IMG/VR virus record: IMGVR_UViG_3300037041_002705 | Span: 1-64,000 of that record | DNA length: 64,000 bases | Source of the DNA: a virus | Direction: 5' to 3' (one strand) | In this document: positions 1 through 64,000 of the stretch, one piece after another | Position numbering within the stretch: position 1 is the stretch's first letter | Layout of the letters: each line of letters begins with the position of its first letter | Notes under the pieces: generated by a model | Seen by the model: the letters and a program-made list of their open reading frames with translations, nothing else | Databases searched by the model: none | Told to the model about the DNA's origin: nothing | Position numbers and translations under genes: made by a program

Positions 1-158
1 TTCAACATTTCTACTTCCTTCTCAAGGCCGTAGATCTTTGAGTCGAGCTTTGCAATGAGGTTGAATGCCATTCTGGCATCCTTCCATGAAAGCCAGGTCA
101 CATAGCCAGAACCTGCTGAAAAGATTGCGCCGATCAAGATTATCAGGTAGTGTTCCAT
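1..158 (-). CDS. small membrane protein, runs off window start
   Basis: Manual translation MEHYLIILIGAIFSAGSGYVTWLSWKDARMAF...; ATG overlaps the TAA of the upstream gene (TAATG); one hydrophobic helix. Confidence 0.6.
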   Translation of the reverse strand, partial: MEHYLIILIGAIFSAGSGYVTWLSWKDARMAFNLIAKLDSKIYGLEKEVEML

Positions 159-394
159 TAGTACAACTCCTCATCCTTTGATGGAACATCCTTCGTGAAT
201 ATGTCTGCGATCTTTGACTCGCTGATTGCGCTGATCTCAAAATCCTCTGGTGCAAGGGTTGCAAGGTTCTTGTGAACGATCACCTCTGCGTCTCCAATTG
301 AGACTGCCTCAACGAGATACTCGCGTGAGCTCTTTCTCACCTTTCCGTTGTCGTCTGTCGTCACAAACTTTACCTTTGCTACATAGTACTGCAT
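158..394 (-). CDS. DUF4494-family protein
   Basis: MQYYVAKVKF...GKVRKSSREYLVEAVSIGDAE...FEISAISESKIADIF fits the Bacteroidota DUF4494 pattern. Confidence 0.75.
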   Translation of the reverse strand: MQYYVAKVKFVTTDDNGKVRKSSREYLVEAVSIGDAEVIVHKNLATLAPEDFEISAISESKIADIFTKDVPSKDEELY

Positions 395-405
395 GTCTTC
401 TTCCT

Positions 406-1050
406 TTATGAATGTTGGTTTAATGCTGTGTGAATGTTTGGAAAGTTCTCTTTGAACAGTTCCATTATTGCATTTGCAATGTCTCTGTGTTCCTTCTGTG
501 TGTCTTCTAACGTTCTGAGCTCAAGGTAATGGATCCAATCCCTGACACTGCCCTTCATGTACATCGTCGTCTCGGTTGAGAGTGGAAGAACATCCCTTGC
601 CACTTCTCTTGCGACGCCGGCGTCCAACAATCGGTTGTAAACCTGTGTGGAAAAGATCTGAGCATTCTCAACAAGAAGCTCCAATTGTTCATCGTTGAGC
701 ACCTCGGCGCTACTCTGTCTGTTCTTATCTGCCTGCTTTCGCAGCTCAATCTTCTGAAGCTTTGTTGCAGTTGAGTATCGTTGGCTGAACTCCTGGAATG
801 AAAAGCTCCAGTGCCTAAGTATCTGCGCTGCGATGCTCCTTCTAGTTGTGATCTCGACAGTCATGTCAACAAACTCAAACGGTGACCAGTGCTTATGCTT
901 TATAAGGTATGCAATTAGCCTGGATGCAGTATCCTTGTTTAGTTGGTTTGATGGATTGCTTACTCTAGCTATATAGACTATAAGCTCTTCTGGCGTAAAC
1001 TCTGATAAGTCTGATAATACGGGGTGGGTTACTGATACTAGCTTTACCAT
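406..1050 (-). CDS. thyX: FAD-dependent thymidylate synthase ThyX
   Basis: ARVSNP, HWSPFE, RHWSFSFQEFSQRY, AREVARDVLP, TQKEHR motifs; ATG at 1050 preferred over TTG at 1059. Confidence 0.95.
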   Translation of the reverse strand: MVKLVSVTHPVLSDLSEFTPEELIVYIARVSNPSNQLNKDTASRLIAYLIKHKHWSPFEFVDMTVEITTRRSIAAQILRHWSFSFQEFSQRYSTATKLQKIELRKQADKNRQSSAEVLNDEQLELLVENAQIFSTQVYNRLLDAGVAREVARDVLPLSTETTMYMKGSVRDWIHYLELRTLEDTQKEHRDIANAIMELFKENFPNIHTALNQHS

Positions 1051-1204
1051 GCTCTTCAATTAGCCTTTCTGATATTCCTTTTATGATTCCTATTGCAAAA
1101 GTTCCAGCCATCATCAATCCAACTGTAAGAGATGCCAATGCCCCTCCAAGTGAGAAGATTAGGACCAGAATGGGAAGGTCCCATATAGAACTCCCAGGTT
1201 CCAT
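965..1204 (-). CDS. small membrane protein
   Basis: Long hydrophobic N-terminal half; abuts the upstream gene; 3' end overlaps thyX by 86 nt. Confidence 0.45.
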   Translation of the reverse strand: MEPGSSIWDLPILVLIFSLGGALASLTVGLMMAGTFAIGIIKGISERLIEEHGKASISNPPRIIRLIRVYARRAYSLYS

Positions 1205-1426
1205 TTATAGGAACTTCCTTGGGTCAATGCCTGGGTTGTTGACGATTTGCGTTGCCTGCCTTATTGCATCTGCAAGATGGCTAGGGCCAGTTATACCTTC
1301 ATTGAGGGCGCTTCCAAACCAGTCCTCCCAGATGATGTTTGCTGCTTCTTGGATCCTTGCATCAAGGTCTTCCTTGTAGTCATAGTCTACTGCCTTGTCA
1401 GTCCACCAATTTCTTCCATTTAGCAT
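1205..1426 (-). CDS. hypothetical protein
   Basis: 73-aa ORF tightly packed in the minus-strand operon. Confidence 0.6.
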   Translation of the reverse strand: MLNGRNWWTDKAVDYDYKEDLDARIQEAANIIWEDWFGSALNEGITGPSHLADAIRQATQIVNNPGIDPRKFL

Positions 1427-1427
1427 G

Positions 1428-1694
1428 TTAGTTGCTCCTTTGGTTGTTTATTGCTGATTCATAAACATTCTTTGGTTGTATCCCAACGAACCTACTTGTT
1501 TCAATCCCATCATTCTGTACGATGACAACTGGGATTCCCCGTATTCCATATTCAGATACTACATCTGGATTTTCATCAACATCAATCGTTTCAAATGTAA
1601 CATCCGGATTTTCTGCCTTTATCTCCTCAATTATAGGAGCCAATGCGCGACACGGCGAGCACCATTCAGCTGTGAACCTCTTAACCTTTATCAT
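1428..1694 (-). CDS. trxA: thioredoxin
   Basis: FTAEWCSPCRALAP active site and GIRGIP cis-Pro motif. Confidence 0.93.
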   Translation of the reverse strand: MIKVKRFTAEWCSPCRALAPIIEEIKAENPDVTFETIDVDENPDVVSEYGIRGIPVVIVQNDGIETSRFVGIQPKNVYESAINNQRSN

Positions 1695-1714
1695 CTTTTC
1701 CTCTGCTTGGTTTG

Positions 1715-2458
1715 TTAAATGACTTCTTTCAGTTCCATTATAGACACTCCATAGGTCTTTTGTTTTCCTATAATTGTTGTGTGTGATTCATGGTAGTGGC
1801 CATGATACCAGCCAAAATCATTGTTTATTGACACAACAAAATCATGGAGCTTCTTCATCTCCTCCTGGCTCTGTTCCATATCAGCCCTCAACGTCTTATC
1901 AATGTTCAGCCATTTAAGTGTTATTGGAGACTCTGTCCTAAATGGTGAACATTGGTGATACACATCATGTGTAAAAAGACAGTCAATTCTCTTTGGGATG
2001 ATCTTTGGCTTCTCCCAATGGTATGTTTCATTTGGCCAGTAGTTGACCCCTTTCACCCTGTTGATCCTATCTATTGATATTGCTCCTCCTGCAAAAAGAC
2101 AGACCTTTCCTTCTATCTCCATCACAGTGTTGTCGCTGACAAACTGTATGTTGTTCATATCATATGAACCATTGCAAGTCCAATATGTTGGATTGTCGTG
2201 GTTTCCTCTTATGACAAACATCTTTGAACCGGATCTTGAAAGTGAATAATCAAGGGTCTTTAGCTTCTTGTGCTCCTTTAGTGGATTGTCAAAGCCAAGA
2301 CCAAAGTCTCCAAGATGTATGAAACTCACAGCATGATCAAGTTTTAGCAGATCTATCTTGTCAGAAAGGTCTGCTATCTTTCCATGTATGTCACCTATTG
2401 CTACTATCATCGGTTTGTTTTTTATTCCCAATAGTCTTCTAATATATGAAATAAACAT
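1715..2458 (-). CDS. calcineurin-like metallophosphoesterase
   Basis: GDIHG, GDFG, RGNHD, THD and HGHYH motifs. Confidence 0.9.
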   Translation of the reverse strand: MFISYIRRLLGIKNKPMIVAIGDIHGKIADLSDKIDLLKLDHAVSFIHLGDFGLGFDNPLKEHKKLKTLDYSLSRSGSKMFVIRGNHDNPTYWTCNGSYDMNNIQFVSDNTVMEIEGKVCLFAGGAISIDRINRVKGVNYWPNETYHWEKPKIIPKRIDCLFTHDVYHQCSPFRTESPITLKWLNIDKTLRADMEQSQEEMKKLHDFVVSINNDFGWYHGHYHESHTTIIGKQKTYGVSIMELKEVI

Positions 2459-2459
2459 G

Positions 2460-2735
2460 TCAGTTTACAACATTTTTTCTTGGAGTTCCAATTATCATGA
2501 ACTCTCCATCTGGAGAAAACTGATCAGTCTCAGGAAGAAACAGTGTGCCGTTCTCCAAGAGAAACAGACAGGTCTCTCCGATGACTGCATCCATGAGCCA
2601 AACACCAGAATCAACCAGAAGCTGACATGAATCCATGAAGTCACCCTCGGTGTTCTCATGCTTTCCATAGAACACTGATATAGCTCTTTCAACCTCTAGA
2701 TCATATTCTTCACAGAATTCATCATCTGTTTCCAT
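2460..2735 (-). CDS. acidic hypothetical protein
   Basis: Start moved to METDDEF; the longer ORF call runs through a terminator hairpin. Confidence 0.55.
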   Translation of the reverse strand: METDDEFCEEYDLEVERAISVFYGKHENTEGDFMDSCQLLVDSGVWLMDAVIGETCLFLLENGTLFLPETDQFSPDGEFMIIGTPRKNVVN

Positions 2736-2752
2736 CCCATATGTATTCAAAT

Positions 2753-2786
2753 AAAAAAAACCGAGGGGAAAAATAACCCCTCGGTT
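2753..2786 (-). terminator. intrinsic terminator
   Basis: AACCGAGGGG-loop-CCCCTCGGTT with a T-run on the minus strand. Confidence 0.8.
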
Positions 2787-2898
2787 CCTGATCAGTGCCA
2801 TAATAAGCCCGATTCCTAGCAAGCACACTCTCATTGAGCATAGAAGCATTGCTTCCATAGGCCGAGCATGATCACTTGCGGGAGCGACCCGCCAATTA

Positions 2899-4065
2899 TT
2901 ACTGTGCTATTACAACCCACTGGCCATTGTGGTACAGAAGCGTTGCGCTGTTCCTTGGGCCAATGAATACATCTCCGCCCCAAACGTTCCAGATTCCTGC
3001 TGGGATCGAAACAAAGTTTGCAGTTGAGCTGTTAACGATTGTGATGATTCTTCCTTCTACTGCATTTGGAAGAGGCGTGTTAAAGTCCTGTGCAACACGA
3101 TAGATCAATGTTCTTACATCGTTATCAATTGTTGCGAGAGGAACAAGTGTCAACTGTGTTCTTCCTTCGATCCTTGTTGCGCTCCTCCATTGGAGAGAAG
3201 TTCCATTGGTTGTAAGTGTTGCGTAGTTTTCTGCGCCAGCTGCAGCAATTGCAGCAAGGTTAACACCGTTTGCATACACAAAGTGTGTATTTGTAGAGAC
3301 AAATGCACTATCTGCTCTTGTTGCATTTACTGCATTTGTTGCATTGACTGCATGTGCTGCTCTAACTGCAGAATCTGCAAGCGTTGCTTGGTCTGCAAGT
3401 GTTGCTCGGTCTGCAAGCCTAGAGCGGTTTGCAAGAAGAGCATATGATGCACTGTCTGCCCAAACTGCATGCGCTGAGCTAGATGCATAGAGCGACACAT
3501 CGCTTCTTACTGCATGGTCAGACTCTTTTGCATGAAGTGCACTGTCTGCCTTTGCTGCATGGCGGGCTTCATTTGCATTCACAGCATTTGTTGCATTCAC
3601 AGCATTTGTTGCATTTGCAGCATGAAGAGCGCTGTCTGCCTTAGCAGCATGAACTGCTTCTGTTGCAAGATCAGCAAGCTTTGCTGTGTTTGCCCTTACT
3701 GCTTGAATTGCAGTTCCTGCATATGGTGCAGGATCCATGATGATTGTGTCATGTGGCGTTCCATTGATTGCAACGTAGAGGTAGAGCCCACCACGATACT
3801 TCACAAGTGAATCAAGGTTCACATCCTTAAGGCGGTAGTTTACAACGCCGTTTACGATTTCGATCTCTTGGTTCTCAACATACCAAACTGGGTAGTTCTG
3901 GTCGTTGAAAGCAGATCCGAGCTTAAAGCCATCGCGAGCGATGTAGAGACTCAGATTGTTCTTTCCAGTCTGACTTGACCAACCTTGGTAGGTAAAGTCG
4001 ATGTTTTGTGCGTTTGTTGCAACCGTGAACAGGATGGCAACTAGTGCGAGTAATACTTTCTTCAT
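2899..4065 (-). CDS. secreted protein with Ala-rich repeat stalk
   Basis: Sec signal MKKVLLALVAILFTVATNA|Q; FTYQG and APYA motifs; NATNAV and HAAKADSALHA repeats; fibre-tip-like C-terminus. Confidence 0.8.
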   Translation of the reverse strand: MKKVLLALVAILFTVATNAQNIDFTYQGWSSQTGKNNLSLYIARDGFKLGSAFNDQNYPVWYVENQEIEIVNGVVNYRLKDVNLDSLVKYRGGLYLYVAINGTPHDTIIMDPAPYAGTAIQAVRANTAKLADLATEAVHAAKADSALHAANATNAVNATNAVNANEARHAAKADSALHAKESDHAVRSDVSLYASSSAHAVWADSASYALLANRSRLADRATLADQATLADSAVRAAHAVNATNAVNATRADSAFVSTNTHFVYANGVNLAAIAAAGAENYATLTTNGTSLQWRSATRIEGRTQLTLVPLATIDNDVRTLIYRVAQDFNTPLPNAVEGRIITIVNSSTANFVSIPAGIWNVWGGDVFIGPRNSATLLYHNGQWVVIAQ

Positions 4066-4078
4066 TATATCCTTCTCC

Positions 4079-4483
4079 TTATTGTTTGATGATTTTTACT
4101 GTTTTACCGTCTTGAGTTCTTACAAAATACATTCCAGATGGTGCACTCGATAGATCGAATGAACCTTCAATATCTCCTTGAAACACCAATGTTCCAATCT
4201 GTGAGAATACCCTAACATTTCCTGTATGCTCAATGTTAAAGATCCCATTTGACGGGTTCGGCCAAACCTTTGCACCTGGCTCTACCACAACTTCTTCCCT
4301 GACGCTTACCATGATGCCATTTGGCCTCCAGTATCCTGTCCATAGCCCTCTTCCTACTGGCGAGTAAGAAGATATCTTCCCAACTGTTGATGCCTTTGAT
4401 CCCATGCCAATATGGCTAGGGAAGTTGGTCGCACCACATACCACTGATCCCAACAATAGGACCAAAAATAAGACTTTTGTCAT
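4079..4483 (-). CDS. small T9SS type A sorting-domain protein
   Basis: Signal peptide plus C-terminal VWPNPSNG...DLSSAPSGMYFVR...KIIKQ. Confidence 0.85.
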   Translation of the reverse strand: MTKVLFLVLLLGSVVCGATNFPSHIGMGSKASTVGKISSYSPVGRGLWTGYWRPNGIMVSVREEVVVEPGAKVWPNPSNGIFNIEHTGNVRVFSQIGTLVFQGDIEGSFDLSSAPSGMYFVRTQDGKTVKIIKQ

Positions 4484-4531
4484 ACTTCTCCTTAGATTTT
4501 GTCTTTGTTATACTGAGGATGGAACCGAATG

Positions 4532-5557
4532 TTACGCCATTCCTGTTTCTTTTGGGCCGCCCCATCTGGCAATGCTACGCCCTACGGTATCACGTACATC
4601 AACGTGTGTGAACGTTGGATAAAGACCGAGCCCTCCCTTGTGCCAGCTGTTGAGCCAGGTGTATATCTCCTTTGGCGTGACTCCATCGATCTTTATGTCT
4701 GCTGCATTTCCATACATGTGTTGTGAATTCTTTGCAGCGCCTTTGAGCATCTTATTATACTTTGGTGTTCTGTATGCCGATATCACCTTTACTGGTTTTC
4801 CGAAGTGCGATCTTATCTTCTCTAAGAGATCAACAAGTGTTGGGTTTATCAGTATGACATCTGATCCGTCTCTGCACTTAAAGTCTGATACTTTGAAGTT
4901 TGGAGAAAGCTGTTTTGATCCATCCTTTGAAAGGCTGTACTGAACAGACTTGTCTGCCATTGATGAATCCTCTGGGAAGTTCACTCCTGGCTGGACCTGT
5001 TTACCTTTTATGACCGATGACGTTGGTGCCGATATGCTTGAAGATGCATTTGGATCAGTCTTTGCCTTCTTGACACCCTGTTCAATTCCTCCATCAGGTC
5101 TAGGTTCTAGTTCTATCGATGAAGGAAGCTGTGCCATTGCCTTGTTCTCTTTGAGGACATTCCACAGCTTTATTATTTCCCCCTCTTCAGATATCTCAAA
5201 TATGGATTTTAGTCCCTCAACAAATCCTCTGTCGATTGCATCTACGAGCTTGACATTTATTCCCATTTCCCTCATCACCAGCCTGCACTTGATGACTGCT
5301 GTTGATGTGTGTTGATCATACAATTCAACGTCGATGCCCTTGTCTATGTCCGAGAACCCAAGCATGTATATGCAGCCCTTGAGGTAAGTAACAAGATCGT
5401 TTCTTGATCCGGGTGTTATCACGGCAGATGAATCCATCTTTTCAAGAACACCATCAGAGATCTCAAGGCCTATCTCAGATATCTCAGGCCAGATCTCTAT
5501 GAACTGATCCTTTTCATATATTGATGTATCGTACTCTTTTGTGAATCCTAGTGCCAT
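4532..5557 (-). CDS. peptidase M15A-domain protein (peptidoglycan peptidase)
   Basis: C-terminal LSPNFKVSDFKCRDG, SAYRT, SQHMYGNAADI, FTHVDVR with Zn ligands H/D/H. Confidence 0.9.
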   Translation of the reverse strand: MALGFTKEYDTSIYEKDQFIEIWPEISEIGLEISDGVLEKMDSSAVITPGSRNDLVTYLKGCIYMLGFSDIDKGIDVELYDQHTSTAVIKCRLVMREMGINVKLVDAIDRGFVEGLKSIFEISEEGEIIKLWNVLKENKAMAQLPSSIELEPRPDGGIEQGVKKAKTDPNASSSISAPTSSVIKGKQVQPGVNFPEDSSMADKSVQYSLSKDGSKQLSPNFKVSDFKCRDGSDVILINPTLVDLLEKIRSHFGKPVKVISAYRTPKYNKMLKGAAKNSQHMYGNAADIKIDGVTPKEIYTWLNSWHKGGLGLYPTFTHVDVRDTVGRSIARWGGPKETGMA

Positions 5558-6249
5558 TACTTGCCTGCCTTTCTCTTTGCGATCATTTGCTTAAGCATCT
5601 TGTCGTTGTTTGCTATCTTGTAGATCCTCTCTGCCAGGTTTGACCTGAAGTTCTGTTCTTCTTTCTTGTCCCTGTCCTTTGATATCTCATACTTTTTGAG
5701 GACGTCTATTGCCTTTTGGGAAACCGATCCAGGTGAGGTCATGTTCCTCCAAACGCCTGGAAACTTTTCTCTCATCTCATACACTATGTATGCAAGCTGA
5801 GGCTCAAGGTCATCGATCTTGGAATTCTTCCAAAACGAATGGGAACTCTTCAACATTGGAAAGAACTCATCATTGTAATGGTCCCATCTCTGCCGTCCAT
5901 CATCAGTGGGCTTCTTTGTCAGCGTGGAATCCGTCCACTGTGCCAAACCACGACCTGGTCCTATTGGCTTTCCAGATATTATCTGAAGCTGCGTAGGATT
6001 GAAGTAGCTCTCCCTCCAGAGGTTTCCTGCTGTTGCAGAGGCTCCTTCAAGGCTCATCCCACTTGACACAAACCATCTTACTATGAACTTTGCAAGATCC
6101 TCTGGTATGTCATAGAGATCAGGCTGATCCCTTTGTCCGTAAGGCGTCTTTGGATACGGCGGGGTAAATGATTTTGCCTGCTTTGGTGGTTCATCATTCG
6201 ATGAGAAGAGCCCCTTGAACCAGTCTATTATATCGTTTACAAAATCCAC
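5557..6249 (-). CDS. phage tail lysozyme family protein
   Basis: AGNLWRES.FNP, GRGLAQWT, QLAYIVYEM motifs; GTG start at 6249 lies downstream of the ATATATA motif. Confidence 0.85.
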   Translation of the reverse strand: MDFVNDIIDWFKGLFSSNDEPPKQAKSFTPPYPKTPYGQRDQPDLYDIPEDLAKFIVRWFVSSGMSLEGASATAGNLWRESYFNPTQLQIISGKPIGPGRGLAQWTDSTLTKKPTDDGRQRWDHYNDEFFPMLKSSHSFWKNSKIDDLEPQLAYIVYEMREKFPGVWRNMTSPGSVSQKAIDVLKKYEISKDRDKKEEQNFRSNLAERIYKIANNDKMLKQMIAKRKAGK

Positions 6250-6265
6250 GTGGGAGAGATTTTTG

Positions 6266-6274
6266 CTATATATC
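6266..6274 (-). promoter_or_regulatory. putative late promoter (GATATATAG)
   Basis: Recurrent intergenic motif, here just after a terminator and before the lysozyme/M15A pair. Confidence 0.6.
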
Positions 6275-6279
6275 AAAGA

Positions 6280-6303
6280 AAAGGGGACCGTTTGGTCCCC
6301 TTT
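6280..6303 (-). terminator. intrinsic terminator after rpsU
   Basis: AAAGGGGACC-GTTT-GGTCCCCTTT followed by TCTTT on the minus strand. Confidence 0.8.
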
Positions 6304-6306
6304 GTC

Positions 6307-6543
6307 TTAGTCTAGATCAGCCAGAATTCGACGTTCCTTTTCTCGGCGCTTTGCGCGAGCCATGCGTTGCTTCTTGCGTTCGCTTGGCTTGATGTACTCC
6401 TGTCGCTCCTTGAATTCACGAAGGATCTTTGAAGAGTCAATCTTCTTCTTGAAACGGCGGATTGCACGATCGATGCTCTCGCCCTTTTCGACGATCACTC
6501 CGATCTTTCCGCTACGAATCTGCAAACTTGGATTGTTTGCCAT
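6307..6543 (-). CDS. rpsU: 30S ribosomal protein bS21
   Basis: VEKGESIDRAIRRFKKK...ILREFKERQEYIKPSERKK, the bS21 signature. Confidence 0.95.
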   Translation of the reverse strand: MANNPSLQIRSGKIGVIVEKGESIDRAIRRFKKKIDSSKILREFKERQEYIKPSERKKQRMARAKRREKERRILADLD

Positions 6544-6549
6544 CTGACC

Positions 6550-6560
6550 TCACCTCCTTT
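6550..6560 (-). promoter_or_regulatory. extended Shine-Dalgarno of rpsU
   Basis: Minus strand reads AAAGGAGGTGA-GGTCAG-ATG, complementary to the canonical 16S 3' end UCACCUCCUU. Confidence 0.85.
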
Positions 6561-6577
6561 CCTTGTTGGTAACAGTA

Positions 6578-6585
6578 CAAAGATA
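6578..6585 (-). promoter_or_regulatory. Bacteroidota-type -7 promoter element TATCTTTG
   Basis: Exact match to TAnnTTTG about 35 nt upstream of the rpsU start; no clear -33 TTTG. Confidence 0.55.
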
Positions 6586-6594
6586 ACTAAAAGG

Positions 6595-6603
6595 AATATA
6601 TAA
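6595..6603 (+). promoter_or_regulatory. putative late promoter (AATATATAA)
   Basis: Recurrent motif 23 nt before ATG 6627. Confidence 0.55.
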
Positions 6604-6626
6604 GAAAAGTAAATTTTCACATCCGC

Positions 6627-7220
6627 ATGAAACTCTCAGAAAAAGCCCGTTCATTGAACCCAATTGTGTACAATGAAGCAATCAAAGAGATCAACGAGAC
6701 CAGCATCCTATCATACGAGATCTGGGAGTCCCTCAACGAAAAGCAGATGACAAAGAAGAAGAACACATCTGGTGCAAGCTTTGAGACCTGGGCAGAGTGG
6801 AGATCGTGGATAAACATGTCAGCGGATGAACTCAAGAAGTTTTATGACTCTCCAGAGGGCAAGCAGGCAGGCATGAAGCAGCAGGCAGCAGGAAAGCTTG
6901 GCATAGACACTGGCCGTGAATCTGCAAGGTGGCTCATGAAGATGATACCAACAGGTTCTTCATGGTCAAGTGCCCTTGAGAACTGGACGCCAAAGATGTG
7001 GGAATGGGCAAAGAAACAGAACTCATTCAATGCAAGGATGTACGGAACATCAAAGAGGGCAAAGGGAAACCCATGGTATGATGACAAGACCGTCGATGGA
7101 AAGAAGACAAAGGTTCCAACAAGGATCCTTCTTGCACTGAAGATCTGGGGCCACAACCCAGAGAAGAAGAGGAAAGAGAAGCCTAGTGCTCCTAAAAATT
7201 TGGACCCAATCTACAAATGA
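6627..7220 (+). CDS. DUF3140-like protein
   Basis: INMSADELKKF, GRESAR and ALKIWGHNP resemble the DUF3140 VNMT..EL / GHESGR / SLMNWGHDP motifs. Confidence 0.65.
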   Translation: MKLSEKARSLNPIVYNEAIKEINETSILSYEIWESLNEKQMTKKKNTSGASFETWAEWRSWINMSADELKKFYDSPEGKQAGMKQQAAGKLGIDTGRESARWLMKMIPTGSSWSSALENWTPKMWEWAKKQNSFNARMYGTSKRAKGNPWYDDKTVDGKKTKVPTRILLALKIWGHNPEKKRKEKPSAPKNLDPIYK

Positions 7221-7471
7221 AAAAGGGCAAGAAGAAATCAAGGCTCATAAACCTTGGAGGCAAGAGTGATGAGATCTCAATGGAGAAGGGGCTGTTTGAC
7301 ATAACAGATGCCCCGATGGCTTACTCAAAAGGCAAAGGAAAAAAGAAGAAGGTCTGGGGCGAGTATGCCACCTGGATGGATCGAGGCCTTGGACCAAAGG
7401 GAATAAAGATTGAAGACGTTCCAGGTTGGAACAAGATCAAAGGATTTAAGACTTGGAAGGAATCTAAGTAA
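7217..7471 (+). CDS. basic hypothetical protein
   Basis: ATGA overlap with the upstream gene; Lys-rich. Confidence 0.6.
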   Translation: MKKGKKKSRLINLGGKSDEISMEKGLFDITDAPMAYSKGKGKKKKVWGEYATWMDRGLGPKGIKIEDVPGWNKIKGFKTWKESK

Positions 7472-7585
7472 TACCTAAAATCTCTTTTCGGCTCACTTCA
7501 GCCTAGGAAAAATGCTTATTGTGCCCGATATATTCTAATTGCCACAACCACATGAGCGCATTATACGTTTCATATTTGATACAAA

Positions 7586-7617
7586 TTAAAAAGGGATCCA
7601 ATGGATCCCTTTTTTAA
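7586..7617. terminator. bidirectional terminator
   Basis: AAAAAGGGATCCA-A-TGGATCCCTTTTTT between convergent genes. Confidence 0.8.
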
Positions 7618-7635
7618 CGACAGTATTTTCTTCTG

Positions 7636-8748
7636 TTAAGCCTCATCAAGTTTATCTGATATGCCCTTCCATGCATCTTCAGCTTTTGATGTTTTAGATT
7701 TATCATTGTCAGCTTTAATTGCTCCAAAAAAATCATTCGTATTTTTAATAGCAACATTATCTGGAGTTTTGAAACCATTTTTTGCAATATCTTTTAGTGC
7801 TAATGTAATGGTTGCAAATGTAGTTGTAGTAGGACCGGAGATGTCCTTTGTATCATTTGGCATCGGTCCCCAGAATGTTACCATATTTGCAATAGATTTT
7901 CCTAATTCATTTTTTAACTTTTTTACATTTTCATTGTAGAGTTCTTCAATCTGTTTATCTGTTAACTTTGACCCACCTTGTATCGAATCAGGGCCAAATG
8001 GCATTTCTAATTGCAATACCAATTTATCATCATTTGGGTCAACCTTGATATCTTTTTGCTTTCTCACATCCGGCTTTATTCTAATAACAAACTGTGTTGC
8101 ACGTTCTCCATTTTGTGATACAACATAGTCGCTACCAATCACCCTTTCTATCAATTTAATTCTTTTATCTTCTGGGAGTTCGATAAAGTTAGCGATGGTC
8201 ATTTTTGCAATTTCTCGTATGCTTTTCTTTGATTGTACTTTTGAACTTGCTAGTTTATCATTTTTAGCTATGTAAAGTAGTTCATCCATCGAGTTATTCA
8301 TTTCTTCATCAGATAGAGGTTCTAATTTCTGACCAGCAATTACCGAATAGATAAATTGTGCGAGTGATGTACTTTTTTGAAAAGCACCGGCATGTATGTT
8401 TCCCGCTCCTTCTATAGCTAGGATATTATTATCTTCAACTTCAAATGTAGCTTTGTCAAAGTCAAATGTAAATGTTGAAAGATCTTCATCTCCGGAAGAG
8501 GCACTAAGAGTTATTTTCTTATTAAGGGCCTTTGGGGTAATTGTGGTTCCATAATCCCTATCCTTTCCAGAAAATGCTTTATTTACTAACTTAGCTATAT
8601 GCTTTGCAAGGCCATCAGAAGATTTTGCATAAGATTCTTCTTTATCATAATTAAATCCTAGGTCAAATTTAATTGTTTGTATTTTATTAGCGTCTATACC
8701 TTCATTTACACTTTGAATCCATGATTCAAATAGCTTGACGTATTTCAT
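7636..8748 (-). CDS. hypothetical protein with capsid-targeting-like N-terminus
   Basis: Starts MKYVKLFESWIQSVNE; visibly more AT-rich than its neighbours; GATATATAG upstream. Confidence 0.75.
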   Translation of the reverse strand: MKYVKLFESWIQSVNEGIDANKIQTIKFDLGFNYDKEESYAKSSDGLAKHIAKLVNKAFSGKDRDYGTTITPKALNKKITLSASSGDEDLSTFTFDFDKATFEVEDNNILAIEGAGNIHAGAFQKSTSLAQFIYSVIAGQKLEPLSDEEMNNSMDELLYIAKNDKLASSKVQSKKSIREIAKMTIANFIELPEDKRIKLIERVIGSDYVVSQNGERATQFVIRIKPDVRKQKDIKVDPNDDKLVLQLEMPFGPDSIQGGSKLTDKQIEELYNENVKKLKNELGKSIANMVTFWGPMPNDTKDISGPTTTTFATITLALKDIAKNGFKTPDNVAIKNTNDFFGAIKADNDKSKTSKAEDAWKGISDKLDEA

Positions 8749-8772
8749 ATGTCATTTATTTTTTTGCTTACT

Positions 8773-8781
8773 CTATATATC
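8773..8781 (-). promoter_or_regulatory. putative late promoter (GATATATAG)
   Basis: Recurrent motif 24 nt before ATG 8748. Confidence 0.6.
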
Positions 8782-8881
8782 AAAATGCTCAAGAAAATCA
8801 AAAAGTGTTTTTTTTGAATCTATATTCTATGTATATTGCATCTATAAGTTATTTCAACACAGCCACCCAAGGGCAGTTCCA

Positions 8882-10072
8882 ATGAAAAACATCATTCTCC
8901 TCCTAGCCTTTATAGCTCTCAATATCCCATCTGTTTCACAGACAAAGGGACAAAAACCAAGCGATTTGGCTGAGTTCTTTATCCGCCCAATGATCCAGGA
9001 TGAATACTACCCAGCAGCACCAGACTCACTATACGAGCTTGAATGGGACCAACTTGTCAGCCGGCTTGATGAGTACACATACTACAACGGTGAAGAAGAG
9101 ACAGTAAAACGCAGTGACATGCTCATTGGATCGCAAGTAAAGGGAGCAACGGGAATTCGCCTCATCACAAAGGACTCATTTGTGGTTGTATCAAAGGTAT
9201 GGAAGGATGGGCCTGCATACAACCAAGGAATTGGCATCGGAGACACAATCCTTTCTGTTGGGGGAAATATTGTTAAGAATCACGGGGACGCATCAGCAAA
9301 CATCCGTGGCAAAGTTGGAACAAAGGTTGTTGTGTCAGTTGCCCGTGAAGGAAAGCGATTTGATGTTGAGCTTGAGCGTTCAGCCGTCAAGGTATCAACA
9401 GCAATGGGCAAGAAGCAGGGCAACACACTCCGATTCAAGGTGTTCATGTTCTCTGAGGGCGTGTCTGATTCCATCGCAAACATTGCCTCACGCCTCGGAA
9501 CAAAGGGAGTTGACACTGTTGTTCTCGACCTTCGTGGAAACTCAGGAGGCCTTCTCAGCGAGGGTGAATCAATGGCCAAGCTCTTTGTGAAGGAAGGAGA
9601 TACAGCATTGGTATACAAGCGTCGCAAGGGAGAAGAAGTCGTCATGTCTGACGAATACAACCCTCTCCAGAACATCAAGAACATCGTCGTGCTTATCGAC
9701 TCTGGAACAGCATCAAGCTCAGAGATCGTTGCAGGAACACTCAAGGTTCGTCGCAATGCAAAGATCGTTGGAACAAAGAGCTACGGCAAGGGTGTTATCC
9801 AACATGTGAAGGAAGTTGAAGGTGGTTCATTCAAGATGACAGTTGCCGAGTACTTTGCAGGTGGAACACTCAAGATCCAAGGCGTTGGCATCTTTCCTGA
9901 TGTTGAGTTCTCAGAGAAGCCGGTTGATGCAGCAGTTGCAGCAGGCCTTGATCTCAAGAAGTTCCGCAAGGACAATCCACTCCCAAACATCGATGCCCTC
10001 AAGAAGGCAAAGCTCGGACCTGAAGTTGCCGAGTACATCTGGGGCGATCTTGGAATCTTTGAACTCCGTTAA
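8882..10072 (+). CDS. S41 family C-terminal processing protease (PDZ + S41)
   Basis: Signal peptide MKNIILLLAFIAL; PDZ GIRL...GPA...IGDTILSV; LDLRGNSGG, TASSSE (catalytic Ser), KSYGKG (catalytic Lys), GIFPD. Confidence 0.92.
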   Translation: MKNIILLLAFIALNIPSVSQTKGQKPSDLAEFFIRPMIQDEYYPAAPDSLYELEWDQLVSRLDEYTYYNGEEETVKRSDMLIGSQVKGATGIRLITKDSFVVVSKVWKDGPAYNQGIGIGDTILSVGGNIVKNHGDASANIRGKVGTKVVVSVAREGKRFDVELERSAVKVSTAMGKKQGNTLRFKVFMFSEGVSDSIANIASRLGTKGVDTVVLDLRGNSGGLLSEGESMAKLFVKEGDTALVYKRRKGEEVVMSDEYNPLQNIKNIVVLIDSGTASSSEIVAGTLKVRRNAKIVGTKSYGKGVIQHVKEVEGGSFKMTVAEYFAGGTLKIQGVGIFPDVEFSEKPVDAAVAAGLDLKKFRKDNPLPNIDALKKAKLGPEVAEYIWGDLGIFELR

Positions 10073-10094
10073 GACTGGTTGGTGCAAAAACAAG

Positions 10095-10120
10095 AAAGGG
10101 ATCCAATTGGATCCCTTTTT
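10095..10120. terminator. bidirectional terminator
   Basis: Perfect palindrome AAAGGGATCCAATTGGATCCCTTT between convergent genes. Confidence 0.8.
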
Positions 10121-10125
10121 CATTT

Positions 10126-10368
10126 TCAGTTGAAGTCCCTAAACCCTTTAGGGTAGACCCACATGAAGGTCTTTTTTATGACCTTGACGCTGTCAAGAAC
10201 ATAGTCCAAAAGCCTCTCAAGGTTCAGAAGGTGGAACGTCCTTCTAAGGCTCGAGAACATGTATGGGCTTATGGACCTCTTGAGGATGTTTCCTCTCCAA
10301 TCATATCCGCGATTGAGGAGATTGTCCTTCCTTGTCAAAATCCAGTCTTTATAGTTTACCTCATACAT
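10126..10368 (-). CDS. hypothetical protein
   Basis: 80-aa ORF at the end of a minus-strand operon. Confidence 0.65.
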   Translation of the reverse strand: MYEVNYKDWILTRKDNLLNRGYDWRGNILKRSISPYMFSSLRRTFHLLNLERLLDYVLDSVKVIKKTFMWVYPKGFRDFN

Positions 10369-10385
10369 GATCTATTGTATTTTTA

Positions 10386-10967
10386 TCACATCCCAAACGT
10401 AGACTTACCCCTCTTCATCCGTAGGAGTTTTGTCTTCATGGCTTCTCGTTCTGTTGGATCCACAATGGATCCAACGGCAAGATCAACATCTCCTGATGTA
10501 AGATCAAGGATTTCATCTATGTCAACACCTGAATTTATCCATATCGATGCAAGCTCTGTTATCGCAGTCTTCAGTGCACCTGTCACAAGGGAGATGACCT
10601 CACCAAAATAGTCCTCGTCGCTTATGCCTTCCATGTGTCCTGAAAGGTTCTTTAGGCTTAGGTTTTCTAAGGTTTTTGGATCAGATTCATAACCTGAACT
10701 CCATTGAACTTCCATCTGATCGGCATCTTCCCAAAAGAATCCTATGTATATCATCGTATCTCCATTGAAGAACGGAAATGTTGTCCCCTGGGTTTCAAAG
10801 ATGAAGCTCTCAAGCATCCAACCCTTTATAGGATTCACTAATACGGTTGGTATCCCTTCTTTCTTGCATCTATCATAGAACAGCTTGGTGTACCTTTCAA
10901 TTGCATCCTTTGGGGCATCTGTGATTACATTCTCGTTCAGCCAGCTTTCAAACTTCTTTATGGACAT
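10386..10967 (-). CDS. hypothetical protein with capsid-targeting-like N-terminus
   Basis: Starts MSIKKFESWLNE. Confidence 0.75.
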   Translation of the reverse strand: MSIKKFESWLNENVITDAPKDAIERYTKLFYDRCKKEGIPTVLVNPIKGWMLESFIFETQGTTFPFFNGDTMIYIGFFWEDADQMEVQWSSGYESDPKTLENLSLKNLSGHMEGISDEDYFGEVISLVTGALKTAITELASIWINSGVDIDEILDLTSGDVDLAVGSIVDPTEREAMKTKLLRMKRGKSTFGM

Positions 10968-10979
10968 TGTCTAATTTTT

Positions 10980-11588
10980 TTATCTGTATACATTTCCAAT
11001 ATTGAATGCACTGTAGTCCATAGGATGGACTTGGAGCTCAAAGTAGTTGAACCTAAAGCTGCACGTAAACTGCTTTGTTGAGTTTGATATGTCTGTGTAT
11101 GTAGGAGTCAGATCACTTATCCCAAGAAACAGCACCTGCTTTAGTGTTTGGAGTATGGTCAGGTCTCCATTGCTGGTCAGATAGAGTATCTCCAGATCTG
11201 GGAAGAATTCTTCTCCCGGATCATCTGGCTCCTCGGCTGCAAAGTTTGTGTATCGTATGAGCTGCTCATACATAAGCCAGTAGTTCAGGTATGCATCAAC
11301 AAGCCTGAATGTAACCGTGAACTCTTTGTTTATAACCTGTGAGAACTTGTAGCCCTGCCTGTATGCAATCGTTCGTCCTGCCTGAACCTGTTCAACTGGC
11401 GTCACTCCTGTGATGCCAGGAAAGCTTATTGACTGGACTGTTGAATTCAGGAAGGACCTCACATCGGCATACGGAGTCGGAAGATCCTTTAGGTACTGTT
11501 GGTACTTCTCCTCTATGGCTGGATACAAGAACCCCTTTGGGAAGAGGAACTTGAACTGGTTATATCTGGCATTTAGAAAGACTGACAT
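10980..11588 (-). CDS. tail-tube-fold protein, T4 gp3-like tail completion protein
   Basis: QFKFLF, VQSISFPGI, FTVTFRLVDAYLNYWLMY, FTCSFRFNYF resemble the gp3/gp19 fold. Confidence 0.6.
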   Translation of the reverse strand: MSVFLNARYNQFKFLFPKGFLYPAIEEKYQQYLKDLPTPYADVRSFLNSTVQSISFPGITGVTPVEQVQAGRTIAYRQGYKFSQVINKEFTVTFRLVDAYLNYWLMYEQLIRYTNFAAEEPDDPGEEFFPDLEILYLTSNGDLTILQTLKQVLFLGISDLTPTYTDISNSTKQFTCSFRFNYFELQVHPMDYSAFNIGNVYR

Positions 11589-13342
11589 TACGTCTGGTAG
11601 TCTATTTTTTGGGTCTTCTCAATGTCCTTTTGGAGCGCCATGTACATAGAATTTATGTAGGTTGGACACAGAGACTTGAACCTGGAGAAATCATCCTTTA
11701 GTATGTATTCAATTACCTTGTGTTCATCATCAATGTGACCAATGTCTCCAACCTCTTGGGCTATGCAATTCTTTAGCCATTGACAGACATCGCTTGTTGC
11801 ACAGATGGATTCTATGTCATACTCTTCTGATATCTCTGACAGCCTTTGCTTTACTTGATCATCGTCATCACAGAAGTGGCATGCCAATGCATCCTTGCAT
11901 GATGATGCATATGCATCAATCTGTGGTACAATGCCATCCTTTGTGAACGGTGATGCTTCATTTGGGAGACATATGAAAAAGACTCGATCAAACTCTGATA
12001 TGTCTCTTATCTTCTTCTCTAGTTCCTTCGTCATCACCAGTGGTCTTGCAACAACGACTGTTGCCGTCTTCTTCATCGGCTCATCATCATATTCAATGCT
12101 CTTTAGCTCATCAGGATCTATGAACTTGTTCATGAGATCGTCCTTGAAGATCCTGAACGTTGAGAAGTCCATGAAGCCTTCAACAAGTGGCATCTCAACA
12201 AGGTCTCTTATCTCATCGATTAGAAGGTTTATCTGGTTTATCATTGATTGCGTCAGAAGGCCATACGTTCTTCTTCTCTTCTTTCTTAGCCCAGCAAGGA
12301 TTATCTTGAACAGCTGTTCGTATGATCTATCGAGGGTCATCAACTCAAGGGTCTTTTCGTTTTCGATGAACCTTCTGTTGAGTTCAAATTCCTTGCTCTT
12401 GAGGAAGTTAGGAACTGAAAAATCAACTCCTCTGTACCTGTCCATGTTTGCTTCAATGAAATCATTGAACAGGAGACATATCAGCTCAAGGTACCTGAAT
12501 TCAGGCGTGCGTTCTCTGAGCTTATAGTTTAATCCTCTTTCGAGTATGAATGAGTAAACGTCCATGAGGGCTATTGAATACAGATCAGATGGAACTCTTG
12601 ACTCTGGAATCTCTTCGTTCATTTCAGCATTGCCTGCAATAAGAGGATCCAATGTCTTTGCGACGTATGCTCCTCCGTCCTTTGTCTTGAACCTAAAGAT
12701 GATCGAATCTGGTCTAAACACTCCTTCTTCCTGAAGAAAGCTTGAGTTGATGTTTGGATTAAGAGTCCTTATCAAAAACTCCGAGAATGTTTGCGTGCCA
12801 TACCTGTCATGGAGCTCCTTTGGCGTCAGCTTTATGTAGTCAAGGATCTTCACCTTCTGCTTATCTGTCAGGTAACCCTCAAATATGATGGGCGCAGGCT
12901 CAACCCTTAGCTCTGTTGCCCACTTTCGTATCGATTCACCGTTGTCCTTTATCTTCTCTCCATCCTGTCCAATGACTCGGACGTCAGTAAGAACAATGTT
13001 GTTCTTTGGCATCCTCTTGTACTGGGTCTTGTTTGGCGTCAGGCTTGAGAAGTAGTAACACCCAAACCTGTAGTTCTCCGGAAGGACCGCATAGTCTATC
13101 ACTGATGTTATGTGGTCTATGGCCTTTTCATAGTACTGCATCAGGGTTCTGTCGACTATGGAAATCGGATACCTCTCATCCTTTCTCCATATCGATAGCA
13201 TGCCATCCTTTACCTGGAAGGATATCCTTGCAGCATCTATCTTTTCAGTCACTATGACATAAGACGAGAAGAGTTCACTAATGAACTCTTCCGTCCTGTC
13301 TTTTACCAACTGTTGTAGTGTGTTTAGGCCTTTTTTCATCAT
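11588..13342 (-). CDS. ligase-like nucleotidyltransferase fused to a degenerate cytidylyltransferase-like domain
   Basis: VTEKIDA (KxDG-like motif I), PIIFEG; C-terminal TATVVVARPLVMTKE resembles a decayed GRFxPxTxGH Rossmann motif; start may be 13339. Confidence 0.5.
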   Translation of the reverse strand: MMKKGLNTLQQLVKDRTEEFISELFSSYVIVTEKIDAARISFQVKDGMLSIWRKDERYPISIVDRTLMQYYEKAIDHITSVIDYAVLPENYRFGCYYFSSLTPNKTQYKRMPKNNIVLTDVRVIGQDGEKIKDNGESIRKWATELRVEPAPIIFEGYLTDKQKVKILDYIKLTPKELHDRYGTQTFSEFLIRTLNPNINSSFLQEEGVFRPDSIIFRFKTKDGGAYVAKTLDPLIAGNAEMNEEIPESRVPSDLYSIALMDVYSFILERGLNYKLRERTPEFRYLELICLLFNDFIEANMDRYRGVDFSVPNFLKSKEFELNRRFIENEKTLELMTLDRSYEQLFKIILAGLRKKRRRTYGLLTQSMINQINLLIDEIRDLVEMPLVEGFMDFSTFRIFKDDLMNKFIDPDELKSIEYDDEPMKKTATVVVARPLVMTKELEKKIRDISEFDRVFFICLPNEASPFTKDGIVPQIDAYASSCKDALACHFCDDDDQVKQRLSEISEEYDIESICATSDVCQWLKNCIAQEVGDIGHIDDEHKVIEYILKDDFSRFKSLCPTYINSMYMALQKDIEKTQKIDYQT

Positions 13343-13351
13343 CTATATATG
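13343..13351 (-). promoter_or_regulatory. putative late promoter (CATATATAG), possibly leaderless
   Basis: Motif immediately followed by ATGATG. Confidence 0.5.
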
Positions 13352-13355
13352 ATTG

Positions 13356-15821
13356 TTAACACTTAGTCCATCCGCAATCCCGACAAATCACGCAGCCGTC
13401 TCCACGCTCAACATTGTGTCCGCCACATGATGGGCACTCTTCTCCATGGACCTTTGTTCCGTCCTTGATGTACCTCTTCAGGTTTCTTGCAAGGACCTTT
13501 GCAAAGGAAAGGAGATCACCCTTTGTCTTTTCAAGCTGATGGACAACGAATCCAATGTCTGATCCATGACGCAATGAGGTTGAGATCATTCTGCACAGAG
13601 CATCTGCGTTCTCATCATTGTGTCCGTTTGTGAGCTTGTATGACTGATCACCTGAGTTGAAGAAGTAGTTTCCTCTTCCCTTCTTTGTGACTGTTCCTGT
13701 CATTCCGTTCTTTGGAATGATGGTCTCCTGCACGCCATCAGCACCATGCTCATTGATGCCAGTGAATATCTCATAAGGCTCTCCATTAAGCAATCCGATG
13801 ACAACATAATATGGATGGCCCTTGATGTTGCTGATCCATGCCTCTGCAGGAAGCGCCTCTGGCCTCTTTGGTGCATTGTTCTTTACGATGACATTTTCGT
13901 CCTTCTTCTCTTCTGTCTTCTTCTCAACAAGAACACCGGTGCGACAGTTCTTCCTGTATACAGTCATGCCCTTGCAACCATACTGCCATGCAGCTTCGTA
14001 GATCTTTGCAACTTCTTCCTCTGTAACTTCTTCTGGAAGGTTGACGGTCTTTGAGATTGCATGGTCGATGTACTTCTGTGCTGCTGCCTGGAGCTTCACT
14101 GCTTGTACCCAATCAATGTCCTCTGCGCAGTAGCCAAACCATGGTGACTTCTTAAGGTCCTTCTCGCCTGTTACTTCCATCCACATCTTCACCTTTGGAT
14201 GGTAGACCTCAAACTCCTGCCAGTGGTCTCCGTTCTGATCGACGAAGTCGGTCTTTGCATTTGCATCGTTTGGATTGATCTTCTTCCTTCTTGTGTATGG
14301 GAACAACATGAACAGCGGTTCAACACCAGATGTTGTCTGTGAGAGGATCGAAAGAGATCCTGTAGGAGCAATTGTAAGGTTTGCAATGTTCCTTCTGCCG
14401 TACTTCTCCATGTCTGCGTAGAGTTCCTTGTCTGCCTTCTGAATCTCCTTTGCAAAGCTGGTATCCTTTTCAAGATCCCAGTTCCAGATTGGGAATGCAC
14501 CGAGCTCTTTTGCCATGTCGACAGAAGACCTGAATGATGCAACCATCATCATCTTATGGATCTTTTCAACGAATGAAATGCTTTCTTCTGAGCCGTATCC
14601 CAGTCCAAGGGCAGCAATCATGTCTCCCATTGCGGTTATGCCGGTTCCCGTCCTTCTTCCATCCTGACACTTTCTCTTTACCTTGTTCCATAGATCAAGC
14701 TCTGCCTTCTTTGTCTCAGCGTCCTCTGGATCTGACTTGATCTTCTTGATGATGGCATCAATCTTTTCAAGCTCAAGATCGATCATGTTGTCCATGAGCC
14801 TTTGGCATATTACCGCATGCTCCTTGAAGAGAGAAAAGTTGAACTTGGCCTTTGCCGTAAAAGGATTCTCGACGTATGAGAACAGGTTAAGAACCATGAG
14901 GCGGCATGAGTCATACGTACAAAGTGGAAGCTCAGAGCATGGGTTTGTGCTAACAGTCTCAAAACCAAACTCCTTGTAACAATCGACCATGTTGTGGCCA
15001 GTTACGCGGTCCCAGAATAGAAGGCCTGGTTCTGCACGAAGCCATGAATTATGGATGATCTTCTTCCAGAGATCCTTTGCATCTACCCACGTATCGTTGT
15101 CACTAGGAGGTGCATCAACAGGGAAGCGAAGCCTAAACTTGTCACCCTTCTTGACTGCATCAAGAAACTCATTTGAAAGCCTAACAGAGATGTTTGCCCC
15201 TGTCACCTTTGTATCGTCATTCTTAATTGTGATGAAGTTCTCAATGTCCTTGTGAGCAACATCAACAGTAAGCATCAAGGCGCCACGACGGCCTGACTGT
15301 CCGACTTCGCGAATGGTGTTTGAATACCTCTCCATCCAGGATCCGATTCCGGTGCTTGTCCTTGCTGCATTCTTTACGCCAGTTCCAGCAGGCCTGAGCG
15401 TTGAAATGTCAACACCAACGCCACCACGACGCTTTGATATCTGTGCAAGTTCCTCATCGATTTTCATGATTCCGCCATAGCTATCCTTTGGTGAATCAAC
15501 CACATAACAGTTTGACAATGAGATCAACTGGTAGTTGTTTCCGATGCCAAACATCGGGCTTCCCTGCGGAATGATATACTTGAATCCATCGAGGAGGCCA
15601 AAGATCTGTTCCTCTGACATTGGATTTGAAAACTTCTTCTTTTCAATCCTTGCAAACTCAGATGCAATCCTTCTGTGCATGTGCACCGGAGTTGCTTCCA
15701 AAAGGTTCTGTTGGTTGTCCCTGAGTGCGTATTTGTCAAGAAATACCTTTGCTGCAAGCTCATCTCCAGCAAAATATTCCAACGCAAGTTGGAATGCCTC
15801 TTCGTATGTGTACGTCTGCAT
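13356..15821 (-). CDS. nrdJ: class II (adenosylcobalamin-dependent) ribonucleotide reductase
   Basis: SLSNCYV, GRRGALM, TNPCSE, TIAPTGS, KGMTVYR and a C-terminal CPSCG...CRDCGWTKC Zn ribbon; no adjacent nrdB. Confidence 0.92.
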   Translation of the reverse strand: MQTYTYEEAFQLALEYFAGDELAAKVFLDKYALRDNQQNLLEATPVHMHRRIASEFARIEKKKFSNPMSEEQIFGLLDGFKYIIPQGSPMFGIGNNYQLISLSNCYVVDSPKDSYGGIMKIDEELAQISKRRGGVGVDISTLRPAGTGVKNAARTSTGIGSWMERYSNTIREVGQSGRRGALMLTVDVAHKDIENFITIKNDDTKVTGANISVRLSNEFLDAVKKGDKFRLRFPVDAPPSDNDTWVDAKDLWKKIIHNSWLRAEPGLLFWDRVTGHNMVDCYKEFGFETVSTNPCSELPLCTYDSCRLMVLNLFSYVENPFTAKAKFNFSLFKEHAVICQRLMDNMIDLELEKIDAIIKKIKSDPEDAETKKAELDLWNKVKRKCQDGRRTGTGITAMGDMIAALGLGYGSEESISFVEKIHKMMMVASFRSSVDMAKELGAFPIWNWDLEKDTSFAKEIQKADKELYADMEKYGRRNIANLTIAPTGSLSILSQTTSGVEPLFMLFPYTRRKKINPNDANAKTDFVDQNGDHWQEFEVYHPKVKMWMEVTGEKDLKKSPWFGYCAEDIDWVQAVKLQAAAQKYIDHAISKTVNLPEEVTEEEVAKIYEAAWQYGCKGMTVYRKNCRTGVLVEKKTEEKKDENVIVKNNAPKRPEALPAEAWISNIKGHPYYVVIGLLNGEPYEIFTGINEHGADGVQETIIPKNGMTGTVTKKGRGNYFFNSGDQSYKLTNGHNDENADALCRMISTSLRHGSDIGFVVHQLEKTKGDLLSFAKVLARNLKRYIKDGTKVHGEECPSCGGHNVERGDGCVICRDCGWTKC

Positions 15822-15828
15822 TTTTCCC

Positions 15829-17211
15829 TTATTTTTGTTTTTGTAACTTCTTTAACTGTTCTATTGCTTTTTCTATCTCTTTTGCTTCTTCTTTGCTCTG
15901 AACCCGACGGTTGAAGAGGTTCGTTAAGAACCTTCTGGACACTGATTCTGTCTTTGCATCAAAAACCGCCCCGGTGGCAGTCCTTATATAATCGTCGCCC
16001 TCCATGTCATTTCTCTTCCCAAGGTAAGTTTCTGGAGAGATGTTGAACTGCCTCATTGTTGTAGGGTACAGACTGGCAAAGTCATACGTAACAACCCATT
16101 CATACAAGCCAGGGACTGGATCCTTAACAAATGCGCCCTCATATGTCTTGCCTTCTTCAAGCTCGCCCTTTCTCACAAGAATTCTGTTCTTGTCATAGAA
16201 CTCTCTGACAAGCAACGTCTCGGTCATTCTGATTGGGCTAAATGCACCAAGAAGTTCTACACGTGCTATATTTGCCAAAGACAGATATGTTCCCATCACC
16301 GATATCTCTTTGTCAATATACATGACAAGAAGAGTGTCTACGATGTTATAGAACACATATTTCTTGAAGTCCTTCTCATAGAGATCCTTCAATGTTCCAT
16401 TGTACTTGATCTTTGTGAGCTTAAGAACCTGGTCAGCAACGTAGTCAAGCTTTGCGGATTCCTTTACATCGACCTTGTTGTCCCACTTGCTGTAGATCTT
16501 CATGTAGTCGACGATTGGTCTGTGCTGAGGTATCGTCTCCTTGTCAACAAACTTTCTGCTAGGAGATGCAACCATAGGGTCTATGTTCAACCTCTTGCAA
16601 CGATTGACAAGATACTGCCAATCGAAGTTTGTGAAGTTCCAACCTGTGATGAGAGGCATCTGTGGGATGTACTTATTAAAGAACACATAGAGCATCTCAT
16701 ACTCATTCTCAAAGCTCATGAACTTGACAGTGAAGTCTGCATTGTACTTCTTGAAGTAGTCGTTCACATCAACCTGAATGTCTGCAACGTCACCCTGATC
16801 AAGTGGCTTTATTGAGAGAACAAATGCCTTTTGGCCATGCGCAAAGCAGATCGTTGTTATCCTGTTTGGTGCATTTGCCGGCTCAGGAAAACCATCATCG
16901 GTAACTTCAACCTCAATGTCACAGAACCACACTCGTGGCCTGTTTGGCTGGTAGATGCGATTCTTTACTTCTTCAGGAAGGCCATACAGAAACTCTTCTA
17001 CCCGATACCTTGATAGCATCGACTTCTTGGTCTTTCTGATTGCCCTGTTGTCCCAAGACCTCCAGGTTGTGTCAACATCCTTGAGCCTTGTTGCATACTC
17101 CCACTCAAAGCGCTCAGAATCAGGGATGGGGATGTTCTCAAAGACCATCATCCCATCCTCATTGAATCTGCTTATCTTCAAGAGCCCTGGTTCCTGCTCA
17201 ATGTCTATCAT
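15829..17211 (-). CDS. family B DNA polymerase, N-terminal subunit (split, gp43A-like)
   Basis: Exonuclease motifs DIE, GWNFTNFD, YNIVD; YEGAFV and motif A YDFASLYP; ORF ends in the fingers helix before motifs B and C. Confidence 0.9.
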   Translation of the reverse strand: MIDIEQEPGLLKISRFNEDGMMVFENIPIPDSERFEWEYATRLKDVDTTWRSWDNRAIRKTKKSMLSRYRVEEFLYGLPEEVKNRIYQPNRPRVWFCDIEVEVTDDGFPEPANAPNRITTICFAHGQKAFVLSIKPLDQGDVADIQVDVNDYFKKYNADFTVKFMSFENEYEMLYVFFNKYIPQMPLITGWNFTNFDWQYLVNRCKRLNIDPMVASPSRKFVDKETIPQHRPIVDYMKIYSKWDNKVDVKESAKLDYVADQVLKLTKIKYNGTLKDLYEKDFKKYVFYNIVDTLLVMYIDKEISVMGTYLSLANIARVELLGAFSPIRMTETLLVREFYDKNRILVRKGELEEGKTYEGAFVKDPVPGLYEWVVTYDFASLYPTTMRQFNISPETYLGKRNDMEGDDYIRTATGAVFDAKTESVSRRFLTNLFNRRVQSKEEAKEIEKAIEQLKKLQKQK

Positions 17212-17696
17212 TAAAACTCCCCTGTTGAACCAAATCCACCTGTTCCTCTATCTGATTCCGTCTTAGACCGAATCGATGACATGGATGACCATCTTGCCCA
17301 CATGTCTTCTTCGCCCTCTACTTCAGTTGGCTCTGCGAGAGAGATGGGAACGAGTATGAACTGGGCAATCTTCATTCCAGGCGTTACATTGACAGGGTCC
17401 TTTCCAACATTTATCAGGGAGATATGGATCTCTCCTTGATAGTCTGAGTCACATACACATGCAAGGGAAGTAAGATTATACTTCGTTGCGATGCCTGACT
17501 TGTTGAACAGTATCAATGCATGGCTTGGAGGATATGCACACTTTATCCCTGATGGGATGAGTATGGATGAACCAGGTCTGACCACCGTTTCTTGGAAGTC
17601 ATCTGGCACAAAAAAATCTATGCCCGCGCTCTCAGCGGTCCCTCTTGTAGGTGACTTTACGGGTCTTGTCTTGGTAAAAAAGAAATCGATTGACAT
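17211..17696 (-). CDS. dut: dUTPase
   Basis: SAGIDF, NKSG, DSDYQGEI, KIAQ, RGTGGFGSTG. Confidence 0.95.
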   Translation of the reverse strand: MSIDFFFTKTRPVKSPTRGTAESAGIDFFVPDDFQETVVRPGSSILIPSGIKCAYPPSHALILFNKSGIATKYNLTSLACVCDSDYQGEIHISLINVGKDPVNVTPGMKIAQFILVPISLAEPTEVEGEEDMWARWSSMSSIRSKTESDRGTGGFGSTGEF

Positions 17697-17744
17697 ATGT
17701 GTTATATCAATCGATTTCGTATGGTTATATGCTATTTTGCGGGA

Positions 17745-18137
17745 TTATCCCTTTGCTTTCCTAGGCTTGTAGTCAGTGACATCGATGTCAAAGCTCTTCT
17801 CCCTCTTGTGCGCTGGAAGCTCTGCAAGATCAAGATCTTCCATCTTGTCCTTTGATGACTCATCCTTTGTTGCACCGTCAACCATTGACTGGAGCTTTGC
17901 GTTCCTCTTTGCGTTTGTGAACTCTGCATAGCTGACAGTCTTTGGTGCGTACTTCATCTGGTCCATGACCTTCTTTGTCGTCAGACCTGGTGTCTGTTTG
18001 GCACCAGAAACTGGCTTCTCCATTGTTCCCTTGACATCTTCGCCGATGTCACTGTCTTTCATCTTTTGACCCTTTTGATACTTCTCTCCACTTGAGAGGA
18101 ATGCATCATAGTTCTTTGATTTATATGCTTTATCCAT
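17745..18137 (-). CDS. Lys/Asp-rich hypothetical protein
   Basis: 130-aa hydrophilic ORF with phage-like codon use; internal KTVSYAEF. Confidence 0.7.
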   Translation of the reverse strand: MDKAYKSKNYDAFLSSGEKYQKGQKMKDSDIGEDVKGTMEKPVSGAKQTPGLTTKKVMDQMKYAPKTVSYAEFTNAKRNAKLQSMVDGATKDESSKDKMEDLDLAELPAHKREKSFDIDVTDYKPRKAKG

Positions 18138-18167
18138 GACAGACTTTATTTTTGTTTTCTTACATTG

Positions 18168-18175
18168 GTATATAC
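18168..18175. promoter_or_regulatory. palindromic GTATATAC, possible bidirectional late promoter
   Basis: Sits midway between divergent starts at 18137 (-) and 18201 (+). Confidence 0.4.
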
Positions 18176-18200
18176 TACGAATTTGAAAAAAACATGCTAG

Positions 18201-18668
18201 ATGAGAAATTTTTTGAAGACATATTCTCAGATATTTGAAGAAGAGGAATCAAAATCACAACCACTGTTTGATGAATACCCAGAGTCATTGAAGAAGGACA
18301 TGGGAAAATTTGTCAAGTTCTTCAACAAGAATGTCATGCAACAGGTGAAGTGCAAGGTCAATTCTCTAAACTTTGATAGAAGAGAAGGAAGCATCACATA
18401 CATACGCTCAACTGACATAATTTCAAGCCAGTTAGGTCTATTGGGCCTTGTTGCTGATGCAGCAACAATACTCCTGAAGCTCACCCTGGATGATGTGAAG
18501 AAGGAAGCAAAGGGAAGTTTTTACCTCTGCTTTTTGGAACAAGAGATACCGTTTGGGGATATACTCCTCAAGAACGGCCAGATAATGTACGCAAGCATTG
18601 AGACCGGTGATTTTGTTGCAGTAGAAACAAGTGACTATGCAATAGGCCCTTCATCAGAACGAGTTTAA
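18201..18668 (+). CDS. hypothetical protein with capsid-targeting-like N-terminus
   Basis: Starts MRNFLKTYSQIFEEEE. Confidence 0.7.
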   Translation: MRNFLKTYSQIFEEEESKSQPLFDEYPESLKKDMGKFVKFFNKNVMQQVKCKVNSLNFDRREGSITYIRSTDIISSQLGLLGLVADAATILLKLTLDDVKKEAKGSFYLCFLEQEIPFGDILLKNGQIMYASIETGDFVAVETSDYAIGPSSERV

Positions 18669-18695
18669 TCAATAATCAAAATATAGGAGAAACAC

Positions 18696-18872
18696 ATGGA
18701 AGTTGTAACAAGAAGGGTGAAAAGCCTCTTGAAGAAGGTCGAAGATCCAAATGCAGAAAAGTTTGATCTTTTCATGCACGATGTTCTTAAGTCATTTCTG
18801 ACAGGCAGTCTTTCGCCAGAGCAAGCAAAGATCGTTATTGCATTGCTACAAAAGGAAGGCTACATAGCTTAA
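18696..18872 (+). CDS. small hypothetical protein (58 aa, not in the ORF track)
   Basis: MEVVTRRVKSLLKKVEDPNAEKFDLFMHDVLKSFLTGSLSPEQAKIVIALLQKEGYIA; AGGAGA upstream and a terminator downstream. Confidence 0.7.
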   Translation: MEVVTRRVKSLLKKVEDPNAEKFDLFMHDVLKSFLTGSLSPEQAKIVIALLQKEGYIA

Positions 18873-18896
18873 CTCTTAGGTAAATAAGAACTAATC

Positions 18897-18926
18897 AAAA
18901 AGGGGACATTCATTGTCCCCTTTTTT
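18897..18926 (+). terminator. intrinsic terminator
   Basis: AAAAAGGGGACA-TTCAT-TGTCCCCTTTTTT. Confidence 0.8.
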
Positions 18927-18935
18927 CATATATAG
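18927..18935 (+). promoter_or_regulatory. putative late promoter (CATATATAG), possibly leaderless
   Basis: Directly after the terminator and 3 nt before ATG 18939. Confidence 0.6.
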
Positions 18936-18938
18936 AGC

Positions 18939-19505
18939 ATGGGTGACCCCACACAATCAGCAGGGCTTCTGATGTACAGAAGGAATGGAAGTGACATAGA
19001 AGTGTTTCTATGCCGCCCATTCTCATTGGAAAGACAGAAGAGAAACCTTTGGGGGATCCCGAAGGGCAGGATCGATTCTGGAGAAAATCCAGAGGATGCT
19101 GCAAAGAGAGAGTTCTTTGAGGAAACAGGACTGACGCCGCCAAACGTACCACACTTTTACCTTGGAAAGATCATGTACCCGTCAGGCAAAAAGGAGGTTA
19201 GCGTTTGGACATTTGAGTTTGATCCTCCTAAAGGGTTTGTGTTTAAGAGTAACTACACAAAAACTAAGGATGAAGATGGTAACACCGTTGTTGTTCCAGA
19301 GATTGATGAATGGTCCTGGTTCAACATAAGGGACGCAAAGCAAAACATCATGATATCCCAGAGGGAGATACTATCAAGGTTTCTACGCTTCATGGGGAAA
19401 AACAAAAACACATATGGCAAAAAGAGCAACGGCAAAATCGATAGAACGGGCGATGGAAAAGATAGACTACAAGGAGTATCTAAATTCGGTGAACCTATCC
19501 GATAA
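18939..19505 (+). CDS. NUDIX hydrolase
   Basis: SAGLLMY, WGIPKG and Nudix box GRIDSGENPEDAAKREFFEETG; PEIDEWSWF. Confidence 0.92.
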   Translation: MGDPTQSAGLLMYRRNGSDIEVFLCRPFSLERQKRNLWGIPKGRIDSGENPEDAAKREFFEETGLTPPNVPHFYLGKIMYPSGKKEVSVWTFEFDPPKGFVFKSNYTKTKDEDGNTVVVPEIDEWSWFNIRDAKQNIMISQREILSRFLRFMGKNKNTYGKKSNGKIDRTGDGKDRLQGVSKFGEPIR

Positions 19506-20169
19506 ACAGAAAGAATTCTTTGCTTCAATAGAAAAGAACACAATAACAATAGCGACAGGGCCTGCAGGAACATCAAAGACATTTACTGCGTGCTATGCTG
19601 CAATAAAGAGCCTATCAAGCGCGTCACCAATTAACAAGATAATACTAACAAAGCCCATAGTTGAAGCAGGTGAAAACCTAGGATTTCTTCCGGGTTCAGT
19701 CGATGAAAAGATGGCGCCATACATGGAGAGCTTTGTTACGACATTCCATAAGATCATTGGAAAACCAATGTTTGAGAAGCTAAAAGAATCTGACAGAATA
19801 GAGATGAGGCCTGTTGCATACATGAGAGGGTCAACATTCAACAATGCATTCATGATCCTTGACGAAGCACAGAACATGAACTTTCACCAGCTCATGACAT
19901 ACATCACAAGGCTTGGAGAAAACAGCAGGATGGTCATATGCGGTGACGTTAGTCAACATGACATAAAGCACAATCTTGTTGCACTTCCAGAGTTTCAAAA
20001 GATGATCCAAGATGTCAACAGCATCGGAACATTCAACTTTGAGAAGAAGGACATTGTAAGGAACAAGATCATAATTGACATCGTTGAAAAGTACGAAGAA
20101 TGGAAAGAGAAGAATGTGACAACAAACGAAAATGGAAAGGGCAAAGGCAATGGCAATAAAGGATCATAA
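19414..20169 (+). CDS. phoH: PhoH family ATPase
   Basis: GPAGTSKT, GENLGFLPG, YMRGSTF, ILDEAQN, TRLGENS, GDVSQHD. Confidence 0.95.
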   Translation: MAKRATAKSIERAMEKIDYKEYLNSVNLSDKQKEFFASIEKNTITIATGPAGTSKTFTACYAAIKSLSSASPINKIILTKPIVEAGENLGFLPGSVDEKMAPYMESFVTTFHKIIGKPMFEKLKESDRIEMRPVAYMRGSTFNNAFMILDEAQNMNFHQLMTYITRLGENSRMVICGDVSQHDIKHNLVALPEFQKMIQDVNSIGTFNFEKKDIVRNKIIIDIVEKYEEWKEKNVTTNENGKGKGNGNKGS

Positions 20170-20371
20170 GTTCAAGGAACCAAAATACTTGGTTCAACCA
20201 CATGACAACAAGGAGTACTATTTTCAGGTTGCAAAGGAGTTCAAGAAGTCCCAGAGCAATAAGGACTTCACAACCATGAGCTACCAGGACTGGCTGAAGA
20301 AGTACAAGAAGAAATATGGCGTTAGTGGCGAAGGCGCCCTTGAGCCCATAGAAAAGGGTGATAAGCGCTGA
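20150..20371 (+). CDS. small basic hypothetical protein
   Basis: ORF overlapping the phoH end; start at 20150 or 20132. Confidence 0.6.
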   Translation: MAIKDHKFKEPKYLVQPHDNKEYYFQVAKEFKKSQSNKDFTTMSYQDWLKKYKKKYGVSGEGALEPIEKGDKR

Positions 20372-20378
20372 TATATAG
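20370..20378 (+). promoter_or_regulatory. putative late promoter (GATATATAG)
   Basis: Recurrent motif 16 nt before ATG 20395. Confidence 0.6.
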
Positions 20379-20394
20379 CCAAAATACTTTTCAA

Positions 20395-22020
20395 ATGGAT
20401 AAGAAAAAGATATTTGAGAATGTCTTTACACAGTCAGGAAAGTTAGGGATAAAGTTCTCTGATTTTCGGAATGTCTATGAAAGGACTGACTTTTCTGATG
20501 TTGACAAGAAGAAGCTGAATGAGATCTATCTCTGGGGCGATGATAGCACACTTCTGGATCAGGACAAGAGCCTCATGCAGGCGTTGAACATTGATACTGA
20601 AGATAAGGCCCTGATGGCAAAGATTTCAGCAGCAATTCCTGCCTATGCGCCATTCTTCCAAGGAGGAATGGAGAAGAAGGCAAAGGGCATCGATCTTGTC
20701 AGAGCACAGATAGACTACATAAAGACCGCAATCACATCATTTGAGAGCAAGTTTGTTTCTGCGATAACTGGAAAGGAAGAAGGAGAAACATTCAAGTCAG
20801 ACATCCTTGGAATAAGAGGAATTGCAGGAGAGGTCAACATATCGCAGGAGCTCGTCAACAAGATAGCACAGGTGTTCAGCCGTGCGACTGCAGCTCCATT
20901 GAAGCCAACGATAGATGAGTTTGTTCAGAGCGATGAAGGCAAGAAGCTTGTCTCTCTTCTTGAAGAGATCGGTGCAAACAAGGGCGTGACAGGAACAGAG
21001 AGGCTCATAAATGAAATGTTCTCAAAGACACTAAAGACCCTTGGAACAGCAAACATTGATGTTGCAATGAATGCAGCTGATAACACAGATCTTGAGGAGA
21101 TCACTGTTGAGACTGCCGTACTTGATCAAGTTCAAGACTATGTTGCAACCCAGAGCCCGATGACAGAGCTTGAGCTCATGATGTCTATGGATCCGTTTGT
21201 TCGTCTTGGCATCTTTTATCAGCTTGCCATCCAGCAGGATAAGGCATTCATGGATCGTGTTATGCCCGCAGCACTTGGTGAAGGAATGAACTACAATGCA
21301 ATGATCCAAAGGGGCAAGATGAATGATGAGTCCCTTAAGATACTTTTTGGAAGAGGAGTAAAGACTGAAGGAGTAAAGGACATTCTTTCATCCGTTGATT
21401 CAATCTCAATGGACATAATATCATTGAAGTGGTCAGGGACGGAAGCAGAAGAAGTTAAGGCAACACTGTTCATACCTGCAATGCAGGCTGTGTATGTTGC
21501 GCTCCTTAATTTTGTTGTCATGAAGGGGCTCTATGCGTATCTGACAAAGAAGACTGTAATTGTCACAAAGGCAAAGGCAGCAGAAGAGGTAGAAAGGACA
21601 AAGAAGGCGGAAGCAACAAAAGCAGCAAGAACGCCCGCAATGATGGAGGATTCTGAAAGAGGAAAGAAGATAGCAGCTTTGTTTAGAGACCCTAACCTAA
21701 AAGCAATGTTGTCTGACAGCGTACTGTACCTTCCAGGAAAGCCAGGCTATGATCCAAGTAAGGTAAAGGCATTAAAGGAACTTGTATATTACACATTTGG
21801 CGGAAAGGAGACCGGCATAGATAGTGTTAGAAATTGGGACATTTCAAAAAATCCGTTAGACGGCAACTATGACCAATTCTTTTCAAACATAATACGCGAC
21901 ATACAAACCAAGTATGGCGTTCCTCCACTGAGAAATGGAGCAGGCGATGGAAAGATTGGTCCTATAACAAAGGAATTCTTACAGAAGGTAATGCCTCTTG
22001 CAATAGCCGAGCTAGTATAA
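20395..22020 (+). CDS. hypothetical protein with C-terminal peptidoglycan-binding-like domain
   Basis: C-terminal DGNYD...IRDIQTKYG...DGKIGPIT resembles PG_binding_1. Confidence 0.65.
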   Translation: MDKKKIFENVFTQSGKLGIKFSDFRNVYERTDFSDVDKKKLNEIYLWGDDSTLLDQDKSLMQALNIDTEDKALMAKISAAIPAYAPFFQGGMEKKAKGIDLVRAQIDYIKTAITSFESKFVSAITGKEEGETFKSDILGIRGIAGEVNISQELVNKIAQVFSRATAAPLKPTIDEFVQSDEGKKLVSLLEEIGANKGVTGTERLINEMFSKTLKTLGTANIDVAMNAADNTDLEEITVETAVLDQVQDYVATQSPMTELELMMSMDPFVRLGIFYQLAIQQDKAFMDRVMPAALGEGMNYNAMIQRGKMNDESLKILFGRGVKTEGVKDILSSVDSISMDIISLKWSGTEAEEVKATLFIPAMQAVYVALLNFVVMKGLYAYLTKKTVIVTKAKAAEEVERTKKAEATKAARTPAMMEDSERGKKIAALFRDPNLKAMLSDSVLYLPGKPGYDPSKVKALKELVYYTFGGKETGIDSVRNWDISKNPLDGNYDQFFSNIIRDIQTKYGVPPLRNGAGDGKIGPITKEFLQKVMPLAIAELV

Positions 22021-22039
22021 TCCAAAATAAAAGTGAATC

Positions 22040-22732
22040 ATGATAAAGACGTTTGAACAATTTAATACGGTTTTACCAGTAAATGAGGGAGAAGTTGGCA
22101 TGTACATGCCAGACCGTACTTTTATTTCTCCGGATTCTTCATATTGGCAGAAGACAATAAACTTTTTTAAGCAGGAGACTGGGAAAGATCTCACGACATT
22201 TAAGTGGGTATTCCAGGATAACAACATCGAAAATGCAATAATACCACAGAACTTTGTAATTGCATTGCTATCATCATCACCAGTGACGTCAAAGTACAAA
22301 GGCATGATTGATTACCTTAAAGACTTTCTTTCACAGGGTAACCTAAAGTATGAGACAGGGAACGGTGAGGATTATGTAAGCGGAGGGCTCTCATTACAGA
22401 ACTCAAAGGCACTGTATAAAATTTGGGTTGACCATTTCTACGGCCCTATCAAAAAGGCAATACAGACCAAGAACTTTGATTCAATAAACCCTACGGGGAT
22501 GGAATCATTTGAAGAAAGGATGCATATATTTAGCATGGATTTTGACAGCGACTGGTCGCAATTCTTTTCTACTATAAAGTTGGGGCTGCAGCCAGTAGAA
22601 GCAGAAGCTGCTCCACAGCCAGTAAGCCAAGTAATGCCACAACAACAAACGCAGACAAAGGCCGCCCAACCAAGGCCAGCTGGAAGAGCAAAGTCCGGTG
22701 GATCATATAGCCTTCCAACGTCATTTAAGTAA
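22040..22732 (+). CDS. hypothetical protein with capsid-targeting-like N-terminus
   Basis: Starts MIKTFEQFNTVLPVNE; Gln/Pro-rich tail. Confidence 0.75.
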   Translation: MIKTFEQFNTVLPVNEGEVGMYMPDRTFISPDSSYWQKTINFFKQETGKDLTTFKWVFQDNNIENAIIPQNFVIALLSSSPVTSKYKGMIDYLKDFLSQGNLKYETGNGEDYVSGGLSLQNSKALYKIWVDHFYGPIKKAIQTKNFDSINPTGMESFEERMHIFSMDFDSDWSQFFSTIKLGLQPVEAEAAPQPVSQVMPQQQTQTKAAQPRPAGRAKSGGSYSLPTSFK

Positions 22733-22760
22733 ACACAATAGACATATGTCAGATAAAAGG

Positions 22761-22792
22761 ACCTAAGATCTCAAATCATCTTAGGTTTTTTT
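22761..22792 (+). terminator. hairpin plus T-run directly before the clamp-loader start
   Basis: ACCTAAGAT-loop-ATCTTAGGT followed by TTTTTT then ATG. Confidence 0.55.
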
Positions 22793-23752
22793 ATGTCTAC
22801 CACTCAGAAGCTATTCACAGAAAAGTTCCGCCCAAAGAGCCTTGAGCACATGATTCTGCTCCCAAGGATCCAGGCACACGTAAAGGATGGAAGGCTCCAC
22901 CAGAACCTTCTTCTTACAGGAAATCCAGGAACAGGAAAGACCACTCTTGCAAGAATACTTGCATCGGGGTACGATCACCTCTACATAAATGTGTCAAATG
23001 AATCATCGGTTGAGACCGTCAGGACACAGATCATAGACTTCTGCTCAACCGTATCGCTCCTTAACACTAGTGGCGATAGGATGAAGGTCGTGCTCCTTGA
23101 TGAGATGGATGGGGCAAGCGAACAGTTTTATAAGGCCCTTCGTGCAACCATTGAGCAGTTCTCAGCAACAACAAGGTTTGTTGGGACATGCAACTACATC
23201 AACAAGGTTCCGGACCACATACAATCAAGGTTTGAGGTCATATCATTTGATCCAGTGAATCGTGAAGAAGAGCAGTGGCTCTTTAACATACAGGTCAAGA
23301 GGCTGTCAATCCTCATAGAAAAGCTTGGCATAGAAATGGAAGCAGATGCGATGACGGAGTTCATCAAGAGGAACTTCCCTGACATGAGGACAATGTACAA
23401 CCGTATTCAAGGTTGGCACATAAAGGGAATCAAACAGATTCGTATAGAGGACATAAAGAGCCTCAATTGGTCATTTGTTGAGCTGTTCCAGCTTGTTTCA
23501 GCCCAGAGCGACCCTATCAACAACTACAAGGAGATACTCTCTGGATATTCAGACAAAGTCGATGATGTTCTACAGTCTCTTGGCACTGAGTTCATTGAGT
23601 GGCTGCGTGAGAACAAGCCAGATAAGGTCAAGAAGATCCCTGAGATAATAATCCTTGTTGCAAAGTACCAGGCCCAGAGGACCCAAGTAATTGACCAGGT
23701 GGTAAACCTTCTTGCTCTGGTGTTTGAGATTCAGCAGTCCCTGAGCAAGTGA
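22793..23752 (+). CDS. sliding clamp loader AAA+ subunit (T4 gp44/RFC-like)
   Basis: EKFRPKSL, GNPGTGKTT, LLDEMD, ALRATIE, IQSRF, FPDMR. Confidence 0.92.
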   Translation: MSTTQKLFTEKFRPKSLEHMILLPRIQAHVKDGRLHQNLLLTGNPGTGKTTLARILASGYDHLYINVSNESSVETVRTQIIDFCSTVSLLNTSGDRMKVVLLDEMDGASEQFYKALRATIEQFSATTRFVGTCNYINKVPDHIQSRFEVISFDPVNREEEQWLFNIQVKRLSILIEKLGIEMEADAMTEFIKRNFPDMRTMYNRIQGWHIKGIKQIRIEDIKSLNWSFVELFQLVSAQSDPINNYKEILSGYSDKVDDVLQSLGTEFIEWLRENKPDKVKKIPEIIILVAKYQAQRTQVIDQVVNLLALVFEIQQSLSK

Positions 23753-24949
23753 TCAGGAATACTTTGATGCAAGCAGCTTCCAGTTTGGCGCTCCGCTCAA
23801 TCTGATCTTTATTGCCTTTATCAGTGTCCTGACGTTTGCCGTCTCCTCTGTTGACTTGTATTCATTCTTCATGAAGTTAAACACTTCCTTCTTGGTTGCA
23901 AGATCAACGTTTGGAAGTATGTTTGGAAGGTTCTTCTCCATTATGTTGAACACCTCTTCCTCGGACAGGCTTATGTCTATCGTGTAGCTTCTTGTCCTTA
24001 CGGCAGGATCGATCTTCTCCATTGGCATGTTTGATATGAAGATGATCTGCCCATCAAACGTGAACCTGTTTGGAACTGGCCTTGACTCAGTTGGTGACTG
24101 TGTTGCCGGGTCGTATGTGGACTTTGAGAGCCAAGAGATCTCTCGCTCATCGTAGCTGTCAAGCGCTGCCTTTAGGATGTTGACGCCATCTGCGTCCTTG
24201 AATATGCTGTCACAGTCATCAAATATGACTATCTTTCCGTTGTTGTAGAAGAGCGACTTATACATTGAAAGGGCCGTAGATGCACCCTTTATCACGACGT
24301 ATTCCTCGTCCTTTACCAGGTCAAATTCTTTCAATGTGCTCATGACGGTATGGGTCTTTCCAATTCCACCACGGCCTGTTATGATGAGGGACGGGTTCAC
24401 ATTATTTATGACCATTATGACAAGCGTCCTCAGCTCATCAAATATGCTAAACTCGTCATCGCTGAATTCTGACTGTGGCTGAACGACATCGTCCGTCTCC
24501 TCTGGTGGGGCTGGGACTATTCTAGGCGTTGATCCCTGTGATTCTGCTTCGAGGGTCATTGCCATCTTTGCCTGAGGCGCCTGCTTTCCGTGGGCAATTG
24601 AAGTTATTATGTCGATTAGCTTTGGGGATATCATCTTAAACAGCTCAAAGTTTCCAAGAAGGGAAACCTTTGGCATCACTTCATTATTTCCTTTGCTGTT
24701 CCAAACATCGATCATTGCAGGTTCGGTTGTCCCCTGCTTCCAGTTTACCCTGAAGAGAATGTCGCCCAGGTACATCCTCAGTCCAAGAAAGACATCATTT
24801 GTGCCCTCTTTGTTGATCTTCTCTGGCCATGGATCGATTGATAGCCTTGGCTCTGCCTGTGTAAAGGTCTTGATCAGCAGGTTGACACGGTTTGGGAGGT
24901 CGTAGTTTGCCTTCTCGTTAAGTGCCTCAAAATCATTGAATTTAAGCAT
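23753..24949 (-). CDS. AAA-type ATPase with capsid-targeting-like N-terminus
   Basis: Walker A GRGGIGKT, Walker B IVIFDDCD, LKAALDS, FISN; starts MLKFNDFEALNE. Confidence 0.85.
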   Translation of the reverse strand: MLKFNDFEALNEKANYDLPNRVNLLIKTFTQAEPRLSIDPWPEKINKEGTNDVFLGLRMYLGDILFRVNWKQGTTEPAMIDVWNSKGNNEVMPKVSLLGNFELFKMISPKLIDIITSIAHGKQAPQAKMAMTLEAESQGSTPRIVPAPPEETDDVVQPQSEFSDDEFSIFDELRTLVIMVINNVNPSLIITGRGGIGKTHTVMSTLKEFDLVKDEEYVVIKGASTALSMYKSLFYNNGKIVIFDDCDSIFKDADGVNILKAALDSYDEREISWLSKSTYDPATQSPTESRPVPNRFTFDGQIIFISNMPMEKIDPAVRTRSYTIDISLSEEEVFNIMEKNLPNILPNVDLATKKEVFNFMKNEYKSTEETANVRTLIKAIKIRLSGAPNWKLLASKYS

Positions 24950-24975
24950 AATTGCTGAACCTATCTAAATTTAGA

Positions 24976-24984
24976 CTATATATT
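24976..24984 (-). promoter_or_regulatory. putative late promoter (AATATATAG)
   Basis: Recurrent motif 26 nt before ATG 24949. Confidence 0.6.
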
Positions 24985-25063
24985 TCATGAATGCTGCAAT
25001 TATGTCAACGGAATTGCTTATATTGGTTTTCTAACAGTTTCTCATACCATTTAGGATTGATAT

Positions 25064-25816
25064 ATGTTTATAGATTTCTCTGGCCTCATGTGTTTTGACC
25101 TTGAGACCACAAGCTCACACAGGACATTAGAAGAGATGGGCGACAGCAACCCACGGATGGTTGATCTATGGCAAAGGCTGTGTGAAAAGAGAAGGAAGGC
25201 AGGAGATGAACGCTTCCTTGAATGCGCTTCGGATGATGAAGCATACTTTAGCAATGCTGGACTATACCCTGAATTTGGGAGAATTGTCAACGCATCATTT
25301 GCACGGTATGACGAGTCAATAGATGGCCCTGGAACGATACAGGTTATATCTGTCGGAGGAGAGAATGAGTGCGAGATAATAGATGCATCAAACAAGATAT
25401 TCTCAAAGTCTTCCTGGCTGGCAGGCCATAATGTGAAGGGGTTTGACGTGCCCTTCTTTTCACGACGTGCATTCATCAATGGAATTCAACCAAGCGACAA
25501 CATTGATACAACGACAAAGAAGCCATGGGATGTTCGTATACTTGACACACAAGAGATCTGGAAGTTTGGTTCATTCAATCATGCATACACAAGCCTTGAC
25601 CTGTTAACAACGAGCCTTGGGATGGAAAGCCCAAAGCTTGAGCATTTTGGTGCACATGTGTCGGAGCTGTTCTGGAAGGATCAGGACTTTGAAGAGATTG
25701 CAAAGTACTGTGAAGGAGACGTCATCTCAACATTGAAGGTGCTGGTAAAGTTCAGCAATGTGGCAATTGATCTGTCCCAAATAAGTGTGGAAAGGAAGCC
25801 AATGAGGCTCGCCTAA
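25064..25816 (+). CDS. 3'-5' exonuclease (PolB exonuclease-like)
   Basis: FDLET, GLYPEFGRIV, GHNVKGFDVPF, KKPWDV..LDT..IWKFG, YCEGDV. Confidence 0.9.
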   Translation: MFIDFSGLMCFDLETTSSHRTLEEMGDSNPRMVDLWQRLCEKRRKAGDERFLECASDDEAYFSNAGLYPEFGRIVNASFARYDESIDGPGTIQVISVGGENECEIIDASNKIFSKSSWLAGHNVKGFDVPFFSRRAFINGIQPSDNIDTTTKKPWDVRILDTQEIWKFGSFNHAYTSLDLLTTSLGMESPKLEHFGAHVSELFWKDQDFEEIAKYCEGDVISTLKVLVKFSNVAIDLSQISVERKPMRLA

Positions 25817-25903
25817 AGGTCTATAGGGAATACTAAAATCGGGCCCATAAGTCTTTTATACAATGACTGAGGCCAATGTTTCAAAAATTTATGGTAAATT
25901 ACA

Positions 25904-27025
25904 ATGGCAATAAACATCTTATTTGATTCTAGCTTTCTTCTCCACAGAAACCTGTTCTCTCTTGCAAACAATGCATCAGGAAGGTTCTTTGATGATCCAC
26001 AGGATGAGGCACTGTTCGTAAAGAAGCTCATGGAGGACATAAACTCCATAGTGGCAATATTTCCTAAGTCAATGATGGGAAAACTCATCTGGGCAAAGGA
26101 TTCTAGGTCCTGGCGCAAGGATTTGATTGAGAGGATATCTTACAAGGGCACAAGGGTCAAAGATGAGACAAAGGTCAACTGGGAGGAATTCCACCGGGTG
26201 TCAAATGAATTTGCAGGTGTCATATCTGAATGCGGGTTCATCGTCTCATCGGAGAGCAAGGCAGAGGCCGATGATCTTCTTTACCTCTGGTCGCAACACT
26301 TCCTTGAGACCGGTGAGTCATCAATCATAGTGACATCAGATAGGGACCTGAACCAATGCGTTAGATATGAGGGCAATGAGATGGTCTGCATCTACAATCC
26401 AATGTTCAAGGTCAGAAAGTTCACGTTCCACCAAGACCTCAATGGAGTGGATTGGACAAATAATTCATCTGGCATAGATGATCTTTTCTCCATGGGAGAG
26501 GAAACATCAGCAGAGAAAGTGATGAAGATATCATCACAATACGAACAAGAGTTTGTTGACCCAAATCAAGTCACAATAGTCAAGATCTTTGAGGGCGACA
26601 AGGGAGATAACGTTCCATCAGCGCTTCAATGGAAGAAAACAGATTCTGAAGGAAACGAAAGGACCTACTCATTTACCCCTAGAATGGTTGAGAAGCTCAT
26701 GGGAGATCTTGAGTACACAAAGAGCGTGATCGATGATCTTCGGTTTAATGAATCGTTTAGGTCAATGATCTCACGACAGGCAATTGAGATATCAAAGCAG
26801 CCGCTTGATCCTGAAGAGGTCTCACAGAGGATACTCGACAACATAGCAATCATGTATCTTGACAGGGACATAATACCCGATGAAATCCACCTATCTAACA
26901 CGGATCTTCCAAGAAGGTCACTAGACCTGACAGAGTCAAAGGTATATGAAATGAAACCTGAATGGACGTACTCTCCAAAGAGCGGTGGCGGAATAGATTC
27001 TGACATTTTCTCCATGATGTCCTGA
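25904..27025 (+). CDS. 5'-3' exonuclease / RNase H (T4 rnh, FEN-like)
   Basis: ILFD, DSRSWRK, YKGTR, EADD, SDRDLNQ, GDKGDNVP. Confidence 0.9.
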   Translation: MAINILFDSSFLLHRNLFSLANNASGRFFDDPQDEALFVKKLMEDINSIVAIFPKSMMGKLIWAKDSRSWRKDLIERISYKGTRVKDETKVNWEEFHRVSNEFAGVISECGFIVSSESKAEADDLLYLWSQHFLETGESSIIVTSDRDLNQCVRYEGNEMVCIYNPMFKVRKFTFHQDLNGVDWTNNSSGIDDLFSMGEETSAEKVMKISSQYEQEFVDPNQVTIVKIFEGDKGDNVPSALQWKKTDSEGNERTYSFTPRMVEKLMGDLEYTKSVIDDLRFNESFRSMISRQAIEISKQPLDPEEVSQRILDNIAIMYLDRDIIPDEIHLSNTDLPRRSLDLTESKVYEMKPEWTYSPKSGGGIDSDIFSMMS

Positions 27026-28731
27026 TGGATGTAAACAACAACCTCAGTGAAGTGATGAAGACCCTTTATGACAAAGGGTTCAAGTTTAGATCATTCCAAG
27101 AGGAGACGATCATAAGGATCGCAAACTCAATTGCGCAGGATCCAAATGGGGCGATCCTCATAGATGCCCCTACAGGAACAGGAAAGAGCATAATATCGAT
27201 AGTTGGATCTGTGCTTCTCAATTCAATGGGCCACAGGGGCTACATACTCACATCAGATCTTGGGCTGCAGACGCAGTATGAGGATGACATCAACCGCCTT
27301 AGTTTCAACATCCCATCGGTCAGAGGGCTTGATAACTACGACTGCCTTGTGAATTCGCAGCCGATATCTCTTGGTGAATGCAGGACAAAAGGATCTGGCA
27401 ACGACATCCCGTGCTACTCAGACTGTCCATACTTCTCAAGAAGGGATCATGCTGCTTATGCCAAAACAGCAATGCTGAACTACAGCTATTGGCTCCTGCA
27501 GCTGAACTACGTTCTAGAGAAGCAGGGAGGAATGGCAAAGTTTGACAAGAGGGATTTCTGTTTCTTTGATGAGGCCCATAAGGTTCAAGACATTGTCCAG
27601 GGTCACTTTTCTCCGAGGATATCACACAGAATATCCGACATGGTCGATGACTACCTAGAAGTGTATTCATCTGAGGTATCATCCGTTAGAAACAATTCAA
27701 GGGAAATAAGAAGAGAGGTTGATGCAATATGTGATGCAAGGGATGCAAAGCAAATGATTAAATCCATGTCGACGCTTAAGATCCTTCTTGCAGAAGCAAA
27801 GAAATCAAAGGAGTCATTCAAGCAGTACTGTGGAAAAAGATGGGAGTTTGGTCAACCTGTTCCAACTCACATATCAAAAGCGCAGAGGAACATAGACAGA
27901 ATAGGTGATGTCTACTGTAAGATTGAGGACTATCTTGAATGTCTTCAGGATGAAAAGGATCTTGTTAGGATAACGGACAAGAAGGATGAGAGGTCATTCT
28001 CGTTCAAGAATCTCAATGAATCGGGCCTCATAAAGAAGACGTTGCTTGAAAAGTCTGGCTTCAAGACGTTCATGTCTGCAACTCTTGGAAACCCAGAGAA
28101 CTATGCAAAGTTTATTGGACTTGAAAAGTACGACTACATAGAGATAGACAACCAGTTTGACCTTGAGAGCAGCCCGATATTCTTTTTCAAGGGGTATAAG
28201 CTCAACTGGGCAAACAGAGAGAAGAACTTCCCAAAGATACTTGAGATGTGCGACAAGGTAATAAACCACCATCAAGATGAGAGAGGCATTGTGCATAGCT
28301 CAAGCTTCTCACTCACACAGGATATAATAAAGTCATCAGCATCGTCCGATAGGTTCATAACATACGGATCGTCATCTGAAAAGGAGGATGCAATACAGAG
28401 GTTCAAAGATAGCACAAATGGTGTTCTCATAGGACCTTCGCTGCTCGAAGGTCTAAGCTTTGATGATGATCTTTCAAGGTTTCAGATATTCTTCAAGGTC
28501 CCTTTTCCAAATGTCTCTGATGAGTTCATGAAGAAGTTGCTTGAGACATACCCAGAAAAGTACATGGCAAAGACAGCAAACAACATGATACAGGGAACCG
28601 GAAGGAGCATAAGAAGCAAGGATGATTGGGCAATAACGTACATACTTGACACTTGCTTTGATCAGCTGTTTGATCTAAAACATCTTCCAAAATCCTTCAT
28701 AGAACGTGTAAAAGTAAGGAGGGTTGCATAA
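27025..28731 (+). CDS. DinG/XPD-family DNA helicase
   Basis: FRSFQ Q-motif, DAPTGTGKS, Cys cluster (putative Fe-S), DEAH, MSAT, EGLSF, QGTGRSIR. Confidence 0.9.
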   Translation: MDVNNNLSEVMKTLYDKGFKFRSFQEETIIRIANSIAQDPNGAILIDAPTGTGKSIISIVGSVLLNSMGHRGYILTSDLGLQTQYEDDINRLSFNIPSVRGLDNYDCLVNSQPISLGECRTKGSGNDIPCYSDCPYFSRRDHAAYAKTAMLNYSYWLLQLNYVLEKQGGMAKFDKRDFCFFDEAHKVQDIVQGHFSPRISHRISDMVDDYLEVYSSEVSSVRNNSREIRREVDAICDARDAKQMIKSMSTLKILLAEAKKSKESFKQYCGKRWEFGQPVPTHISKAQRNIDRIGDVYCKIEDYLECLQDEKDLVRITDKKDERSFSFKNLNESGLIKKTLLEKSGFKTFMSATLGNPENYAKFIGLEKYDYIEIDNQFDLESSPIFFFKGYKLNWANREKNFPKILEMCDKVINHHQDERGIVHSSSFSLTQDIIKSSASSDRFITYGSSSEKEDAIQRFKDSTNGVLIGPSLLEGLSFDDDLSRFQIFFKVPFPNVSDEFMKKLLETYPEKYMAKTANNMIQGTGRSIRSKDDWAITYILDTCFDQLFDLKHLPKSFIERVKVRRVA

Positions 28732-29150
28732 TGGATTTATTTGATCTAATCAAACAGATTTTTGATAGAGGCTCAAAGTGGGACGCAATAAAGACATATG
28801 ATAAGAGCAAAAACTTCTTCATGATAAACAGGTTCATGTCGATAAACTTTCCCATGCAGGCTAACCTGTTTAACAACAGACATATAGTTTCATCATCTGC
28901 GGTTGATTCATGGAGGGATGTACTCAACCGACTGTTTACGAAGCCTCCATCTTGGATGTACACAAAGACCAAGAAGAAGGAATCACAGGGGTCAAAGAAA
29001 TACCCAGAGAAGGCAACTGTACAAGAATGGATGAAGCTGAACGGCCTATCAAAGAAGGACTTTGAATCCATGATTGAACTCATGGGAGACGATGTGATAA
29101 AAGAGATTTTAAGCTTTGAAAAAATGTTAAAGGAGAAGAACAATGGATGA
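28731..29150 (+). CDS. putative clamp loader small subunit (gp62-like)
   Basis: MDLFDLIKQI, FMINRFMS, ANLFN, WMYTKTKKK resemble T4-type gp62; size fits. Confidence 0.5.
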   Translation: MDLFDLIKQIFDRGSKWDAIKTYDKSKNFFMINRFMSINFPMQANLFNNRHIVSSSAVDSWRDVLNRLFTKPPSWMYTKTKKKESQGSKKYPEKATVQEWMKLNGLSKKDFESMIELMGDDVIKEILSFEKMLKEKNNG

Positions 29151-29523
29151 AATGAAAAACGTGCCGTATGCAAAGTTGCAAAGTATGCATGATGAAATGG
29201 TAGAAAGCACATACGGAAACAGGGGTAAGTTTTTGAACTCCATGTCCCAAAATGCACTTGATGCATTGCAGCTTGTCATAAAGAAGACCCAGGATTATGC
29301 AACAATAGATGATCCTTACAGAAACTTTAGGATGTCTGAATCAGTAGGTGTTTCCTTAGAAAAGGGGATCCTGGTAAGAATGTGTGATAAACTTTCTAGG
29401 CTTGGCAACCTTGTTGAAAACGGTGATCCAAGCGTAAAAAGCGAGTCAATTGAGGACACTTTGATCGATGTAATGAACTACGCAAACATAATGTTGTGCT
29501 ATCTCCAACAAAAGAATAAGTAA
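29143..29523 (+). CDS. DUF1599 / nucleotide-modification-associated domain protein
   Basis: KKTQDYA, NF, ILVRMCDKLSRL, ESIEDTLIDVMNYA. Confidence 0.8.
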   Translation: MDEMKNVPYAKLQSMHDEMVESTYGNRGKFLNSMSQNALDALQLVIKKTQDYATIDDPYRNFRMSESVGVSLEKGILVRMCDKLSRLGNLVENGDPSVKSESIEDTLIDVMNYANIMLCYLQQKNK

Positions 29524-29557
29524 CTAGTTTATACATACATTTTGCAGAAAAATACAC

Positions 29558-32500
29558 ATGCCAATGAAAATCCTACTACAATTGTTGATGCTCCTGGTTC
29601 TTGCAACCAATGCATTTTCACAGACCGAACGCCGTGGTACAATGGTGCTCACAGAGGGCCGCAAGTACATTGTTGCGTTCCCGCAAGTTCAGGCCAGTGC
29701 AACAGAGAAGCCGATGCCACAGCCAATGCAGCTGCTCATCTCTTCGAAGACAAAGACAACAGTGCGCGTCCAGACACCTGCAGGTATCAATGATGCTCCA
29801 CGTATGGACAAGGAATACACCGTAGAGGCCAACAAGGTCCTCAAGATTTCGGTGTCAACGACATACATGAATACCGAATCGGAAACCCGTAAGGGCTACG
29901 GCATCATGGTGACGTCGAAGAAGCCAATTTCGGTCTCGACATATCAGGCATGGATGGGTAACGGTGAAATGGCTCGTCACCTTCCAGTTGAGGGATGGGG
30001 CAAGAACTACTACTCAATGAACTTCTATCAGGATCGCTACGGTAATAGCTCTGGCTACAAGTACCGTCCAGCACAGATCCTTCTGATCGCTGATAAGGAC
30101 AACACTGTTGTTTCATACACACCAACAGTTGATACTGAGGGTGGCGTCGAAACACCGAGCGTTCGCAAGGGTGCAACGCAGACGATCACGCTTGAGAAGG
30201 GTGAAACATTCCTGATCAAGGCGAAGATCAACGAAGACCAAAACAAGGAATGGTCAACTGACCTTTCGAGCACACTCATCCGCGCGAACAAGCCGGTAGG
30301 TGTCGTCTCTGGTCACGTGAAGGTGGCCATCATGCGCTACCCAGACGTGCTTCCTCCAACAGGTATGTTCGCTGCGGAAGCTCACTTCGTTCGTAGCAAC
30401 GTTCACGACGCTATGCTTCCGCTTGAAATGGCTGGAAAGAAGTTCGTGACAACTCCATGTATGTACACACCAACACGCGTTGTTGGTCAGGCATCTGTTG
30501 AGTTCGGTATCGATGACGATCGCGGCGACGTGATCCGCGTGATTGCTCTCGAAGATGGTACAACAGTCAAGGCTATGCGTCAAGACGGTAGCGGACTGCT
30601 GAACAAGTGGATGCTCAAGAAGGGTGAAACACGTCTCGAGACTGCACTTGAAGTTGCAACGTACTGGGAATCAGACAAGCCGATCCTCATGGGCCAGTAT
30701 GGCAAGTCATATGCTAAGATCCTTCCTCCGGCCTTCCTCCGCGATCGCTCAAAGGGAAGCAAGGATGGCGACGAAGCACAAGGACACCCAACTGTTGAGT
30801 CGGGCATGCCAATGTTGCAGTACATCCCATCTGTTGATCGTTGGGCAGATTACGGTGTGTTCCACGCTCCAGAAGGCATGGACAACTTCTTAAACATAGT
30901 CTTCAAGTCATCTGAAATCGGCAAGATCAAGGTTGACGGTCGTGCGCTCACATCTGCGTTCGGTGGTGCAATGCGCCTCCTGAAGGGTACAGAGTATGCG
31001 TTCATCCGTACGCCAATCGGCGCTGGCGACCACTTCATCGAAACAACAGATCCAAACGTCCGCTGGGCTGCTTGGAACTACGGTTCGCTTGATGGTCTTC
31101 AGCAAGGTCGTGCATACGGCACACCTATCTCGATTGACATGACGGTCCCATGTGATGACTCTCTTGCTGTCACAGAAGAACTCGTTTGCGGTGATGTCAA
31201 GGGTGAAGGCAAGATCCTTCCAGAAAACACTTCATGTGGTTCAATCTTCGCGGTCTATCCAGAAGAAATGAACAACTACGAACTCATCGTTGATGAAGAG
31301 TTCACAAGCGGCGACAAGAAGGTTACGTTTGAAGTCAAGGTGCTCGACAAGACAAAGGATGCGACAGCTACAATCAAGATTGTATCGCGCTCTGGCAAGT
31401 TCGTCGAGAAGACATACACGTATATCGCTGACAAGATCAGCTGGACTCCATCGAAGCTTGAATTTGGTACGATTCCATTCAACACGCCAACGTCGATGAC
31501 GTTCACAATCAAGAACGAAAAGACTGACCGTCCAGTAAACATCCGCAAGATCCGCGTGATGGGTGGTGATCAGATCTTCTTGACAAATCCTACTGGCCCG
31601 ATCACACTTGGTCCATCGGAATCACGTGAAGTAACAGTTACAGCACAGATCAAGACAGCTCCACTTGTTGTTGACACAGTGATCTGTGAACTTGATTGCT
31701 ATGACCAGAAGACAGTTGAACTCCGTGTTCGTGGTGAAGAGCCTAAGATCTACGTCAGCGATGTTGATTGGGGTACTATTCCAGCAAGCACAGCTGGCAT
31801 CGAGCGCGTTGTGAAGATTCTTAATGGTAGTAAAGTAGAACTTATTATTACAGGTTATCAACAAAATCTGCTTGATGGTACAGGTAAATTCTTCAATCCG
31901 ACAACAATGGACGGAAAGTCCCTTAATTCAGTATTCCCACTTGCAATTCCTGCAAATGGCTCGTACGACTTCAAGGTGACATACAGCCCTAAGGGTGAAG
32001 TAGCTGTTCCACACCGCGTGGATGTGCCATTCTACTCGAATGCAACTGGCGTTGACAACATCGCTGTTCTGACTGGTTCAGGTAACGATGTAAACGTTCA
32101 AGCGTACTCAACACCATGGATTGAGCGCGTCATCGACAAGGTTCAGACATCGCAGAATATCAACGAGTACACACAACGTATCTCGTTTGAAAACCTCGGT
32201 GATCAGCCTGTCACATATGAAGCACCGGTCATCCGCGGTACAGACGCATCGAACTTCCGCCTGGTTGACAACGGTAACGTAGGTACGTTCCCAGTTCAAC
32301 TTGTCAAGGGTTCTACAAATCAAACGCGTTATGTCACGGTCGCATTCGTTCCAACGGAACTCGCAAACCGTGCTGCAGAGCGCAAGTACAATGCAGAAAT
32401 CGTCTTCACGACAACAGGTGCTGATGGCGCAAAGAAGGATGTTGTTGCTGCTCTTGACGGAACAGCATGGCAGCCACAAGTCAAGGGCAATGATCTTGAC

Positions 32501-34045
32501 TTCCCAGGCACACTAAATGTTGGAGATGAGGCAAAGGTTCTTTCGATCCCAGTATCGAATGAGCACTTCTTGGGTCAGTCAAACCCGACAGACGGTACCC
32601 CAGCTGGTACATACAACGTTGTGATCACAGACATCAAGATCACAGACGCTGCAACTCGCTTTGAACTCCTGAATGCACCAACACCAGCTAACCCTTTGGT
32701 TATCAAGCCAGGTGAGGCTCCGGTTGAACTCCAAGTACGCTTCGACCCATCGGTCTCAGGTACATTCGAGTCGCCATATGTGATCAGCACGAACGTTGGT
32801 ACAAAGGGTCAGGCGACATACGAGCCTACCTATAAAATCACAGCACGTGTTCAAGGTGGTGAGTTCACGGTAACAGATGCAGATGCAGAGCAGTATGTCT
32901 TCAACACGAAGGACATGGCTATCCGCATCAAGCACACTGAGAACCAGACGATTCGCTACAACATTGCTCAGCCAACAGGCCCTGATGCTTCACGCTTCGT
33001 CATCGTTGACCAATTCGTCGACGTTGCTCCAGGCCAAGAAGTTGCAGTTCCTGTGATCTTCATGCCTGACTTCGTTACAAAGCTCCGTAATGGTCAATCA
33101 GACCTCAAGGACGCAAACAACGAGTGGACAAAGAAGGCGAAGACACAAGGCATCATGTGGCGTGGCAATAGCTTCGCAGCTGAAGTCGTTATCTCTGACG
33201 ACCGTAATGCAGCGAAGACAAAGACAGCAACGCTTACAGGTAACGGTCTCTTCCTTGAGACAACGAACCTGATCAAGGATACATACACGGTTGCACCTGG
33301 TGCATCAGTTGACATCCCGGTTGAACTCAATGCAACACCTGAATCTGTTGATGCAGTTGGCATGACAGAACTCCGTGTGCGTCTGAGCTGGGATCCGAAG
33401 CTTGTCAAGCCACGTGTTAATGCCGCTGACTTCATCACAGCTGGCCTCCAAGCTGAAGGCTGGACTATTCGCGCAACACCAATCAATGGCAAGCCTTCAG
33501 ATGCATCGAACTCAGTTGAGATCGATCTCTGGGACGAGCGCGCAAATCCAGTTGCTATCAAGAACAACGGTACACCGGTATTCAGTGTGAAGTTCGATGC
33601 ATTCTTTGATAAGGGCGTGTCGGGCACATTCACATCACCGCTGAACATCTACACGTACACTGTTGACCACGACAAGTCTGGTGATCGTAAGGATTACACG
33701 CTCTTCCGCGATATTCCTGGCAAGATCACAATCACAATGCCATGCGCATCGATAACACGCCTTGTTGCTGTTGGTAACTTCAAGTATGCGGTCAAGCCAA
33801 TGAGCCCTAACCCAGTTTCGAACTCAGGTATCATCAGCTACTCAGTGGGTCTTACAGCGAACACACGTATCGTTCTCTTCAACAGCATGGGTCAAGAAGT
33901 TCAGACACTCATCAACGATAAGCTTGAAGCTGGTAGCTATGAGATGACAGTTGACTTCTCGAATCTCCCAACTGGTACATACTTCTATCGCGTCATCTCT
34001 GGTCCGTTCTCGAGCGAACCACAAACAGTGACAGTAGTGAAGTAA
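29558..34045 (+). CDS. large secreted multi-Ig protein with IgGFc-binding-type N-terminus and T9SS sorting domain
   Basis: Signal peptide; TEGRKYIVAFP, LPVEGWGKNYY, ANKPVGVVSGH (IgGFc-binding-like); repeated LEFG/VDWG/LDFP...N Ig domains; cohesin-like domain; C-terminal SPNPVS...GQEV...LPTGTYFYRV...VVK. Confidence 0.88.
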   Translation: MPMKILLQLLMLLVLATNAFSQTERRGTMVLTEGRKYIVAFPQVQASATEKPMPQPMQLLISSKTKTTVRVQTPAGINDAPRMDKEYTVEANKVLKISVSTTYMNTESETRKGYGIMVTSKKPISVSTYQAWMGNGEMARHLPVEGWGKNYYSMNFYQDRYGNSSGYKYRPAQILLIADKDNTVVSYTPTVDTEGGVETPSVRKGATQTITLEKGETFLIKAKINEDQNKEWSTDLSSTLIRANKPVGVVSGHVKVAIMRYPDVLPPTGMFAAEAHFVRSNVHDAMLPLEMAGKKFVTTPCMYTPTRVVGQASVEFGIDDDRGDVIRVIALEDGTTVKAMRQDGSGLLNKWMLKKGETRLETALEVATYWESDKPILMGQYGKSYAKILPPAFLRDRSKGSKDGDEAQGHPTVESGMPMLQYIPSVDRWADYGVFHAPEGMDNFLNIVFKSSEIGKIKVDGRALTSAFGGAMRLLKGTEYAFIRTPIGAGDHFIETTDPNVRWAAWNYGSLDGLQQGRAYGTPISIDMTVPCDDSLAVTEELVCGDVKGEGKILPENTSCGSIFAVYPEEMNNYELIVDEEFTSGDKKVTFEVKVLDKTKDATATIKIVSRSGKFVEKTYTYIADKISWTPSKLEFGTIPFNTPTSMTFTIKNEKTDRPVNIRKIRVMGGDQIFLTNPTGPITLGPSESREVTVTAQIKTAPLVVDTVICELDCYDQKTVELRVRGEEPKIYVSDVDWGTIPASTAGIERVVKILNGSKVELIITGYQQNLLDGTGKFFNPTTMDGKSLNSVFPLAIPANGSYDFKVTYSPKGEVAVPHRVDVPFYSNATGVDNIAVLTGSGNDVNVQAYSTPWIERVIDKVQTSQNINEYTQRISFENLGDQPVTYEAPVIRGTDASNFRLVDNGNVGTFPVQLVKGSTNQTRYVTVAFVPTELANRAAERKYNAEIVFTTTGADGAKKDVVAALDGTAWQPQVKGNDLDFPGTLNVGDEAKVLSIPVSNEHFLGQSNPTDGTPAGTYNVVITDIKITDAATRFELLNAPTPANPLVIKPGEAPVELQVRFDPSVSGTFESPYVISTNVGTKGQATYEPTYKITARVQGGEFTVTDADAEQYVFNTKDMAIRIKHTENQTIRYNIAQPTGPDASRFVIVDQFVDVAPGQEVAVPVIFMPDFVTKLRNGQSDLKDANNEWTKKAKTQGIMWRGNSFAAEVVISDDRNAAKTKTATLTGNGLFLETTNLIKDTYTVAPGASVDIPVELNATPESVDAVGMTELRVRLSWDPKLVKPRVNAADFITAGLQAEGWTIRATPINGKPSDASNSVEIDLWDERANPVAIKNNGTPVFSVKFDAFFDKGVSGTFTSPLNIYTYTVDHDKSGDRKDYTLFRDIPGKITITMPCASITRLVAVGNFKYAVKPMSPNPVSNSGIISYSVGLTANTRIVLFNSMGQEVQTLINDKLEAGSYEMTVDFSNLPTGTYFYRVISGPFSSEPQTVTVVK

Positions 34046-34067
34046 TCGAGCAGTAGCACGTAACCTC

Positions 34068-34104
34068 AACAGCCTCCTTCCGGAACTCCGGGAGGAGGCT
34101 GTTT
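34068..34104 (+). terminator. strong hairpin terminator
   Basis: AACAGCCTCCTTCCGG-AACT-CCGGGAGGAGGCTGTT. Confidence 0.75.
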
Positions 34105-34169
34105 CATTATAAACACAGCTTTTCCTCTTAAGGTAGAGATAAATACCACCAGTAAAAAAACCCAACCAT

Positions 34170-34478
34170 ATGATGAAATATCTAAAGCTATCCTGGGCAG
34201 GCATAAAATGGTTTGTTACAGAGATAATGAACATGTATAGCAGCAAACCATCGTTCTTTTCAAAGAAGAGGATCGAATCTGGAATTGCATTTTTTGTTGC
34301 ACAATGGGGAATGATACACTGGTTGACATCAAAGTTTGATGTTATGACAACATCAGATTTTGCGATGTGGGCAGGCATTGAACTTGCAGCAGCAGGATAC
34401 ATGGTAACGCAGATACAGAAAGAAAAGAAAGCAGAAGAATCTGATGTTTATACTGAGGAAAACGAAATAGATCAATAG
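34170..34478 (+). CDS. putative holin
   Basis: 102 aa with two hydrophobic segments, SKKR motif and charged C-tail, directly before the endolysin. Confidence 0.6.
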   Translation: MMKYLKLSWAGIKWFVTEIMNMYSSKPSFFSKKRIESGIAFFVAQWGMIHWLTSKFDVMTTSDFAMWAGIELAAAGYMVTQIQKEKKAEESDVYTEENEIDQ

Positions 34479-34508
34479 GTCTGCCCCGAGTAAAAATAAT
34501 TTCAAGCA

Positions 34509-35348
34509 ATGACACTAAAAATAGGATCAGAAGGAGAAGACGTAAAGAAGCTACAAACTGTTCTTGGATTAAAAGCCGATGGAAAGTTTGGTCCTGGAAC
34601 ACAAGCAGCTCTTAAATCTTGGCAAGAAAAGAATGGCCTTGATGCAGATGGTATAGCAGGCCAAAAGACGTTAGAAAAAATGGGAGTATCTCCAACTAGT
34701 TCTGTGCCTACACCAGCACCAGTGGTCCAAGAATCCAATGGAGGGCAAGGGCTAAACATTTCGGCGCTTAAAGGCCACATACCTGATGCAGTTCTTGCAC
34801 AGATACCTGACACTGCAGCAAAGTTTAACATCACAACAAATCTTAGGCTTGCTCATTTCCTTGCACAGTGTGGTCATGAATCAGCTGGATTTAAGGCAGT
34901 ATCTGAAAATCTTAATTACTCTGCAGATGGTCTAAAGAAGATATTTCCAAAGTATTTTCCTGGAAGCCTCAATGAATCATACGCTAAGAAGCCAGAGAAG
35001 ATTGGCGCAAGGGTGTATGGTGGAAGAATGGGAAATGGAGATGAGACGACAGGAGAGGGCTATAAGTTTAGAGGCCGTGGCTATATTCAATTGACAGGTA
35101 AATCAAATTATACAAAGTTTGGACAGTTTATTGGAGCAGATCTATTATCAAATCCAGACCTGGTTGCAACAAAGTATCCTCTTGCATCTGCGGCATTCTT
35201 CTTTGATTCAAATGGCCTTTGGACAATATGTGACAGGGGAGCAACAGATGATGTTGTCACGTCGGTAACAAAGAGGGTAAATGGTGGAACAATAGGGCTT
35301 CCTGATAGAATAAAGCATTTCAAAGAATACTACAATTTATTGACATAA
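34509..35348 (+). CDS. endolysin, PG-binding domain + GH19
   Basis: LKIGSEGEDVKKLQ...DGKFGPGT...DGIAG; FLAQCGHES, ENLNYS, GRGYIQLTGKSNY, TKRVNGG. Confidence 0.95.
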   Translation: MTLKIGSEGEDVKKLQTVLGLKADGKFGPGTQAALKSWQEKNGLDADGIAGQKTLEKMGVSPTSSVPTPAPVVQESNGGQGLNISALKGHIPDAVLAQIPDTAAKFNITTNLRLAHFLAQCGHESAGFKAVSENLNYSADGLKKIFPKYFPGSLNESYAKKPEKIGARVYGGRMGNGDETTGEGYKFRGRGYIQLTGKSNYTKFGQFIGADLLSNPDLVATKYPLASAAFFFDSNGLWTICDRGATDDVVTSVTKRVNGGTIGLPDRIKHFKEYYNLLT

Positions 35349-35427
35349 TCTAGCACTTTCTGTAACTTTTTGATGCAAAAAGGCTTCTTATTAAGAACGA
35401 ACACATTCCAAAAAATAGGAGATCTTA

Positions 35428-36114
35428 ATGAAAAATGTAATTCTGTCCATCGCATTCTTGCTTGGAATTTTGATGGTTCCTTCGTGCTCTGACATCACAA
35501 CAAAGCCAGAAGAGCCAAATGCAATGTACTTCCAAGTGAACGGCGATGGATCATATGCTGAGCCCGAGGCAGTTGGAGAACGCCCAAATAGGGATTCAGT
35601 AAAGAAGGACACAACAGATAGAAAGAGGGATACCACAACAGGCCGCAAGGATACTGTTAAAAAGGCACCCCCAACTATATTCGGTGACCTACTTAACAAG
35701 CTAAACCTTGGTCCAGATCAGAATGCAATCGTTGAAAGGCTGCTTGCTCAACACAAGGCATGCGTAGAAGAATGCGTAAAGCCACTGAAGGCAGCAGAGG
35801 CAGAGATACTCGCAAAGGCCCGAAAACAAGAGGCAGAGATCAAAAAGGCAGTTGAAGCAGGCACAATAACAAAGGCCCAGGCCCGCGTAAAGCTTGCTGC
35901 CCTAAAGGCAAACGTCAATAAGGCACTAAAGTCACTTCCAGTTCGTCGGTCAGTACAAGAATGCATAAAGGCATGTGATGCGACTTTTATAAATGGACTT
36001 GAGCGAATTCTCAGTGCCGACCAAAAGATCATACTAAAGAGCTGGTTGGATTCAAGGGCAAAGCGTGGCACTTCTGGAAAGAAGGATACGACTGATGTTA
36101 AGCCAAGAGGTTAA
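35428..36114 (+). CDS. lipoprotein, helical
   Basis: Signal MKNVILSIAFLLGILMVPS-C lipobox; KDTT repeats; LNLGPDQ...ILSADQK resembles Spy/CpxP LTxxQ motifs. Confidence 0.75.
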   Translation: MKNVILSIAFLLGILMVPSCSDITTKPEEPNAMYFQVNGDGSYAEPEAVGERPNRDSVKKDTTDRKRDTTTGRKDTVKKAPPTIFGDLLNKLNLGPDQNAIVERLLAQHKACVEECVKPLKAAEAEILAKARKQEAEIKKAVEAGTITKAQARVKLAALKANVNKALKSLPVRRSVQECIKACDATFINGLERILSADQKIILKSWLDSRAKRGTSGKKDTTDVKPRG

Positions 36115-36184
36115 TAATTTTGTTTAACTGAGAGTATATAAGCTGTTACTAATAATGGTAATAAAATAAAGAAAGGAACATTTC

Positions 36185-36769
36185 ATGAAGACATTTTTGA
36201 TTTCTATTCTTTGCTTGCTCTCAATGGTGCCTGCATTTTCACAGGAAACACCTGTTTGTGCAACTCCAGCAAAGAAGTATGTAAACGAGCTTGGTTTGGT
36301 ATTCCCAACAAAGACCGATGACATAAAGGGCTACATCAATGCAAACAACATTGCAGTCAATCCTTTGACGTCTGGTTTTAGCTCAGGCTTTCAAGTAGGA
36401 AAGCACCGCATTATAAATGACCAAGCCACACTTGGCGTTATATTGGCTGCAAATGGATTCTTCTCTGCAGGATCTGCCGAGAACCAAATCTATCAGTTTG
36501 GTGCATATCTAACAGGAAGGCTATACTTTGGTGAGACGTGGAGGAATGGAGTTTTTGCAGAAATTGGAGCGGGTCCAGAAGTTGCAGCAGCATCAGTCCA
36601 AGGCGGCGACTTCCAGTTCCAGGCAAACTTTGGAACAAAGCTGGGTGTTGGATACAACTACCAGTTTAACAAGGATGTAACGCTTGGTCTTTCCTTCATC
36701 ACAGCACCATCGATGCTGTCAGACAACTACTTTAATGGATCTAAGATTGTTGTCAATATGCTTTGGTAA
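36185..36769 (+). CDS. outer-membrane beta-barrel protein
   Basis: Signal peptide ending AFS|Q; amphipathic strands GRLYF, GVFAEIGAG, KLGVGYNYQF; C-terminal Trp (BAM-type signal). Confidence 0.8.
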   Translation: MKTFLISILCLLSMVPAFSQETPVCATPAKKYVNELGLVFPTKTDDIKGYINANNIAVNPLTSGFSSGFQVGKHRIINDQATLGVILAANGFFSAGSAENQIYQFGAYLTGRLYFGETWRNGVFAEIGAGPEVAAASVQGGDFQFQANFGTKLGVGYNYQFNKDVTLGLSFITAPSMLSDNYFNGSKIVVNMLW

Positions 36770-36811
36770 CAAATTAAAACATCTCAATGACTACATGTCA
36801 ATAGAGTTACA

Positions 36812-36846
36812 AAATCGCCAGGAAGCCCCTGGCGATTTCTGTTTTT
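36812..36846 (+). terminator. intrinsic terminator
   Basis: AAATCGCCAGG-AAGCC-CCTGGCGATTT followed by CTGTTTTT. Confidence 0.75.
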
Positions 36847-36877
36847 AACAGCAGTTTTTTTTGTTAAAGTGACAACA

Positions 36878-36886
36878 AATATATAG
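36878..36886 (+). promoter_or_regulatory. putative late promoter (AATATATAG), possibly leaderless
   Basis: 4 nt before ATG 36891 of the neck gene. Confidence 0.6.
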
Positions 36887-36890
36887 TCTT

Positions 36891-38927
36891 ATGCCAACAG
36901 TACTACAGAACCCGGGCGACTATGCAATATTCGTTTCTAACACACCTTACGATCTTGTTGGATCAGTGGATGGATTCACCGATTCAGTAATCACAGGGCC
37001 TGATTCTGTCCTGACAAAAGAGTTTAGCTGGTCATTTGACAACAAAAGTTTCTCTGCATACGAAGACCTAACAAACCCAGACACGTATCCACTCGTGACA
37101 GTTCCTTCACCAGAAGTGTGGGCCAAGTTTAGGTACACTCTTGATTCAGGATCACCTGTTACAGTAAATTCAATTGCCTTAGATACAACACAGTATTCGA
37201 TACCACCATCACCGGCACGACCAAATCCTATCTTTAATGCATACAGGATAGGAAACGTTAAGGGCACAATGTTCCTGAATTCCTTTAACTACAACCCATA
37301 TGCAGTAGGCGAAGTTATTCAGATGGTGCAAGGACTGTCGACGATAATAAACCAGCAGTTCGGCATCGAATCAAACTACTACAGGGCAACCGTAGATGAT
37401 TTTGGAACTGATGTCATACTTAGGGAGTATGCACTCCAAAATGTTCAACCGGCAAAGTGTCTGAAGATAGTTGTCCCAAACAACGAGCTTCCTGATGCAA
37501 ACTACAATTTCTCACCCTTCGGTGTTGACTTCTCTGGGATTCCATTTGAAGTACACATTGATAAGAAGTATTATGAGTCCATCTTTGGAGAAGGGGCAAA
37601 GCCACAGAAGCGCGACATAGTATACTTTCCTTTGATGGATAAGATATACGAAGTAATGGATTCATATCTCAGTAGGAACTTCATGCAGACGCAGCTGTTC
37701 TACAAGGTGTCGCTCTTCAAATGGTCTCCAAGAAAGACGAATGTTATTGTTCCTTCTACGGTCCCAGATGCAGAGAATCCGCTTCTTAACCTGGACAACA
37801 TAGCAAAAAACACAAAGGAGCTCTTCCAAGAGGAACAGGACCTTCAAGAGAAGAAGTACACAGACAAGCAACAATTCACAGAAAAATCAGTGCAGTTTGA
37901 CATATTGAGATCTTCGATAAATCCAAACCTGATCATCATTGAACAGAACCTTGAGAATTACTTCAATACACTAACAAACTTCAGGTATGACATGTCATCG
38001 ATACTTCCAGAAACTGGCCAAGGTTATGACATAGGAGTCGAGTACGATCTCACATTCAATTGGCCTGCAAACTCCAACAGAACCTTCACATCATGGTTCA
38101 AGGATAATGCTCCTGCAGTTTCTGTCAAGACGTATGAGGACAACTTTGTTTCAATAAATCGTTCAACTTCAACCGGATATGTTTCCATAATACTGAACCA
38201 ACAGATAAAGGATGTTTCTGCAGGAGACATGATAACGATGTACTCCATAAGGAACAGCTTCTCATTCCCTCTTAATGTTGTTGATGTTGTCCAAGTTGGA
38301 TCAAACTGGGAGTACATCTGTGATGCTCCTTCTGACTATTTCCTCTACTATGACTCAGACATCAACGTTTGGCGTGGCTATATAGAACAGAACTATGGAC
38401 AATGGTTCACTGTTCCATCATCATGGCAGATAAGATTCAAGAAGACATATAAGAACTACTTCATCACAGGTGATAACCTGTTTGAGATAAGCAGCTACAA
38501 CCTTAGGTACTTCCTCGTTAAGTTTGGAAACATTGAGACCTGGTATGATGTTGAGTCCGCAGGATCTGCAGATCCATTGGATCCTTCAACATTCTATGCA
38601 TTGGCATACTCAAGATCCAAGGAGTTCAACCAGACGCTTCTCAATATATGGAAGATGTCAGATCCTAATGAAACGGTTGATCTTGATCTTGTGTACTCAA
38701 GTTTGCAGGAGTCTCCAGAATATACAGATCTCACATCAACCTCCAAGTATGTTCTAAGGGCTGGGCCTAGCGTCATAACTAACATAAGGTTGATGGATAC
38801 AATAATTCCAGAGGAGCAGCAATCGATGTTCTTGAACCAGACGGTTGTTCTGGATTCAGATTCTGGAATGATCATCGATAACGCAATACCACAAATCAGA
38901 AGTCCATACATTGGAAAGTCTGTATAA
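36891..38927 (+). CDS. neck protein (T4 gp14-like) with N- and C-terminal extensions
   Basis: QFGIESNYY, FSPFGV, PQKRDIVYFPLMDKIYEV match the gp14 core; located just before the terminase genes. Confidence 0.7.
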   Translation: MPTVLQNPGDYAIFVSNTPYDLVGSVDGFTDSVITGPDSVLTKEFSWSFDNKSFSAYEDLTNPDTYPLVTVPSPEVWAKFRYTLDSGSPVTVNSIALDTTQYSIPPSPARPNPIFNAYRIGNVKGTMFLNSFNYNPYAVGEVIQMVQGLSTIINQQFGIESNYYRATVDDFGTDVILREYALQNVQPAKCLKIVVPNNELPDANYNFSPFGVDFSGIPFEVHIDKKYYESIFGEGAKPQKRDIVYFPLMDKIYEVMDSYLSRNFMQTQLFYKVSLFKWSPRKTNVIVPSTVPDAENPLLNLDNIAKNTKELFQEEQDLQEKKYTDKQQFTEKSVQFDILRSSINPNLIIIEQNLENYFNTLTNFRYDMSSILPETGQGYDIGVEYDLTFNWPANSNRTFTSWFKDNAPAVSVKTYEDNFVSINRSTSTGYVSIILNQQIKDVSAGDMITMYSIRNSFSFPLNVVDVVQVGSNWEYICDAPSDYFLYYDSDINVWRGYIEQNYGQWFTVPSSWQIRFKKTYKNYFITGDNLFEISSYNLRYFLVKFGNIETWYDVESAGSADPLDPSTFYALAYSRSKEFNQTLLNIWKMSDPNETVDLDLVYSSLQESPEYTDLTSTSKYVLRAGPSVITNIRLMDTIIPEEQQSMFLNQTVVLDSDSGMIIDNAIPQIRSPYIGKSV

Positions 38928-38937
38928 GGAATCAACA

Positions 38938-39534
38938 ATGAGCAACATTTTAGACGAGCTAGAAAGCATAGCCAAGAACTTTGGTTCCATAAACCCAATA
39001 GAAAAGGGAAATCCAATACAACCTGCCCAACAGGTGTATGTCAACTTTGATGATCTGCAAGAGGATATTAGGATTCAGGCAGAGAAAACAGTGGACTCAA
39101 TAATAAACTTCTATGTCCAAGAGGACTTTAAGTCTGAATCCGTGATGGTTCAGAAGAGGCTAGTTGACATAGATAATCTAGCAGACATAATGTTTTGCAT
39201 AGTGAGCTCATCCTACACCCTCAAGAAGGTGTTGGCAGAAATAGACCAAGGAAACATAACTCCAAGGCTTATAGATACCCAAACCTCTTTGATATCAAAG
39301 AAGAAGGAATATAACCAGCAGCTGGCATTGATGCAAGTCTATCTCAATGATAGCTATAAGTCGCTTGCAAACCAATGGACGATGAGAACAGACCCATCTC
39401 CATCAGCAAGGTCTATAACCCAACAGGCACAGTCTCTCACAAGATCTGATATGGATGTTGAGATCTCAAGAGGATCAAGGGACATTCTCATGAAACTTAG
39501 AGATGAGATAGACGGGCAACAGACCGAAGAATAA
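38938..39534 (+). CDS. putative terminase small subunit
   Basis: Helical protein with ITPRLID and GSRDILMKL (gp16-like PR..E and GST..L motifs), immediately upstream of terL. Confidence 0.6.
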   Translation: MSNILDELESIAKNFGSINPIEKGNPIQPAQQVYVNFDDLQEDIRIQAEKTVDSIINFYVQEDFKSESVMVQKRLVDIDNLADIMFCIVSSSYTLKKVLAEIDQGNITPRLIDTQTSLISKKKEYNQQLALMQVYLNDSYKSLANQWTMRTDPSPSARSITQQAQSLTRSDMDVEISRGSRDILMKLRDEIDGQQTEE

Positions 39535-39543
39535 AAATAATTG

Positions 39544-41433
39544 ATGTCGAAACTCTTTACAAAGATAACGGTCCAAGATACTGCCGAAGAAAAGGATAAG
39601 CTTTCATCAGTATGGTCTACTGCAAAGATAGATGCATACTTTGAACAGTACAGCAAAGGTGAAAAGCTTGGGCCTGCGCCATTCATAGATGGAGACATTG
39701 GAAAGAAGTGTGCAAATCTTCCGTTTCAATACACCCCAGATGAGTTAGAAGAGTTTAAGAAGTGTGCAAAGGACGTTGTGTACTTTGCAGATAAGTACGC
39801 GAGCGCAATGACCGATGAGGGCATCCAGAAGATTCAACTTCGTGATTATCAAATAAGGACGCTCTCGGATTTTCAGAATAATCGTTACGTTGCTCTACTC
39901 GCCGCGCGCCAGGTTGGAAAAACAATTACCTCCGCGATCTACATAACATGGTACATCTGTTTTCATGTTGATAGAAACACGCTTATTCTTGCAAACAAAG
40001 GAGCAACCGCAAAGGAAATCATGGAGAAGATTAAAGATGTCTATGATAGGCTTCCTTATTTTCTTAAACCTGGTGTTGTCGTCAATAATGTTCAGACGAT
40101 GTACTTTGATAATGGTTGTAAGATATTTGCCGAGACAACAACAAAGAGTTCAGGTCGTGGCAAAACAGTTCACCTTCTATATGCTGATGAGTTTGCTTTC
40201 ATTCCAGATAATATCGCAGAAGCATTCTATACATCTATCTACCCAACTCTTTCATCATCAAAGGTATCACAGATTATAATCACAAGTACACCTAATGGCC
40301 CAAATCTTTATTACGATATTTATATGGGCGGAATAAATGGTACGAATGAATATAAATCATCTAGGATTGATTATTGGGAAGTTCCAGGCCGTGATGAAGA
40401 ATGGAAACAGAAAGAAATTGGAAACCTTGGCCTTGAGAAGTTTGAGACCGAGTACGGTCTAAAGTTCTTTACAGGATCAAAGATGCTTCTTTCTGAGGAA
40501 CAGATTGAACGCCTCAAGAACGGACAGAAGTACTATGAGTGGAGAGAGATACCAGAGATACACGACCTTGAGATAAACCACGATGGTCTCATATGGGATC
40601 CAGACTTTGATTTTAGCTTTGACGATAAGAGGTTTGTTGTATCAATTGACCTCGCAGATGGAAACGGCAGGGACTCAACTGTATTCAACATATTTGAACT
40701 AAAGCCAAGAGGCAAGAGTGATCTGGAAACCGTAAAGTCTCCAACACAGGAAAGTGACTTCTTCTATCTTGATCAGATAGCCGTATTTAAGGATAACAAG
40801 GTTTCGATAGAAAATGCTGCAAAGATATTTGCAGAGCTCCTCATAAACTACCTGGGTGTTGAAAATACAAAGGTTGTTGTTGAGATAAACTTCAAGGGCG
40901 ACTACTTTATATCAAGGGTCCTCAATGATCCAAAGTACATGGATGATGTCTTTGAGGACGTCTTTGTCCACACAAAGCACACAAAGGATTCAAAGAAGAA
41001 AAAGCCAGGAGTTAGGATAAAGAGGGACAACAAGAACCTCTTCTGTACGACGTTCAAGAGGCTTGAGCAGCTGAGAAAGATCAGGATCTATGAAAAGGCG
41101 ACGTGCGAGGAGCTTATAAACTTCCAAAGGACGGAATCATCCTACTCAGCAGACAGCACACACCATGATGACCTGGCCATGTCATGTGTTAACCTGTGCC
41201 CATACCTCATAGACTTTGACATAGATGGCCAGCCAGCAGGAGAGGACTTCCTTCTTCAGACCGAAGAGATGTTTGATAGCCTGGAAGAAAGCGTCAAAAA
41301 CACGATCCAATCTAGCATTTATAACACCCTTGACAGCCAGGATAATGATGTTGTTGACTTTATGGATGGCTTCAATCTGTTTGATTCTGAATTTAAGCCA
41401 GAACCGCCCCCAAACCTGAATTTTACTCTGTAA
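39544..41433 (+). CDS. terL: terminase large subunit (T4 gp17-like)
   Basis: KCAKDVVYF, LRDYQ, AARQVGKT, LYADEFAF, TSTPNG, DLADGNGRDST, HHDDLAM. Confidence 0.96.
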   Translation: MSKLFTKITVQDTAEEKDKLSSVWSTAKIDAYFEQYSKGEKLGPAPFIDGDIGKKCANLPFQYTPDELEEFKKCAKDVVYFADKYASAMTDEGIQKIQLRDYQIRTLSDFQNNRYVALLAARQVGKTITSAIYITWYICFHVDRNTLILANKGATAKEIMEKIKDVYDRLPYFLKPGVVVNNVQTMYFDNGCKIFAETTTKSSGRGKTVHLLYADEFAFIPDNIAEAFYTSIYPTLSSSKVSQIIITSTPNGPNLYYDIYMGGINGTNEYKSSRIDYWEVPGRDEEWKQKEIGNLGLEKFETEYGLKFFTGSKMLLSEEQIERLKNGQKYYEWREIPEIHDLEINHDGLIWDPDFDFSFDDKRFVVSIDLADGNGRDSTVFNIFELKPRGKSDLETVKSPTQESDFFYLDQIAVFKDNKVSIENAAKIFAELLINYLGVENTKVVVEINFKGDYFISRVLNDPKYMDDVFEDVFVHTKHTKDSKKKKPGVRIKRDNKNLFCTTFKRLEQLRKIRIYEKATCEELINFQRTESSYSADSTHHDDLAMSCVNLCPYLIDFDIDGQPAGEDFLLQTEEMFDSLEESVKNTIQSSIYNTLDSQDNDVVDFMDGFNLFDSEFKPEPPPNLNFTL

Positions 41434-41447
41434 TTTTTCTGCTGCGT

Positions 41448-41456
41448 GATATATAC
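41448..41456 (+). promoter_or_regulatory. putative late promoter (GATATATAC)
   Basis: 29 nt before the tail sheath ATG. Confidence 0.65.
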
Positions 41457-41485
41457 GAAAATAGAACTAGAAAAAAAATCACGCA

Positions 41486-44400
41486 ATGGCAACAGTAACC
41501 CTTGATCTAAACAGATTCAAAGCTAGTGGAGTCTACACAGTAGAGTTCGATGCTAGCGAGAGGATAGTCGTCAATACGAATACGCTTCGTCTTGTCGTCG
41601 GCTTTTCAAGGAAGGGTCCTTTTAACACTCCTGTATTCCTAAGGGATGCAAAGGATGCAAAAACGATATTCGGGGACGTAGATAAGTTCCTCGAAACAAG
41701 AGGATCGTTCTTCCACAGATCTCTAAACACAGCACTCAGGCTAGGTCCGGTTTATGCCATCAACCTCTTGCCGCTGAACAATAAGCCTATCTATGATGGC
41801 GGTGATGCTGTTGACTACATAGCATACTCCCTATCAGCAGGTGAAGCAAATGGCGTTAAGGCCAGGAGCCTCTACGAAAGCTTCTACGATACTGAAAGAT
41901 TTTATAAGCTTTCTGAGGACAACCTCATTGCTGTTGCCAACACGAATGCTCTTAATGAAGGAAAGCTTTTTGACTTTGTGAATGTTGGCCAAAAGCCTAT
42001 ATCGATCATCGTTAGAAAGGCAACTGGAATAACAGGTTACGACATCACAGCAAAGGAATACTACTCACAGATAAACGAGTCTGTTCCTGATTTTGTGTAT
42101 GAGTGGGACAACCTTTCTGAGTATTTCGTTCAGATTGATATAGTACAAGGCAACTGGAACAACTATGAAGTTCTTTCAACAGACCCAGTCTATTCAACGT
42201 TCTTCAACAAGCAGGGCCTCAAGAAGGATCAAGCAACAAACTTCCTTGCATCTCCTGATGTGATAACGATAGGAAGCTTTGTTGGTTGCATAATTCCTGA
42301 TTTCATTGACAATAACAACGTAAACCAATCGATTGATACCATTGTAAACAATGCAACAAACGTAACAGGTCTATACTGTGCAATAAACAGGGATGCGCTT
42401 GGTAACTATGCTGATTCTACGAGCAAGGTTGACATGGTCGGCCACAGCTTTGCAGATATCGATGCAACGTTTACAACTATGAACTTCCTTTCATACAAGG
42501 CAAACCTTGACACAACAAAGGATTATGCATTTGATGCAAGGCAAGTTCTTACAAACGCAATCGATGTTGCACAGATGGGTATATCACCGGATCTTACACC
42601 AGGAGCGGCAGATGATCAACAACCTAACTTTGCAACAACAACTGTTTACGAAGGAGACACATCAAACGCATGGTTCTCTGTAGAGAGCAGCAAGGTTGGA
42701 GGTGCTTATGGTTGGTTTGACAACGTCCTATCGATCAAGAAGCCACTTTCAACAGACACTGACTTTACTCTTACAAACTACAATGCAATAAAGTCAAATG
42801 TTACGGCATCAAAGAGCCTTGTTCTCCTGAACACAACAGACACAGACCTCGGAAGATGGGGTCTAATCAAGTCTGTTGGTGAAGTTGCTTCTGGCGGTGA
42901 AACGTATCTGAAGGTAGCATACACACATGCATCAAAGACGACAGAAGAGGACAATACACAGTATCCTATCCTTGCATGTCCTTCAACTGGTGTTGACATA
43001 GTCTTCTCATCTGCAACAGACCTGACATCAGAAGCAGGCCTTGCAGCAGGAAAGCAGATCTTGGTTGTAAATGCAGCAGATGCAACGAAGTACTTCTACG
43101 TCACAGTTGACTCTACATCTTACGACTCAGCAGCCGACGAAATGACTGTAACGATCGATGCAAGCACCAACTTTGCTGAACTAGTTGACAACTCGGTTGA
43201 AACAAGCTACAAGCTTGTGTTTGGCTCAACAGTGACACCTAGAATCTACACATCTGGTGGATCTGATAACATCGCATTTGTCTACGAACCAGACGCATTT
43301 GATATGGTCTGGAGAGGCGGCACAGTTGGAACAGAAGATGATGCATGGGTTGCATACTCATACGCAACAGTCTTTGAGGACTACAATGCAGCAACTGTTC
43401 TTGACGGTCAAGCATATGAGGCTGTAGAGACTGGTGATACATCGATCAACCCATCTGGCTACCTTAAGTACCAGAGAGGAAAGGATGCAAACGGAATTGA
43501 GATTCTATACATCTATCCTTATACAGATGCAGATCTTAATACAAGAGACGTAGACACAAACATCGAAGCTTCAGGTGATATAACAGTCACACTTTCATCA
43601 GAAACGCTCCTTACGGATGTTTCTGTTCAAAGCTGGGATACGTCAAGGACGACAATAACACTCACAGAAAGCAATGGTTCATCAGTAAATGTTGGCAATT
43701 ATCTTGTTAGCATCGTCTATGATGAGTCCGGAAACCCTTCTTACCATATGGCAAAGGTACAGACTAAGGTAAAGAAGGTGAACTCTGTGACTGGCATTAT
43801 CACATACCAGGTTACAACTAACCAGCCGGTCTACATAAAGGATGAGACGACGTCACCTGTGGTTGTGAAGTATGGCGGCATTGAGAGCCTGATAACAACA
43901 TACCAGTTGACAAACCTTTCTGGATTTGTCATGACAGACTATCATCTGCCATCTGCAACAGGAACGAAGGAAGCACAGCTTCAGAAGATCCTTGGTGTTT
44001 TGGAGGATTCAAACCTCTTTGAATCACTTGCAGATACGGACATCATTGACTACAGATACATTGTTGACACATTTGATGGTGGTCTTGCTCCTCAGATGGG
44101 CGCAAAGAACATTCTTTCTAGACTTGCAATGTCTAGAGGAAAGTGCCTTGCATTCTTGAACCCACCTTCAATAAAGGAGTTCTATGATTCAACGGACCCT
44201 AGGTTCACTGATCAGCCAGATCCAGCTGCAGGCGTTCCAAGGCCGGTTCTTAACACTGCATATATTGCAGAGGGTGGAAACCTATCCCTTGGTCCGACTT
44301 TCACATTCTCTCTTCCAAATGAAGGAAATGGCGCAAAGTACTGTGGAGTGTTCTTCCCATATCTTATTATAAGAGAGAATAATAAGAATGTATTGGTTCC

Positions 44401-44980
44401 CCCAGCAGCAGATGTTTCTAACAACTTTGTTCAGAAGTTTATCTCTGGATATCCTTATGCAATCGTTGCAGGAACAAGACGTGGCGTGATAAGCAATCCT
44501 AACCTTGTTGGGGTTGAGGCAGATCTCTTCCTCTCGGATAGGGAGAACCTGGAACCGGTTGGTTTCAACCCAATCATAACAAAGAGGGGCGTTGGAACGA
44601 TGATCTTTGCTAATCAGACAACATTCCAGAAGACGATCTCTGCATTCAACAACCTGCATGTTAGAGACCTTCTCATCACAGTTGAGCAGAACATTGAGGC
44701 GACCCTTACAAACTTCCTCTTTGAATTCAATGATGAAGCAACAAGACTTGAGATAAAGAACAAGGTTTCAAGCTTCCTTGAAGGAGTAAGAACTGCTGGA
44801 GGAATTTATGACTATAGGGTCATCATGGATGAAACAAACAACACGGCAGCGATCATCGATCAAAACATTGGAATCATAGATGTTCAGATAGAGCCAGCAA
44901 GAGGCCTCCAGAAGATCATCAACAGGATAACGGTGTTCAAGACTGGTGGCATTTCAAGCGGTGGTTTCACCATAGTCTAA
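41486..44980 (+). CDS. contractile tail sheath protein (gp18-like), enlarged
   Basis: SGVYTVEFD, GFSRKGPFNTP; C-terminal AGTRRG, NPI, LHVRDLL, FEFNDEATR, VIMDETNNTAAIIDQN. Confidence 0.95.
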   Translation: MATVTLDLNRFKASGVYTVEFDASERIVVNTNTLRLVVGFSRKGPFNTPVFLRDAKDAKTIFGDVDKFLETRGSFFHRSLNTALRLGPVYAINLLPLNNKPIYDGGDAVDYIAYSLSAGEANGVKARSLYESFYDTERFYKLSEDNLIAVANTNALNEGKLFDFVNVGQKPISIIVRKATGITGYDITAKEYYSQINESVPDFVYEWDNLSEYFVQIDIVQGNWNNYEVLSTDPVYSTFFNKQGLKKDQATNFLASPDVITIGSFVGCIIPDFIDNNNVNQSIDTIVNNATNVTGLYCAINRDALGNYADSTSKVDMVGHSFADIDATFTTMNFLSYKANLDTTKDYAFDARQVLTNAIDVAQMGISPDLTPGAADDQQPNFATTTVYEGDTSNAWFSVESSKVGGAYGWFDNVLSIKKPLSTDTDFTLTNYNAIKSNVTASKSLVLLNTTDTDLGRWGLIKSVGEVASGGETYLKVAYTHASKTTEEDNTQYPILACPSTGVDIVFSSATDLTSEAGLAAGKQILVVNAADATKYFYVTVDSTSYDSAADEMTVTIDASTNFAELVDNSVETSYKLVFGSTVTPRIYTSGGSDNIAFVYEPDAFDMVWRGGTVGTEDDAWVAYSYATVFEDYNAATVLDGQAYEAVETGDTSINPSGYLKYQRGKDANGIEILYIYPYTDADLNTRDVDTNIEASGDITVTLSSETLLTDVSVQSWDTSRTTITLTESNGSSVNVGNYLVSIVYDESGNPSYHMAKVQTKVKKVNSVTGIITYQVTTNQPVYIKDETTSPVVVKYGGIESLITTYQLTNLSGFVMTDYHLPSATGTKEAQLQKILGVLEDSNLFESLADTDIIDYRYIVDTFDGGLAPQMGAKNILSRLAMSRGKCLAFLNPPSIKEFYDSTDPRFTDQPDPAAGVPRPVLNTAYIAEGGNLSLGPTFTFSLPNEGNGAKYCGVFFPYLIIRENNKNVLVPPAADVSNNFVQKFISGYPYAIVAGTRRGVISNPNLVGVEADLFLSDRENLEPVGFNPIITKRGVGTMIFANQTTFQKTISAFNNLHVRDLLITVEQNIEATLTNFLFEFNDEATRLEIKNKVSSFLEGVRTAGGIYDYRVIMDETNNTAAIIDQNIGIIDVQIEPARGLQKIINRITVFKTGGISSGGFTIV

Positions 44981-45011
44981 TCTAAGAAGATAAAAAAATA
45001 AGTATAAACAT

Positions 45012-45617
45012 ATGGCATCAGGTCTTCCGCATTTTAGATTGTCACAGGCTTCAATGCAGTCATTCGAACCGATCTACAAGAACTTGTTTGAGGTTCGAAT
45101 CACTCCTCCTGCGGCAGTAAGAACGGGAACCCCTTGGGAGAATTCCCAATTGATTCTCGACAACGTCATCAACGTTAGTGGTCTTGGTGGAATTGAAAAG
45201 ATCCCACCGGTAGTAACACAAAAGTATAAGGGTGCCACACGCTCTTATGCAGGTGCTCTTCCAGATCAAACGTTTGCAGATATAACAATTGACTTTGAAC
45301 TTAACTTGGACAGCGCAAACAGTGCTTATGTCTATAAGGCTCTAAAGTCATGGACCGACTTGGTCTATAACCCTCTAACTGGTGAACTTGGACTAAAGTC
45401 AGAGTACGCAGGAACATCTGATGATCCTACGCTCATGACGGTTCTTGTATACAACAAGAAGGGCGTTATCATCAAGCAGATCACGTTTAGGCAGATATTC
45501 CCTACAACACCTTTGACGACTCCATTTGATACTCTTAGCTACGATACTGGAACTGAGATATCTAAGATCACAGGATTTACATTTAGGGCAGACTACTGGG
45601 ACAACATCACACGATAA
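45012..45617 (+). CDS. tail tube protein (gp19-like)
   Basis: FEPIYKNLFEV, WTDLVYNPLTG, YNKKG, FRADYW; follows the sheath gene. Confidence 0.88.
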   Translation: MASGLPHFRLSQASMQSFEPIYKNLFEVRITPPAAVRTGTPWENSQLILDNVINVSGLGGIEKIPPVVTQKYKGATRSYAGALPDQTFADITIDFELNLDSANSAYVYKALKSWTDLVYNPLTGELGLKSEYAGTSDDPTLMTVLVYNKKGVIIKQITFRQIFPTTPLTTPFDTLSYDTGTEISKITGFTFRADYWDNITR

Positions 45618-45637
45618 CAATCCCAATACATCGAATC

Positions 45638-45665
45638 AAAAAGAGGGCCTATTGGCCCTCTTTTT
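45638..45665 (+). terminator. intrinsic terminator
   Basis: AAAAAGAGGGCC-TATT-GGCCCTCTTTTT. Confidence 0.85.
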
Positions 45666-45674
45666 CTATGAATG

Positions 45675-45683
45675 GATATATAA
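45675..45683 (+). promoter_or_regulatory. putative late promoter (GATATATAA)
   Basis: Between the terminator and ATG 45712. Confidence 0.6.
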
Positions 45684-45711
45684 AACATCCAATTACCATT
45701 AAGGAACAATC

Positions 45712-46641
45712 ATGAACAGTATATTCGATGAAGAAAATGAAGAATATCTAAAGAAGTTCATAGAGTCTGATGAAAAGCTAGAGACCAACCCAAAGGAAGC
45801 ATTAGAGAAGGTTTTATCTAAAAGGCAGGACATAAGAGAGCTGCCAGGTAACAAGTCAGTATCTCCTACCATTCTTCCATCAAAGGGAATATTCTATCCA
45901 AAGGACCTTGTGATTGCAATATCACCATTGAAGGTGAAACACATAAGGCACTTTTCAACGATAGATGAAACCGATGAAATAGACATAAGCTCAAAGCTTA
46001 ACTTTGTCATCAATTCATCTGTGTCAGTTCAGACTTCCCTTCAGGGATTCACACCATCTTCATTGTTGGAGATAGATCGTCTTTATCTACTGTTCCTGGT
46101 AAGAAACATAACGTTCACAGAGTTTCCATCGATCATAAAGCTTGAATCAACATGTGATAGCTGTGGACACGGTGACATGGTCGATGTCAAGGCAGAACGT
46201 CTTGGTGCAATACGAGAAGGTGCGCTGGATGACTATTTGGCAGAATACTCAGAAGGTACAAGATCGATAGAGGTGAACATGCAGAACGAAACCATAAACC
46301 TCTACCTTCCTAGCATGCATAATCTTGAACTATCAAGAAAGGACATACTGCAACACGGCCTAGCACCTGAGCAGCAAGATAAGTTCATGCTGTGCTTCCT
46401 TGTTCCTCCTGGAAGAAACCTCACACAAAAGGATTTTTCATTGTTTGAACAAGAAATAGAGGAATGGAGCCCTGATAAATACTCTGTAATCAGATCTTTC
46501 ATCAATAAGGTAAATTCTGCATACTCTATTGATGTGTACTATAAGTGTTCTGACTGTGGCGCCGGGGTCGCTACGCCGCTTCGATTTCACAGAGGAATTA
46601 AAGAACTGTTTGTTCCAGAGTTTTCAAATAGACCTCAATGA
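45712..46641 (+). CDS. baseplate hub assembly protein (T4 gp26-like)
   Basis: LPSKGIFYP, DRLYLLFLVRNIT, CDSCG and CSDCG Zn-finger pairs. Confidence 0.8.
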   Translation: MNSIFDEENEEYLKKFIESDEKLETNPKEALEKVLSKRQDIRELPGNKSVSPTILPSKGIFYPKDLVIAISPLKVKHIRHFSTIDETDEIDISSKLNFVINSSVSVQTSLQGFTPSSLLEIDRLYLLFLVRNITFTEFPSIIKLESTCDSCGHGDMVDVKAERLGAIREGALDDYLAEYSEGTRSIEVNMQNETINLYLPSMHNLELSRKDILQHGLAPEQQDKFMLCFLVPPGRNLTQKDFSLFEQEIEEWSPDKYSVIRSFINKVNSAYSIDVYYKCSDCGAGVATPLRFHRGIKELFVPEFSNRPQ

Positions 46642-46801
46642 TTTCTTTAAGACAAAAATGATACTTTACTACAAGCTAAATAGGACCGATACTGAGATAG
46701 AATCATATCCATATTACGAATACCAGATGTTGATTGAGAACTACGTAGATCTTTTGGACAAGATAGAAGAGATGAAGGAAGGAAAGCAAAAACTGATATA
46801 A
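46610..46801 (+). CDS. gp51-like hub assembly chaperone (TTG start or frameshift extension of gp26)
   Basis: DLNDFFKTKMILYYKLNRTDTEIESYPYYEYQMLI resembles the T4-type gp51 pattern; first in-frame ATG is at 46658. Confidence 0.6.
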   Translation: MFQSFQIDLNDFFKTKMILYYKLNRTDTEIESYPYYEYQMLIENYVDLLDKIEEMKEGKQKLI

Positions 46802-46804
46802 TAA

Positions 46805-48463
46805 ATGGCGGCACTACAACAATTCCAGCTCTACATTAAGGGCAATGGTCTTTATTCCATAACAGACTCAGGCCTTTACTACAATGAGCTCATTGAGAGC
46901 TTCTTTTCCCCATCAGGAAGAGCAGAGGCATCGTCATTCAAAGAAAGAGCATACAATGACCTGGAGCTGTCGTACGATGTAACAATAGATACACTGGAGT
47001 ACCCAACTCTTAACGATTATGCAAAGAAGATCGAGGAAGGCCTAAATGCTTCAGTAAAAGATAAGAAGATAACGTACGAAATCTTCAAAACAGGGGGCAC
47101 AAATCCAAGGGACGTCATATACTTTACGTTGGATTACAAGTATAAGATGGAGGACCTGGAACGTGACATAAAAAAGGCACAGACAAAGTATGCAAAAGAG
47201 CAGAGCCTGATATCTGAATACAACAAAGCCATTGATAAGGGAGATGTAAAAAAGGCAGCTGAACTAAAGGCAAAGCTAGAAGAAGCCCAGAAGCTTGAAG
47301 TAACACCAGTAACTTCCGCAGCAGAGACTGAGCTTGAGAAGAAAGCAATAGGAACAGAAGAGACTGCTGAAGTGACAGCACCGCCTGCTACTCCACCTGC
47401 CCAGGTGCAACAGGCCCCTGCAGTTCAACCTGTCATTGTAACCCCTACAGAAAAGAACACGGTAGTCAGCACAAAAGAAAAGTCAAAAGAGAAGTCTTTG
47501 ATTGAATCAGTATCAAGCAGCGTGTTTGATAAAAAGATTCTTGAGTATGAAAAATCCTCATCAGAGAGGATGTTGGCATCAAAGGGATCTTCTCCAGAAA
47601 AACAACCTACGGTCTCAATACTCCCAGAAAAGGGTGGTATACTCTCAGAAAGCACAATCCTAAAAGAGGTCCAGTCAATTGAAAGGCTCCTGACAGAAGG
47701 AGTGCCTGGAATAGCAACTGCAGCAGTAAAGTCAATAGTTCCAACCGAAGTATCAAAGATCATGACAACTGTGCTCTCTGGTGAAACCTCCAAGGATGCA
47801 ACATCATTCATTGGAAAGGAAGTCACAGACACAATAAAGAATCAGGTAACGCAGGCAGGATCTATAATATCATCGATATCTGATACTGTGAAGCTGATGC
47901 AAAACTCTATAAGTTCAGTTTCATCAACACTACAGGATGCTACTCTAAAGATAGATTCAGCATTCAATAGTGTTGCAAAGGAGTCATCATCGATAGTTGG
48001 CCTTGCAACATCCACAATCGATGGCATAACAAACAAACTAAGTGATGTTGCGGTAAGATCCGAAAAGAGTTCATCAGACAGCACCATCCTTGCTGACATA
48101 CAAAAGAAGATCGTTGGGCTTGAGACAGTGTCACCTTTGAAGACGGAGTTAGGGGCAATGACGACAAACATCGGAAATGCACTAAAAAGTATTGTAACCA
48201 ATATCACAGAAGGTGGTAAAACAAGTACCACACAGGTGTCTTCGCCATCAAGTGTTTCTCTGACAAACCCAACAAACACGTCAACCGTGAACCAGGGAGA
48301 AACATCAACGGCAAACCTTGGAAGCCAAACTAACCAGAGTTTCATTGGCGGACAGAACGCATTTCCTTCTGTTGTGAGCCTCTCGCAGTCAACAATTGAT
48401 AACCTTGCGTCAGCGATCATAAAGAACATGTCAATAACTCCTTTCCTAAACTCTGGAAGGTAG
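46805..48463 (+). CDS. putative baseplate hub / tape-measure-like protein
   Basis: 552 aa, coiled-coil then Ser/Thr-rich; position after the hub chaperones. Confidence 0.45.
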   Translation: MAALQQFQLYIKGNGLYSITDSGLYYNELIESFFSPSGRAEASSFKERAYNDLELSYDVTIDTLEYPTLNDYAKKIEEGLNASVKDKKITYEIFKTGGTNPRDVIYFTLDYKYKMEDLERDIKKAQTKYAKEQSLISEYNKAIDKGDVKKAAELKAKLEEAQKLEVTPVTSAAETELEKKAIGTEETAEVTAPPATPPAQVQQAPAVQPVIVTPTEKNTVVSTKEKSKEKSLIESVSSSVFDKKILEYEKSSSERMLASKGSSPEKQPTVSILPEKGGILSESTILKEVQSIERLLTEGVPGIATAAVKSIVPTEVSKIMTTVLSGETSKDATSFIGKEVTDTIKNQVTQAGSIISSISDTVKLMQNSISSVSSTLQDATLKIDSAFNSVAKESSSIVGLATSTIDGITNKLSDVAVRSEKSSSDSTILADIQKKIVGLETVSPLKTELGAMTTNIGNALKSIVTNITEGGKTSTTQVSSPSSVSLTNPTNTSTVNQGETSTANLGSQTNQSFIGGQNAFPSVVSLSQSTIDNLASAIIKNMSITPFLNSGR

Positions 48464-48507
48464 AATAAATGTTTTTTATGCTGCTAATGTTTTTGTATGT
48501 TTGATGA

Positions 48508-48996
48508 ATGCAAAACGATAGAAAGATAAAGAAGATAGAAGTCTTCACTGATTTTGTCTCTGAGATCTCACAGCTTTCAGTTTCACAGACCCTAAAGGTA
48601 GGTGCAATGGCTGTTAAGATAGACTTCTCAAAGATAGGAAGCTTTGGTTACAATGGTTCCTATACTGGTGCAAGTATAAATCCTGGAACAGGAGGCGAAG
48701 AAGAATCGCTTACATCTGGTCATTCTGGGTTTGTGCACGCGGAGATGAACCTTGTTGCAAAGTTCCATGAAATGGACCCCGAGAACTACATAGTTCTCTT
48801 GACACATTCACCGTGTGACATTTGTATGAAACTTATTATCAATTCTGGATTCAGATACGTATTTTGGAAGAAAGAATACAGAATGACCGATCACCTATCC
48901 ATTCTTGGAGATGTTGGTGTGGTGTATGGCGACTTTGAAGAACTAAAAAACAACTATGAAACAATCTTAGGGGACTATCTTGAAAAGAAAAAGTAA
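48508..48996 (+). CDS. dCMP deaminase
   Basis: KVGA, GYNG, VHAEMN, THSPCDIC. Confidence 0.92.
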   Translation: MQNDRKIKKIEVFTDFVSEISQLSVSQTLKVGAMAVKIDFSKIGSFGYNGSYTGASINPGTGGEEESLTSGHSGFVHAEMNLVAKFHEMDPENYIVLLTHSPCDICMKLIINSGFRYVFWKKEYRMTDHLSILGDVGVVYGDFEELKNNYETILGDYLEKKK

Positions 48997-49642
48997 TAAC
49001 CTGCAAGAGCTTGGAGAAATATTCTTCAATCTTAAAACGGAGGAGAGCTTCACTGATGTTTACCATGTTCTCGCTCCAAGGCTAAGAAGGTTTGTATCTG
49101 GGTATCTAAAGGCACCCCAGTTCACGCAGGATGACATAGATGACTGTGTATCAAACTGCATGACAAAGATATACCTAAACATCCATCAGTATAACAGCTA
49201 CTGGAACTTTTCAACGTGGTCTTACACAATAGCAAAGAATGAGGCGCTGAAAAAGATAGGTCGTGCAAAGAAGCTTAAAGAGGCTCCTATGTTGACCTTG
49301 GACAGATGGGGAGGCCCAGGTGATACAAAATCAATAGGGGAATGGGATGTTTCAAAGATACTCAAAGAGTGCATCGATGACTACATCTATAATCCAAACT
49401 ATGAGAACATAGACTTTGATCACTCAGACAACATAACAAAGGTCATACTTGAGGAGATAAAAAATCTCAACCCAAAGTATAAAGAGATTCTCTGGGATCG
49501 TGAAGTAAATGAAATGTCATACATTGATCTTGCAAAGAAATACGATCTCAACCTAAACACTCTGAAGGTTTACATCCATAAAGGAAGAAAGATCCTTCAA
49601 AAAAGGTTAAAGAAGGTCTATGAAGAATGGAAGAATTCGTAA
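48980..49642 (+). CDS. ECF-like sigma-70 family sigma factor
   Basis: Region 2 DDCVSNCMTKIY...FSTWSYTIAKNEAL; region 4 MSYIDLA...NLNTLKVYIHKGRKIL; TTG start. Confidence 0.88.
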   Translation: MKRKSNNLQELGEIFFNLKTEESFTDVYHVLAPRLRRFVSGYLKAPQFTQDDIDDCVSNCMTKIYLNIHQYNSYWNFSTWSYTIAKNEALKKIGRAKKLKEAPMLTLDRWGGPGDTKSIGEWDVSKILKECIDDYIYNPNYENIDFDHSDNITKVILEEIKNLNPKYKEILWDREVNEMSYIDLAKKYDLNLNTLKVYIHKGRKILQKRLKKVYEEWKNS

Positions 49643-50099
49643 TAAAATAAGAAGGATACGTAAGATGATAAACTACATCCTACTAAAAACAGGAATAAAG
49701 GACCTGTACTTCTACTGGTACATATGGAGGTTCATAAGGAAGAACAGAAACTCTGACATGTGGAAGCAATTTAACCTGCGTCATGACTGGATCGGAAGGA
49801 TGTATACAGTTCAGTCTTACACCTATGAAGATGTATCGCTGCCAGAAGATGTCAGGTATGCACTGGTGATGGATAAAATGAGGCCCCTCATCGACTGGCT
49901 TCAATCAAACAATCTTGGTGAGATTGTCATGCCAGATGTAAAGAAGATATCCGACACATATTCATATCTGGTAAAGTTTTCCCCATTGTTTTATGAGATA
50001 AGCTTCTCATGGCTTTTCTTCAGAGCACTGATTGCATATGCAATCTATCTCATTTACCCATACGCAAAAAATCTAATAGAACATGTATTACCAAGATGA
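49620..50099 (+). CDS. hypothetical protein with C-terminal TM helix
   Basis: LRHDWIGRMYTV; hydrophobic C-terminus; coupled to neighbours. Confidence 0.7.
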   Translation: MKNGRIRNKIRRIRKMINYILLKTGIKDLYFYWYIWRFIRKNRNSDMWKQFNLRHDWIGRMYTVQSYTYEDVSLPEDVRYALVMDKMRPLIDWLQSNNLGEIVMPDVKKISDTYSYLVKFSPLFYEISFSWLFFRALIAYAIYLIYPYAKNLIEHVLPR

Positions 50100-50913
50100 T
50101 GAGCAAGGAAAGTACCAAAATAAGTATTCATTTGAAAGAAAGTTTGGGTTCCAAGAAAAAAGATTCTACAAGATAAATGAATACACAAAGACTGGGATAA
50201 ACTGGCTGTATTTTCCATCTGTCACAACAATAACATCCCTTCTTCCAAATCCAAAGCTAGAGGAATTCAAAAGGAATGTTGGGCTAAAGGAGAGCGAGGA
50301 GATTGCAAGAAAGGCTGCTGAAAGAGGAACCGTAATGCACCTTCTTCTTGAGGATTTTGTAGTTGAATACAATAAGACGCACAACAAATCATTGTCCCTT
50401 CAAAAGGTCCAAGAATATAGCTTTGTCAAATTCAAGGATATGGGTGTATCCCCTGAATCAATCTCCAAGGGCAGAAAGCTGTTCTATAACTTCTACCAGT
50501 CTAACCAATTTCTTGAAGACTTCAAGTTCATATCTGGTGTAGAGGAACCACTGTTTTCATTGAGCAATGGTTATGCTGGAACATGCGACTGCAGCTATTT
50601 CACTGGTAACAGTATTGTAATTAGGGACTATAAATCATCTAGTAGAGAAAAGACAAAGGACGAGATTGAGGCATACTTTATGCAGGTTGCAGCCTATATG
50701 GTTGCTTATGAAGAGATGTATGATCTAGAGGTGGCAAAGGGTCAGGTAATGATAAGCAATGAAAAGACCGGCCTTCATATCTTTGAGATCACACGAGAAG
50801 AAAGGGATATATATTTTGAGAACTTTTTACAACTTTTGAAACAGTTTAACAAATCATTTAATTACGAGGAGCTTTATGAGTTTGCAGCAAGTTCAAACGA
50901 ACGAGTTGATTGA
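50083..50913 (+). CDS. PD-(D/E)XK exonuclease (T4-like phage exonuclease family)
   Basis: PSVTTI, RGTVMH, YAGTCD, DYKSS, YFMQVAAY. Confidence 0.9.
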   Translation: MYYQDDEQGKYQNKYSFERKFGFQEKRFYKINEYTKTGINWLYFPSVTTITSLLPNPKLEEFKRNVGLKESEEIARKAAERGTVMHLLLEDFVVEYNKTHNKSLSLQKVQEYSFVKFKDMGVSPESISKGRKLFYNFYQSNQFLEDFKFISGVEEPLFSLSNGYAGTCDCSYFTGNSIVIRDYKSSSREKTKDEIEAYFMQVAAYMVAYEEMYDLEVAKGQVMISNEKTGLHIFEITREERDIYFENFLQLLKQFNKSFNYEELYEFAASSNERVD

Positions 50914-51448
50914 TGTACAGAACAACGGCGAAGAAGAACTTCAGGTTGTTCAATACAGGAGGATGTCTCCAGAGGAGATTGATGGCCTGAAGCAGAGAGT
51001 AGAGGATGTAAAGAAGGAGTTTGAATCATACAGATACAAGCTTGATGTTGATCAGGATATGATGAACCGATATTTCGATTTCATCATGAATGATGCAAAG
51101 TTTGACGGGAAGGATTGTTTGGGTCTTCCAAAGGTCTATGAGGCGTTGGAGGAGTGTGTAAAGGAAGGAAACAAGATTGTCATGGGTGGAAGGCCACAGT
51201 ATACCCTAAGCAACATGCATCTTGAGGCCATTTACTACTACCTAACGAAGGTAACTGGTCAAGGTCTTAGAGAAGCAAGCAGCCTAAAGGAGCTTCTTGA
51301 TCCTATTCTTGATTCCCTTTCAAGGGCAGTGGTCCGCCGAAACACTCTTCAGTCATTCCTTGAGAAGGCAGAAGCAAAGCTTCATGGCATCATTGATCCT
51401 GATGAAAATATTTATCCAGAATACGAAGAAAATGTCCAGGGAGAATAA
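50876..51448 (+). CDS. hypothetical protein
   Basis: 190-aa helical ORF in the operon. Confidence 0.7.
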   Translation: MSLQQVQTNELIDVQNNGEEELQVVQYRRMSPEEIDGLKQRVEDVKKEFESYRYKLDVDQDMMNRYFDFIMNDAKFDGKDCLGLPKVYEALEECVKEGNKIVMGGRPQYTLSNMHLEAIYYYLTKVTGQGLREASSLKELLDPILDSLSRAVVRRNTLQSFLEKAEAKLHGIIDPDENIYPEYEENVQGE

Positions 51449-51743
51449 ATACCTGAGGGATTTTTTGAACCTCCTAGATGACGATCAAGTATTTCATTCC
51501 TACTTGACGAACACATTCATGCTTAATCAGATGAATTCATTGATAAGAGAGCTGAATGAGGGAATCAGGACTGAAGCCGAGATCGAAAAGGATGTACAGG
51601 ATTTGATAAGATCGGTTGAAATACTTGCGCCAGACCAATCAGGGATGGCGCAGGTCAACCTGTCAAAAGAAGAGTTCTGTAAGCTATTAAAGACGGTCAA
51701 AGATCAAACAATTCAAAACTTAGCAGAAAGGAGAATAAACTAA
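51432..51743 (+). CDS. hypothetical protein
   Basis: Start moved to MSRENKY; TAATG coupling to the next gene. Confidence 0.65.
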   Translation: MSRENKYLRDFLNLLDDDQVFHSYLTNTFMLNQMNSLIRELNEGIRTEAEIEKDVQDLIRSVEILAPDQSGMAQVNLSKEEFCKLLKTVKDQTIQNLAERRIN

Positions 51744-52027
51744 TGCTAGAACAGATAAAGAAATTTTCAGATGCATTTGCACTCCCAATCATATTGGTCC
51801 TATGCATTCTGATGTTTTTCAGATCGTGCTCAACGAGTGCATCTGTTGCAAAGGTAGAAAAGAAGATCCAATCAATGGATAGCACAACATCTACCCTCAC
51901 AAAAGGTGATGTTGATTCTATCGTGAAGACTAGGCTTTATGACTTCCTCATATTTGAGGAGGATCTTGACAAGGGCAAGACTAGCCTCACGGACATAAGG
52001 ATAAAAATCTCATCAAATGAAAAGTAG
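51743..52027 (+). CDS. small membrane-anchored protein
   Basis: N-terminal TM/signal segment ending FRSC, followed by a coiled coil. Confidence 0.65.
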   Translation: MLEQIKKFSDAFALPIILVLCILMFFRSCSTSASVAKVEKKIQSMDSTTSTLTKGDVDSIVKTRLYDFLIFEEDLDKGKTSLTDIRIKISSNEK

Positions 52028-52832
52028 TCTCATAAGAAAGGTAGTAATAGGCACATTTCTTTCTGTACCTGCGATATCATCAATAATATCGACTATCCAC
52101 CTTATTGATCTTTTTAACCTAGGAAACCCAACGTGGCTGTCAATCCTTTTGGCAGTCACGTTTGAGTTAGGTTCAATTGCCAGTTTGCTGGCAATTTCTG
52201 TTATAGAAAGGATAAAGGTTGGTGCAATCTGGTTCATATTCTTCATATTGTCTGCACTTCAGATAATAGGAAATGTGTACTATTCGTACAGCTTTACCAG
52301 CGATCAACTCCTTTCAAACCCTACATTCCTAACAAACTTCATGGATCTTTTCTCCTTCATAACAGGAGATGAGATGAAGGATGTCAAGATATTCCTTTCT
52401 TGTATAATAGGAATTCCGATCCCGTTGATTGCTCTGTTCTTCCTGAAATCTAACATTGATTACCTCAAGCCTGATAAGACTAAAAAGGAAGAGCCAAAGC
52501 AAGTAGAGCCAAAGGATGAGGAGGACAGAACCGAACAAGTGGTTCAAACAAAACGTAAACCTAAAAGTCAACCGATCGCTTCCGTAGAGGCACCAAAAGA
52601 AGAACCACAACACGATGATCCAACAATGGATGATCATGTGATACTAAACCCTAAATCAGCAGAAGAACCTAGTCTTTCTAACGAAGAGGAGGAACAACCT
52701 ATGCATTTTGATGCTGTTGAAGCACAGGAACAGCAGGATGAAGCAACGGCTGAATCGGGCAAGCACAGGTCGCCAAAACCAATGATATCCCAAAGAAGGA
52801 ATGAATCAATTTCTGTCCTTCATAGAAAGTGA
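52017..52832 (+). CDS. multi-pass membrane protein with disordered acidic tail
   Basis: About four TM helices (ISTIH, LAVTFELG, LQIIGN, IPLIAL) then a charged tail. Confidence 0.75.
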   Translation: MKSSLIRKVVIGTFLSVPAISSIISTIHLIDLFNLGNPTWLSILLAVTFELGSIASLLAISVIERIKVGAIWFIFFILSALQIIGNVYYSYSFTSDQLLSNPTFLTNFMDLFSFITGDEMKDVKIFLSCIIGIPIPLIALFFLKSNIDYLKPDKTKKEEPKQVEPKDEEDRTEQVVQTKRKPKSQPIASVEAPKEEPQHDDPTMDDHVILNPKSAEEPSLSNEEEEQPMHFDAVEAQEQQDEATAESGKHRSPKPMISQRRNESISVLHRK

Positions 52833-52850
52833 ACAAATTAAACAACAACC

Positions 52851-53288
52851 ATGAGCTATACAGATCCATGCTATCCAGGGCTAGACGCACTCTCAGAGAA
52901 GCGGATAGTCTTTGTAAACAATAAGCTTGCAGTATTATCCGGCCAACTGATAAGCCAACAGATACCTCTTGATAGCTTTTTCATTCCTATAACATCTAGT
53001 GTTGTTACTAGTTTCACCCTTGCAGAAGATACATCAATAACCCTTGGCTATTGTAACATTGATAATGCAAGTGGACAGGTAAATGCAATATTCCTTTTTG
53101 TTGAGTATGATTCAGATGTTGCAGATGCAGATAAGTACATTGAATGGTCATGGGACGAAGCCACATGGTATCCCCTAGGAAAGATCCTGGCCCTAAGTTC
53201 TGCTGATAACAGCATGTTGGACCAGATATACCTAAGAAATCCATCGGCAGCCTATCCAGTGTCAATTACAGCAATGATTGCTACATAA
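52851..53288 (+). CDS. putative virion structural protein
   Basis: Beta-rich 145-aa ORF next to the fibre cluster. Confidence 0.55.
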   Translation: MSYTDPCYPGLDALSEKRIVFVNNKLAVLSGQLISQQIPLDSFFIPITSSVVTSFTLAEDTSITLGYCNIDNASGQVNAIFLFVEYDSDVADADKYIEWSWDEATWYPLGKILALSSADNSMLDQIYLRNPSAAYPVSITAMIAT

Positions 53289-53315
53289 AAGTCAGTATCT
53301 ATACTTAAGGCCGGG

Positions 53316-53324
53316 GATATATAG
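53316..53324 (+). promoter_or_regulatory. putative late promoter (GATATATAG)
   Basis: 17 nt before ATG 53342. Confidence 0.65.
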
Positions 53325-53341
53325 AGAAAATAAATCTCGTA

Positions 53342-56300
53342 ATGGCAAAAAAGCTTCAGTCTAACTTCATAAGAAGGATAGAGAAGACCCTGACGTCTAC
53401 CAGGCCCCAGATTCCAACAGCAGGAACTAACCACGTCGATGATGCGTCCTCATGGACGACCAACATGATATACCAAGGAGAGCTTGGTATCAACTTTACC
53501 TGCGGCACTCTTTGGACCCAGGATGGTGACACGGGGTTGCAGCCAAACGCTGAAGATGCCATACTTGATGGCCTGGTGCTTTCAAACGTTGGAACAAGCG
53601 GAACTTACCTTGCAGTATCTGATGGCTACGCAAGGCTAAAGGGAAGGACGTATGTGTACAACACGCCTTCTCTATCAAACCCCAGCTCAATAACAATTGA
53701 TGGCTCTTCTGGTGCTGCAGGCCCTAGAATAGATACGATTGTTGCCACGCCAAGCACCAACTACAACTCTGTAGAGGACCTGTACGAGCTTGAGGTAACT
53801 GTCATAAAGGGCGATGTGTTTGCGCCTGGGTGTCTTGCAACAAAGCTCTGGCCCCCACAGGTAACAGAGCCAGCAGTGAACTGCCTCTCTGAATATGTTC
53901 TTCTTGGTTTTGTATACGTTCCAGCAAACCTAAACCAGTTAACTACGCCTCTCTATCCTCTTGCGGTTGTTGATGCAACACTTAATCCTGCAACTGCACA
54001 GCCTTACGACCCATACAACATAGGATCTGGTTACTACACAACGTTTCCGATGCCTATAATGACCACAAATGACTTCATAAAGAGGAGACAGAGGTCAAAC
54101 TTTGAATGGCAGCCAAACACGCTTTACTTTGAGAAGCAGCTTGTCTACATAGTTAGCTCTGGTTGTGGGACACTCTACGAGGTTTCAGAGACGTATCAAT
54201 CATCGGCTTCTTCTGCATCAGACATATCATCTGGGTATCTGGTAGAATTCTGTGGCGTTGGCGGTGCATCAATGACGATAGACACGTTTGCTGACATAGG
54301 ATATCCACCTTCAGCAGGAGTTCCAACATTCTCTGATGGGTACTTCTCGGATTGGAATAGTTCAACGAGGATAATAGATTCCATAGCATATCTTAATAGC
54401 CTGATCGGAAAGCTTGCGCCTCCTTCTCCAAAGACAATTGATGAGATAACACTCATCCTTAGCCCTACGATGGAGTCGTACAGCGCAAAGACGCTTGGAA
54501 ATAGCATAGTTGTAAACGTCATAGACACAAACTTGACGCCGGCTGTTGTAATAACACCAAATGGCGATCCATTCAAGGACTACAATGGCCACTGTGAGAT
54601 GTTCGGATTCTTCAATACAACCGCAACATCCTCTGGAAACCTCTATGATGATGATCCGGCGTTTGATCTTCCTGATGTCCCAACATATTATACTGTGGCC
54701 ACATCATCTGATGCAACATCAGGATCAATGGAAGTCCAGGTTACAGTTGGAACAGACATATCAGCAAACCCAATGCTGATAACAGGAAGAAACTTGTTGA
54801 TAAGGTCGATAGATGATACCAGCAACTACTTCTATGTTGTCGTTAAGGAACCAACAACCTGGTCCGGTGGAACACTCTTTGTGACAATAAATGACAGCAC
54901 ATCCTTTGCATCGATAGCATCAGACTTTGAAGCATGGGAGATCTACATTGCTGATATGGCAGATGTTGCAAGTCCTGACGTTGAACTAAATGCTGCAAAG
55001 GTTGATCCATATGAGAACATAGATCAGAAGAATGACATATACACTGCATTTAGTGTAAGTGTGGAGACTGCTGATCCAATTGCAGCAACAACGACCATGC
55101 AGGTGCTTGGCATAAACTACAGAGGCGTTCAAGGCGTCTGTGATTTCTATGTTGAGAATCCACTAACTCCTATAATAAGCATGAATGCAGGCCCACAAGG
55201 CATACACACAAATGGAAAGTATCTTTCGGGAGTTCCAGTGCTTTCAACCGGCGATACAATGCTGATGAGCTTTGAGGTTGAGGACGCAGTTAACTACTTC
55301 TACAATAAGGACAGAATAGTTGAGTGTCTGAATACAACAGACTTTAATTCGTACGTTTTAATAGATCAGGACGCAGATGGTGGGGCACCTAGCACAGGTT
55401 CTCCTTGGCCAATAAATAAGCTCCTTACATTCACAAACAACAATACGCTGACCGTATCAGATGAGGCATGTAGTGATGGGCTTAGCTTTAACCTTGCTGC
55501 ATACAACTCAAGGGGCACAGAAATAGCTGATGTTGGTGCGCTGCTTCTTGACACAAATGTTGTTGCTGATTCAAACTCACAGGAAATTCCGACCGTTGAT
55601 GCACTTGATTACCTTGGATATGAACCAAGCACAGGAAGGTACACAAGTGGAGCAGGGGCATTTCCAACTGGTGATACACCAATAATATATGATTCATCTT
55701 CATCATGGGGTGACGCATATGATTCTGCACAGACGCAAGTTGACATATCAACAAATGATGAACTTCAGCTTGGATCAACACAGACAAACAGTGGACAAGT
55801 TCTGTGTGGGTACTATTTCTATCCTAGCCAAGACTACAGTTCAATGGACATATATGCTGATACGTCAGCAACTCCAGTATCTCCTCTTCCTCCTGACTAT
55901 TCTAGCCTTCCTAGTTCAGTAAATGATTACAGGTGGGCAACATTCTATGTTGGATACGTTGATACGGCGATCAAATACCTAAAGCTTAGAATAGTTGGTG
56001 GCGAAAACATAAATGAAGTATGGGATGGCCTAACAATGACACCAAACTTCCAGTTCCAGGTAAAGATATTTGACCCAGATACAGGCCTTGTTACTGGTTG
56101 GTTGGATGGAAATACTGCATATGATTCATCTTCTCCAACAGATCCTTATAGCAATGGTGATGCTGCATTGGACGCATCATTTGGTCAGGGTTCATTGTTC
56201 AGAAGGATAACCTTTGGACAGACTGCAAGAAAGGGAACAGTTTGGGTCAGGGTTGGAATGCAGTACTATGATGATGTATCAACACCAACAAACATGAGAT

Positions 56301-56740
56301 TTAGAGGAGTTTCCCTCATAACAAGTGAATCTGCCGTCGAGGGAGATGGTTGGGAGTACATAGACACAAGCCTCATGCCTACACTATCACACATACAGTA
56401 TCTGACGCTTGCCGTCAATGGATCTAACTTCCCGGTTGAGTTCTCAGACCCAGATTCTCCAAACACCATGACCCCTGGTCTAGAACTTCAAGTGAAGCTC
56501 GATGGTCCTAATGGAACAGATTGGATCAGTGCAAACGATGCATATGACCCAGGAATTGTTGCAGAGCCATACAACCTTGGAGATCCTGCTCTTGATGCAT
56601 CTCTCAGCACACAGAGTTCAAGAAGGATTACATTTGGATCTGTTGTTGGAGGAAGAAGTGGAGAACTTAACATAAGGTATCGTGTTGCAGCAAACTCTCC
56701 AATAACGATAAGCACAATCATTCTTGAAGACTACTCATGA
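53342..56740 (+). CDS. large virion structural protein (baseplate/fibre attachment)
   Basis: N-terminal YQGELGINF (fibre-base motif), PRIDTIV, acidic and beta-rich, duplicated C-terminal domain. Confidence 0.65.
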   Translation: MAKKLQSNFIRRIEKTLTSTRPQIPTAGTNHVDDASSWTTNMIYQGELGINFTCGTLWTQDGDTGLQPNAEDAILDGLVLSNVGTSGTYLAVSDGYARLKGRTYVYNTPSLSNPSSITIDGSSGAAGPRIDTIVATPSTNYNSVEDLYELEVTVIKGDVFAPGCLATKLWPPQVTEPAVNCLSEYVLLGFVYVPANLNQLTTPLYPLAVVDATLNPATAQPYDPYNIGSGYYTTFPMPIMTTNDFIKRRQRSNFEWQPNTLYFEKQLVYIVSSGCGTLYEVSETYQSSASSASDISSGYLVEFCGVGGASMTIDTFADIGYPPSAGVPTFSDGYFSDWNSSTRIIDSIAYLNSLIGKLAPPSPKTIDEITLILSPTMESYSAKTLGNSIVVNVIDTNLTPAVVITPNGDPFKDYNGHCEMFGFFNTTATSSGNLYDDDPAFDLPDVPTYYTVATSSDATSGSMEVQVTVGTDISANPMLITGRNLLIRSIDDTSNYFYVVVKEPTTWSGGTLFVTINDSTSFASIASDFEAWEIYIADMADVASPDVELNAAKVDPYENIDQKNDIYTAFSVSVETADPIAATTTMQVLGINYRGVQGVCDFYVENPLTPIISMNAGPQGIHTNGKYLSGVPVLSTGDTMLMSFEVEDAVNYFYNKDRIVECLNTTDFNSYVLIDQDADGGAPSTGSPWPINKLLTFTNNNTLTVSDEACSDGLSFNLAAYNSRGTEIADVGALLLDTNVVADSNSQEIPTVDALDYLGYEPSTGRYTSGAGAFPTGDTPIIYDSSSSWGDAYDSAQTQVDISTNDELQLGSTQTNSGQVLCGYYFYPSQDYSSMDIYADTSATPVSPLPPDYSSLPSSVNDYRWATFYVGYVDTAIKYLKLRIVGGENINEVWDGLTMTPNFQFQVKIFDPDTGLVTGWLDGNTAYDSSSPTDPYSNGDAALDASFGQGSLFRRITFGQTARKGTVWVRVGMQYYDDVSTPTNMRFRGVSLITSESAVEGDGWEYIDTSLMPTLSHIQYLTLAVNGSNFPVEFSDPDSPNTMTPGLELQVKLDGPNGTDWISANDAYDPGIVAEPYNLGDPALDASLSTQSSRRITFGSVVGGRSGELNIRYRVAANSPITISTIILEDYS

Positions 56741-58572
56741 CGCAGGAACAGAAACTAGAAATAGTATACAAAAAGCTATTCAACCAGAAGGCTTTTACGA
56801 AAGAGGGGACTCAATTTTTTGAGGAACCTTTTTCTACGTTTTCACAGGTACCACTTTCATACATCTATGTAAACAGTGACTACCTGCCTAGCACTGCGCC
56901 AAATGCTGCAGTGACTGTTGCCGGAATTGAGACGTTGTCATACGTCGAAAAAGAAAAGGCAGTTCCATTTGATTCGAGCGGGCTGAAGTTCAAGACAAGA
57001 AATGGAAGGATAATTCCAACGAGCTATGGCACTGGATATGGCATCGAAATGAGGACCCAGTCAGGAAGCTTGATAGATCCAGATTTCTTTTCCTATGTTA
57101 TAGATTGGGAGTCTGGGTTGATCACATTCAATAACGTTCCATTTGATGTTGACTTCAATAACCCTCCTCTTCTGACTTACCATTACTATTCTGGCAAGAC
57201 TTTAGAAAACATCGTTACATTCACACAGCAAGGCCAAAGAGGGGAAATAGGACCAACCGGTGAAACCGGGCCAATTGATGATTCGGTTCTCATATACAGG
57301 GGGCAGACAAACTTTACCACATCTCCTGCTATACAGTATAATCCAAATGATGTGATAACGTTCACCACAAATGGAAACAGCTACATATGCCTGCTTGCAA
57401 CAACATCAAGCCCAATAGCATCTCCTTCTTCCTGGGAAAACATATCTCCTTCTGGAACAACAGGACAGATGCCGGAGAATGTTTTGTACGTAAACCACCC
57501 AAACTCTGTCCCAACCTCAGGGCTTGCAAATGGATCAGATTTCTATTTTACTTCCCTTCAGGATGCAATAGACCATGTTCAGCAGGGTGTTCCAACGACT
57601 ATAATAGTCAATCAGCTTAACAACCTGTATCCTGCAGCAGAAGGAGACATCACGATAGAAAATAAGACGTTGAACATAATCTTTAGAAAGTGGGCAAATC
57701 TTGCATCGGATCTCATTGTGTCATCAGGCTTTACCCTTTTGATAAAGGACTCAGATGTTACAATACAGAATGCACAGATCGGCAGCGGGATTCTATTTAA
57801 GACCTATGATTCAATAAATGAAATCACCATTGATGCAACATCATCTGAAACCACAGTTAAGTTTGTTGAGTGTAAGATGACATCAAAGATCATTAAGATC
57901 ACAAGAAATGCAGCAAACAATGCTATCGTTACATTTGAGAGATGCTCAATAAATTCAGAGAAGCTCATAACTAATGCTGATGTGGTGATAAAGGACTCAA
58001 TGTTCTCTGGTTCAGTAACCGGCGACTATACACAGGATGAAGTTCAAGGAGAGCGACACACGTTCCATGTAATAAATAGCATCGGATTCCAAAGAACAAC
58101 AAGAGGAAGCCTGAGAAATCTTCAGGCATATGACATCGTTGTTCTTTCAAACAGGAACGACGTACAAAACCTTTCGGTCAAGCTTGAGAACAGCATTCTT
58201 CCAGGCTTTGGTATCGTACTTAATCCAGAGACATTCATCTACTCTCCAGATGTGGTAAGCATTGATTCAAACAACTCTATGTTCTATCACTTTGGTCTTG
58301 ATGAAGCATCTGCAAATCAAGGAGGCACCATAAATGTGGTTGGCTCAAACGTTGGATATGGCGTGAACTTTAATAACTTTCCTGCCCAGTTCTTTACAAT
58401 CGATGATCCATACAACGCATCAAATGCAAACTTTTATTTCTCGATAGATGGACCTGGCGGCGCACAGATTCCGGTTGTTACATGGGACGCTGGTGCATTA
58501 CAGACTATAGGATATGATGCTTATAAATCTCTGATAATTGATGAAATTGAAAAGCTAATGTTATCATTATGA
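56737..58572 (+). CDS. tail fibre/spike paralog 1
   Basis: MTQEQKL..VYKK, YVIDWESGLITF, short collagen GPTGETGP, YRG...YNPNDV, beta-helix-like C-terminus. Confidence 0.7.
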   Translation: MTQEQKLEIVYKKLFNQKAFTKEGTQFFEEPFSTFSQVPLSYIYVNSDYLPSTAPNAAVTVAGIETLSYVEKEKAVPFDSSGLKFKTRNGRIIPTSYGTGYGIEMRTQSGSLIDPDFFSYVIDWESGLITFNNVPFDVDFNNPPLLTYHYYSGKTLENIVTFTQQGQRGEIGPTGETGPIDDSVLIYRGQTNFTTSPAIQYNPNDVITFTTNGNSYICLLATTSSPIASPSSWENISPSGTTGQMPENVLYVNHPNSVPTSGLANGSDFYFTSLQDAIDHVQQGVPTTIIVNQLNNLYPAAEGDITIENKTLNIIFRKWANLASDLIVSSGFTLLIKDSDVTIQNAQIGSGILFKTYDSINEITIDATSSETTVKFVECKMTSKIIKITRNAANNAIVTFERCSINSEKLITNADVVIKDSMFSGSVTGDYTQDEVQGERHTFHVINSIGFQRTTRGSLRNLQAYDIVVLSNRNDVQNLSVKLENSILPGFGIVLNPETFIYSPDVVSIDSNNSMFYHFGLDEASANQGGTINVVGSNVGYGVNFNNFPAQFFTIDDPYNASNANFYFSIDGPGGAQIPVVTWDAGALQTIGYDAYKSLIIDEIEKLMLSL

Positions 58573-60389
58573 CAACCCAACAGAAAATATCGATTCTGAT
58601 AAGAAAGTATGGCTCGAAGTCTGTCATACGTGATAACACGGCCCCTCTTTCTGGAGATGCAGATTCATTCTCAAACAACAAAGTCCTTCCTGAACAGATA
58701 TGGGTTGACCTGAAGTCTGTTCCTAAAGGAAAGAATCCACTGTTGAACTCTCCTGTTGATCTGTCCACATGGCCAACAGGATCAAATGATCCTGTCATAG
58801 TAAAGATAATAAAGAAGCAGCTCACTTGGATACCAGGGACAAATGCGTTCTATGATCCTTCTGATCCTGACGAAATATCAACAGTCAAAGATGTCATAAG
58901 CCCTGATGTAGATAGATCATACAGCCCGTTTGTCTATGTGCTTAACACGCAAAGCAATCGGTACTTGTACCATTTAAGCCCTGGTGAATACAATTGGGTG
59001 TTTGATTATGAAACAGGTTGCCTAGTTTTTGTTGATGGGCTTCCTTCCTTCATGAAGAGTCCGCAGTTTCAACCGCCTGCAATCACATGTTACAGATACC
59101 TTGGGAGAAAGACTGCCGAGGGCCTGTCATCAGATCTCACGCAAGGACCAACTGGACCAACAGGTCCTACCGGAATAACTGGAGAAACGCAAACAGATTC
59201 CATGGTATGGAAGGGACAATACGACAACATACTCAGTTACTCTGTTAACGATACTGTCTACAAGGATGGGATAATATGGGTAAAGACAACAGGCCCAACA
59301 GGCCCAACAGATTTTACATCTGCATACTTTGATTCAATCACGTACAATGAACTTGTAGATGGATTCATAAACACGATAAATGAGCAGTACATAGATGTTG
59401 AATACACAACAAATTCATCTCCATACTTTGAAAGCCTTGATGATCTTTCAAGCCTTCTTTCAAGTGATCTTTCTGGGATTGGTGATGCGCTGAAAAACAG
59501 TGATCAAAACATAAACGTATTCAATACCACTGGCGCGCAGAACTTTTACTCAAAGACATTTGTTCCATATTCAAACAGGCTATACTTCTTTTCTCCTGAA
59601 AAGCTAACTGATGCAGTTGAGGTATATCTCGAAGGTGCTGGCTACAGGATGCTATCAATTGATGGAATTCGTTCCTCTGATACAAACATCACCACACAGT
59701 CATTCTTAAACGTCTCTAGGTCAAAGCTGACAGGAACCGGATCGATACAATCGCTAACGAACTCAACTGTTGTTCCAGTAGGAATGCCTGATGTATCTAC
59801 AACAATAACAGACAGCCTTTTCCAGGATTATGAACTAGTTCTTAACGGAAGCTCAAGAATAAACTCATGCGACTTTCAGGGATGCAACATTCAGATAGGA
59901 GACCCTGGGTTTAACAGTCCTGTTGCAAAGGACATCTATAACGGCATAATACACTACTTTCAAGATACAAGATTTAGCGATTCAACGTTTGAACTTGCAT
60001 ATACTGGAGAGTATCAGAATGTCACCATAGTGTTTAACAGATGCAGAATATCAGACTCAAGGATAGATGCAAATGATGCTGGGTTTACATTCCCAAACAG
60101 GCCAAATGCATTTGCCCTAAACAATCCTAATGCAATAATCATAAAGGTCGTATTTATAGATACTGCGATAGCATGTGACGGTTCAAACTTCAATTACATT
60201 GATGGATCAAAGATGACTGTAATAGGATCAAATGTTGCTCCTTCAAGAATAACCCCGCCACAGAACACAATTGGATTTGTCTCAGGTATCATAACACAAG
60301 ACCAAGAGTTAAACGCATTTCTACAGAGGCAAAACTCTTATTCTTTGGTAAACCCTAGAACAACAACAAACTTTTACTTCAACCAATGA
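58569..60389 (+). CDS. tail fibre/spike paralog 2
   Basis: MTTQQKI, WVFDYETGCLVF, GPTGPTGPTG, WKGQY...YSVNDTV. Confidence 0.7.
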   Translation: MTTQQKISILIRKYGSKSVIRDNTAPLSGDADSFSNNKVLPEQIWVDLKSVPKGKNPLLNSPVDLSTWPTGSNDPVIVKIIKKQLTWIPGTNAFYDPSDPDEISTVKDVISPDVDRSYSPFVYVLNTQSNRYLYHLSPGEYNWVFDYETGCLVFVDGLPSFMKSPQFQPPAITCYRYLGRKTAEGLSSDLTQGPTGPTGPTGITGETQTDSMVWKGQYDNILSYSVNDTVYKDGIIWVKTTGPTGPTDFTSAYFDSITYNELVDGFINTINEQYIDVEYTTNSSPYFESLDDLSSLLSSDLSGIGDALKNSDQNINVFNTTGAQNFYSKTFVPYSNRLYFFSPEKLTDAVEVYLEGAGYRMLSIDGIRSSDTNITTQSFLNVSRSKLTGTGSIQSLTNSTVVPVGMPDVSTTITDSLFQDYELVLNGSSRINSCDFQGCNIQIGDPGFNSPVAKDIYNGIIHYFQDTRFSDSTFELAYTGEYQNVTIVFNRCRISDSRIDANDAGFTFPNRPNAFALNNPNAIIIKVVFIDTAIACDGSNFNYIDGSKMTVIGSNVAPSRITPPQNTIGFVSGIITQDQELNAFLQRQNSYSLVNPRTTTNFYFNQ

Positions 60390-62002
60390 CAAACTCAGAG
60401 AAAATAGACTTTTTGTACTCAAAGTTTGTATCACCAAATTCAGCACAGACTTCAGTGTTCAACAGCCAAGTATGGGCCCAAGGAAATGATATACCATTGA
60501 CCATACCATCATTTGACACAAACGGAGAGTACAAGAATTCGTCAGATGAAGTCATACTAAAGAAGAACGAATACGTTAAAATGATGCTGGTTCCTGGGTT
60601 TCCAAATGCATTCTCTTCAACGGGCGTGTACGATGTGGTCAGCTATGAAAATGGATTTGATCCCTCTTATGAGTATAAGTTCTTCACAAGATCATCAAAT
60701 GGAAGCTATGTTGAGATACCATTTGGAGAAGGTGGGTACTTTTTTGACCATGATACAGGAATACTTTTCTTTCCAGAAGGAAGAACACCCCTGTATAATT
60801 CTGCGAGCCTGTACATAACATTCATACAGTATGTAGGAAGAAAGGGAATCAATACAACCTCACAGTTTTCTGGGTATCCACAATCAGGACAGATGGGTCC
60901 TACTGGCCCAACAGGCCCAACAGGTGATACTGGATCTGCTAATCCCTTTTCCATAAGATACAAAGGTACATGGTCGTCGTCTGTTGAATATTCAAAATGG
61001 AATTTGGTAAAGTATGGTGGCAAGTTTTTCATTTCAACGATAAACTCAAACAGCTACTATCCAACAAATGGAACATACTGGCAGCCATTTGGGATCCCGC
61101 AACTGTCTGCTGTATTCAACAGTCCAGATGATACCTATTGGGTCTCTCCTAACTTCACGCAGACAGGAGAGCTCTATAACGATATTGAAAGCGTCTTTAA
61201 TGACATAAATGTTCAAGCCTTTACAGATACAACTATTGTCATTTATCCGGGCAACTACCAAATAAATGACAGCATAATCGTTAGGAATGGCGTAAACATA
61301 AACTTCGTCTTTTACGGAAATGTCACAATCTCTTTTAGAGATGATGCACTCTCCATGATCTTTAATCAGGGAAGCAAGATAGAATTTAGAGGGGACGGTT
61401 TTGAGTTCACAAACGGCAATGTGCGTCTAAATGGTTCAAGCCTTTCAGTTGTTGGAGGAAAGCTTCCAAATGTTCAGCTCTTGACAACAACACTGGCTGA
61501 TACATCAAGGCTCATGATGGTAAATTCGGAACTTTCATATCTAACAAACCATGGATCATTTGCATCACTAAGAGGAACGAACGTGGTCAACAAAATAACC
61601 ATGGATGAGGTATCCGTTGTTCACATAGAGGAATGCATGATACAGGCAAGGCCAGATGATGATCCAACCCAGGAAAAGATAGAAATAATCTCGGCTGTTT
61701 CAAGCGGCACCCCTCCGGGCTTTGGATATGAGAATCCTGCCCTTTTGATAAAGAACTCTCGGGTTCTGTCAAACGAAGCAGTTCTCTATTCAACAATTGC
61801 CCCCCTATATGGAATGCAGATAGGACTAATTTCTTCTGCTCTGTATGTGAAAGATTCAGCAACAAGCTTCCTTGACTTTTCTGATGTCATGGATGCGTTT
61901 GTTTTCAATACAGTTGTCAACACAACATACGACGATACAAAGCTACAGATACTAAACATCAATGGCCAGTTCCAAACCATTGAGGCTAATTTTGAAGACT
62001 AA
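60386..62002 (+). CDS. tail fibre/spike paralog 3
   Basis: MTNSEKIDFLY, YFFDHDTGILFF, GPTGPTGPTG, YKGTWSSSVEY, IVIYPGNY (pectin-lyase-like entry). Confidence 0.7.
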   Translation: MTNSEKIDFLYSKFVSPNSAQTSVFNSQVWAQGNDIPLTIPSFDTNGEYKNSSDEVILKKNEYVKMMLVPGFPNAFSSTGVYDVVSYENGFDPSYEYKFFTRSSNGSYVEIPFGEGGYFFDHDTGILFFPEGRTPLYNSASLYITFIQYVGRKGINTTSQFSGYPQSGQMGPTGPTGPTGDTGSANPFSIRYKGTWSSSVEYSKWNLVKYGGKFFISTINSNSYYPTNGTYWQPFGIPQLSAVFNSPDDTYWVSPNFTQTGELYNDIESVFNDINVQAFTDTTIVIYPGNYQINDSIIVRNGVNINFVFYGNVTISFRDDALSMIFNQGSKIEFRGDGFEFTNGNVRLNGSSLSVVGGKLPNVQLLTTTLADTSRLMMVNSELSYLTNHGSFASLRGTNVVNKITMDEVSVVHIEECMIQARPDDDPTQEKIEIISAVSSGTPPGFGYENPALLIKNSRVLSNEAVLYSTIAPLYGMQIGLISSALYVKDSATSFLDFSDVMDAFVFNTVVNTTYDDTKLQILNINGQFQTIEANFED

Positions 62003-62010
62003 ATATATAC
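62002..62010 (+). promoter_or_regulatory. putative late promoter (AATATATAC), possibly leaderless
   Basis: 3 nt before ATG 62014. Confidence 0.6.
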
Positions 62011-62013
62011 GGC

Positions 62014-63675
62014 ATGTTAACACCAGAAGAAAAGAGCGACCTCTCATACAAACAGCTTAATGCCTCCAAGGTTTCAACAAACACGAGGCTTTTGCCATTT
62101 GAAGAGTCAAACCAGTCAGACCTTATAGTGTTTCCAGAGAACATCTGGACGAATGCAAAGGAAATACCAACATCAGGTCCTACCGGATACAATCCATTGT
62201 ACCCGACAGGAACGGGTGCAACAACTGGAACCTCATACGTCTATTCAAGCGCCACTGGTCCTTGGGTCACTAAGAAATGGGTCTACCATCCTCTTGCGTA
62301 TGAGCTTGGTTCAAACTATGCTTTTCGTAATACATCAGAGCCAGTCCTAAACATAATGGACTTCAATATGTTTGGTCCTGAGTATGAGGTATCATTGTAC
62401 TACAAAGATGGTGCGACATTCATAGAGATACCGTTTGGACTTGGAGACTGGGTCGTGAATCATTATTCCGGCGTTGTTACGTTCTATGGTGACCTCCCAG
62501 ATGGTGTCGGCGTTACTGGAAATCTTGGAGATCTTTACATAACAGCATACACTTATGAAGGACCTTTTGGTGTTACTGCAGGTGCAGGACCGCAAGGACC
62601 AACAGGACCTGCGGGAGGACCAACAGGAGACACGGGTGCAGCCGGATCGCAAGGACCGCAAGGAAACCAAGGAAATATTGGGCCTGTCGGCCCTCCTGGA
62701 TCTGCTGGTTCTGGGGGAATACAAGGCCTCCAGGGACTCCAGGGACTCCAAGGACTCCAAGGTGGAGATGGCGCCCAGGGTTTACAAGGTTCAGCCGGTG
62801 TAAGAGGATACCAAGGACTTCAGGGGCAAGCAGGCCCGCAAGGTCTTCAAGGCTTTGGCCTTCAAGGAAATCAAGGCATTCAAGGCCTCCAAGGCCTTCA
62901 AGGTAATCAAGGTAATCAAGGACGTCAAGGTTCTTTGGGTCCAACCGGACCTGCCGGTGACGCTTCTAGTTTTACTGGGCCCCAAGGAAACCAAGGAACA
63001 CAAGGCGCACAAGGTGCACAAGGAAGACAAGGAAACCAAGGTGTTCAGGGTGCACAAGGCACACAAGGATCACAGGGGGCACAAGGAAGGCAAGGTCCTC
63101 AGGGAACACAAGGAAATCAAGGTTCTCAAGGAACACAGGGGGCTCAAGGTGCACAAGGCAACCAAGGCCCTCAGGGAACACAAGGGGCTCAAGGTTCTCA
63201 AGGAACACAGGGGGCTCAAGGTGCACAAGGCAACCAAGGCCCTCAGGGAACACAAGGGGCTCAAGGTTCTCAAGGAACACAGGGGGCTCAAGGGGCACAA
63301 GGCAACCAAGGGCCTCAGGGCAACCAAGGCCCACAAGGACCTGATGGGCCAACTGGAACATGTCCATGCCCAACAAAACCAGTTTATCAAGCAGTTGGGC
63401 CTGTTTCTATATCTGGCTCAACAACATACACGCTTGATTCAAATAATGCAAACGAGGTTCTCTTCTATGGTGCGTCATCTTCAGGATTCACTGTTGATTA
63501 TACACTTTCAAGCAATCCTCCTTCTGGAGAAGCATACGTGTATACAATAGCAAATGTCGGTGGAAATTCATTTACGGTCACGGTAAACACGGGTGAATCA
63601 ACAACTCTTGCGGCAAAGAGAACGCTCGTAATTTACGAGAGCTCAACCTCCATGTTCTCCATACTAACATCATAA
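62014..63675 (+). CDS. collagen-like tail fibre paralog 4
   Basis: MLTPEEKSDLSYK, WVVNHYSGVVTF, then about 250 aa of Gly-X-Gln collagen and a small C-terminal beta domain. Confidence 0.85.
   Translation: MLTPEEKSDLSYKQLNASKVSTNTRLLPFEESNQSDLIVFPENIWTNAKEIPTSGPTGYNPLYPTGTGATTGTSYVYSSATGPWVTKKWVYHPLAYELGSNYAFRNTSEPVLNIMDFNMFGPEYEVSLYYKDGATFIEIPFGLGDWVVNHYSGVVTFYGDLPDGVGVTGNLGDLYITAYTYEGPFGVTAGAGPQGPTGPAGGPTGDTGAAGSQGPQGNQGNIGPVGPPGSAGSGGIQGLQGLQGLQGLQGGDGAQGLQGSAGVRGYQGLQGQAGPQGLQGFGLQGNQGIQGLQGLQGNQGNQGRQGSLGPTGPAGDASSFTGPQGNQGTQGAQGAQGRQGNQGVQGAQGTQGSQGAQGRQGPQGTQGNQGSQGTQGAQGAQGNQGPQGTQGAQGSQGTQGAQGAQGNQGPQGTQGAQGSQGTQGAQGAQGNQGPQGNQGPQGPDGPTGTCPCPTKPVYQAVGPVSISGSTTYTLDSNNANEVLFYGASSSGFTVDYTLSSNPPSGEAYVYTIANVGGNSFTVTVNTGESTTLAAKRTLVIYESSTSMFSILTS
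63091..63321 (+). repeat. 72-bp coding tandem repeat (about 3 copies)
   Basis: Units begin at 63091, 63163 and 63235 and encode QGPQGTQG(N/A)QGSQGTQGAQGAQGN. Confidence 0.85.
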
Positions 63676-63677
63676 TC

Positions 63678-64000
63678 ATGGCAGTTCAAGAACCATTATA
63701 TTGGGTGAATGGGGTTCCAGTGTATCCCAACCAAGTTTCCTATGTGACTCAACAGGTTGATGATACTCCTGATACCATAGATGTAACTGGGGATCTTCTT
63801 ATAAACTCCTTGACTTTTGATAATCCTCTAGACGTAGAGATAAAGAGCGGCCTTCCTCCTTATGAGGTAGCAACAAGTGGCACGTCCTACATATCACTTA
63901 CTGCAGACCAAGAGGTTACGGTCATATACAATGTTGATAACTTTGAAATAACATTTGACATTGCGCAGCCTCCTGCAAAACTTCTGCTTGTCATGTTTTC
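63678..64000 (+). CDS. partial putative structural protein, runs off window end
   Basis: MAVQEPLYWVNGVPVYPNQ... stays open to the window end. Confidence 0.6.
   Translation, partial: MAVQEPLYWVNGVPVYPNQVSYVTQQVDDTPDTIDVTGDLLINSLTFDNPLDVEIKSGLPPYEVATSGTSYISLTADQEVTVIYNVDNFEITFDIAQPPAKLLLVMF

Follow-up and report, generated by a model that had tools for sequence, protein, structure and literature searches.

The window analysed here, a stretch of DNA of 64,000 nucleotides, makes up the opening 64 kb of a viral record of 133.7 kb (133,673 bp), a fragment that CheckV places at 42% completeness. The genes and features considered are the following:

2899..4065, minus strand: P0001, an exported protein of 388 aa in which an Ala/Ser-rich helical repeat of variable length lies between a beta-sandwich at the N-terminus and a conserved beta domain at the C-terminus
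4079..4483, minus strand: P0002, 134 aa, with a signal peptide, a linker of ~50 aa and a C-terminal T9SS type A sorting domain (CTD)
4532-5557, minus strand: Peptidase_M15 (Pfam/PHROGs), a peptidoglycan hydrolase directly upstream of P0002/P0001
5557-6276, minus strand: Phage_lysozyme2 (Pfam/PHROGs), a peptidoglycan hydrolase upstream of P0002/P0001
8882..10072, plus strand: S41 protease with signal peptide (PDZ and Peptidase_S41), resembling a C-terminal processing peptidase
29558..29623, plus strand: signal-peptide part of P0004, without homology to the host gene
29624..34045, plus strand: mature part of P0004, host-derived and multi-domain (IgGFc_binding, choice-of-anchor D/Ig-like, type A CTD)
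31806..31935, plus strand: divergent AT-rich island in P0004 (residues ~749-792) with 16 phage-derived residue changes
34046..34108, plus strand: host-derived 3′ tail, terminator-like, in which a short T run comes after a GC-rich inverted repeat
34170..34478, plus strand: 102-aa ORF in holin position (a putative assignment), two of whose segments are weakly hydrophobic and whose C-terminus is charged, without Pfam match
34509..35348, plus strand: endolysin (PG_binding_1 and GH19)
35428..36114, plus strand: P0005, a lipoprotein with a helical domain bearing LTxxQ-like motifs, for which the host has a single-copy lipoprotein homologue
36185..36769, plus strand: P0006, a small protein with a signal peptide that resembles an outer-membrane (OM) beta-barrel

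Six of these ORFs (P0001, P0002, the S41 protease, P0004, P0005 and P0006) had been described in an earlier note as encoding exported proteins, and all six were found in place, each with a Sec-type signal peptide. Signal peptides were called by a heuristic scan and by eye; the scan flagged 9 of the 123 ORFs of the full record, including all six, while the other three (2460-2858, 51743-52027, 123143-123883) have TM-like N-termini. The two T9SS type A proteins proposed in that note also passed the HMM check: P0002 (4079-4483) scored 38.7 bits against Por_Secre_tail (PF18962; cut-off 27 bits) and 35.1 bits against TIGR04183 (cut-off 23 bits), and P0004 (29558-34045) scored 34.6 and 29.7 bits at its extreme C-terminus. 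These are the only matches to either model in the whole record, and in both proteins the CTD is the true C-terminus, with the signal peptide at the other end. Among relatives the picture varies. Two P0002 homologues have CTDs that pass (32.4 and 38.4 bits) whereas another scored 13.6 bits and failed, and in some relatives the small-protein CTD is under the cut-off; no Por_Secre_tail match was found in phage-clade P0004 homologues (~1410 aa), and the L006 copy of the big protein was borderline (24-28.5 bits). Since the CTD is absent or sub-threshold in several relatives, T9SS targeting is no constant of the module.

Core phage genes (RNR, DNA polymerase, helicase, TerL, tail sheath, tail fibres) are present in the record. 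The description of the genome as T4-like stands in part, with the qualification that the likeness is distant (TerL is only ~35% identical to the nearest cultured phages) and the record incomplete. The host is likely Ignavibacteriota/Kapabacteria-like, because P0004 is 95.7% identical at the nucleotide level to its syntenic counterpart on the chromosome of an Ignavibacteria MAG; this closest copy speaks against Flavobacterium, the host in which tests had been suggested. The assignment depends on this single shared gene. The phage would accordingly be a jumbo myovirus, distantly T4-like, that infects freshwater bacteria of the Ignavibacteriota/Kapabacteria type. Neither SprA nor PorV was present when searched for across the phage record, whereas SprA occurs in three and PorV (above cut-off) in four of the five MAGs carrying the closest P0004 copies, in agreement with the earlier suggestion that the phage would need the secretion machinery of its host.

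P0002 and P0001 constitute a gene pair that is fixed and confined to phages. Every P0001-like gene is preceded, at a distance of 14-26 nt, by a P0002-like small gene, and the two are adjacent at 17/17 IMG/VR loci and 34/34 metagenome loci with sufficient upstream sequence, two sets that overlap in part. The hydrolase genes and the pair show the same arrangement in L079 and L083. The T9SS tag within the pair is carried by P0002 only. In P0001 the signal peptide combines a short h-region with an A-x-A-like cleavage site and is kept in 23/23 aligned family members; the protein matched neither a Pfam family nor a cultured phage. Its AF2 model (mean pLDDT 59.7) is confident for the two end domains only and has a long central helical segment; a Foldseek search with one domain against BFVD gave 52 matches at E<=1e-3, including tail-fibre, minor-tail and baseplate proteins, at TMq 0.15-0.20. 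P0001 is thus predicted to be secreted and is possibly tail-fibre-like, and P0002 and P0001 may act together at the cell surface. At locus L062, a 2-TM holin-like ORF of 60 aa lies near the pair and an ORF with a Phage Tail Collar domain adjoins it.

P0004 (1495 aa; IgGFc_binding 144 bits, choice-of-anchor D 52 bits) is, judging by its homology, captured host DNA and an orthologue of a cellular T9SS cargo gene. Identity to the MAG copy (L007) is confined to window positions 29623-34108, starting at the signal-peptide cleavage site and ending ~60 nt beyond the stop, and reaches 98-100% within tracts, some of them identical over hundreds of bases. In a 79-row tree P0004 nests beside L007, and its GC content is 0.495 vs 0.433 for the phage. 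The MAG orthologue is flanked by genes for KsgA, PAP2, WaaA, enoyl-CoA hydratase and NamZ, a synteny common to 28-49 other loci, varying with the flanking gene. The P0004 signal peptide resembles those of phage-clade homologues. By 36 phage-derived residue changes the phage copy is set apart from all host copies, and host contigs of runs X5 and X12 have 106 other letters in place of 31806-31907. Either the acquisition was very recent or sequence exchange with the host copy is ongoing. P0004 homologues occupy the same pre-lysin position in the divergent phages L005, L006, L084, L098 and L109; L005 and L006 both have the big gene between a P0001-like gene, itself preceded by the small CTD gene, and a GH19 lysin. 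A clade of ~1410-aa proteins, both members of known context being viral, suggests long residence of such genes in phages.

Read continuity across the phage junctions, a check proposed in the earlier note, was provided by a 17,457-nt contig from run X2 of a different study, which covers 27000-35401 with 60 differences at an even depth of 23.5, shows the same phage arrangement at 99.3% identity and bridges both P0004 junctions; the locus is therefore no chimera. The host versions in X5 and X12 depart from the phage sequence at 29623 and 34105, and in the RNA run X12 the host version of P0004 alone was present.

Downstream of P0004, P0005 and P0006 belong to the lysis cassette, lying directly 3′ of the holin-like ORF and the GH19 endolysin. 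In other phages, endolysin homologues (54-71% identity) adjoin either the pair or the big gene. The lipoprotein call for P0005 was borne out: its signal peptide ends in ...MVPSC|S, with an identical lipobox in a relative. Homologues are found in 5/5 MAGs at 36-43% identity, and the host copy, which has a canonical lipobox, is single-copy and chromosomal, beside MlaE-like (by eye) and S8-peptidase-like ORFs. P0005 is an old homologue of this host lipoprotein; the Pfam LTXXQ model did not match it. For P0006, the proposed OM beta-barrel draws support from language-model features pointing to small OM-barrel families (0.97-0.98) and from a terminal W, whereas its OMP_b-brl score (22.5 bits) is under the cut-off of 28.7; no homologue was found with P0006 as query in the five host-like MAGs. 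In the close relative L117, P0005 has 67% aa identity (dN/dS 0.12) and P0006 83% (dN/dS 0.08), both being conserved by purifying selection. The S41 protein, starting at the ATG at 8882, matches PDZ and Peptidase_S41 (117 bits) and scores 200.9 against TIGR00225, under the cut-off of 218.6. Its homologues comprise eight close relatives (49-91% identity) and then cellular S41 proteins at 34%, with 30-32% identity to those of the host-like MAGs; the protease is specific to this phage lineage.

The idea of an envelope toolkit holds in so far as six exported-protein genes and two CTDs are present. However, they form no single unit: the genes occupy four separate places, have differing histories and do not co-occur. 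Among 18 viral records (17 with the P0002/P0001 pair, plus L117, found through P0006), S41 is present in none and the big IgGFc_binding protein in two. The genes show no neutral decay, with dN/dS values of 0.08-0.20 for P0004, P0005 and P0006. In the explanation that we favour, and that as a whole is probably correct, at least six phage proteins would be exported to the cell envelope via the host Sec system, and P0002 and P0004 would then be passed to the host T9SS (SprA/PorV), cross the OM and be attached to the cell surface. P0004 would supply the host's conserved surface protein behind a phage-type signal peptide, encoded just upstream of the lysis genes, while the S41 protease, the LTxxQ-like lipoprotein and the small OM protein would be separate envelope accessories rather than one machine. 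The infected cell may thereby show surface proteins chosen by the phage, namely a variant of a host protein and possibly a tail-fibre-like protein. Export itself, its timing and the display are what we infer, and the purpose may be receptor masking, superinfection exclusion or adhesion.

An unlikely alternative is that P0002/P0001 and/or P0005 with P0006 are lysis accessories, providing the OM-disruption step where canonical spanins go unrecognised, as a helical periplasmic protein with a small OM-targeted partner in the manner of i-/o-spanins. The spanins Rz/Rz1 of lambda are encoded by adjacent genes in or near the lysis cassette and comprise a helical periplasmic and a small OM-directed protein, and P0002/P0001 are likewise adjacent genes near lysis genes for a helical and a small OM-directed protein. 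At 12/17 viral loci, and at 13/16 metagenome loci where 6 kb or more of downstream sequence is available, the pair has a GH19 lysin no more than a few kb away; the window pair comes after the M15 and lysozyme2 genes, and P0005/P0006 come immediately after the holin-like ORF and endolysin. The central helix of the P0001 model and the holin-like ORF of L062 are consistent with this, and PHROGs scans of 20 large window ORFs recognised no spanin. However, the short h-region and cleavage site of P0001 leave it without a membrane anchor, and the pair lacks the lipobox and embedded genes of Rz/Rz1, being neither embedded nor overlapping, unlike many spanin pairs. T9SS cargo with a type A CTD is sent to the external face of the OM and would lie on the wrong side to bridge the periplasm, and the P0005 homologues are single-copy chromosomal genes in 5/5 MAGs, in a setting that is not prophage. 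That the pair, P0005 and P0006 all lie close to lysins also accords with a lysis role.

It is less likely still that P0001, and perhaps P0004, are virion proteins, with uncleaved N-termini and beta-sandwiches serving as adhesion modules of a fibre or decoration. The BFVD matches of one P0001 domain, the Tail Collar ORF of L062 and a weak Phage_depo_C match of the L006 homologue (21 bits vs a cut-off of 25) would fit, and Ig-like domains are described as frequent on virions (Fraser, 2006, as cited in de Jonge et al., 2019, PMC6949934). Against this, the fold matches have low TMq values and come from a model of low mean pLDDT, the signal peptide is kept in all 23 aligned members of the P0001 family and in the big protein of host and phage alike, the orthologue of P0004 is a cellular gene for T9SS cargo, and the window genes lie in replication and lysis regions, outside the tail module (56-64 kb).

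A similarly slim chance attaches to P0004 being a recent neutral pick-up and the other exported proteins unrelated morons, with no programme of surface remodelling. The near-identical tracts point to very recent transfer, and the big gene is rare among the viral records. The dN/dS of P0004 vs L007 (0.20) is three times the host-host values (0.056-0.078), but this whole-gene figure pools near-identical tracts with divergent islands and is therefore a weak measure. Frame, phage-type signal peptide and CTD are nevertheless all intact in P0004, homologues hold the same pre-lysin place in five divergent phages, the ~1410-aa clade suggests long phage residence, and an independent sample has the same arrangement. 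That the host-like segment is an assembler artefact or host contamination is extremely improbable: host and phage do occur in one run (in X5, depth ~21 for the host version vs 7-10 for the phage flanks) and long identical tracts could mislead an assembler, but the junctions fall at functional boundaries (the cleavage site, and past the terminator-like repeat after the stop), the phage copy is distinct from all host copies, and both junctions lie on one even-depth contig from another study.

The earlier note knew of no characterised phage system of this kind; the general idea of phage T9SS cargo is already published, in silico. Bellas et al. (2020, Nat Commun, PMC7468147) describe Cryophage, a 76-kb phage with variable T9SS cargo (endoglucanase, GH39, PA14), propose hijacking of the host T9SS and discuss competition or superinfection exclusion. 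As described there, Cryophage shares with the window phage genes ending in T9SS type A sorting domains, known in silico in both, whereas the phage of the window is jumbo-sized and T4-like, with a likely host of the Ignavibacteriota type, and its cargo is not enzymes but a 1495-aa surface protein of the host (a mosaic with the chromosomal copy) and a small protein that is nearly CTD only. In de Jonge et al. (2019, Viruses, PMC6949934), T9SS sorting-domain ORFs of crAss-like and other gut phages have BACON-repeat ORFs as neighbours; the former too are CTD-bearing ORFs of unassigned role, in phages that infect Bacteroidota. Host orthology can be given for P0004, and that text gives none for the crAss-BACON ORFs (PMC6949934). 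The latter lie near head/structural genes with BACON repeats, unlike those of the window, which lie near lysis and replication genes.

Envelope morons such as lambda Lom/Bor, T5 Llp and phi80/N15 Cor carry signal peptides or lipoboxes and insert into the host envelope; two of them, Llp and Cor, block the receptor of their own phage, and Bor lies just after the lysis cassette, a position like that of P0005/P0006 directly past theirs. To our knowledge, such morons use Sec/Lol/BAM export only, none travelling via T9SS and none being a full-length copy of a host surface protein; compared by description, the window differs in its predicted T9SS route and in holding such a copy. Cyanophage psbA is host-derived and recombines with the host copy, but is a metabolic gene of the cytoplasmic membrane. 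P0004 is instead a surface protein predicted to be secreted. The two genes share a mosaic of near-identical and divergent tracts and purifying selection on the phage copy.

The six ORFs that the earlier note described as exported are all present:

2899-4065 (-), exported protein P0001
4079-4483 (-), small protein P0002, with a signal peptide and a T9SS type A C-terminal sorting domain (CTD)
8882-10072, S41 protease
29558-34045 (+), 1495-aa CTD protein P0004, here the big gene
35428-36114, lipoprotein P0005
36185-36769, OMP-like protein P0006

Signal peptides were judged by a heuristic scan and by reading of n-, h-, and c-regions, not by SignalP; across all 123 ORFs of the record, the heuristic flagged these six and three others with TM-like N-termini. 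The claim of two T9SS type A sorting-domain proteins is borne out by the HMMs: P0002 scores 38.7 bits with PF18962 (cut-off 27) and 35.1 with TIGR04183 (cut-off 23), P0004 scores 34.6 and 29.7 against the same cut-offs, and these are the only matches to either model in the whole record. Both proteins combine a terminal CTD over cut-off (~70-80 aa in this family), with the match stopping no more than 13 residues from the C-terminus, with an N-terminal Sec signal peptide by the heuristic, as in type A CTD cargo, which leaves the cell through the T9SS while PorU removes the CTD. The S41 gene, starting at the ATG at 8882, matches PDZ_2 (42.6 bits) and Peptidase_S41 (117.2 bits) over cut-off and TIGR00225 (Ctp/Prc) under it (200.9; cut-off 218.6); Ser- and Lys-containing motifs, presumably catalytic, can be seen by eye. 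P0005 has a lipobox-like ...MVPSC followed by S at the end of its signal peptide. P0006 is a candidate OM beta-barrel: its signal peptide, terminal W and language-model (Atlas) features (0.97-0.98 to small OM-barrel families) favor it, whereas its match to OMP_b-brl (PF13505) is sub-threshold (22.5 bits; cut-off 28.7).

These genes lie in a single virus record of 133,673 bp, classed as linear and 42% complete (CheckV). PHROGs and Pfam identified genes of DNA metabolism (ThyX, ribonucleotide reductase, DNA polymerase, a clamp-loader-like ATPase, exonuclease, and helicase) together with the following:

39541-41433, TerL
41486-44980, tail sheath
56737-63675, four tail-fibre genes

TerL has 2596 matches among cultured phages, mostly T4-like, and is ~35% identical to the nearest of them (Tenacibaculum PTm1, Sphingomonas PAU, and Lak phages). 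On these grounds "T4-like jumbo phage fragment" is a fair label. A tRNA search found no tRNA genes. Close relatives of the phage were reached only through two phage loci, L079 and L117.

On the evidence of its relatives and its setting, the big CTD gene is the host's gene. Full-length homologues of P0004 in the protein collection reach 90% identity, all of those with a source name come from Ignavibacteria or Kapabacteria MAGs, and a search of species-representative genomes gave 48 loci with relatives. The closest is L007 (title "uncultured Ignavibacteria bacterium"), which has 95.7% nucleotide identity to the window over 29623-34108 and matches it nowhere else. There, and in two other MAG loci (L008 and L014), the gene is set among KsgA, a PAP2 protein, a GSDH-like CTD protein, WaaA, enoyl-CoA hydratase, and NamZ. 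For each annotated flanking gene, 28-49 of the remaining loci have a homologue, and these loci include contigs of 0.5-1.3 Mb. The loci carrying the big gene are bacterial chromosomes; the phage neighbors of the window copy are present in none of the 48. A FastTree phylogeny of 79 rows places the window copy as sister to L007, deep within the bacterial clade, with an end branch of 0.042 vs. 0.008 for L007. Six rows of this tree (L031, L032, L033, L036, L045, and L052, loci where a contig end cuts off the big gene) are an upstream 1326-aa paralogue, which served only as outgroup and was not counted. GC content is 0.495 in the window copy, 0.498 in the L007 gene, and 0.433 in the phage. P0004 had no tblastn match in cultured phages, a single-protein scan of IMG/VR with it found nothing, and the family profile had 0 matches among PDB sequences. 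The host paralogue, with IgGFc_binding and a weak CTD, lies upstream of the big gene at a distance of a few genes (564-4544 in L007, same place in L008 and L014); between the two stands a 283-aa protein without a Pfam match that is 94-98% identical across the four closest MAGs.

On the 5′ side the host homology begins at the first residue past the signal peptide; the signal peptide itself is unlike the host version and like that of phage-clade homologues, its ...NAFSQ ending being common to one of them, P0102. On the 3′ side it ends ~60 nt past the stop codon, just beyond a GC-rich inverted repeat that has a short run of T after it. Both junctions fall at functional limits, and the join is real. 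The earlier note had allowed for a chimeric assembly with host DNA. Public sequencing runs argue against this, because a single contig of 17,457 nt and even depth from run X2, whose study is not that of the possible source sample, spans 27000-35401 with 60 differences and bridges both junctions, and because contigs of run X5 and of the RNA run X12 have the host version and diverge from the window at precisely 29623 and 34105, their loose ends containing the host signal peptide. In X12 the big gene was found in its host version alone and the phage flanks were absent; this run is uninformative on phage expression. Over 27000-37000, the lake run X5 contains both the phage flanks at a depth of 7-10 and the host big-gene version at a depth of ~21, which fits virus-host co-occurrence.

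Comparison of P0004 with its L007 counterpart revealed long tracts of 98-100% identity, with residues 148-340 identical at the nucleotide level, and low-identity islands at residues 1-120, 744-805 (65-80%), 971-1033, and 1374-1443. The mature proteins differ at 51 residues, 36 of them derived on the phage side; 16 of these 36 fall in residues 751-792, at sites otherwise nearly invariant in six host sequences, and mark the following feature:

31806-31935 (+), AT-rich island in the big gene, with 16 phage-specific residue changes and two codons missing

The X5 and X12 host contigs have 106 other letters in its place. A DGR origin of the divergent patch finds no template repeat in the 133.7-kb record (~42% complete), where 31780-31930 has no second copy, and recombination is preferred because the patch resembles other big-gene alleles, such as that of the MAG locus L009. 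We read the mosaic as probable recombination of a resident phage allele with the host allele; the AT-rich island itself may be what recombination left behind or an epitope patch under selection. The whole-gene dN/dS between P0004 and L007 is 0.20 (dS 0.136), vs. 0.056-0.078 between host copies; the clustering of the differences makes this value no more than a rough indication of constraint.

Homologues of P0004 are also found in two IMG/VR records, L005 (46% identity, in a 39.8-kb record) and L006 (40% identity, in a 253-kb record that is 100% complete by CheckV and whose TerL is 29% identical to that of the window). Their gene order is the same: a small signal-peptide and CTD gene, a P0001-like gene, the big gene, and a GH19 endolysin. 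L005 falls within a clade of ~1410-aa proteins; in the 79-row tree, this clade and L006 form the sister group of the bacterial clade. Tested members of the ~1410-aa clade had no match to Por_Secre_tail, and the L006 copy scored 24-28.5 bits. Several phage loci have a peptide deformylase-like gene just upstream of the module (L005, 7203-7982; L006, 7466-8260).

The two small exported genes, P0002 and P0001, form a pair. A P0002-like gene ends 14-26 nt before a P0001-like gene at 17/17 IMG/VR loci and at 34/34 metagenome loci whose upstream sequence is 500 nt or longer, some contigs being shared by both collections. A GH19 lysin lies near the pair at 12/17 viral loci and at 13 of the 16 metagenome loci that extend 6 kb or more downstream, and the big gene is present at 2/17 and 2/16 of these loci, respectively. 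In the window and in the phage loci L079 and L083, the pair comes instead after M15 and lysozyme2 hydrolase genes. The CTD of the small protein passes the Pfam cut-off in the window (38.7 bits), L005 (32.4), and L062 (38.4), and fails in L006 and the records of L065, L069, and L077. At L062, the pair is flanked by a 60-aa two-TM holin-like ORF (8878-9060) and, ahead of the GH19 lysin, by a 97-aa Phage Tail Collar domain ORF (11301-11594).

P0001 has ~30 clear relatives at E <= 1e-20, and the contigs that carry them reach 275 kb. All 23 aligned members consist of a signal peptide, a ~115-aa N-terminal domain, a length-variable Ala/Ser-rich repeat, and a ~120-aa C-terminal domain. Only two beta domains are confident in the AF2 model (mean pLDDT 59.7), the middle being long helices of low confidence. 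One domain had 52 BFVD hits at E <= 1e-3, the named ones including tail-fibre, minor-tail, and baseplate proteins; their TMq is only 0.15-0.20. There was no tblastn match to P0001 in cultured phages, and its family profile had 0 matches among PDB sequences. The pair does not fit a two-component spanin, in which an i-spanin anchored in the membrane by its N-terminus is joined by a lipoprotein o-spanin, mostly from overlapping or embedded genes: the P0001 signal peptide is of the cleavable type, P0002 has no lipobox, and the genes are 13 nt apart. Complex prediction for P0001 with P0002 returned a score of 0.00, which carries no weight for or against.

The six genes had been presented as one envelope toolkit. 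They are a collection rather than a conserved set, because among 18 viral records (17 pair-bearing records and L117) the S41 protease is present in 0/18 and IgGFc_binding in 2/18; the "toolkit" amounts to a loose grouping of envelope genes acquired independently of one another, two of which lie in the lysis cassette. These two, P0005 and P0006, come after a holin-like ORF (34170-34478) and a PG_binding_1 and GH19 endolysin. L117, with a TerL 95% identical to that of the window, keeps the order endolysin, P0005 (67%), P0006 (83%), and core genes; dN/dS in this comparison is 0.12 for P0005, 0.08 for P0006, and 0.02-0.035 for core genes, at a dS near saturation. All five host-like MAGs have a single-copy homologue of P0005 (36-43% identity), a lipoprotein with a canonical lipobox that adjoins an ORF read by eye as MlaE-like; P0006 was not found in them with the P0006 query. 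Membership of P0005 in the Spy/CpxP LTXXQ family, raised by an Atlas lead (0.88 to a cluster with LTXXQ in 43% of members) and by L(T/G/S)xxQ-like motifs seen by eye, was not confirmed by the PF07813 HMM, which had no match at E<=1 to P0005 or to the host homologue. The S41 protein has eight close relatives at 49-91% identity, followed by a drop to 34% with cellular enzymes, and is 30-32% identical to S41 proteins of the host-like MAGs; its tblastn matches in cultured phages are mostly short or dubious records. Single-protein scans of IMG/VR found nothing for P0005 or the S41 protease. An X5 contig has a 21-nt in-frame insertion at window position 35600, in a Lys/Asp/Thr-rich linker of P0005, which suggests that the repeat number of this linker varies among phage variants.

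The MAGs with the closest big-gene copies (those of L007, L008, L014, L009, and L041) probably represent the phage host. The T9SS translocon SprA and shuttle PorV score over cut-off in 3/5 and 4/5 of them, respectively, and the misses mean little because the MAGs are incomplete. The earlier note saw no T9SS machinery in the window; SprA and PorV were not found across the whole phage record. It is plausible that the phage CTD proteins use the host T9SS, a function that we infer, and this reading is strengthened by the host derivation of the big gene, by the presence of T9SS genes in host-like genomes, and by what conservation and selection show. In a broader and rather unlikely reading, surface mimicry via the host T9SS would be practised by large phages that infect freshwater Ignavibacteriota/Kapabacteria (records of 110-253 kb). 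Such phages would keep, ahead of their lysin, a resident allele of the major host surface protein (~1500 aa), which would be repeatedly gene-converted with the chromosomal copy while retaining its own signal peptide and a phage-specific patch of ~40 residues (749-792). Infected cells would then show a look-alike that is no longer a receptor, leading to superinfection immunity, and P0002 would be an in-trans T9SS adaptor carrying the untagged, possibly tail-fibre-like P0001 to the surface.

The earlier note knew of no characterised phage system like this. The concept is not new: "Cryophage" is reported to carry three T9SS type A genes, which are variable (Bellas et al., 2020; PMC7468147), and ORFs with a T9SS sorting domain were noted in gut phage clusters (de Jonge et al., 2019; PMC6949934). 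Full-text literature searches found no experimental test of phage T9SS cargo. Searches for Ignavibacteria/Kapabacteria phages or viral auxiliary T9SS found only these two papers, and the Cryophage supplements may list more CTD genes; PMC10013915 mentions T9SS for the host only. New here are the mosaic phage copy of a host surface protein, the phage-host link drawn from that copy, and the invariant P0002/P0001 pair. If phage CTD proteins truly use the host T9SS, this would be an uncharacterised route by which viruses rewrite the surfaces of FCB-group bacteria, and would matter for superinfection exclusion, receptor dynamics, and the attachment of particles in lakes. Being nearly identical to a chromosomal gene, P0004 ties an uncultured jumbo phage directly to an uncultured Ignavibacteriota/Kapabacteria lineage, which is seldom possible, and it exemplifies a secreted protein whose alleles phage and host are still exchanging. 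The pair makes a clean two-gene module that lends itself to testing and occurs widely in freshwater viromes.

Among the core genes, the DNA polymerase gene of the window may be split: its ORF (15829-17696, (-), 460 aa) matches only positions 101-496 of the 856-position phrog_262, and a 161-aa ORF abuts it upstream. The four tail-fibre-like genes at 56737-63675 stand in a row with a phrog_5073 segment common to all, and the last of them has collagen-like repeats, in a region where GC rises to 0.48.

Follow-up and report, generated by a model that had tools for sequence, protein, structure and literature searches.

A jumbo-phage copy of rpsU, the gene for ribosomal protein bS21, carries a 13-nt extended Shine–Dalgarno (SD) sequence that no other gene start of its SD-poor genome approaches, and with this leader the phage may tap into the bS21 control loop of its host. 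The gene lies in the window analyzed here, the first 64 kb of IMG/VR virus record IMGVR_UViG_3300037041_002705 (a contig of 133,673 b), and the locus is best explained as the bS21 gene of a Mahaphage-related freshwater jumbo myovirus. To our knowledge, bS21 is the most common phage-encoded ribosomal protein, and the rpsU loop of Bacteroidota is the best-understood case in which the protein content of a ribosome decides which mRNA is read. Structural evidence that the anti-SD is hidden is known to us from a single species, Flavobacterium johnsoniae. The locus joins both topics: it is a phage copy of bS21 that bears the cis element of the Bacteroidota loop and keeps it under selection.

A Phage bS21 with an N-Terminal Extension

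The rpsU gene occupies positions 6307..6543 on the minus strand and encodes 78 aa between an ATG start and a TAA stop. It was taken from the ORF list and matches PF01165 (Ribosomal_S21) at profile positions 2–54 of 55 with 56.8 bits, against a cut-off of 27 (E 1.8e-15). The product belongs to the ribosomal protein bS21 family, and 24 solved bS21 chains match it at E ≤ 0.001.

Compared with bacterial bS21, the phage protein has an N-terminal extension made up of codons 1–13 (6505..6543, minus strand). Residue 16 is the first in the Pfam match and residue 14 the first to align with bacterial relatives, in agreement with the extension described in the initial annotation. Across the phage clade introduced below, the length of this extension is kept and its sequence varies, with the start codon (ATG or GTG) at the same place. 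Because the SD is spaced for the upstream ATG, the extension is expected to be translated. Such extensions have been described before in phage S21 (Al-Shayeb 2020).

The contig has a GC content of 43.3% and is estimated by CheckV to be 42% complete, which implies a genome of roughly 300 kb; no tRNA genes were found in its 133.7 kb. The rpsU gene is oriented opposite to its upstream neighbor, the divergent gene at 6627–7220, and is flanked by a gene with a tail-lysozyme domain on one side and a gene of unknown function on the other. The TerL gene, at 39541–41433, is about 33 kb away. Neither blastn of positions 4500–9000 nor tblastn of the bS21 protein against the phage collection returned a match.

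A Single Extended SD in an SD-Poor Genome

The rpsU leader consists of GGAAAGGAGGTGA (6550..6562, minus strand; mRNA positions −19 to −7), a 6-nt spacer, and the ATG. Paired with the 16S tail UCACCUCCUUUCU in RNA.duplexfold, the 13-nt element forms 13 contiguous pairs, 12 of them Watson–Crick and one a terminal G-U, at −22.2 kcal/mol. The initial annotation had read the leader AAAGGAGGTGA correctly, and the complement to the anti-SD runs two bases further. In Flavobacteriales, rpsU leaders form 9–13 consecutive pairs with ΔG < −13 (Arpin 2026), and the phage element falls within this class in pair number, in energy, and in its distance from the start codon. Folding of the leader itself, which could mask the SD, was not significant (z 0.26 and −0.77).

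For comparison across the genome, 117 genes were called on the contig by a simple codon-bias and greedy-overlap method, and a duplex energy was computed for each start between mRNA positions −22 to −3 and a 15-nt 16S tail of assumed sequence. On this scale rpsU lies 8.8 kcal/mol beyond the next best first start (−13.4), and the median of the other 116 starts is −3.6 kcal/mol. It is the only one of the 117 genes to reach −14 or below, even when every gene is given its best in-frame alternative start. Sliding 20-nt windows over both strands of the 133,673 b also placed the strongest site at rpsU, with an intragenic runner-up at −19.7.

The background median of all such windows, −3.6, equals the median of the gene starts. 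The initial annotation described most other leaders as A-rich; their A content is 35–56% at −25 to −1, against 31% in the genome, and G makes up 8–15% at −22 to −12. The tail sheath and TerL genes, both highly expressed structural genes, have no SD. The energies of all starts leave rpsU a lone outlier in an otherwise SD-lacking genome rather than one of many genes with equally strong SDs.

Moderate SDs are about twofold more common at starts than in the background: values of −8 or below occur at 19 of 117 starts against 8.1% of background windows, and values of −12 or below at 5 of 117 against 0.7%. This enrichment, which differs from the depletion of moderate SDs in Flavobacteriales, suggests that the host may read some SDs. 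A block of nine genes downstream of and adjoining rpsU is SD-richer, with a median ΔG of −8.2 (Mann–Whitney P = 7e-4 for this single, post hoc window).

Both observations would fit a plain strong ribosome-binding site, that is, a host that reads SDs usefully and a long SD that means high output with no sensing of bS21-free subunits. Two further points favor this account: SD-using phages (L178, L185, L186, and L201, discussed below) also have strong bS21 SDs, at −15.4 to −17.5, and anti-SD hiding is not known from Ignavibacteria-like lineages. We nevertheless judge it unlikely. Highly expressed genes such as those for the tail sheath and TerL do without an SD, the gap between rpsU and the next gene is large, and the nearest bacterial genomes show the same rpsU outlier pattern. 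Thirteen pairs, moreover, are far more than the seven or fewer that are typical of Escherichia coli complexes (Arpin 2026).

Constraint on the Leader

Eighteen protein clusters share 76–100% identity with the phage bS21, all of them extended at the N terminus and with a shared C-terminal end. Conservation of the leader was scored on the DNA of two of the 18, L013 (96% protein identity) and L014 (85%). The 13-nt SD is identical in both relatives, with the same score. The aligned 30-nt 5′ leader around it (−30 to −1; 6544..6573, minus strand) is changed at 0 of 30 positions in L013 and at 1 of 30 in L014.

Fourfold-degenerate sites within rpsU are changed at 13 of 28 positions in L013 and 11 of 25 in L014 (about 45%), and intergenic DNA further upstream at 16 of 71 and 24 of 72, respectively. 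Within the rpsU codons of the two relatives, 3 and 10 amino-acid-changing differences stand against 23 and 20 synonymous ones. Two strain-level contigs, obtained in two other studies, show 32 differences from the window in 701 positions and 12 in 488, and none of either set falls within 6533–6587. In this small sample of two relatives and two strain-level contigs, the rpsU leader is clearly constrained and under purifying selection.

Signals Bounding the rpsU Unit

A terminator scan placed an intrinsic terminator of rpsU at 6272..6303 (minus strand), with a 10-pair stem (6303–6280), a 4-nt loop, and a T run. The GC-rich hairpin and the T run just after the stop codon are those of a Rho-independent terminator. 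The hairpin folds at −20.1 kcal/mol (z −5.7), as well as which none of 200 shuffles fold, and its stem is kept in L014 via changes on both sides. Scan and fold agree with the terminator that the initial annotation had assigned to rpsU, and, taken with the lone outlier energy, they bear out its picture of a gene that stands alone behind an SD unmatched elsewhere; the rest of the phage is poor in SDs.

Bacteroidota sigma-A promoters have a −33 box (TTTG) and a −7 box (TAnnTTTG), about 19–21 nt apart. Upstream of the rpsU leader, TATCTTTG (6578..6585, minus strand) is a candidate −7 box of this type with a putative function. It is conserved, reading TATGTTTG and TATATTTG in relatives, where one "n" position varies. 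Genome-wide, TAnnTTTG shows no enrichment, with 115 sites found and 106 ± 11 in shuffles; only four of the sites lie in non-coding DNA upstream of a gene. No −33 box (TTTG or TTG) was found upstream of TATCTTTG, where a T run occupies the expected place, and no sigma-70-type promoter matched upstream of rpsU. The −7-type element proposed earlier is conserved in sequence; given the missing enrichment and the missing −33 partner, it is treated as a candidate promoter only.

On the downstream side, the box ATATATAG (6266..6273, minus strand) is a candidate phage promoter of the next unit, which comprises the lysozyme gene and those that follow it. There are 15 copies in the 133.7 kb, 11 of which precede a same-strand start by at most 120 nt; a twelfth lies directly after the rpsU terminator, and there the box is kept in both L013 and L014. 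A role as a "late" box was considered and rejected, as the copies precede both replication-type and structural-side genes. On the upstream side, ATATATAA (6596..6603, plus strand) lies ahead of the divergent gene at 6627–7220, and L013 and L014 carry an ATATATA[AG] box at the same place. From the distribution of these boxes, rpsU seems to be flanked by two units that apparently use a phage-specific signal absent from rpsU itself.

Elsewhere in the window, an S41 peptidase (8735–10072) was considered as an attacker of host bS21, a kind of attack by phages that has been the subject of speculation (McNutt 2023). We rejected this role for it: in its sequence, a stretch resembling a signal peptide comes after an internal Met, pointing to export.

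Extended SDs among Phage bS21 Genes

Among the phage bS21 genes examined, only this clade clearly combines an extended SD with an SD-poor genome. The further IMG/VR loci comprised 37, of which 34 had a readable start (L187, L202, and L203 were left out). The closest of them, L173, at 61% identity and on a 260-kb contig, has no SD. All 10 IMG/VR loci with a proteobacterial-like tail lack an extended SD (−1.3 to −6.4), as do the eight distinct Bacteroidia-like IMG/VR proteins with a Tyr54 equivalent.

Huge phages of 735, 635, and 642 kb encode a Tyr54-type bS21 behind leaders of −12.1, −5.1, and −2.4, respectively. With these three Mahaphages included, Bacteroidia-type phage bS21 lacks an extended SD in 11 of 11 distinct sequences (14 loci). 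No bS21 was found in LR756500.1, PTm1, or Lak-B5.

Six IMG/VR loci reach −14 to −17.5. For five of these (L177, L178, L185, L186, and L201), SDs are found at the neighboring genes too (medians of −7.2 to −10). The remaining locus, L197, has a leader of −14.0 and a neighbor median of −2.9 from three SD-less ORFs, and it is a possible second case of an extended SD on an SD-poor phage.

The initial annotation held that the phage copy "retains" the feedback sensor of Flavobacterium rpsU. The extended SD is present in this clade and absent from the Bacteroidia-type phage sequences; surveyed across other phage rpsU leaders, the feature is clade-specific. Set against this clade, the Tyr54-bearing phage bS21 genes without an SD suggest at least two ways in which phages deploy bS21.

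Protein Type and Bacterial Relatives

Bacteroidetes-type bS21 combines Tyr54 with a C-terminal part less basic than that of other phyla (Jha 2021). The phage protein lacks the Tyr54 that marks the Bacteroidia-type, anti-SD-hiding bS21: aligned to F. johnsoniae bS21 (7jil_z; query 17–64 on chain 5–52, extended ungapped), it has Arg66 at the Tyr54 position, and after KPS, Y, F, W, and H are all absent from 17 of 18 clade members. The tail is not of the less basic kind either; the part after KPS has a pI of 11.3 and a net charge of +6 (n = 18) against a pI of 10.0 in eight Bacteroidia-like phage bS21, a comparison made by pI and not on the scale of Jha 2021. Judged by these residues, the phage bS21 is not Flavobacterium-type, and the Flavobacterium framing of the initial annotation does not carry over to the protein. 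Since Tyr54 and the less basic tail are both absent, the phage protein may not re-occlude the anti-SD, a step needed for negative feedback, and the negative loop may not close.

The same protein features recur in bacteria. A pattern-limited scan (two peptide patterns, one genome per species) gave 80 relatives as the nearest bacterial bS21, at 44–60% identity. Of these, 74 fall under the labels Bacteroidota, Bacteroidetes, Ignavibacteria(e), Chitinophaga(ceae), Chlorobiaceae, or Kapaibacterium. The remainder consists of one Synechococcus MAG, two Hyphomicrobiales MAGs, and three unclassified records. The C-terminal parts of the bacterial relatives have a pI of 11.6, and 46 of 57 have no aromatic residue there.

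Their rpsU leaders reach −15 or below in 69 of 76 distinct cases (median −18.4), and in two apparent exceptions among the 76 an SD can in fact be seen, the score being an artefact of the script. The 154 ORF starts that neighbor these bacterial rpsU genes have a median of −4.35, and a single one reaches −15 or below. Strong rpsU SDs have likewise been described in Chlorobia, where bS21 lacks Tyr54 (McNutt 2023).

The Arg at the Tyr54 position and the basic, aromatic-free C-terminal part could indicate a feed-forward switch, in which phage bS21 fills its site without hiding the anti-SD, so that ribosomes keep reading phage rpsU and favor the SD-bearing minority of phage genes. Y54A and ΔC forms of F. 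johnsoniae bS21 raise the output of an SD reporter three- to fourfold (McNutt 2023), and the block of nine genes downstream of rpsU is SD-richer. That block, however, is a single post hoc window, and most phage genes, structural ones included, are SD-less, whereas F. johnsoniae ribosomes with a freed anti-SD initiate less on SD-less mRNAs (McNutt 2023). The nearest bacterial bS21 also lack Tyr54 and yet occur in an SD-poor context with rpsU as the outlier, so the anti-SD may be hidden by some other means. We hold a feed-forward switch to be quite unlikely.

The nearest bacterial rpsU genes have the core SD AGGAGGTGA in common, at a spacing similar to that in the phage. This sharing would be expected of a relic, an SD that arrived when the gene was taken from a Bacteroidota host and that serves no separate function in the phage. 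Such a capture would be old, however, as no bacterial identity above 60% was found. The phage copy also differs in its ATG start and extension (among the 76 bacterial relatives scored, 65 use TTG or GTG and 11 use ATG) and in its leader, promoter, and terminator. The 30-nt leader was kept while nearly half of the fourfold sites changed, and other phage lineages lost or never had the extended SD. Together these points make a relic very improbable.

Host Lineage

The host is likely, though not proven, to belong to Bacteroidota in the wide sense, and its lineage is possibly Ignavibacteria-like. The T9SS domain of a phage protein, the kinship of the phage, and its A-rich, SD-poor leaders make a Bacteroidota host plausible. 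The protein encoded at 4079–4483 combines a signal peptide with a Por_Secre_tail domain (the T9SS sorting domain; E 1.3e-9). This domain gives 64–150 matches in each of the five genomes with the nearest bS21, all five of those searched, and none in 14 control genomes.

The helicase, PolB, and TerL proteins have their nearest relatives in huge uncultured phages (LR7565xx, LR745206; Mahaphage), in the Lak Prevotella phages, and in Tenacibaculum phage PTm1, Chryseobacterium phage MA9V-2, and Flavobacterium phages; Sphingomonas phage PAU is also among the matches. Two of the five nearest-bS21 genomes, those that apparently include an rRNA end, contain one exact copy each of the assumed 16S tail. 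A bS21 search by phylum gave a match in 201 of 201 genomes; it carries no taxon labels and so gives no class. DNA of the phage occurs in metagenomes that several studies obtained from lakes, fresh water, and sediment.

A Proposed Use of bS21-Free Ribosomes

In F. johnsoniae, the anti-SD is hidden in most ribosomes, and only bS21-free 30S subunits pair well with an SD of this kind; translation of rpsU there is strictly dependent on SD/anti-SD pairing and is faster on bS21-less ribosomes (McNutt 2023, Arpin 2026). Control of this kind presupposes host ribosomes whose platform, with bS21, bS18, and bS6, retains the 16S tail. By analogy, the phage rpsU mRNA would be read mainly by bS21-free 30S subunits, for which it would compete with the host rpsU mRNA. 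Vacant bS21 sites would then be filled with phage bS21, and the homeostat by which the host maintains bS21 would be used to load the phage protein. We assign a probability of roughly 0.5 to this reading, in which we infer the host, the preferential reading by bS21-free subunits, the incorporation of the phage protein, and any feedback. It amounts to a concrete hypothesis on how phage bS21 enters ribosomes, one that is testable in F. johnsoniae systems.

A different order of events is suggested by the finding that the 13-bp helix and bound bS21 are mutually exclusive in F. johnsoniae (Arpin 2026). Because the two exclude each other, the phage rpsU mRNA might act as an exchange device: initiation by a replete ribosome would expel host bS21, newly made phage bS21 would fill the emptied site, and the mRNA, if abundant, would also outcompete host rpsU mRNA for bS21-free subunits. 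We regard such an exchange as doubtful, with rather long odds against it. If it did operate, the ribosome pool would be converted to a phage-marked form, with the N-terminal extension and a different C-terminal tail, and the entry of phage bS21 into ribosomes would be explained.

Comparison with Known Systems

Several elements of this locus are already in print, namely, phage bS21 itself, N-terminal extensions (Al-Shayeb 2020), Bacteroidetes hosts (Chen 2022), and the rpsU loop. Full-text literature searches, covering main texts, returned no report of a phage rpsU with an extended SD. SD, promoter, and terminator at the phage gene go unmentioned in the main text of Chen 2022, as does the SD in that of Mizuno 2019. 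A term look-up in a 2025 paper on large aquatic phages gave no SD at phage rpsU, and, according to search listings, the word phage is absent from two NAR papers of 2026. Phages enter the discussion in McNutt 2023 solely as a danger against which the host loop might protect.

The freshwater bS21 jumbo phages of clades a–e (Chen 2022) are likewise large freshwater myoviruses with a predicted Bacteroidota host, and their bS21 gene is likewise oriented opposite to its upstream neighbor. They differ from the present phage in GC content (31–34% against 43%) and in gene order, their bS21 lying on the reverse strand no more than about five genes from TerL, portal, protease, and MCP, an arrangement that we do not find here. 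They differ also at the Tyr54 position, where 54 of 61 have Tyr and 7 of 61 another aromatic residue (Chen 2022), against no aromatic residue here. Chen 2022-type bS21 genes in IMG/VR have no SD, unlike the gene described here.

The huge Mahaphage and Lak phages (Al-Shayeb 2020) share helicase, PolB, and TerL with this phage at 33–40% identity. The bS21 of the 735-, 635-, and 642-kb phages is of the Bacteroidia type with Tyr54 and has no extension, unlike that of this phage, and LR756500.1, the closest genome, differs from it in having no bS21 at all. In Pelagibacter phage HTVC008M, bS21 is likewise phage-encoded and under purifying selection, and its incorporation into ribosomes has been shown in E. 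coli (Mizuno 2019); that phage belongs to another host group, and IMG/VR loci with its type of C terminus have no SD.

The closest parallel to the leader is the extended-SD rpsU of Bacteroidota, which is likewise a single SD outlier in an SD-poor genome (Jha 2021, McNutt 2023, Arpin 2026). Across Bacteroidia, the mode of rpsU SD energies lies near −20 kcal/mol, and Flavobacteriales have about one outlier gene per genome (McNutt 2023). The phage shares with this loop the 13 pairs to 16S nt 1532–1544, the one G-U, and a ΔG near −20. The F. johnsoniae helix, seen by cryo-EM, lies at −20 to −8 (Arpin 2026), and that of the phage, at −19 to −7, is one base nearer the start codon. The phage-borne gene encodes a protein without the Tyr54 and the less basic tail that help to hide the anti-SD in Bacteroidia, and with 13 additional N-terminal residues. 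Whereas the nearest bacterial rpsU genes follow closely behind an upstream gene, the phage rpsU forms a unit of its own, closed by its own terminator.

Shine-Dalgarno strength around and beyond rpsU

The phage bS21 gene rpsU (6307-6543, minus strand) is followed downstream by nine genes on the same strand (158-5557, −) whose SD-like leaders are stronger than those elsewhere. Scored against the assumed 16S 3′ tail, this block had a median dG of −8.2 kcal/mol vs. −3.15 kcal/mol for the remaining genes (Mann–Whitney P = 7e-4), and it was the most extreme among all nine-gene windows, although it was picked post hoc. Its products include a DUF4494 protein, ThyX, a thioredoxin, and a phosphoesterase, together with a type IX secretion (T9SS)-tail protein, an M15 peptidase, and a lysozyme-domain protein.

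Leaders of huge-phage bS21 genes were scored in the same units. The Tyr54-type bS21 gene of the 735-kb phage LR756501.1 carries a moderate SD, AAAGGAGG (−12.1), and one of its three neighboring ORFs reached −11.8; in the phages of 635 and 642 kb, bS21 is not preceded by an SD.

Nine bacterial rpsU genes (L136, L141, L142, L144, L146–L148, L152, and L163) have CTG in place of the usual TTG start, a few bases 3′ of an extended SD. The sole canonical in-frame start in these genes is a GTG within the SD itself, an arrangement that suggests initiation at a noncanonical codon. Three bacterial relatives of the phage bS21 carry other labels: L093, an 8-kb contig from a MAG labeled Synechococcus, and L110 and L162, both labeled Hyphomicrobiales, all encode rpsU of the type found in Bacteroidota- and Ignavibacteria-labeled MAGs. 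L093 has an extended SD (−16.1), and L110 (−13.4) and L162 (−8.7) score weaker; all three contigs look mis-binned.

Putative exported proteins and replication genes

The T9SS-tail protein (4079-4483, −; 134 aa) combines a signal peptide with a type IX secretion C-terminal sorting domain; presumably exported through the host T9SS, it is useful as a host marker. A second candidate, encoded at 8735-10072 (+), joins a PDZ domain to an S41 C-terminal processing peptidase. Its true start is likely an internal Met that precedes a signal-peptide-like stretch, and this peptidase is therefore probably exported as well.

Two adjoining minus-strand genes (13356-15821 and 15829-17211) encode the large subunit of a ribonucleotide reductase, bearing a TSCPD domain, and a family-B polymerase piece. 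This 460-aa piece comprises the exonuclease domain but no more than the beginning of the polymerase domain, so that the enzyme may be split or encoded by a second gene.

A recurrent promoter-like box

The box ATATATAG, often present as GATATATAG, occurs 15 times in the whole 133.7-kb contig. Non-coding sequence totals only 3,706 bases, yet 11 of the 15 copies precede a gene start on the same strand by at most 120 nt. Examples fall at 6266-6273, 8773-8780, and 13343-13350 on the minus strand and at 18928-18935, 20371-20378, 36879-36886, and 53317-53324 on the plus strand. ATATATAG is probably a phage-specific promoter. At three copies no more than 8–12 nt separate the box from the ATG, and mRNAs there would therefore be leaderless or nearly so.

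Ten other IMG/VR phage loci, which encode bS21 with a proteobacterial-like tail, have CTATATATAG or GCTATATAATAG ~45–50 nt before the bS21 ATG. Both sequences are similar to this phage's own ATATATAG box.
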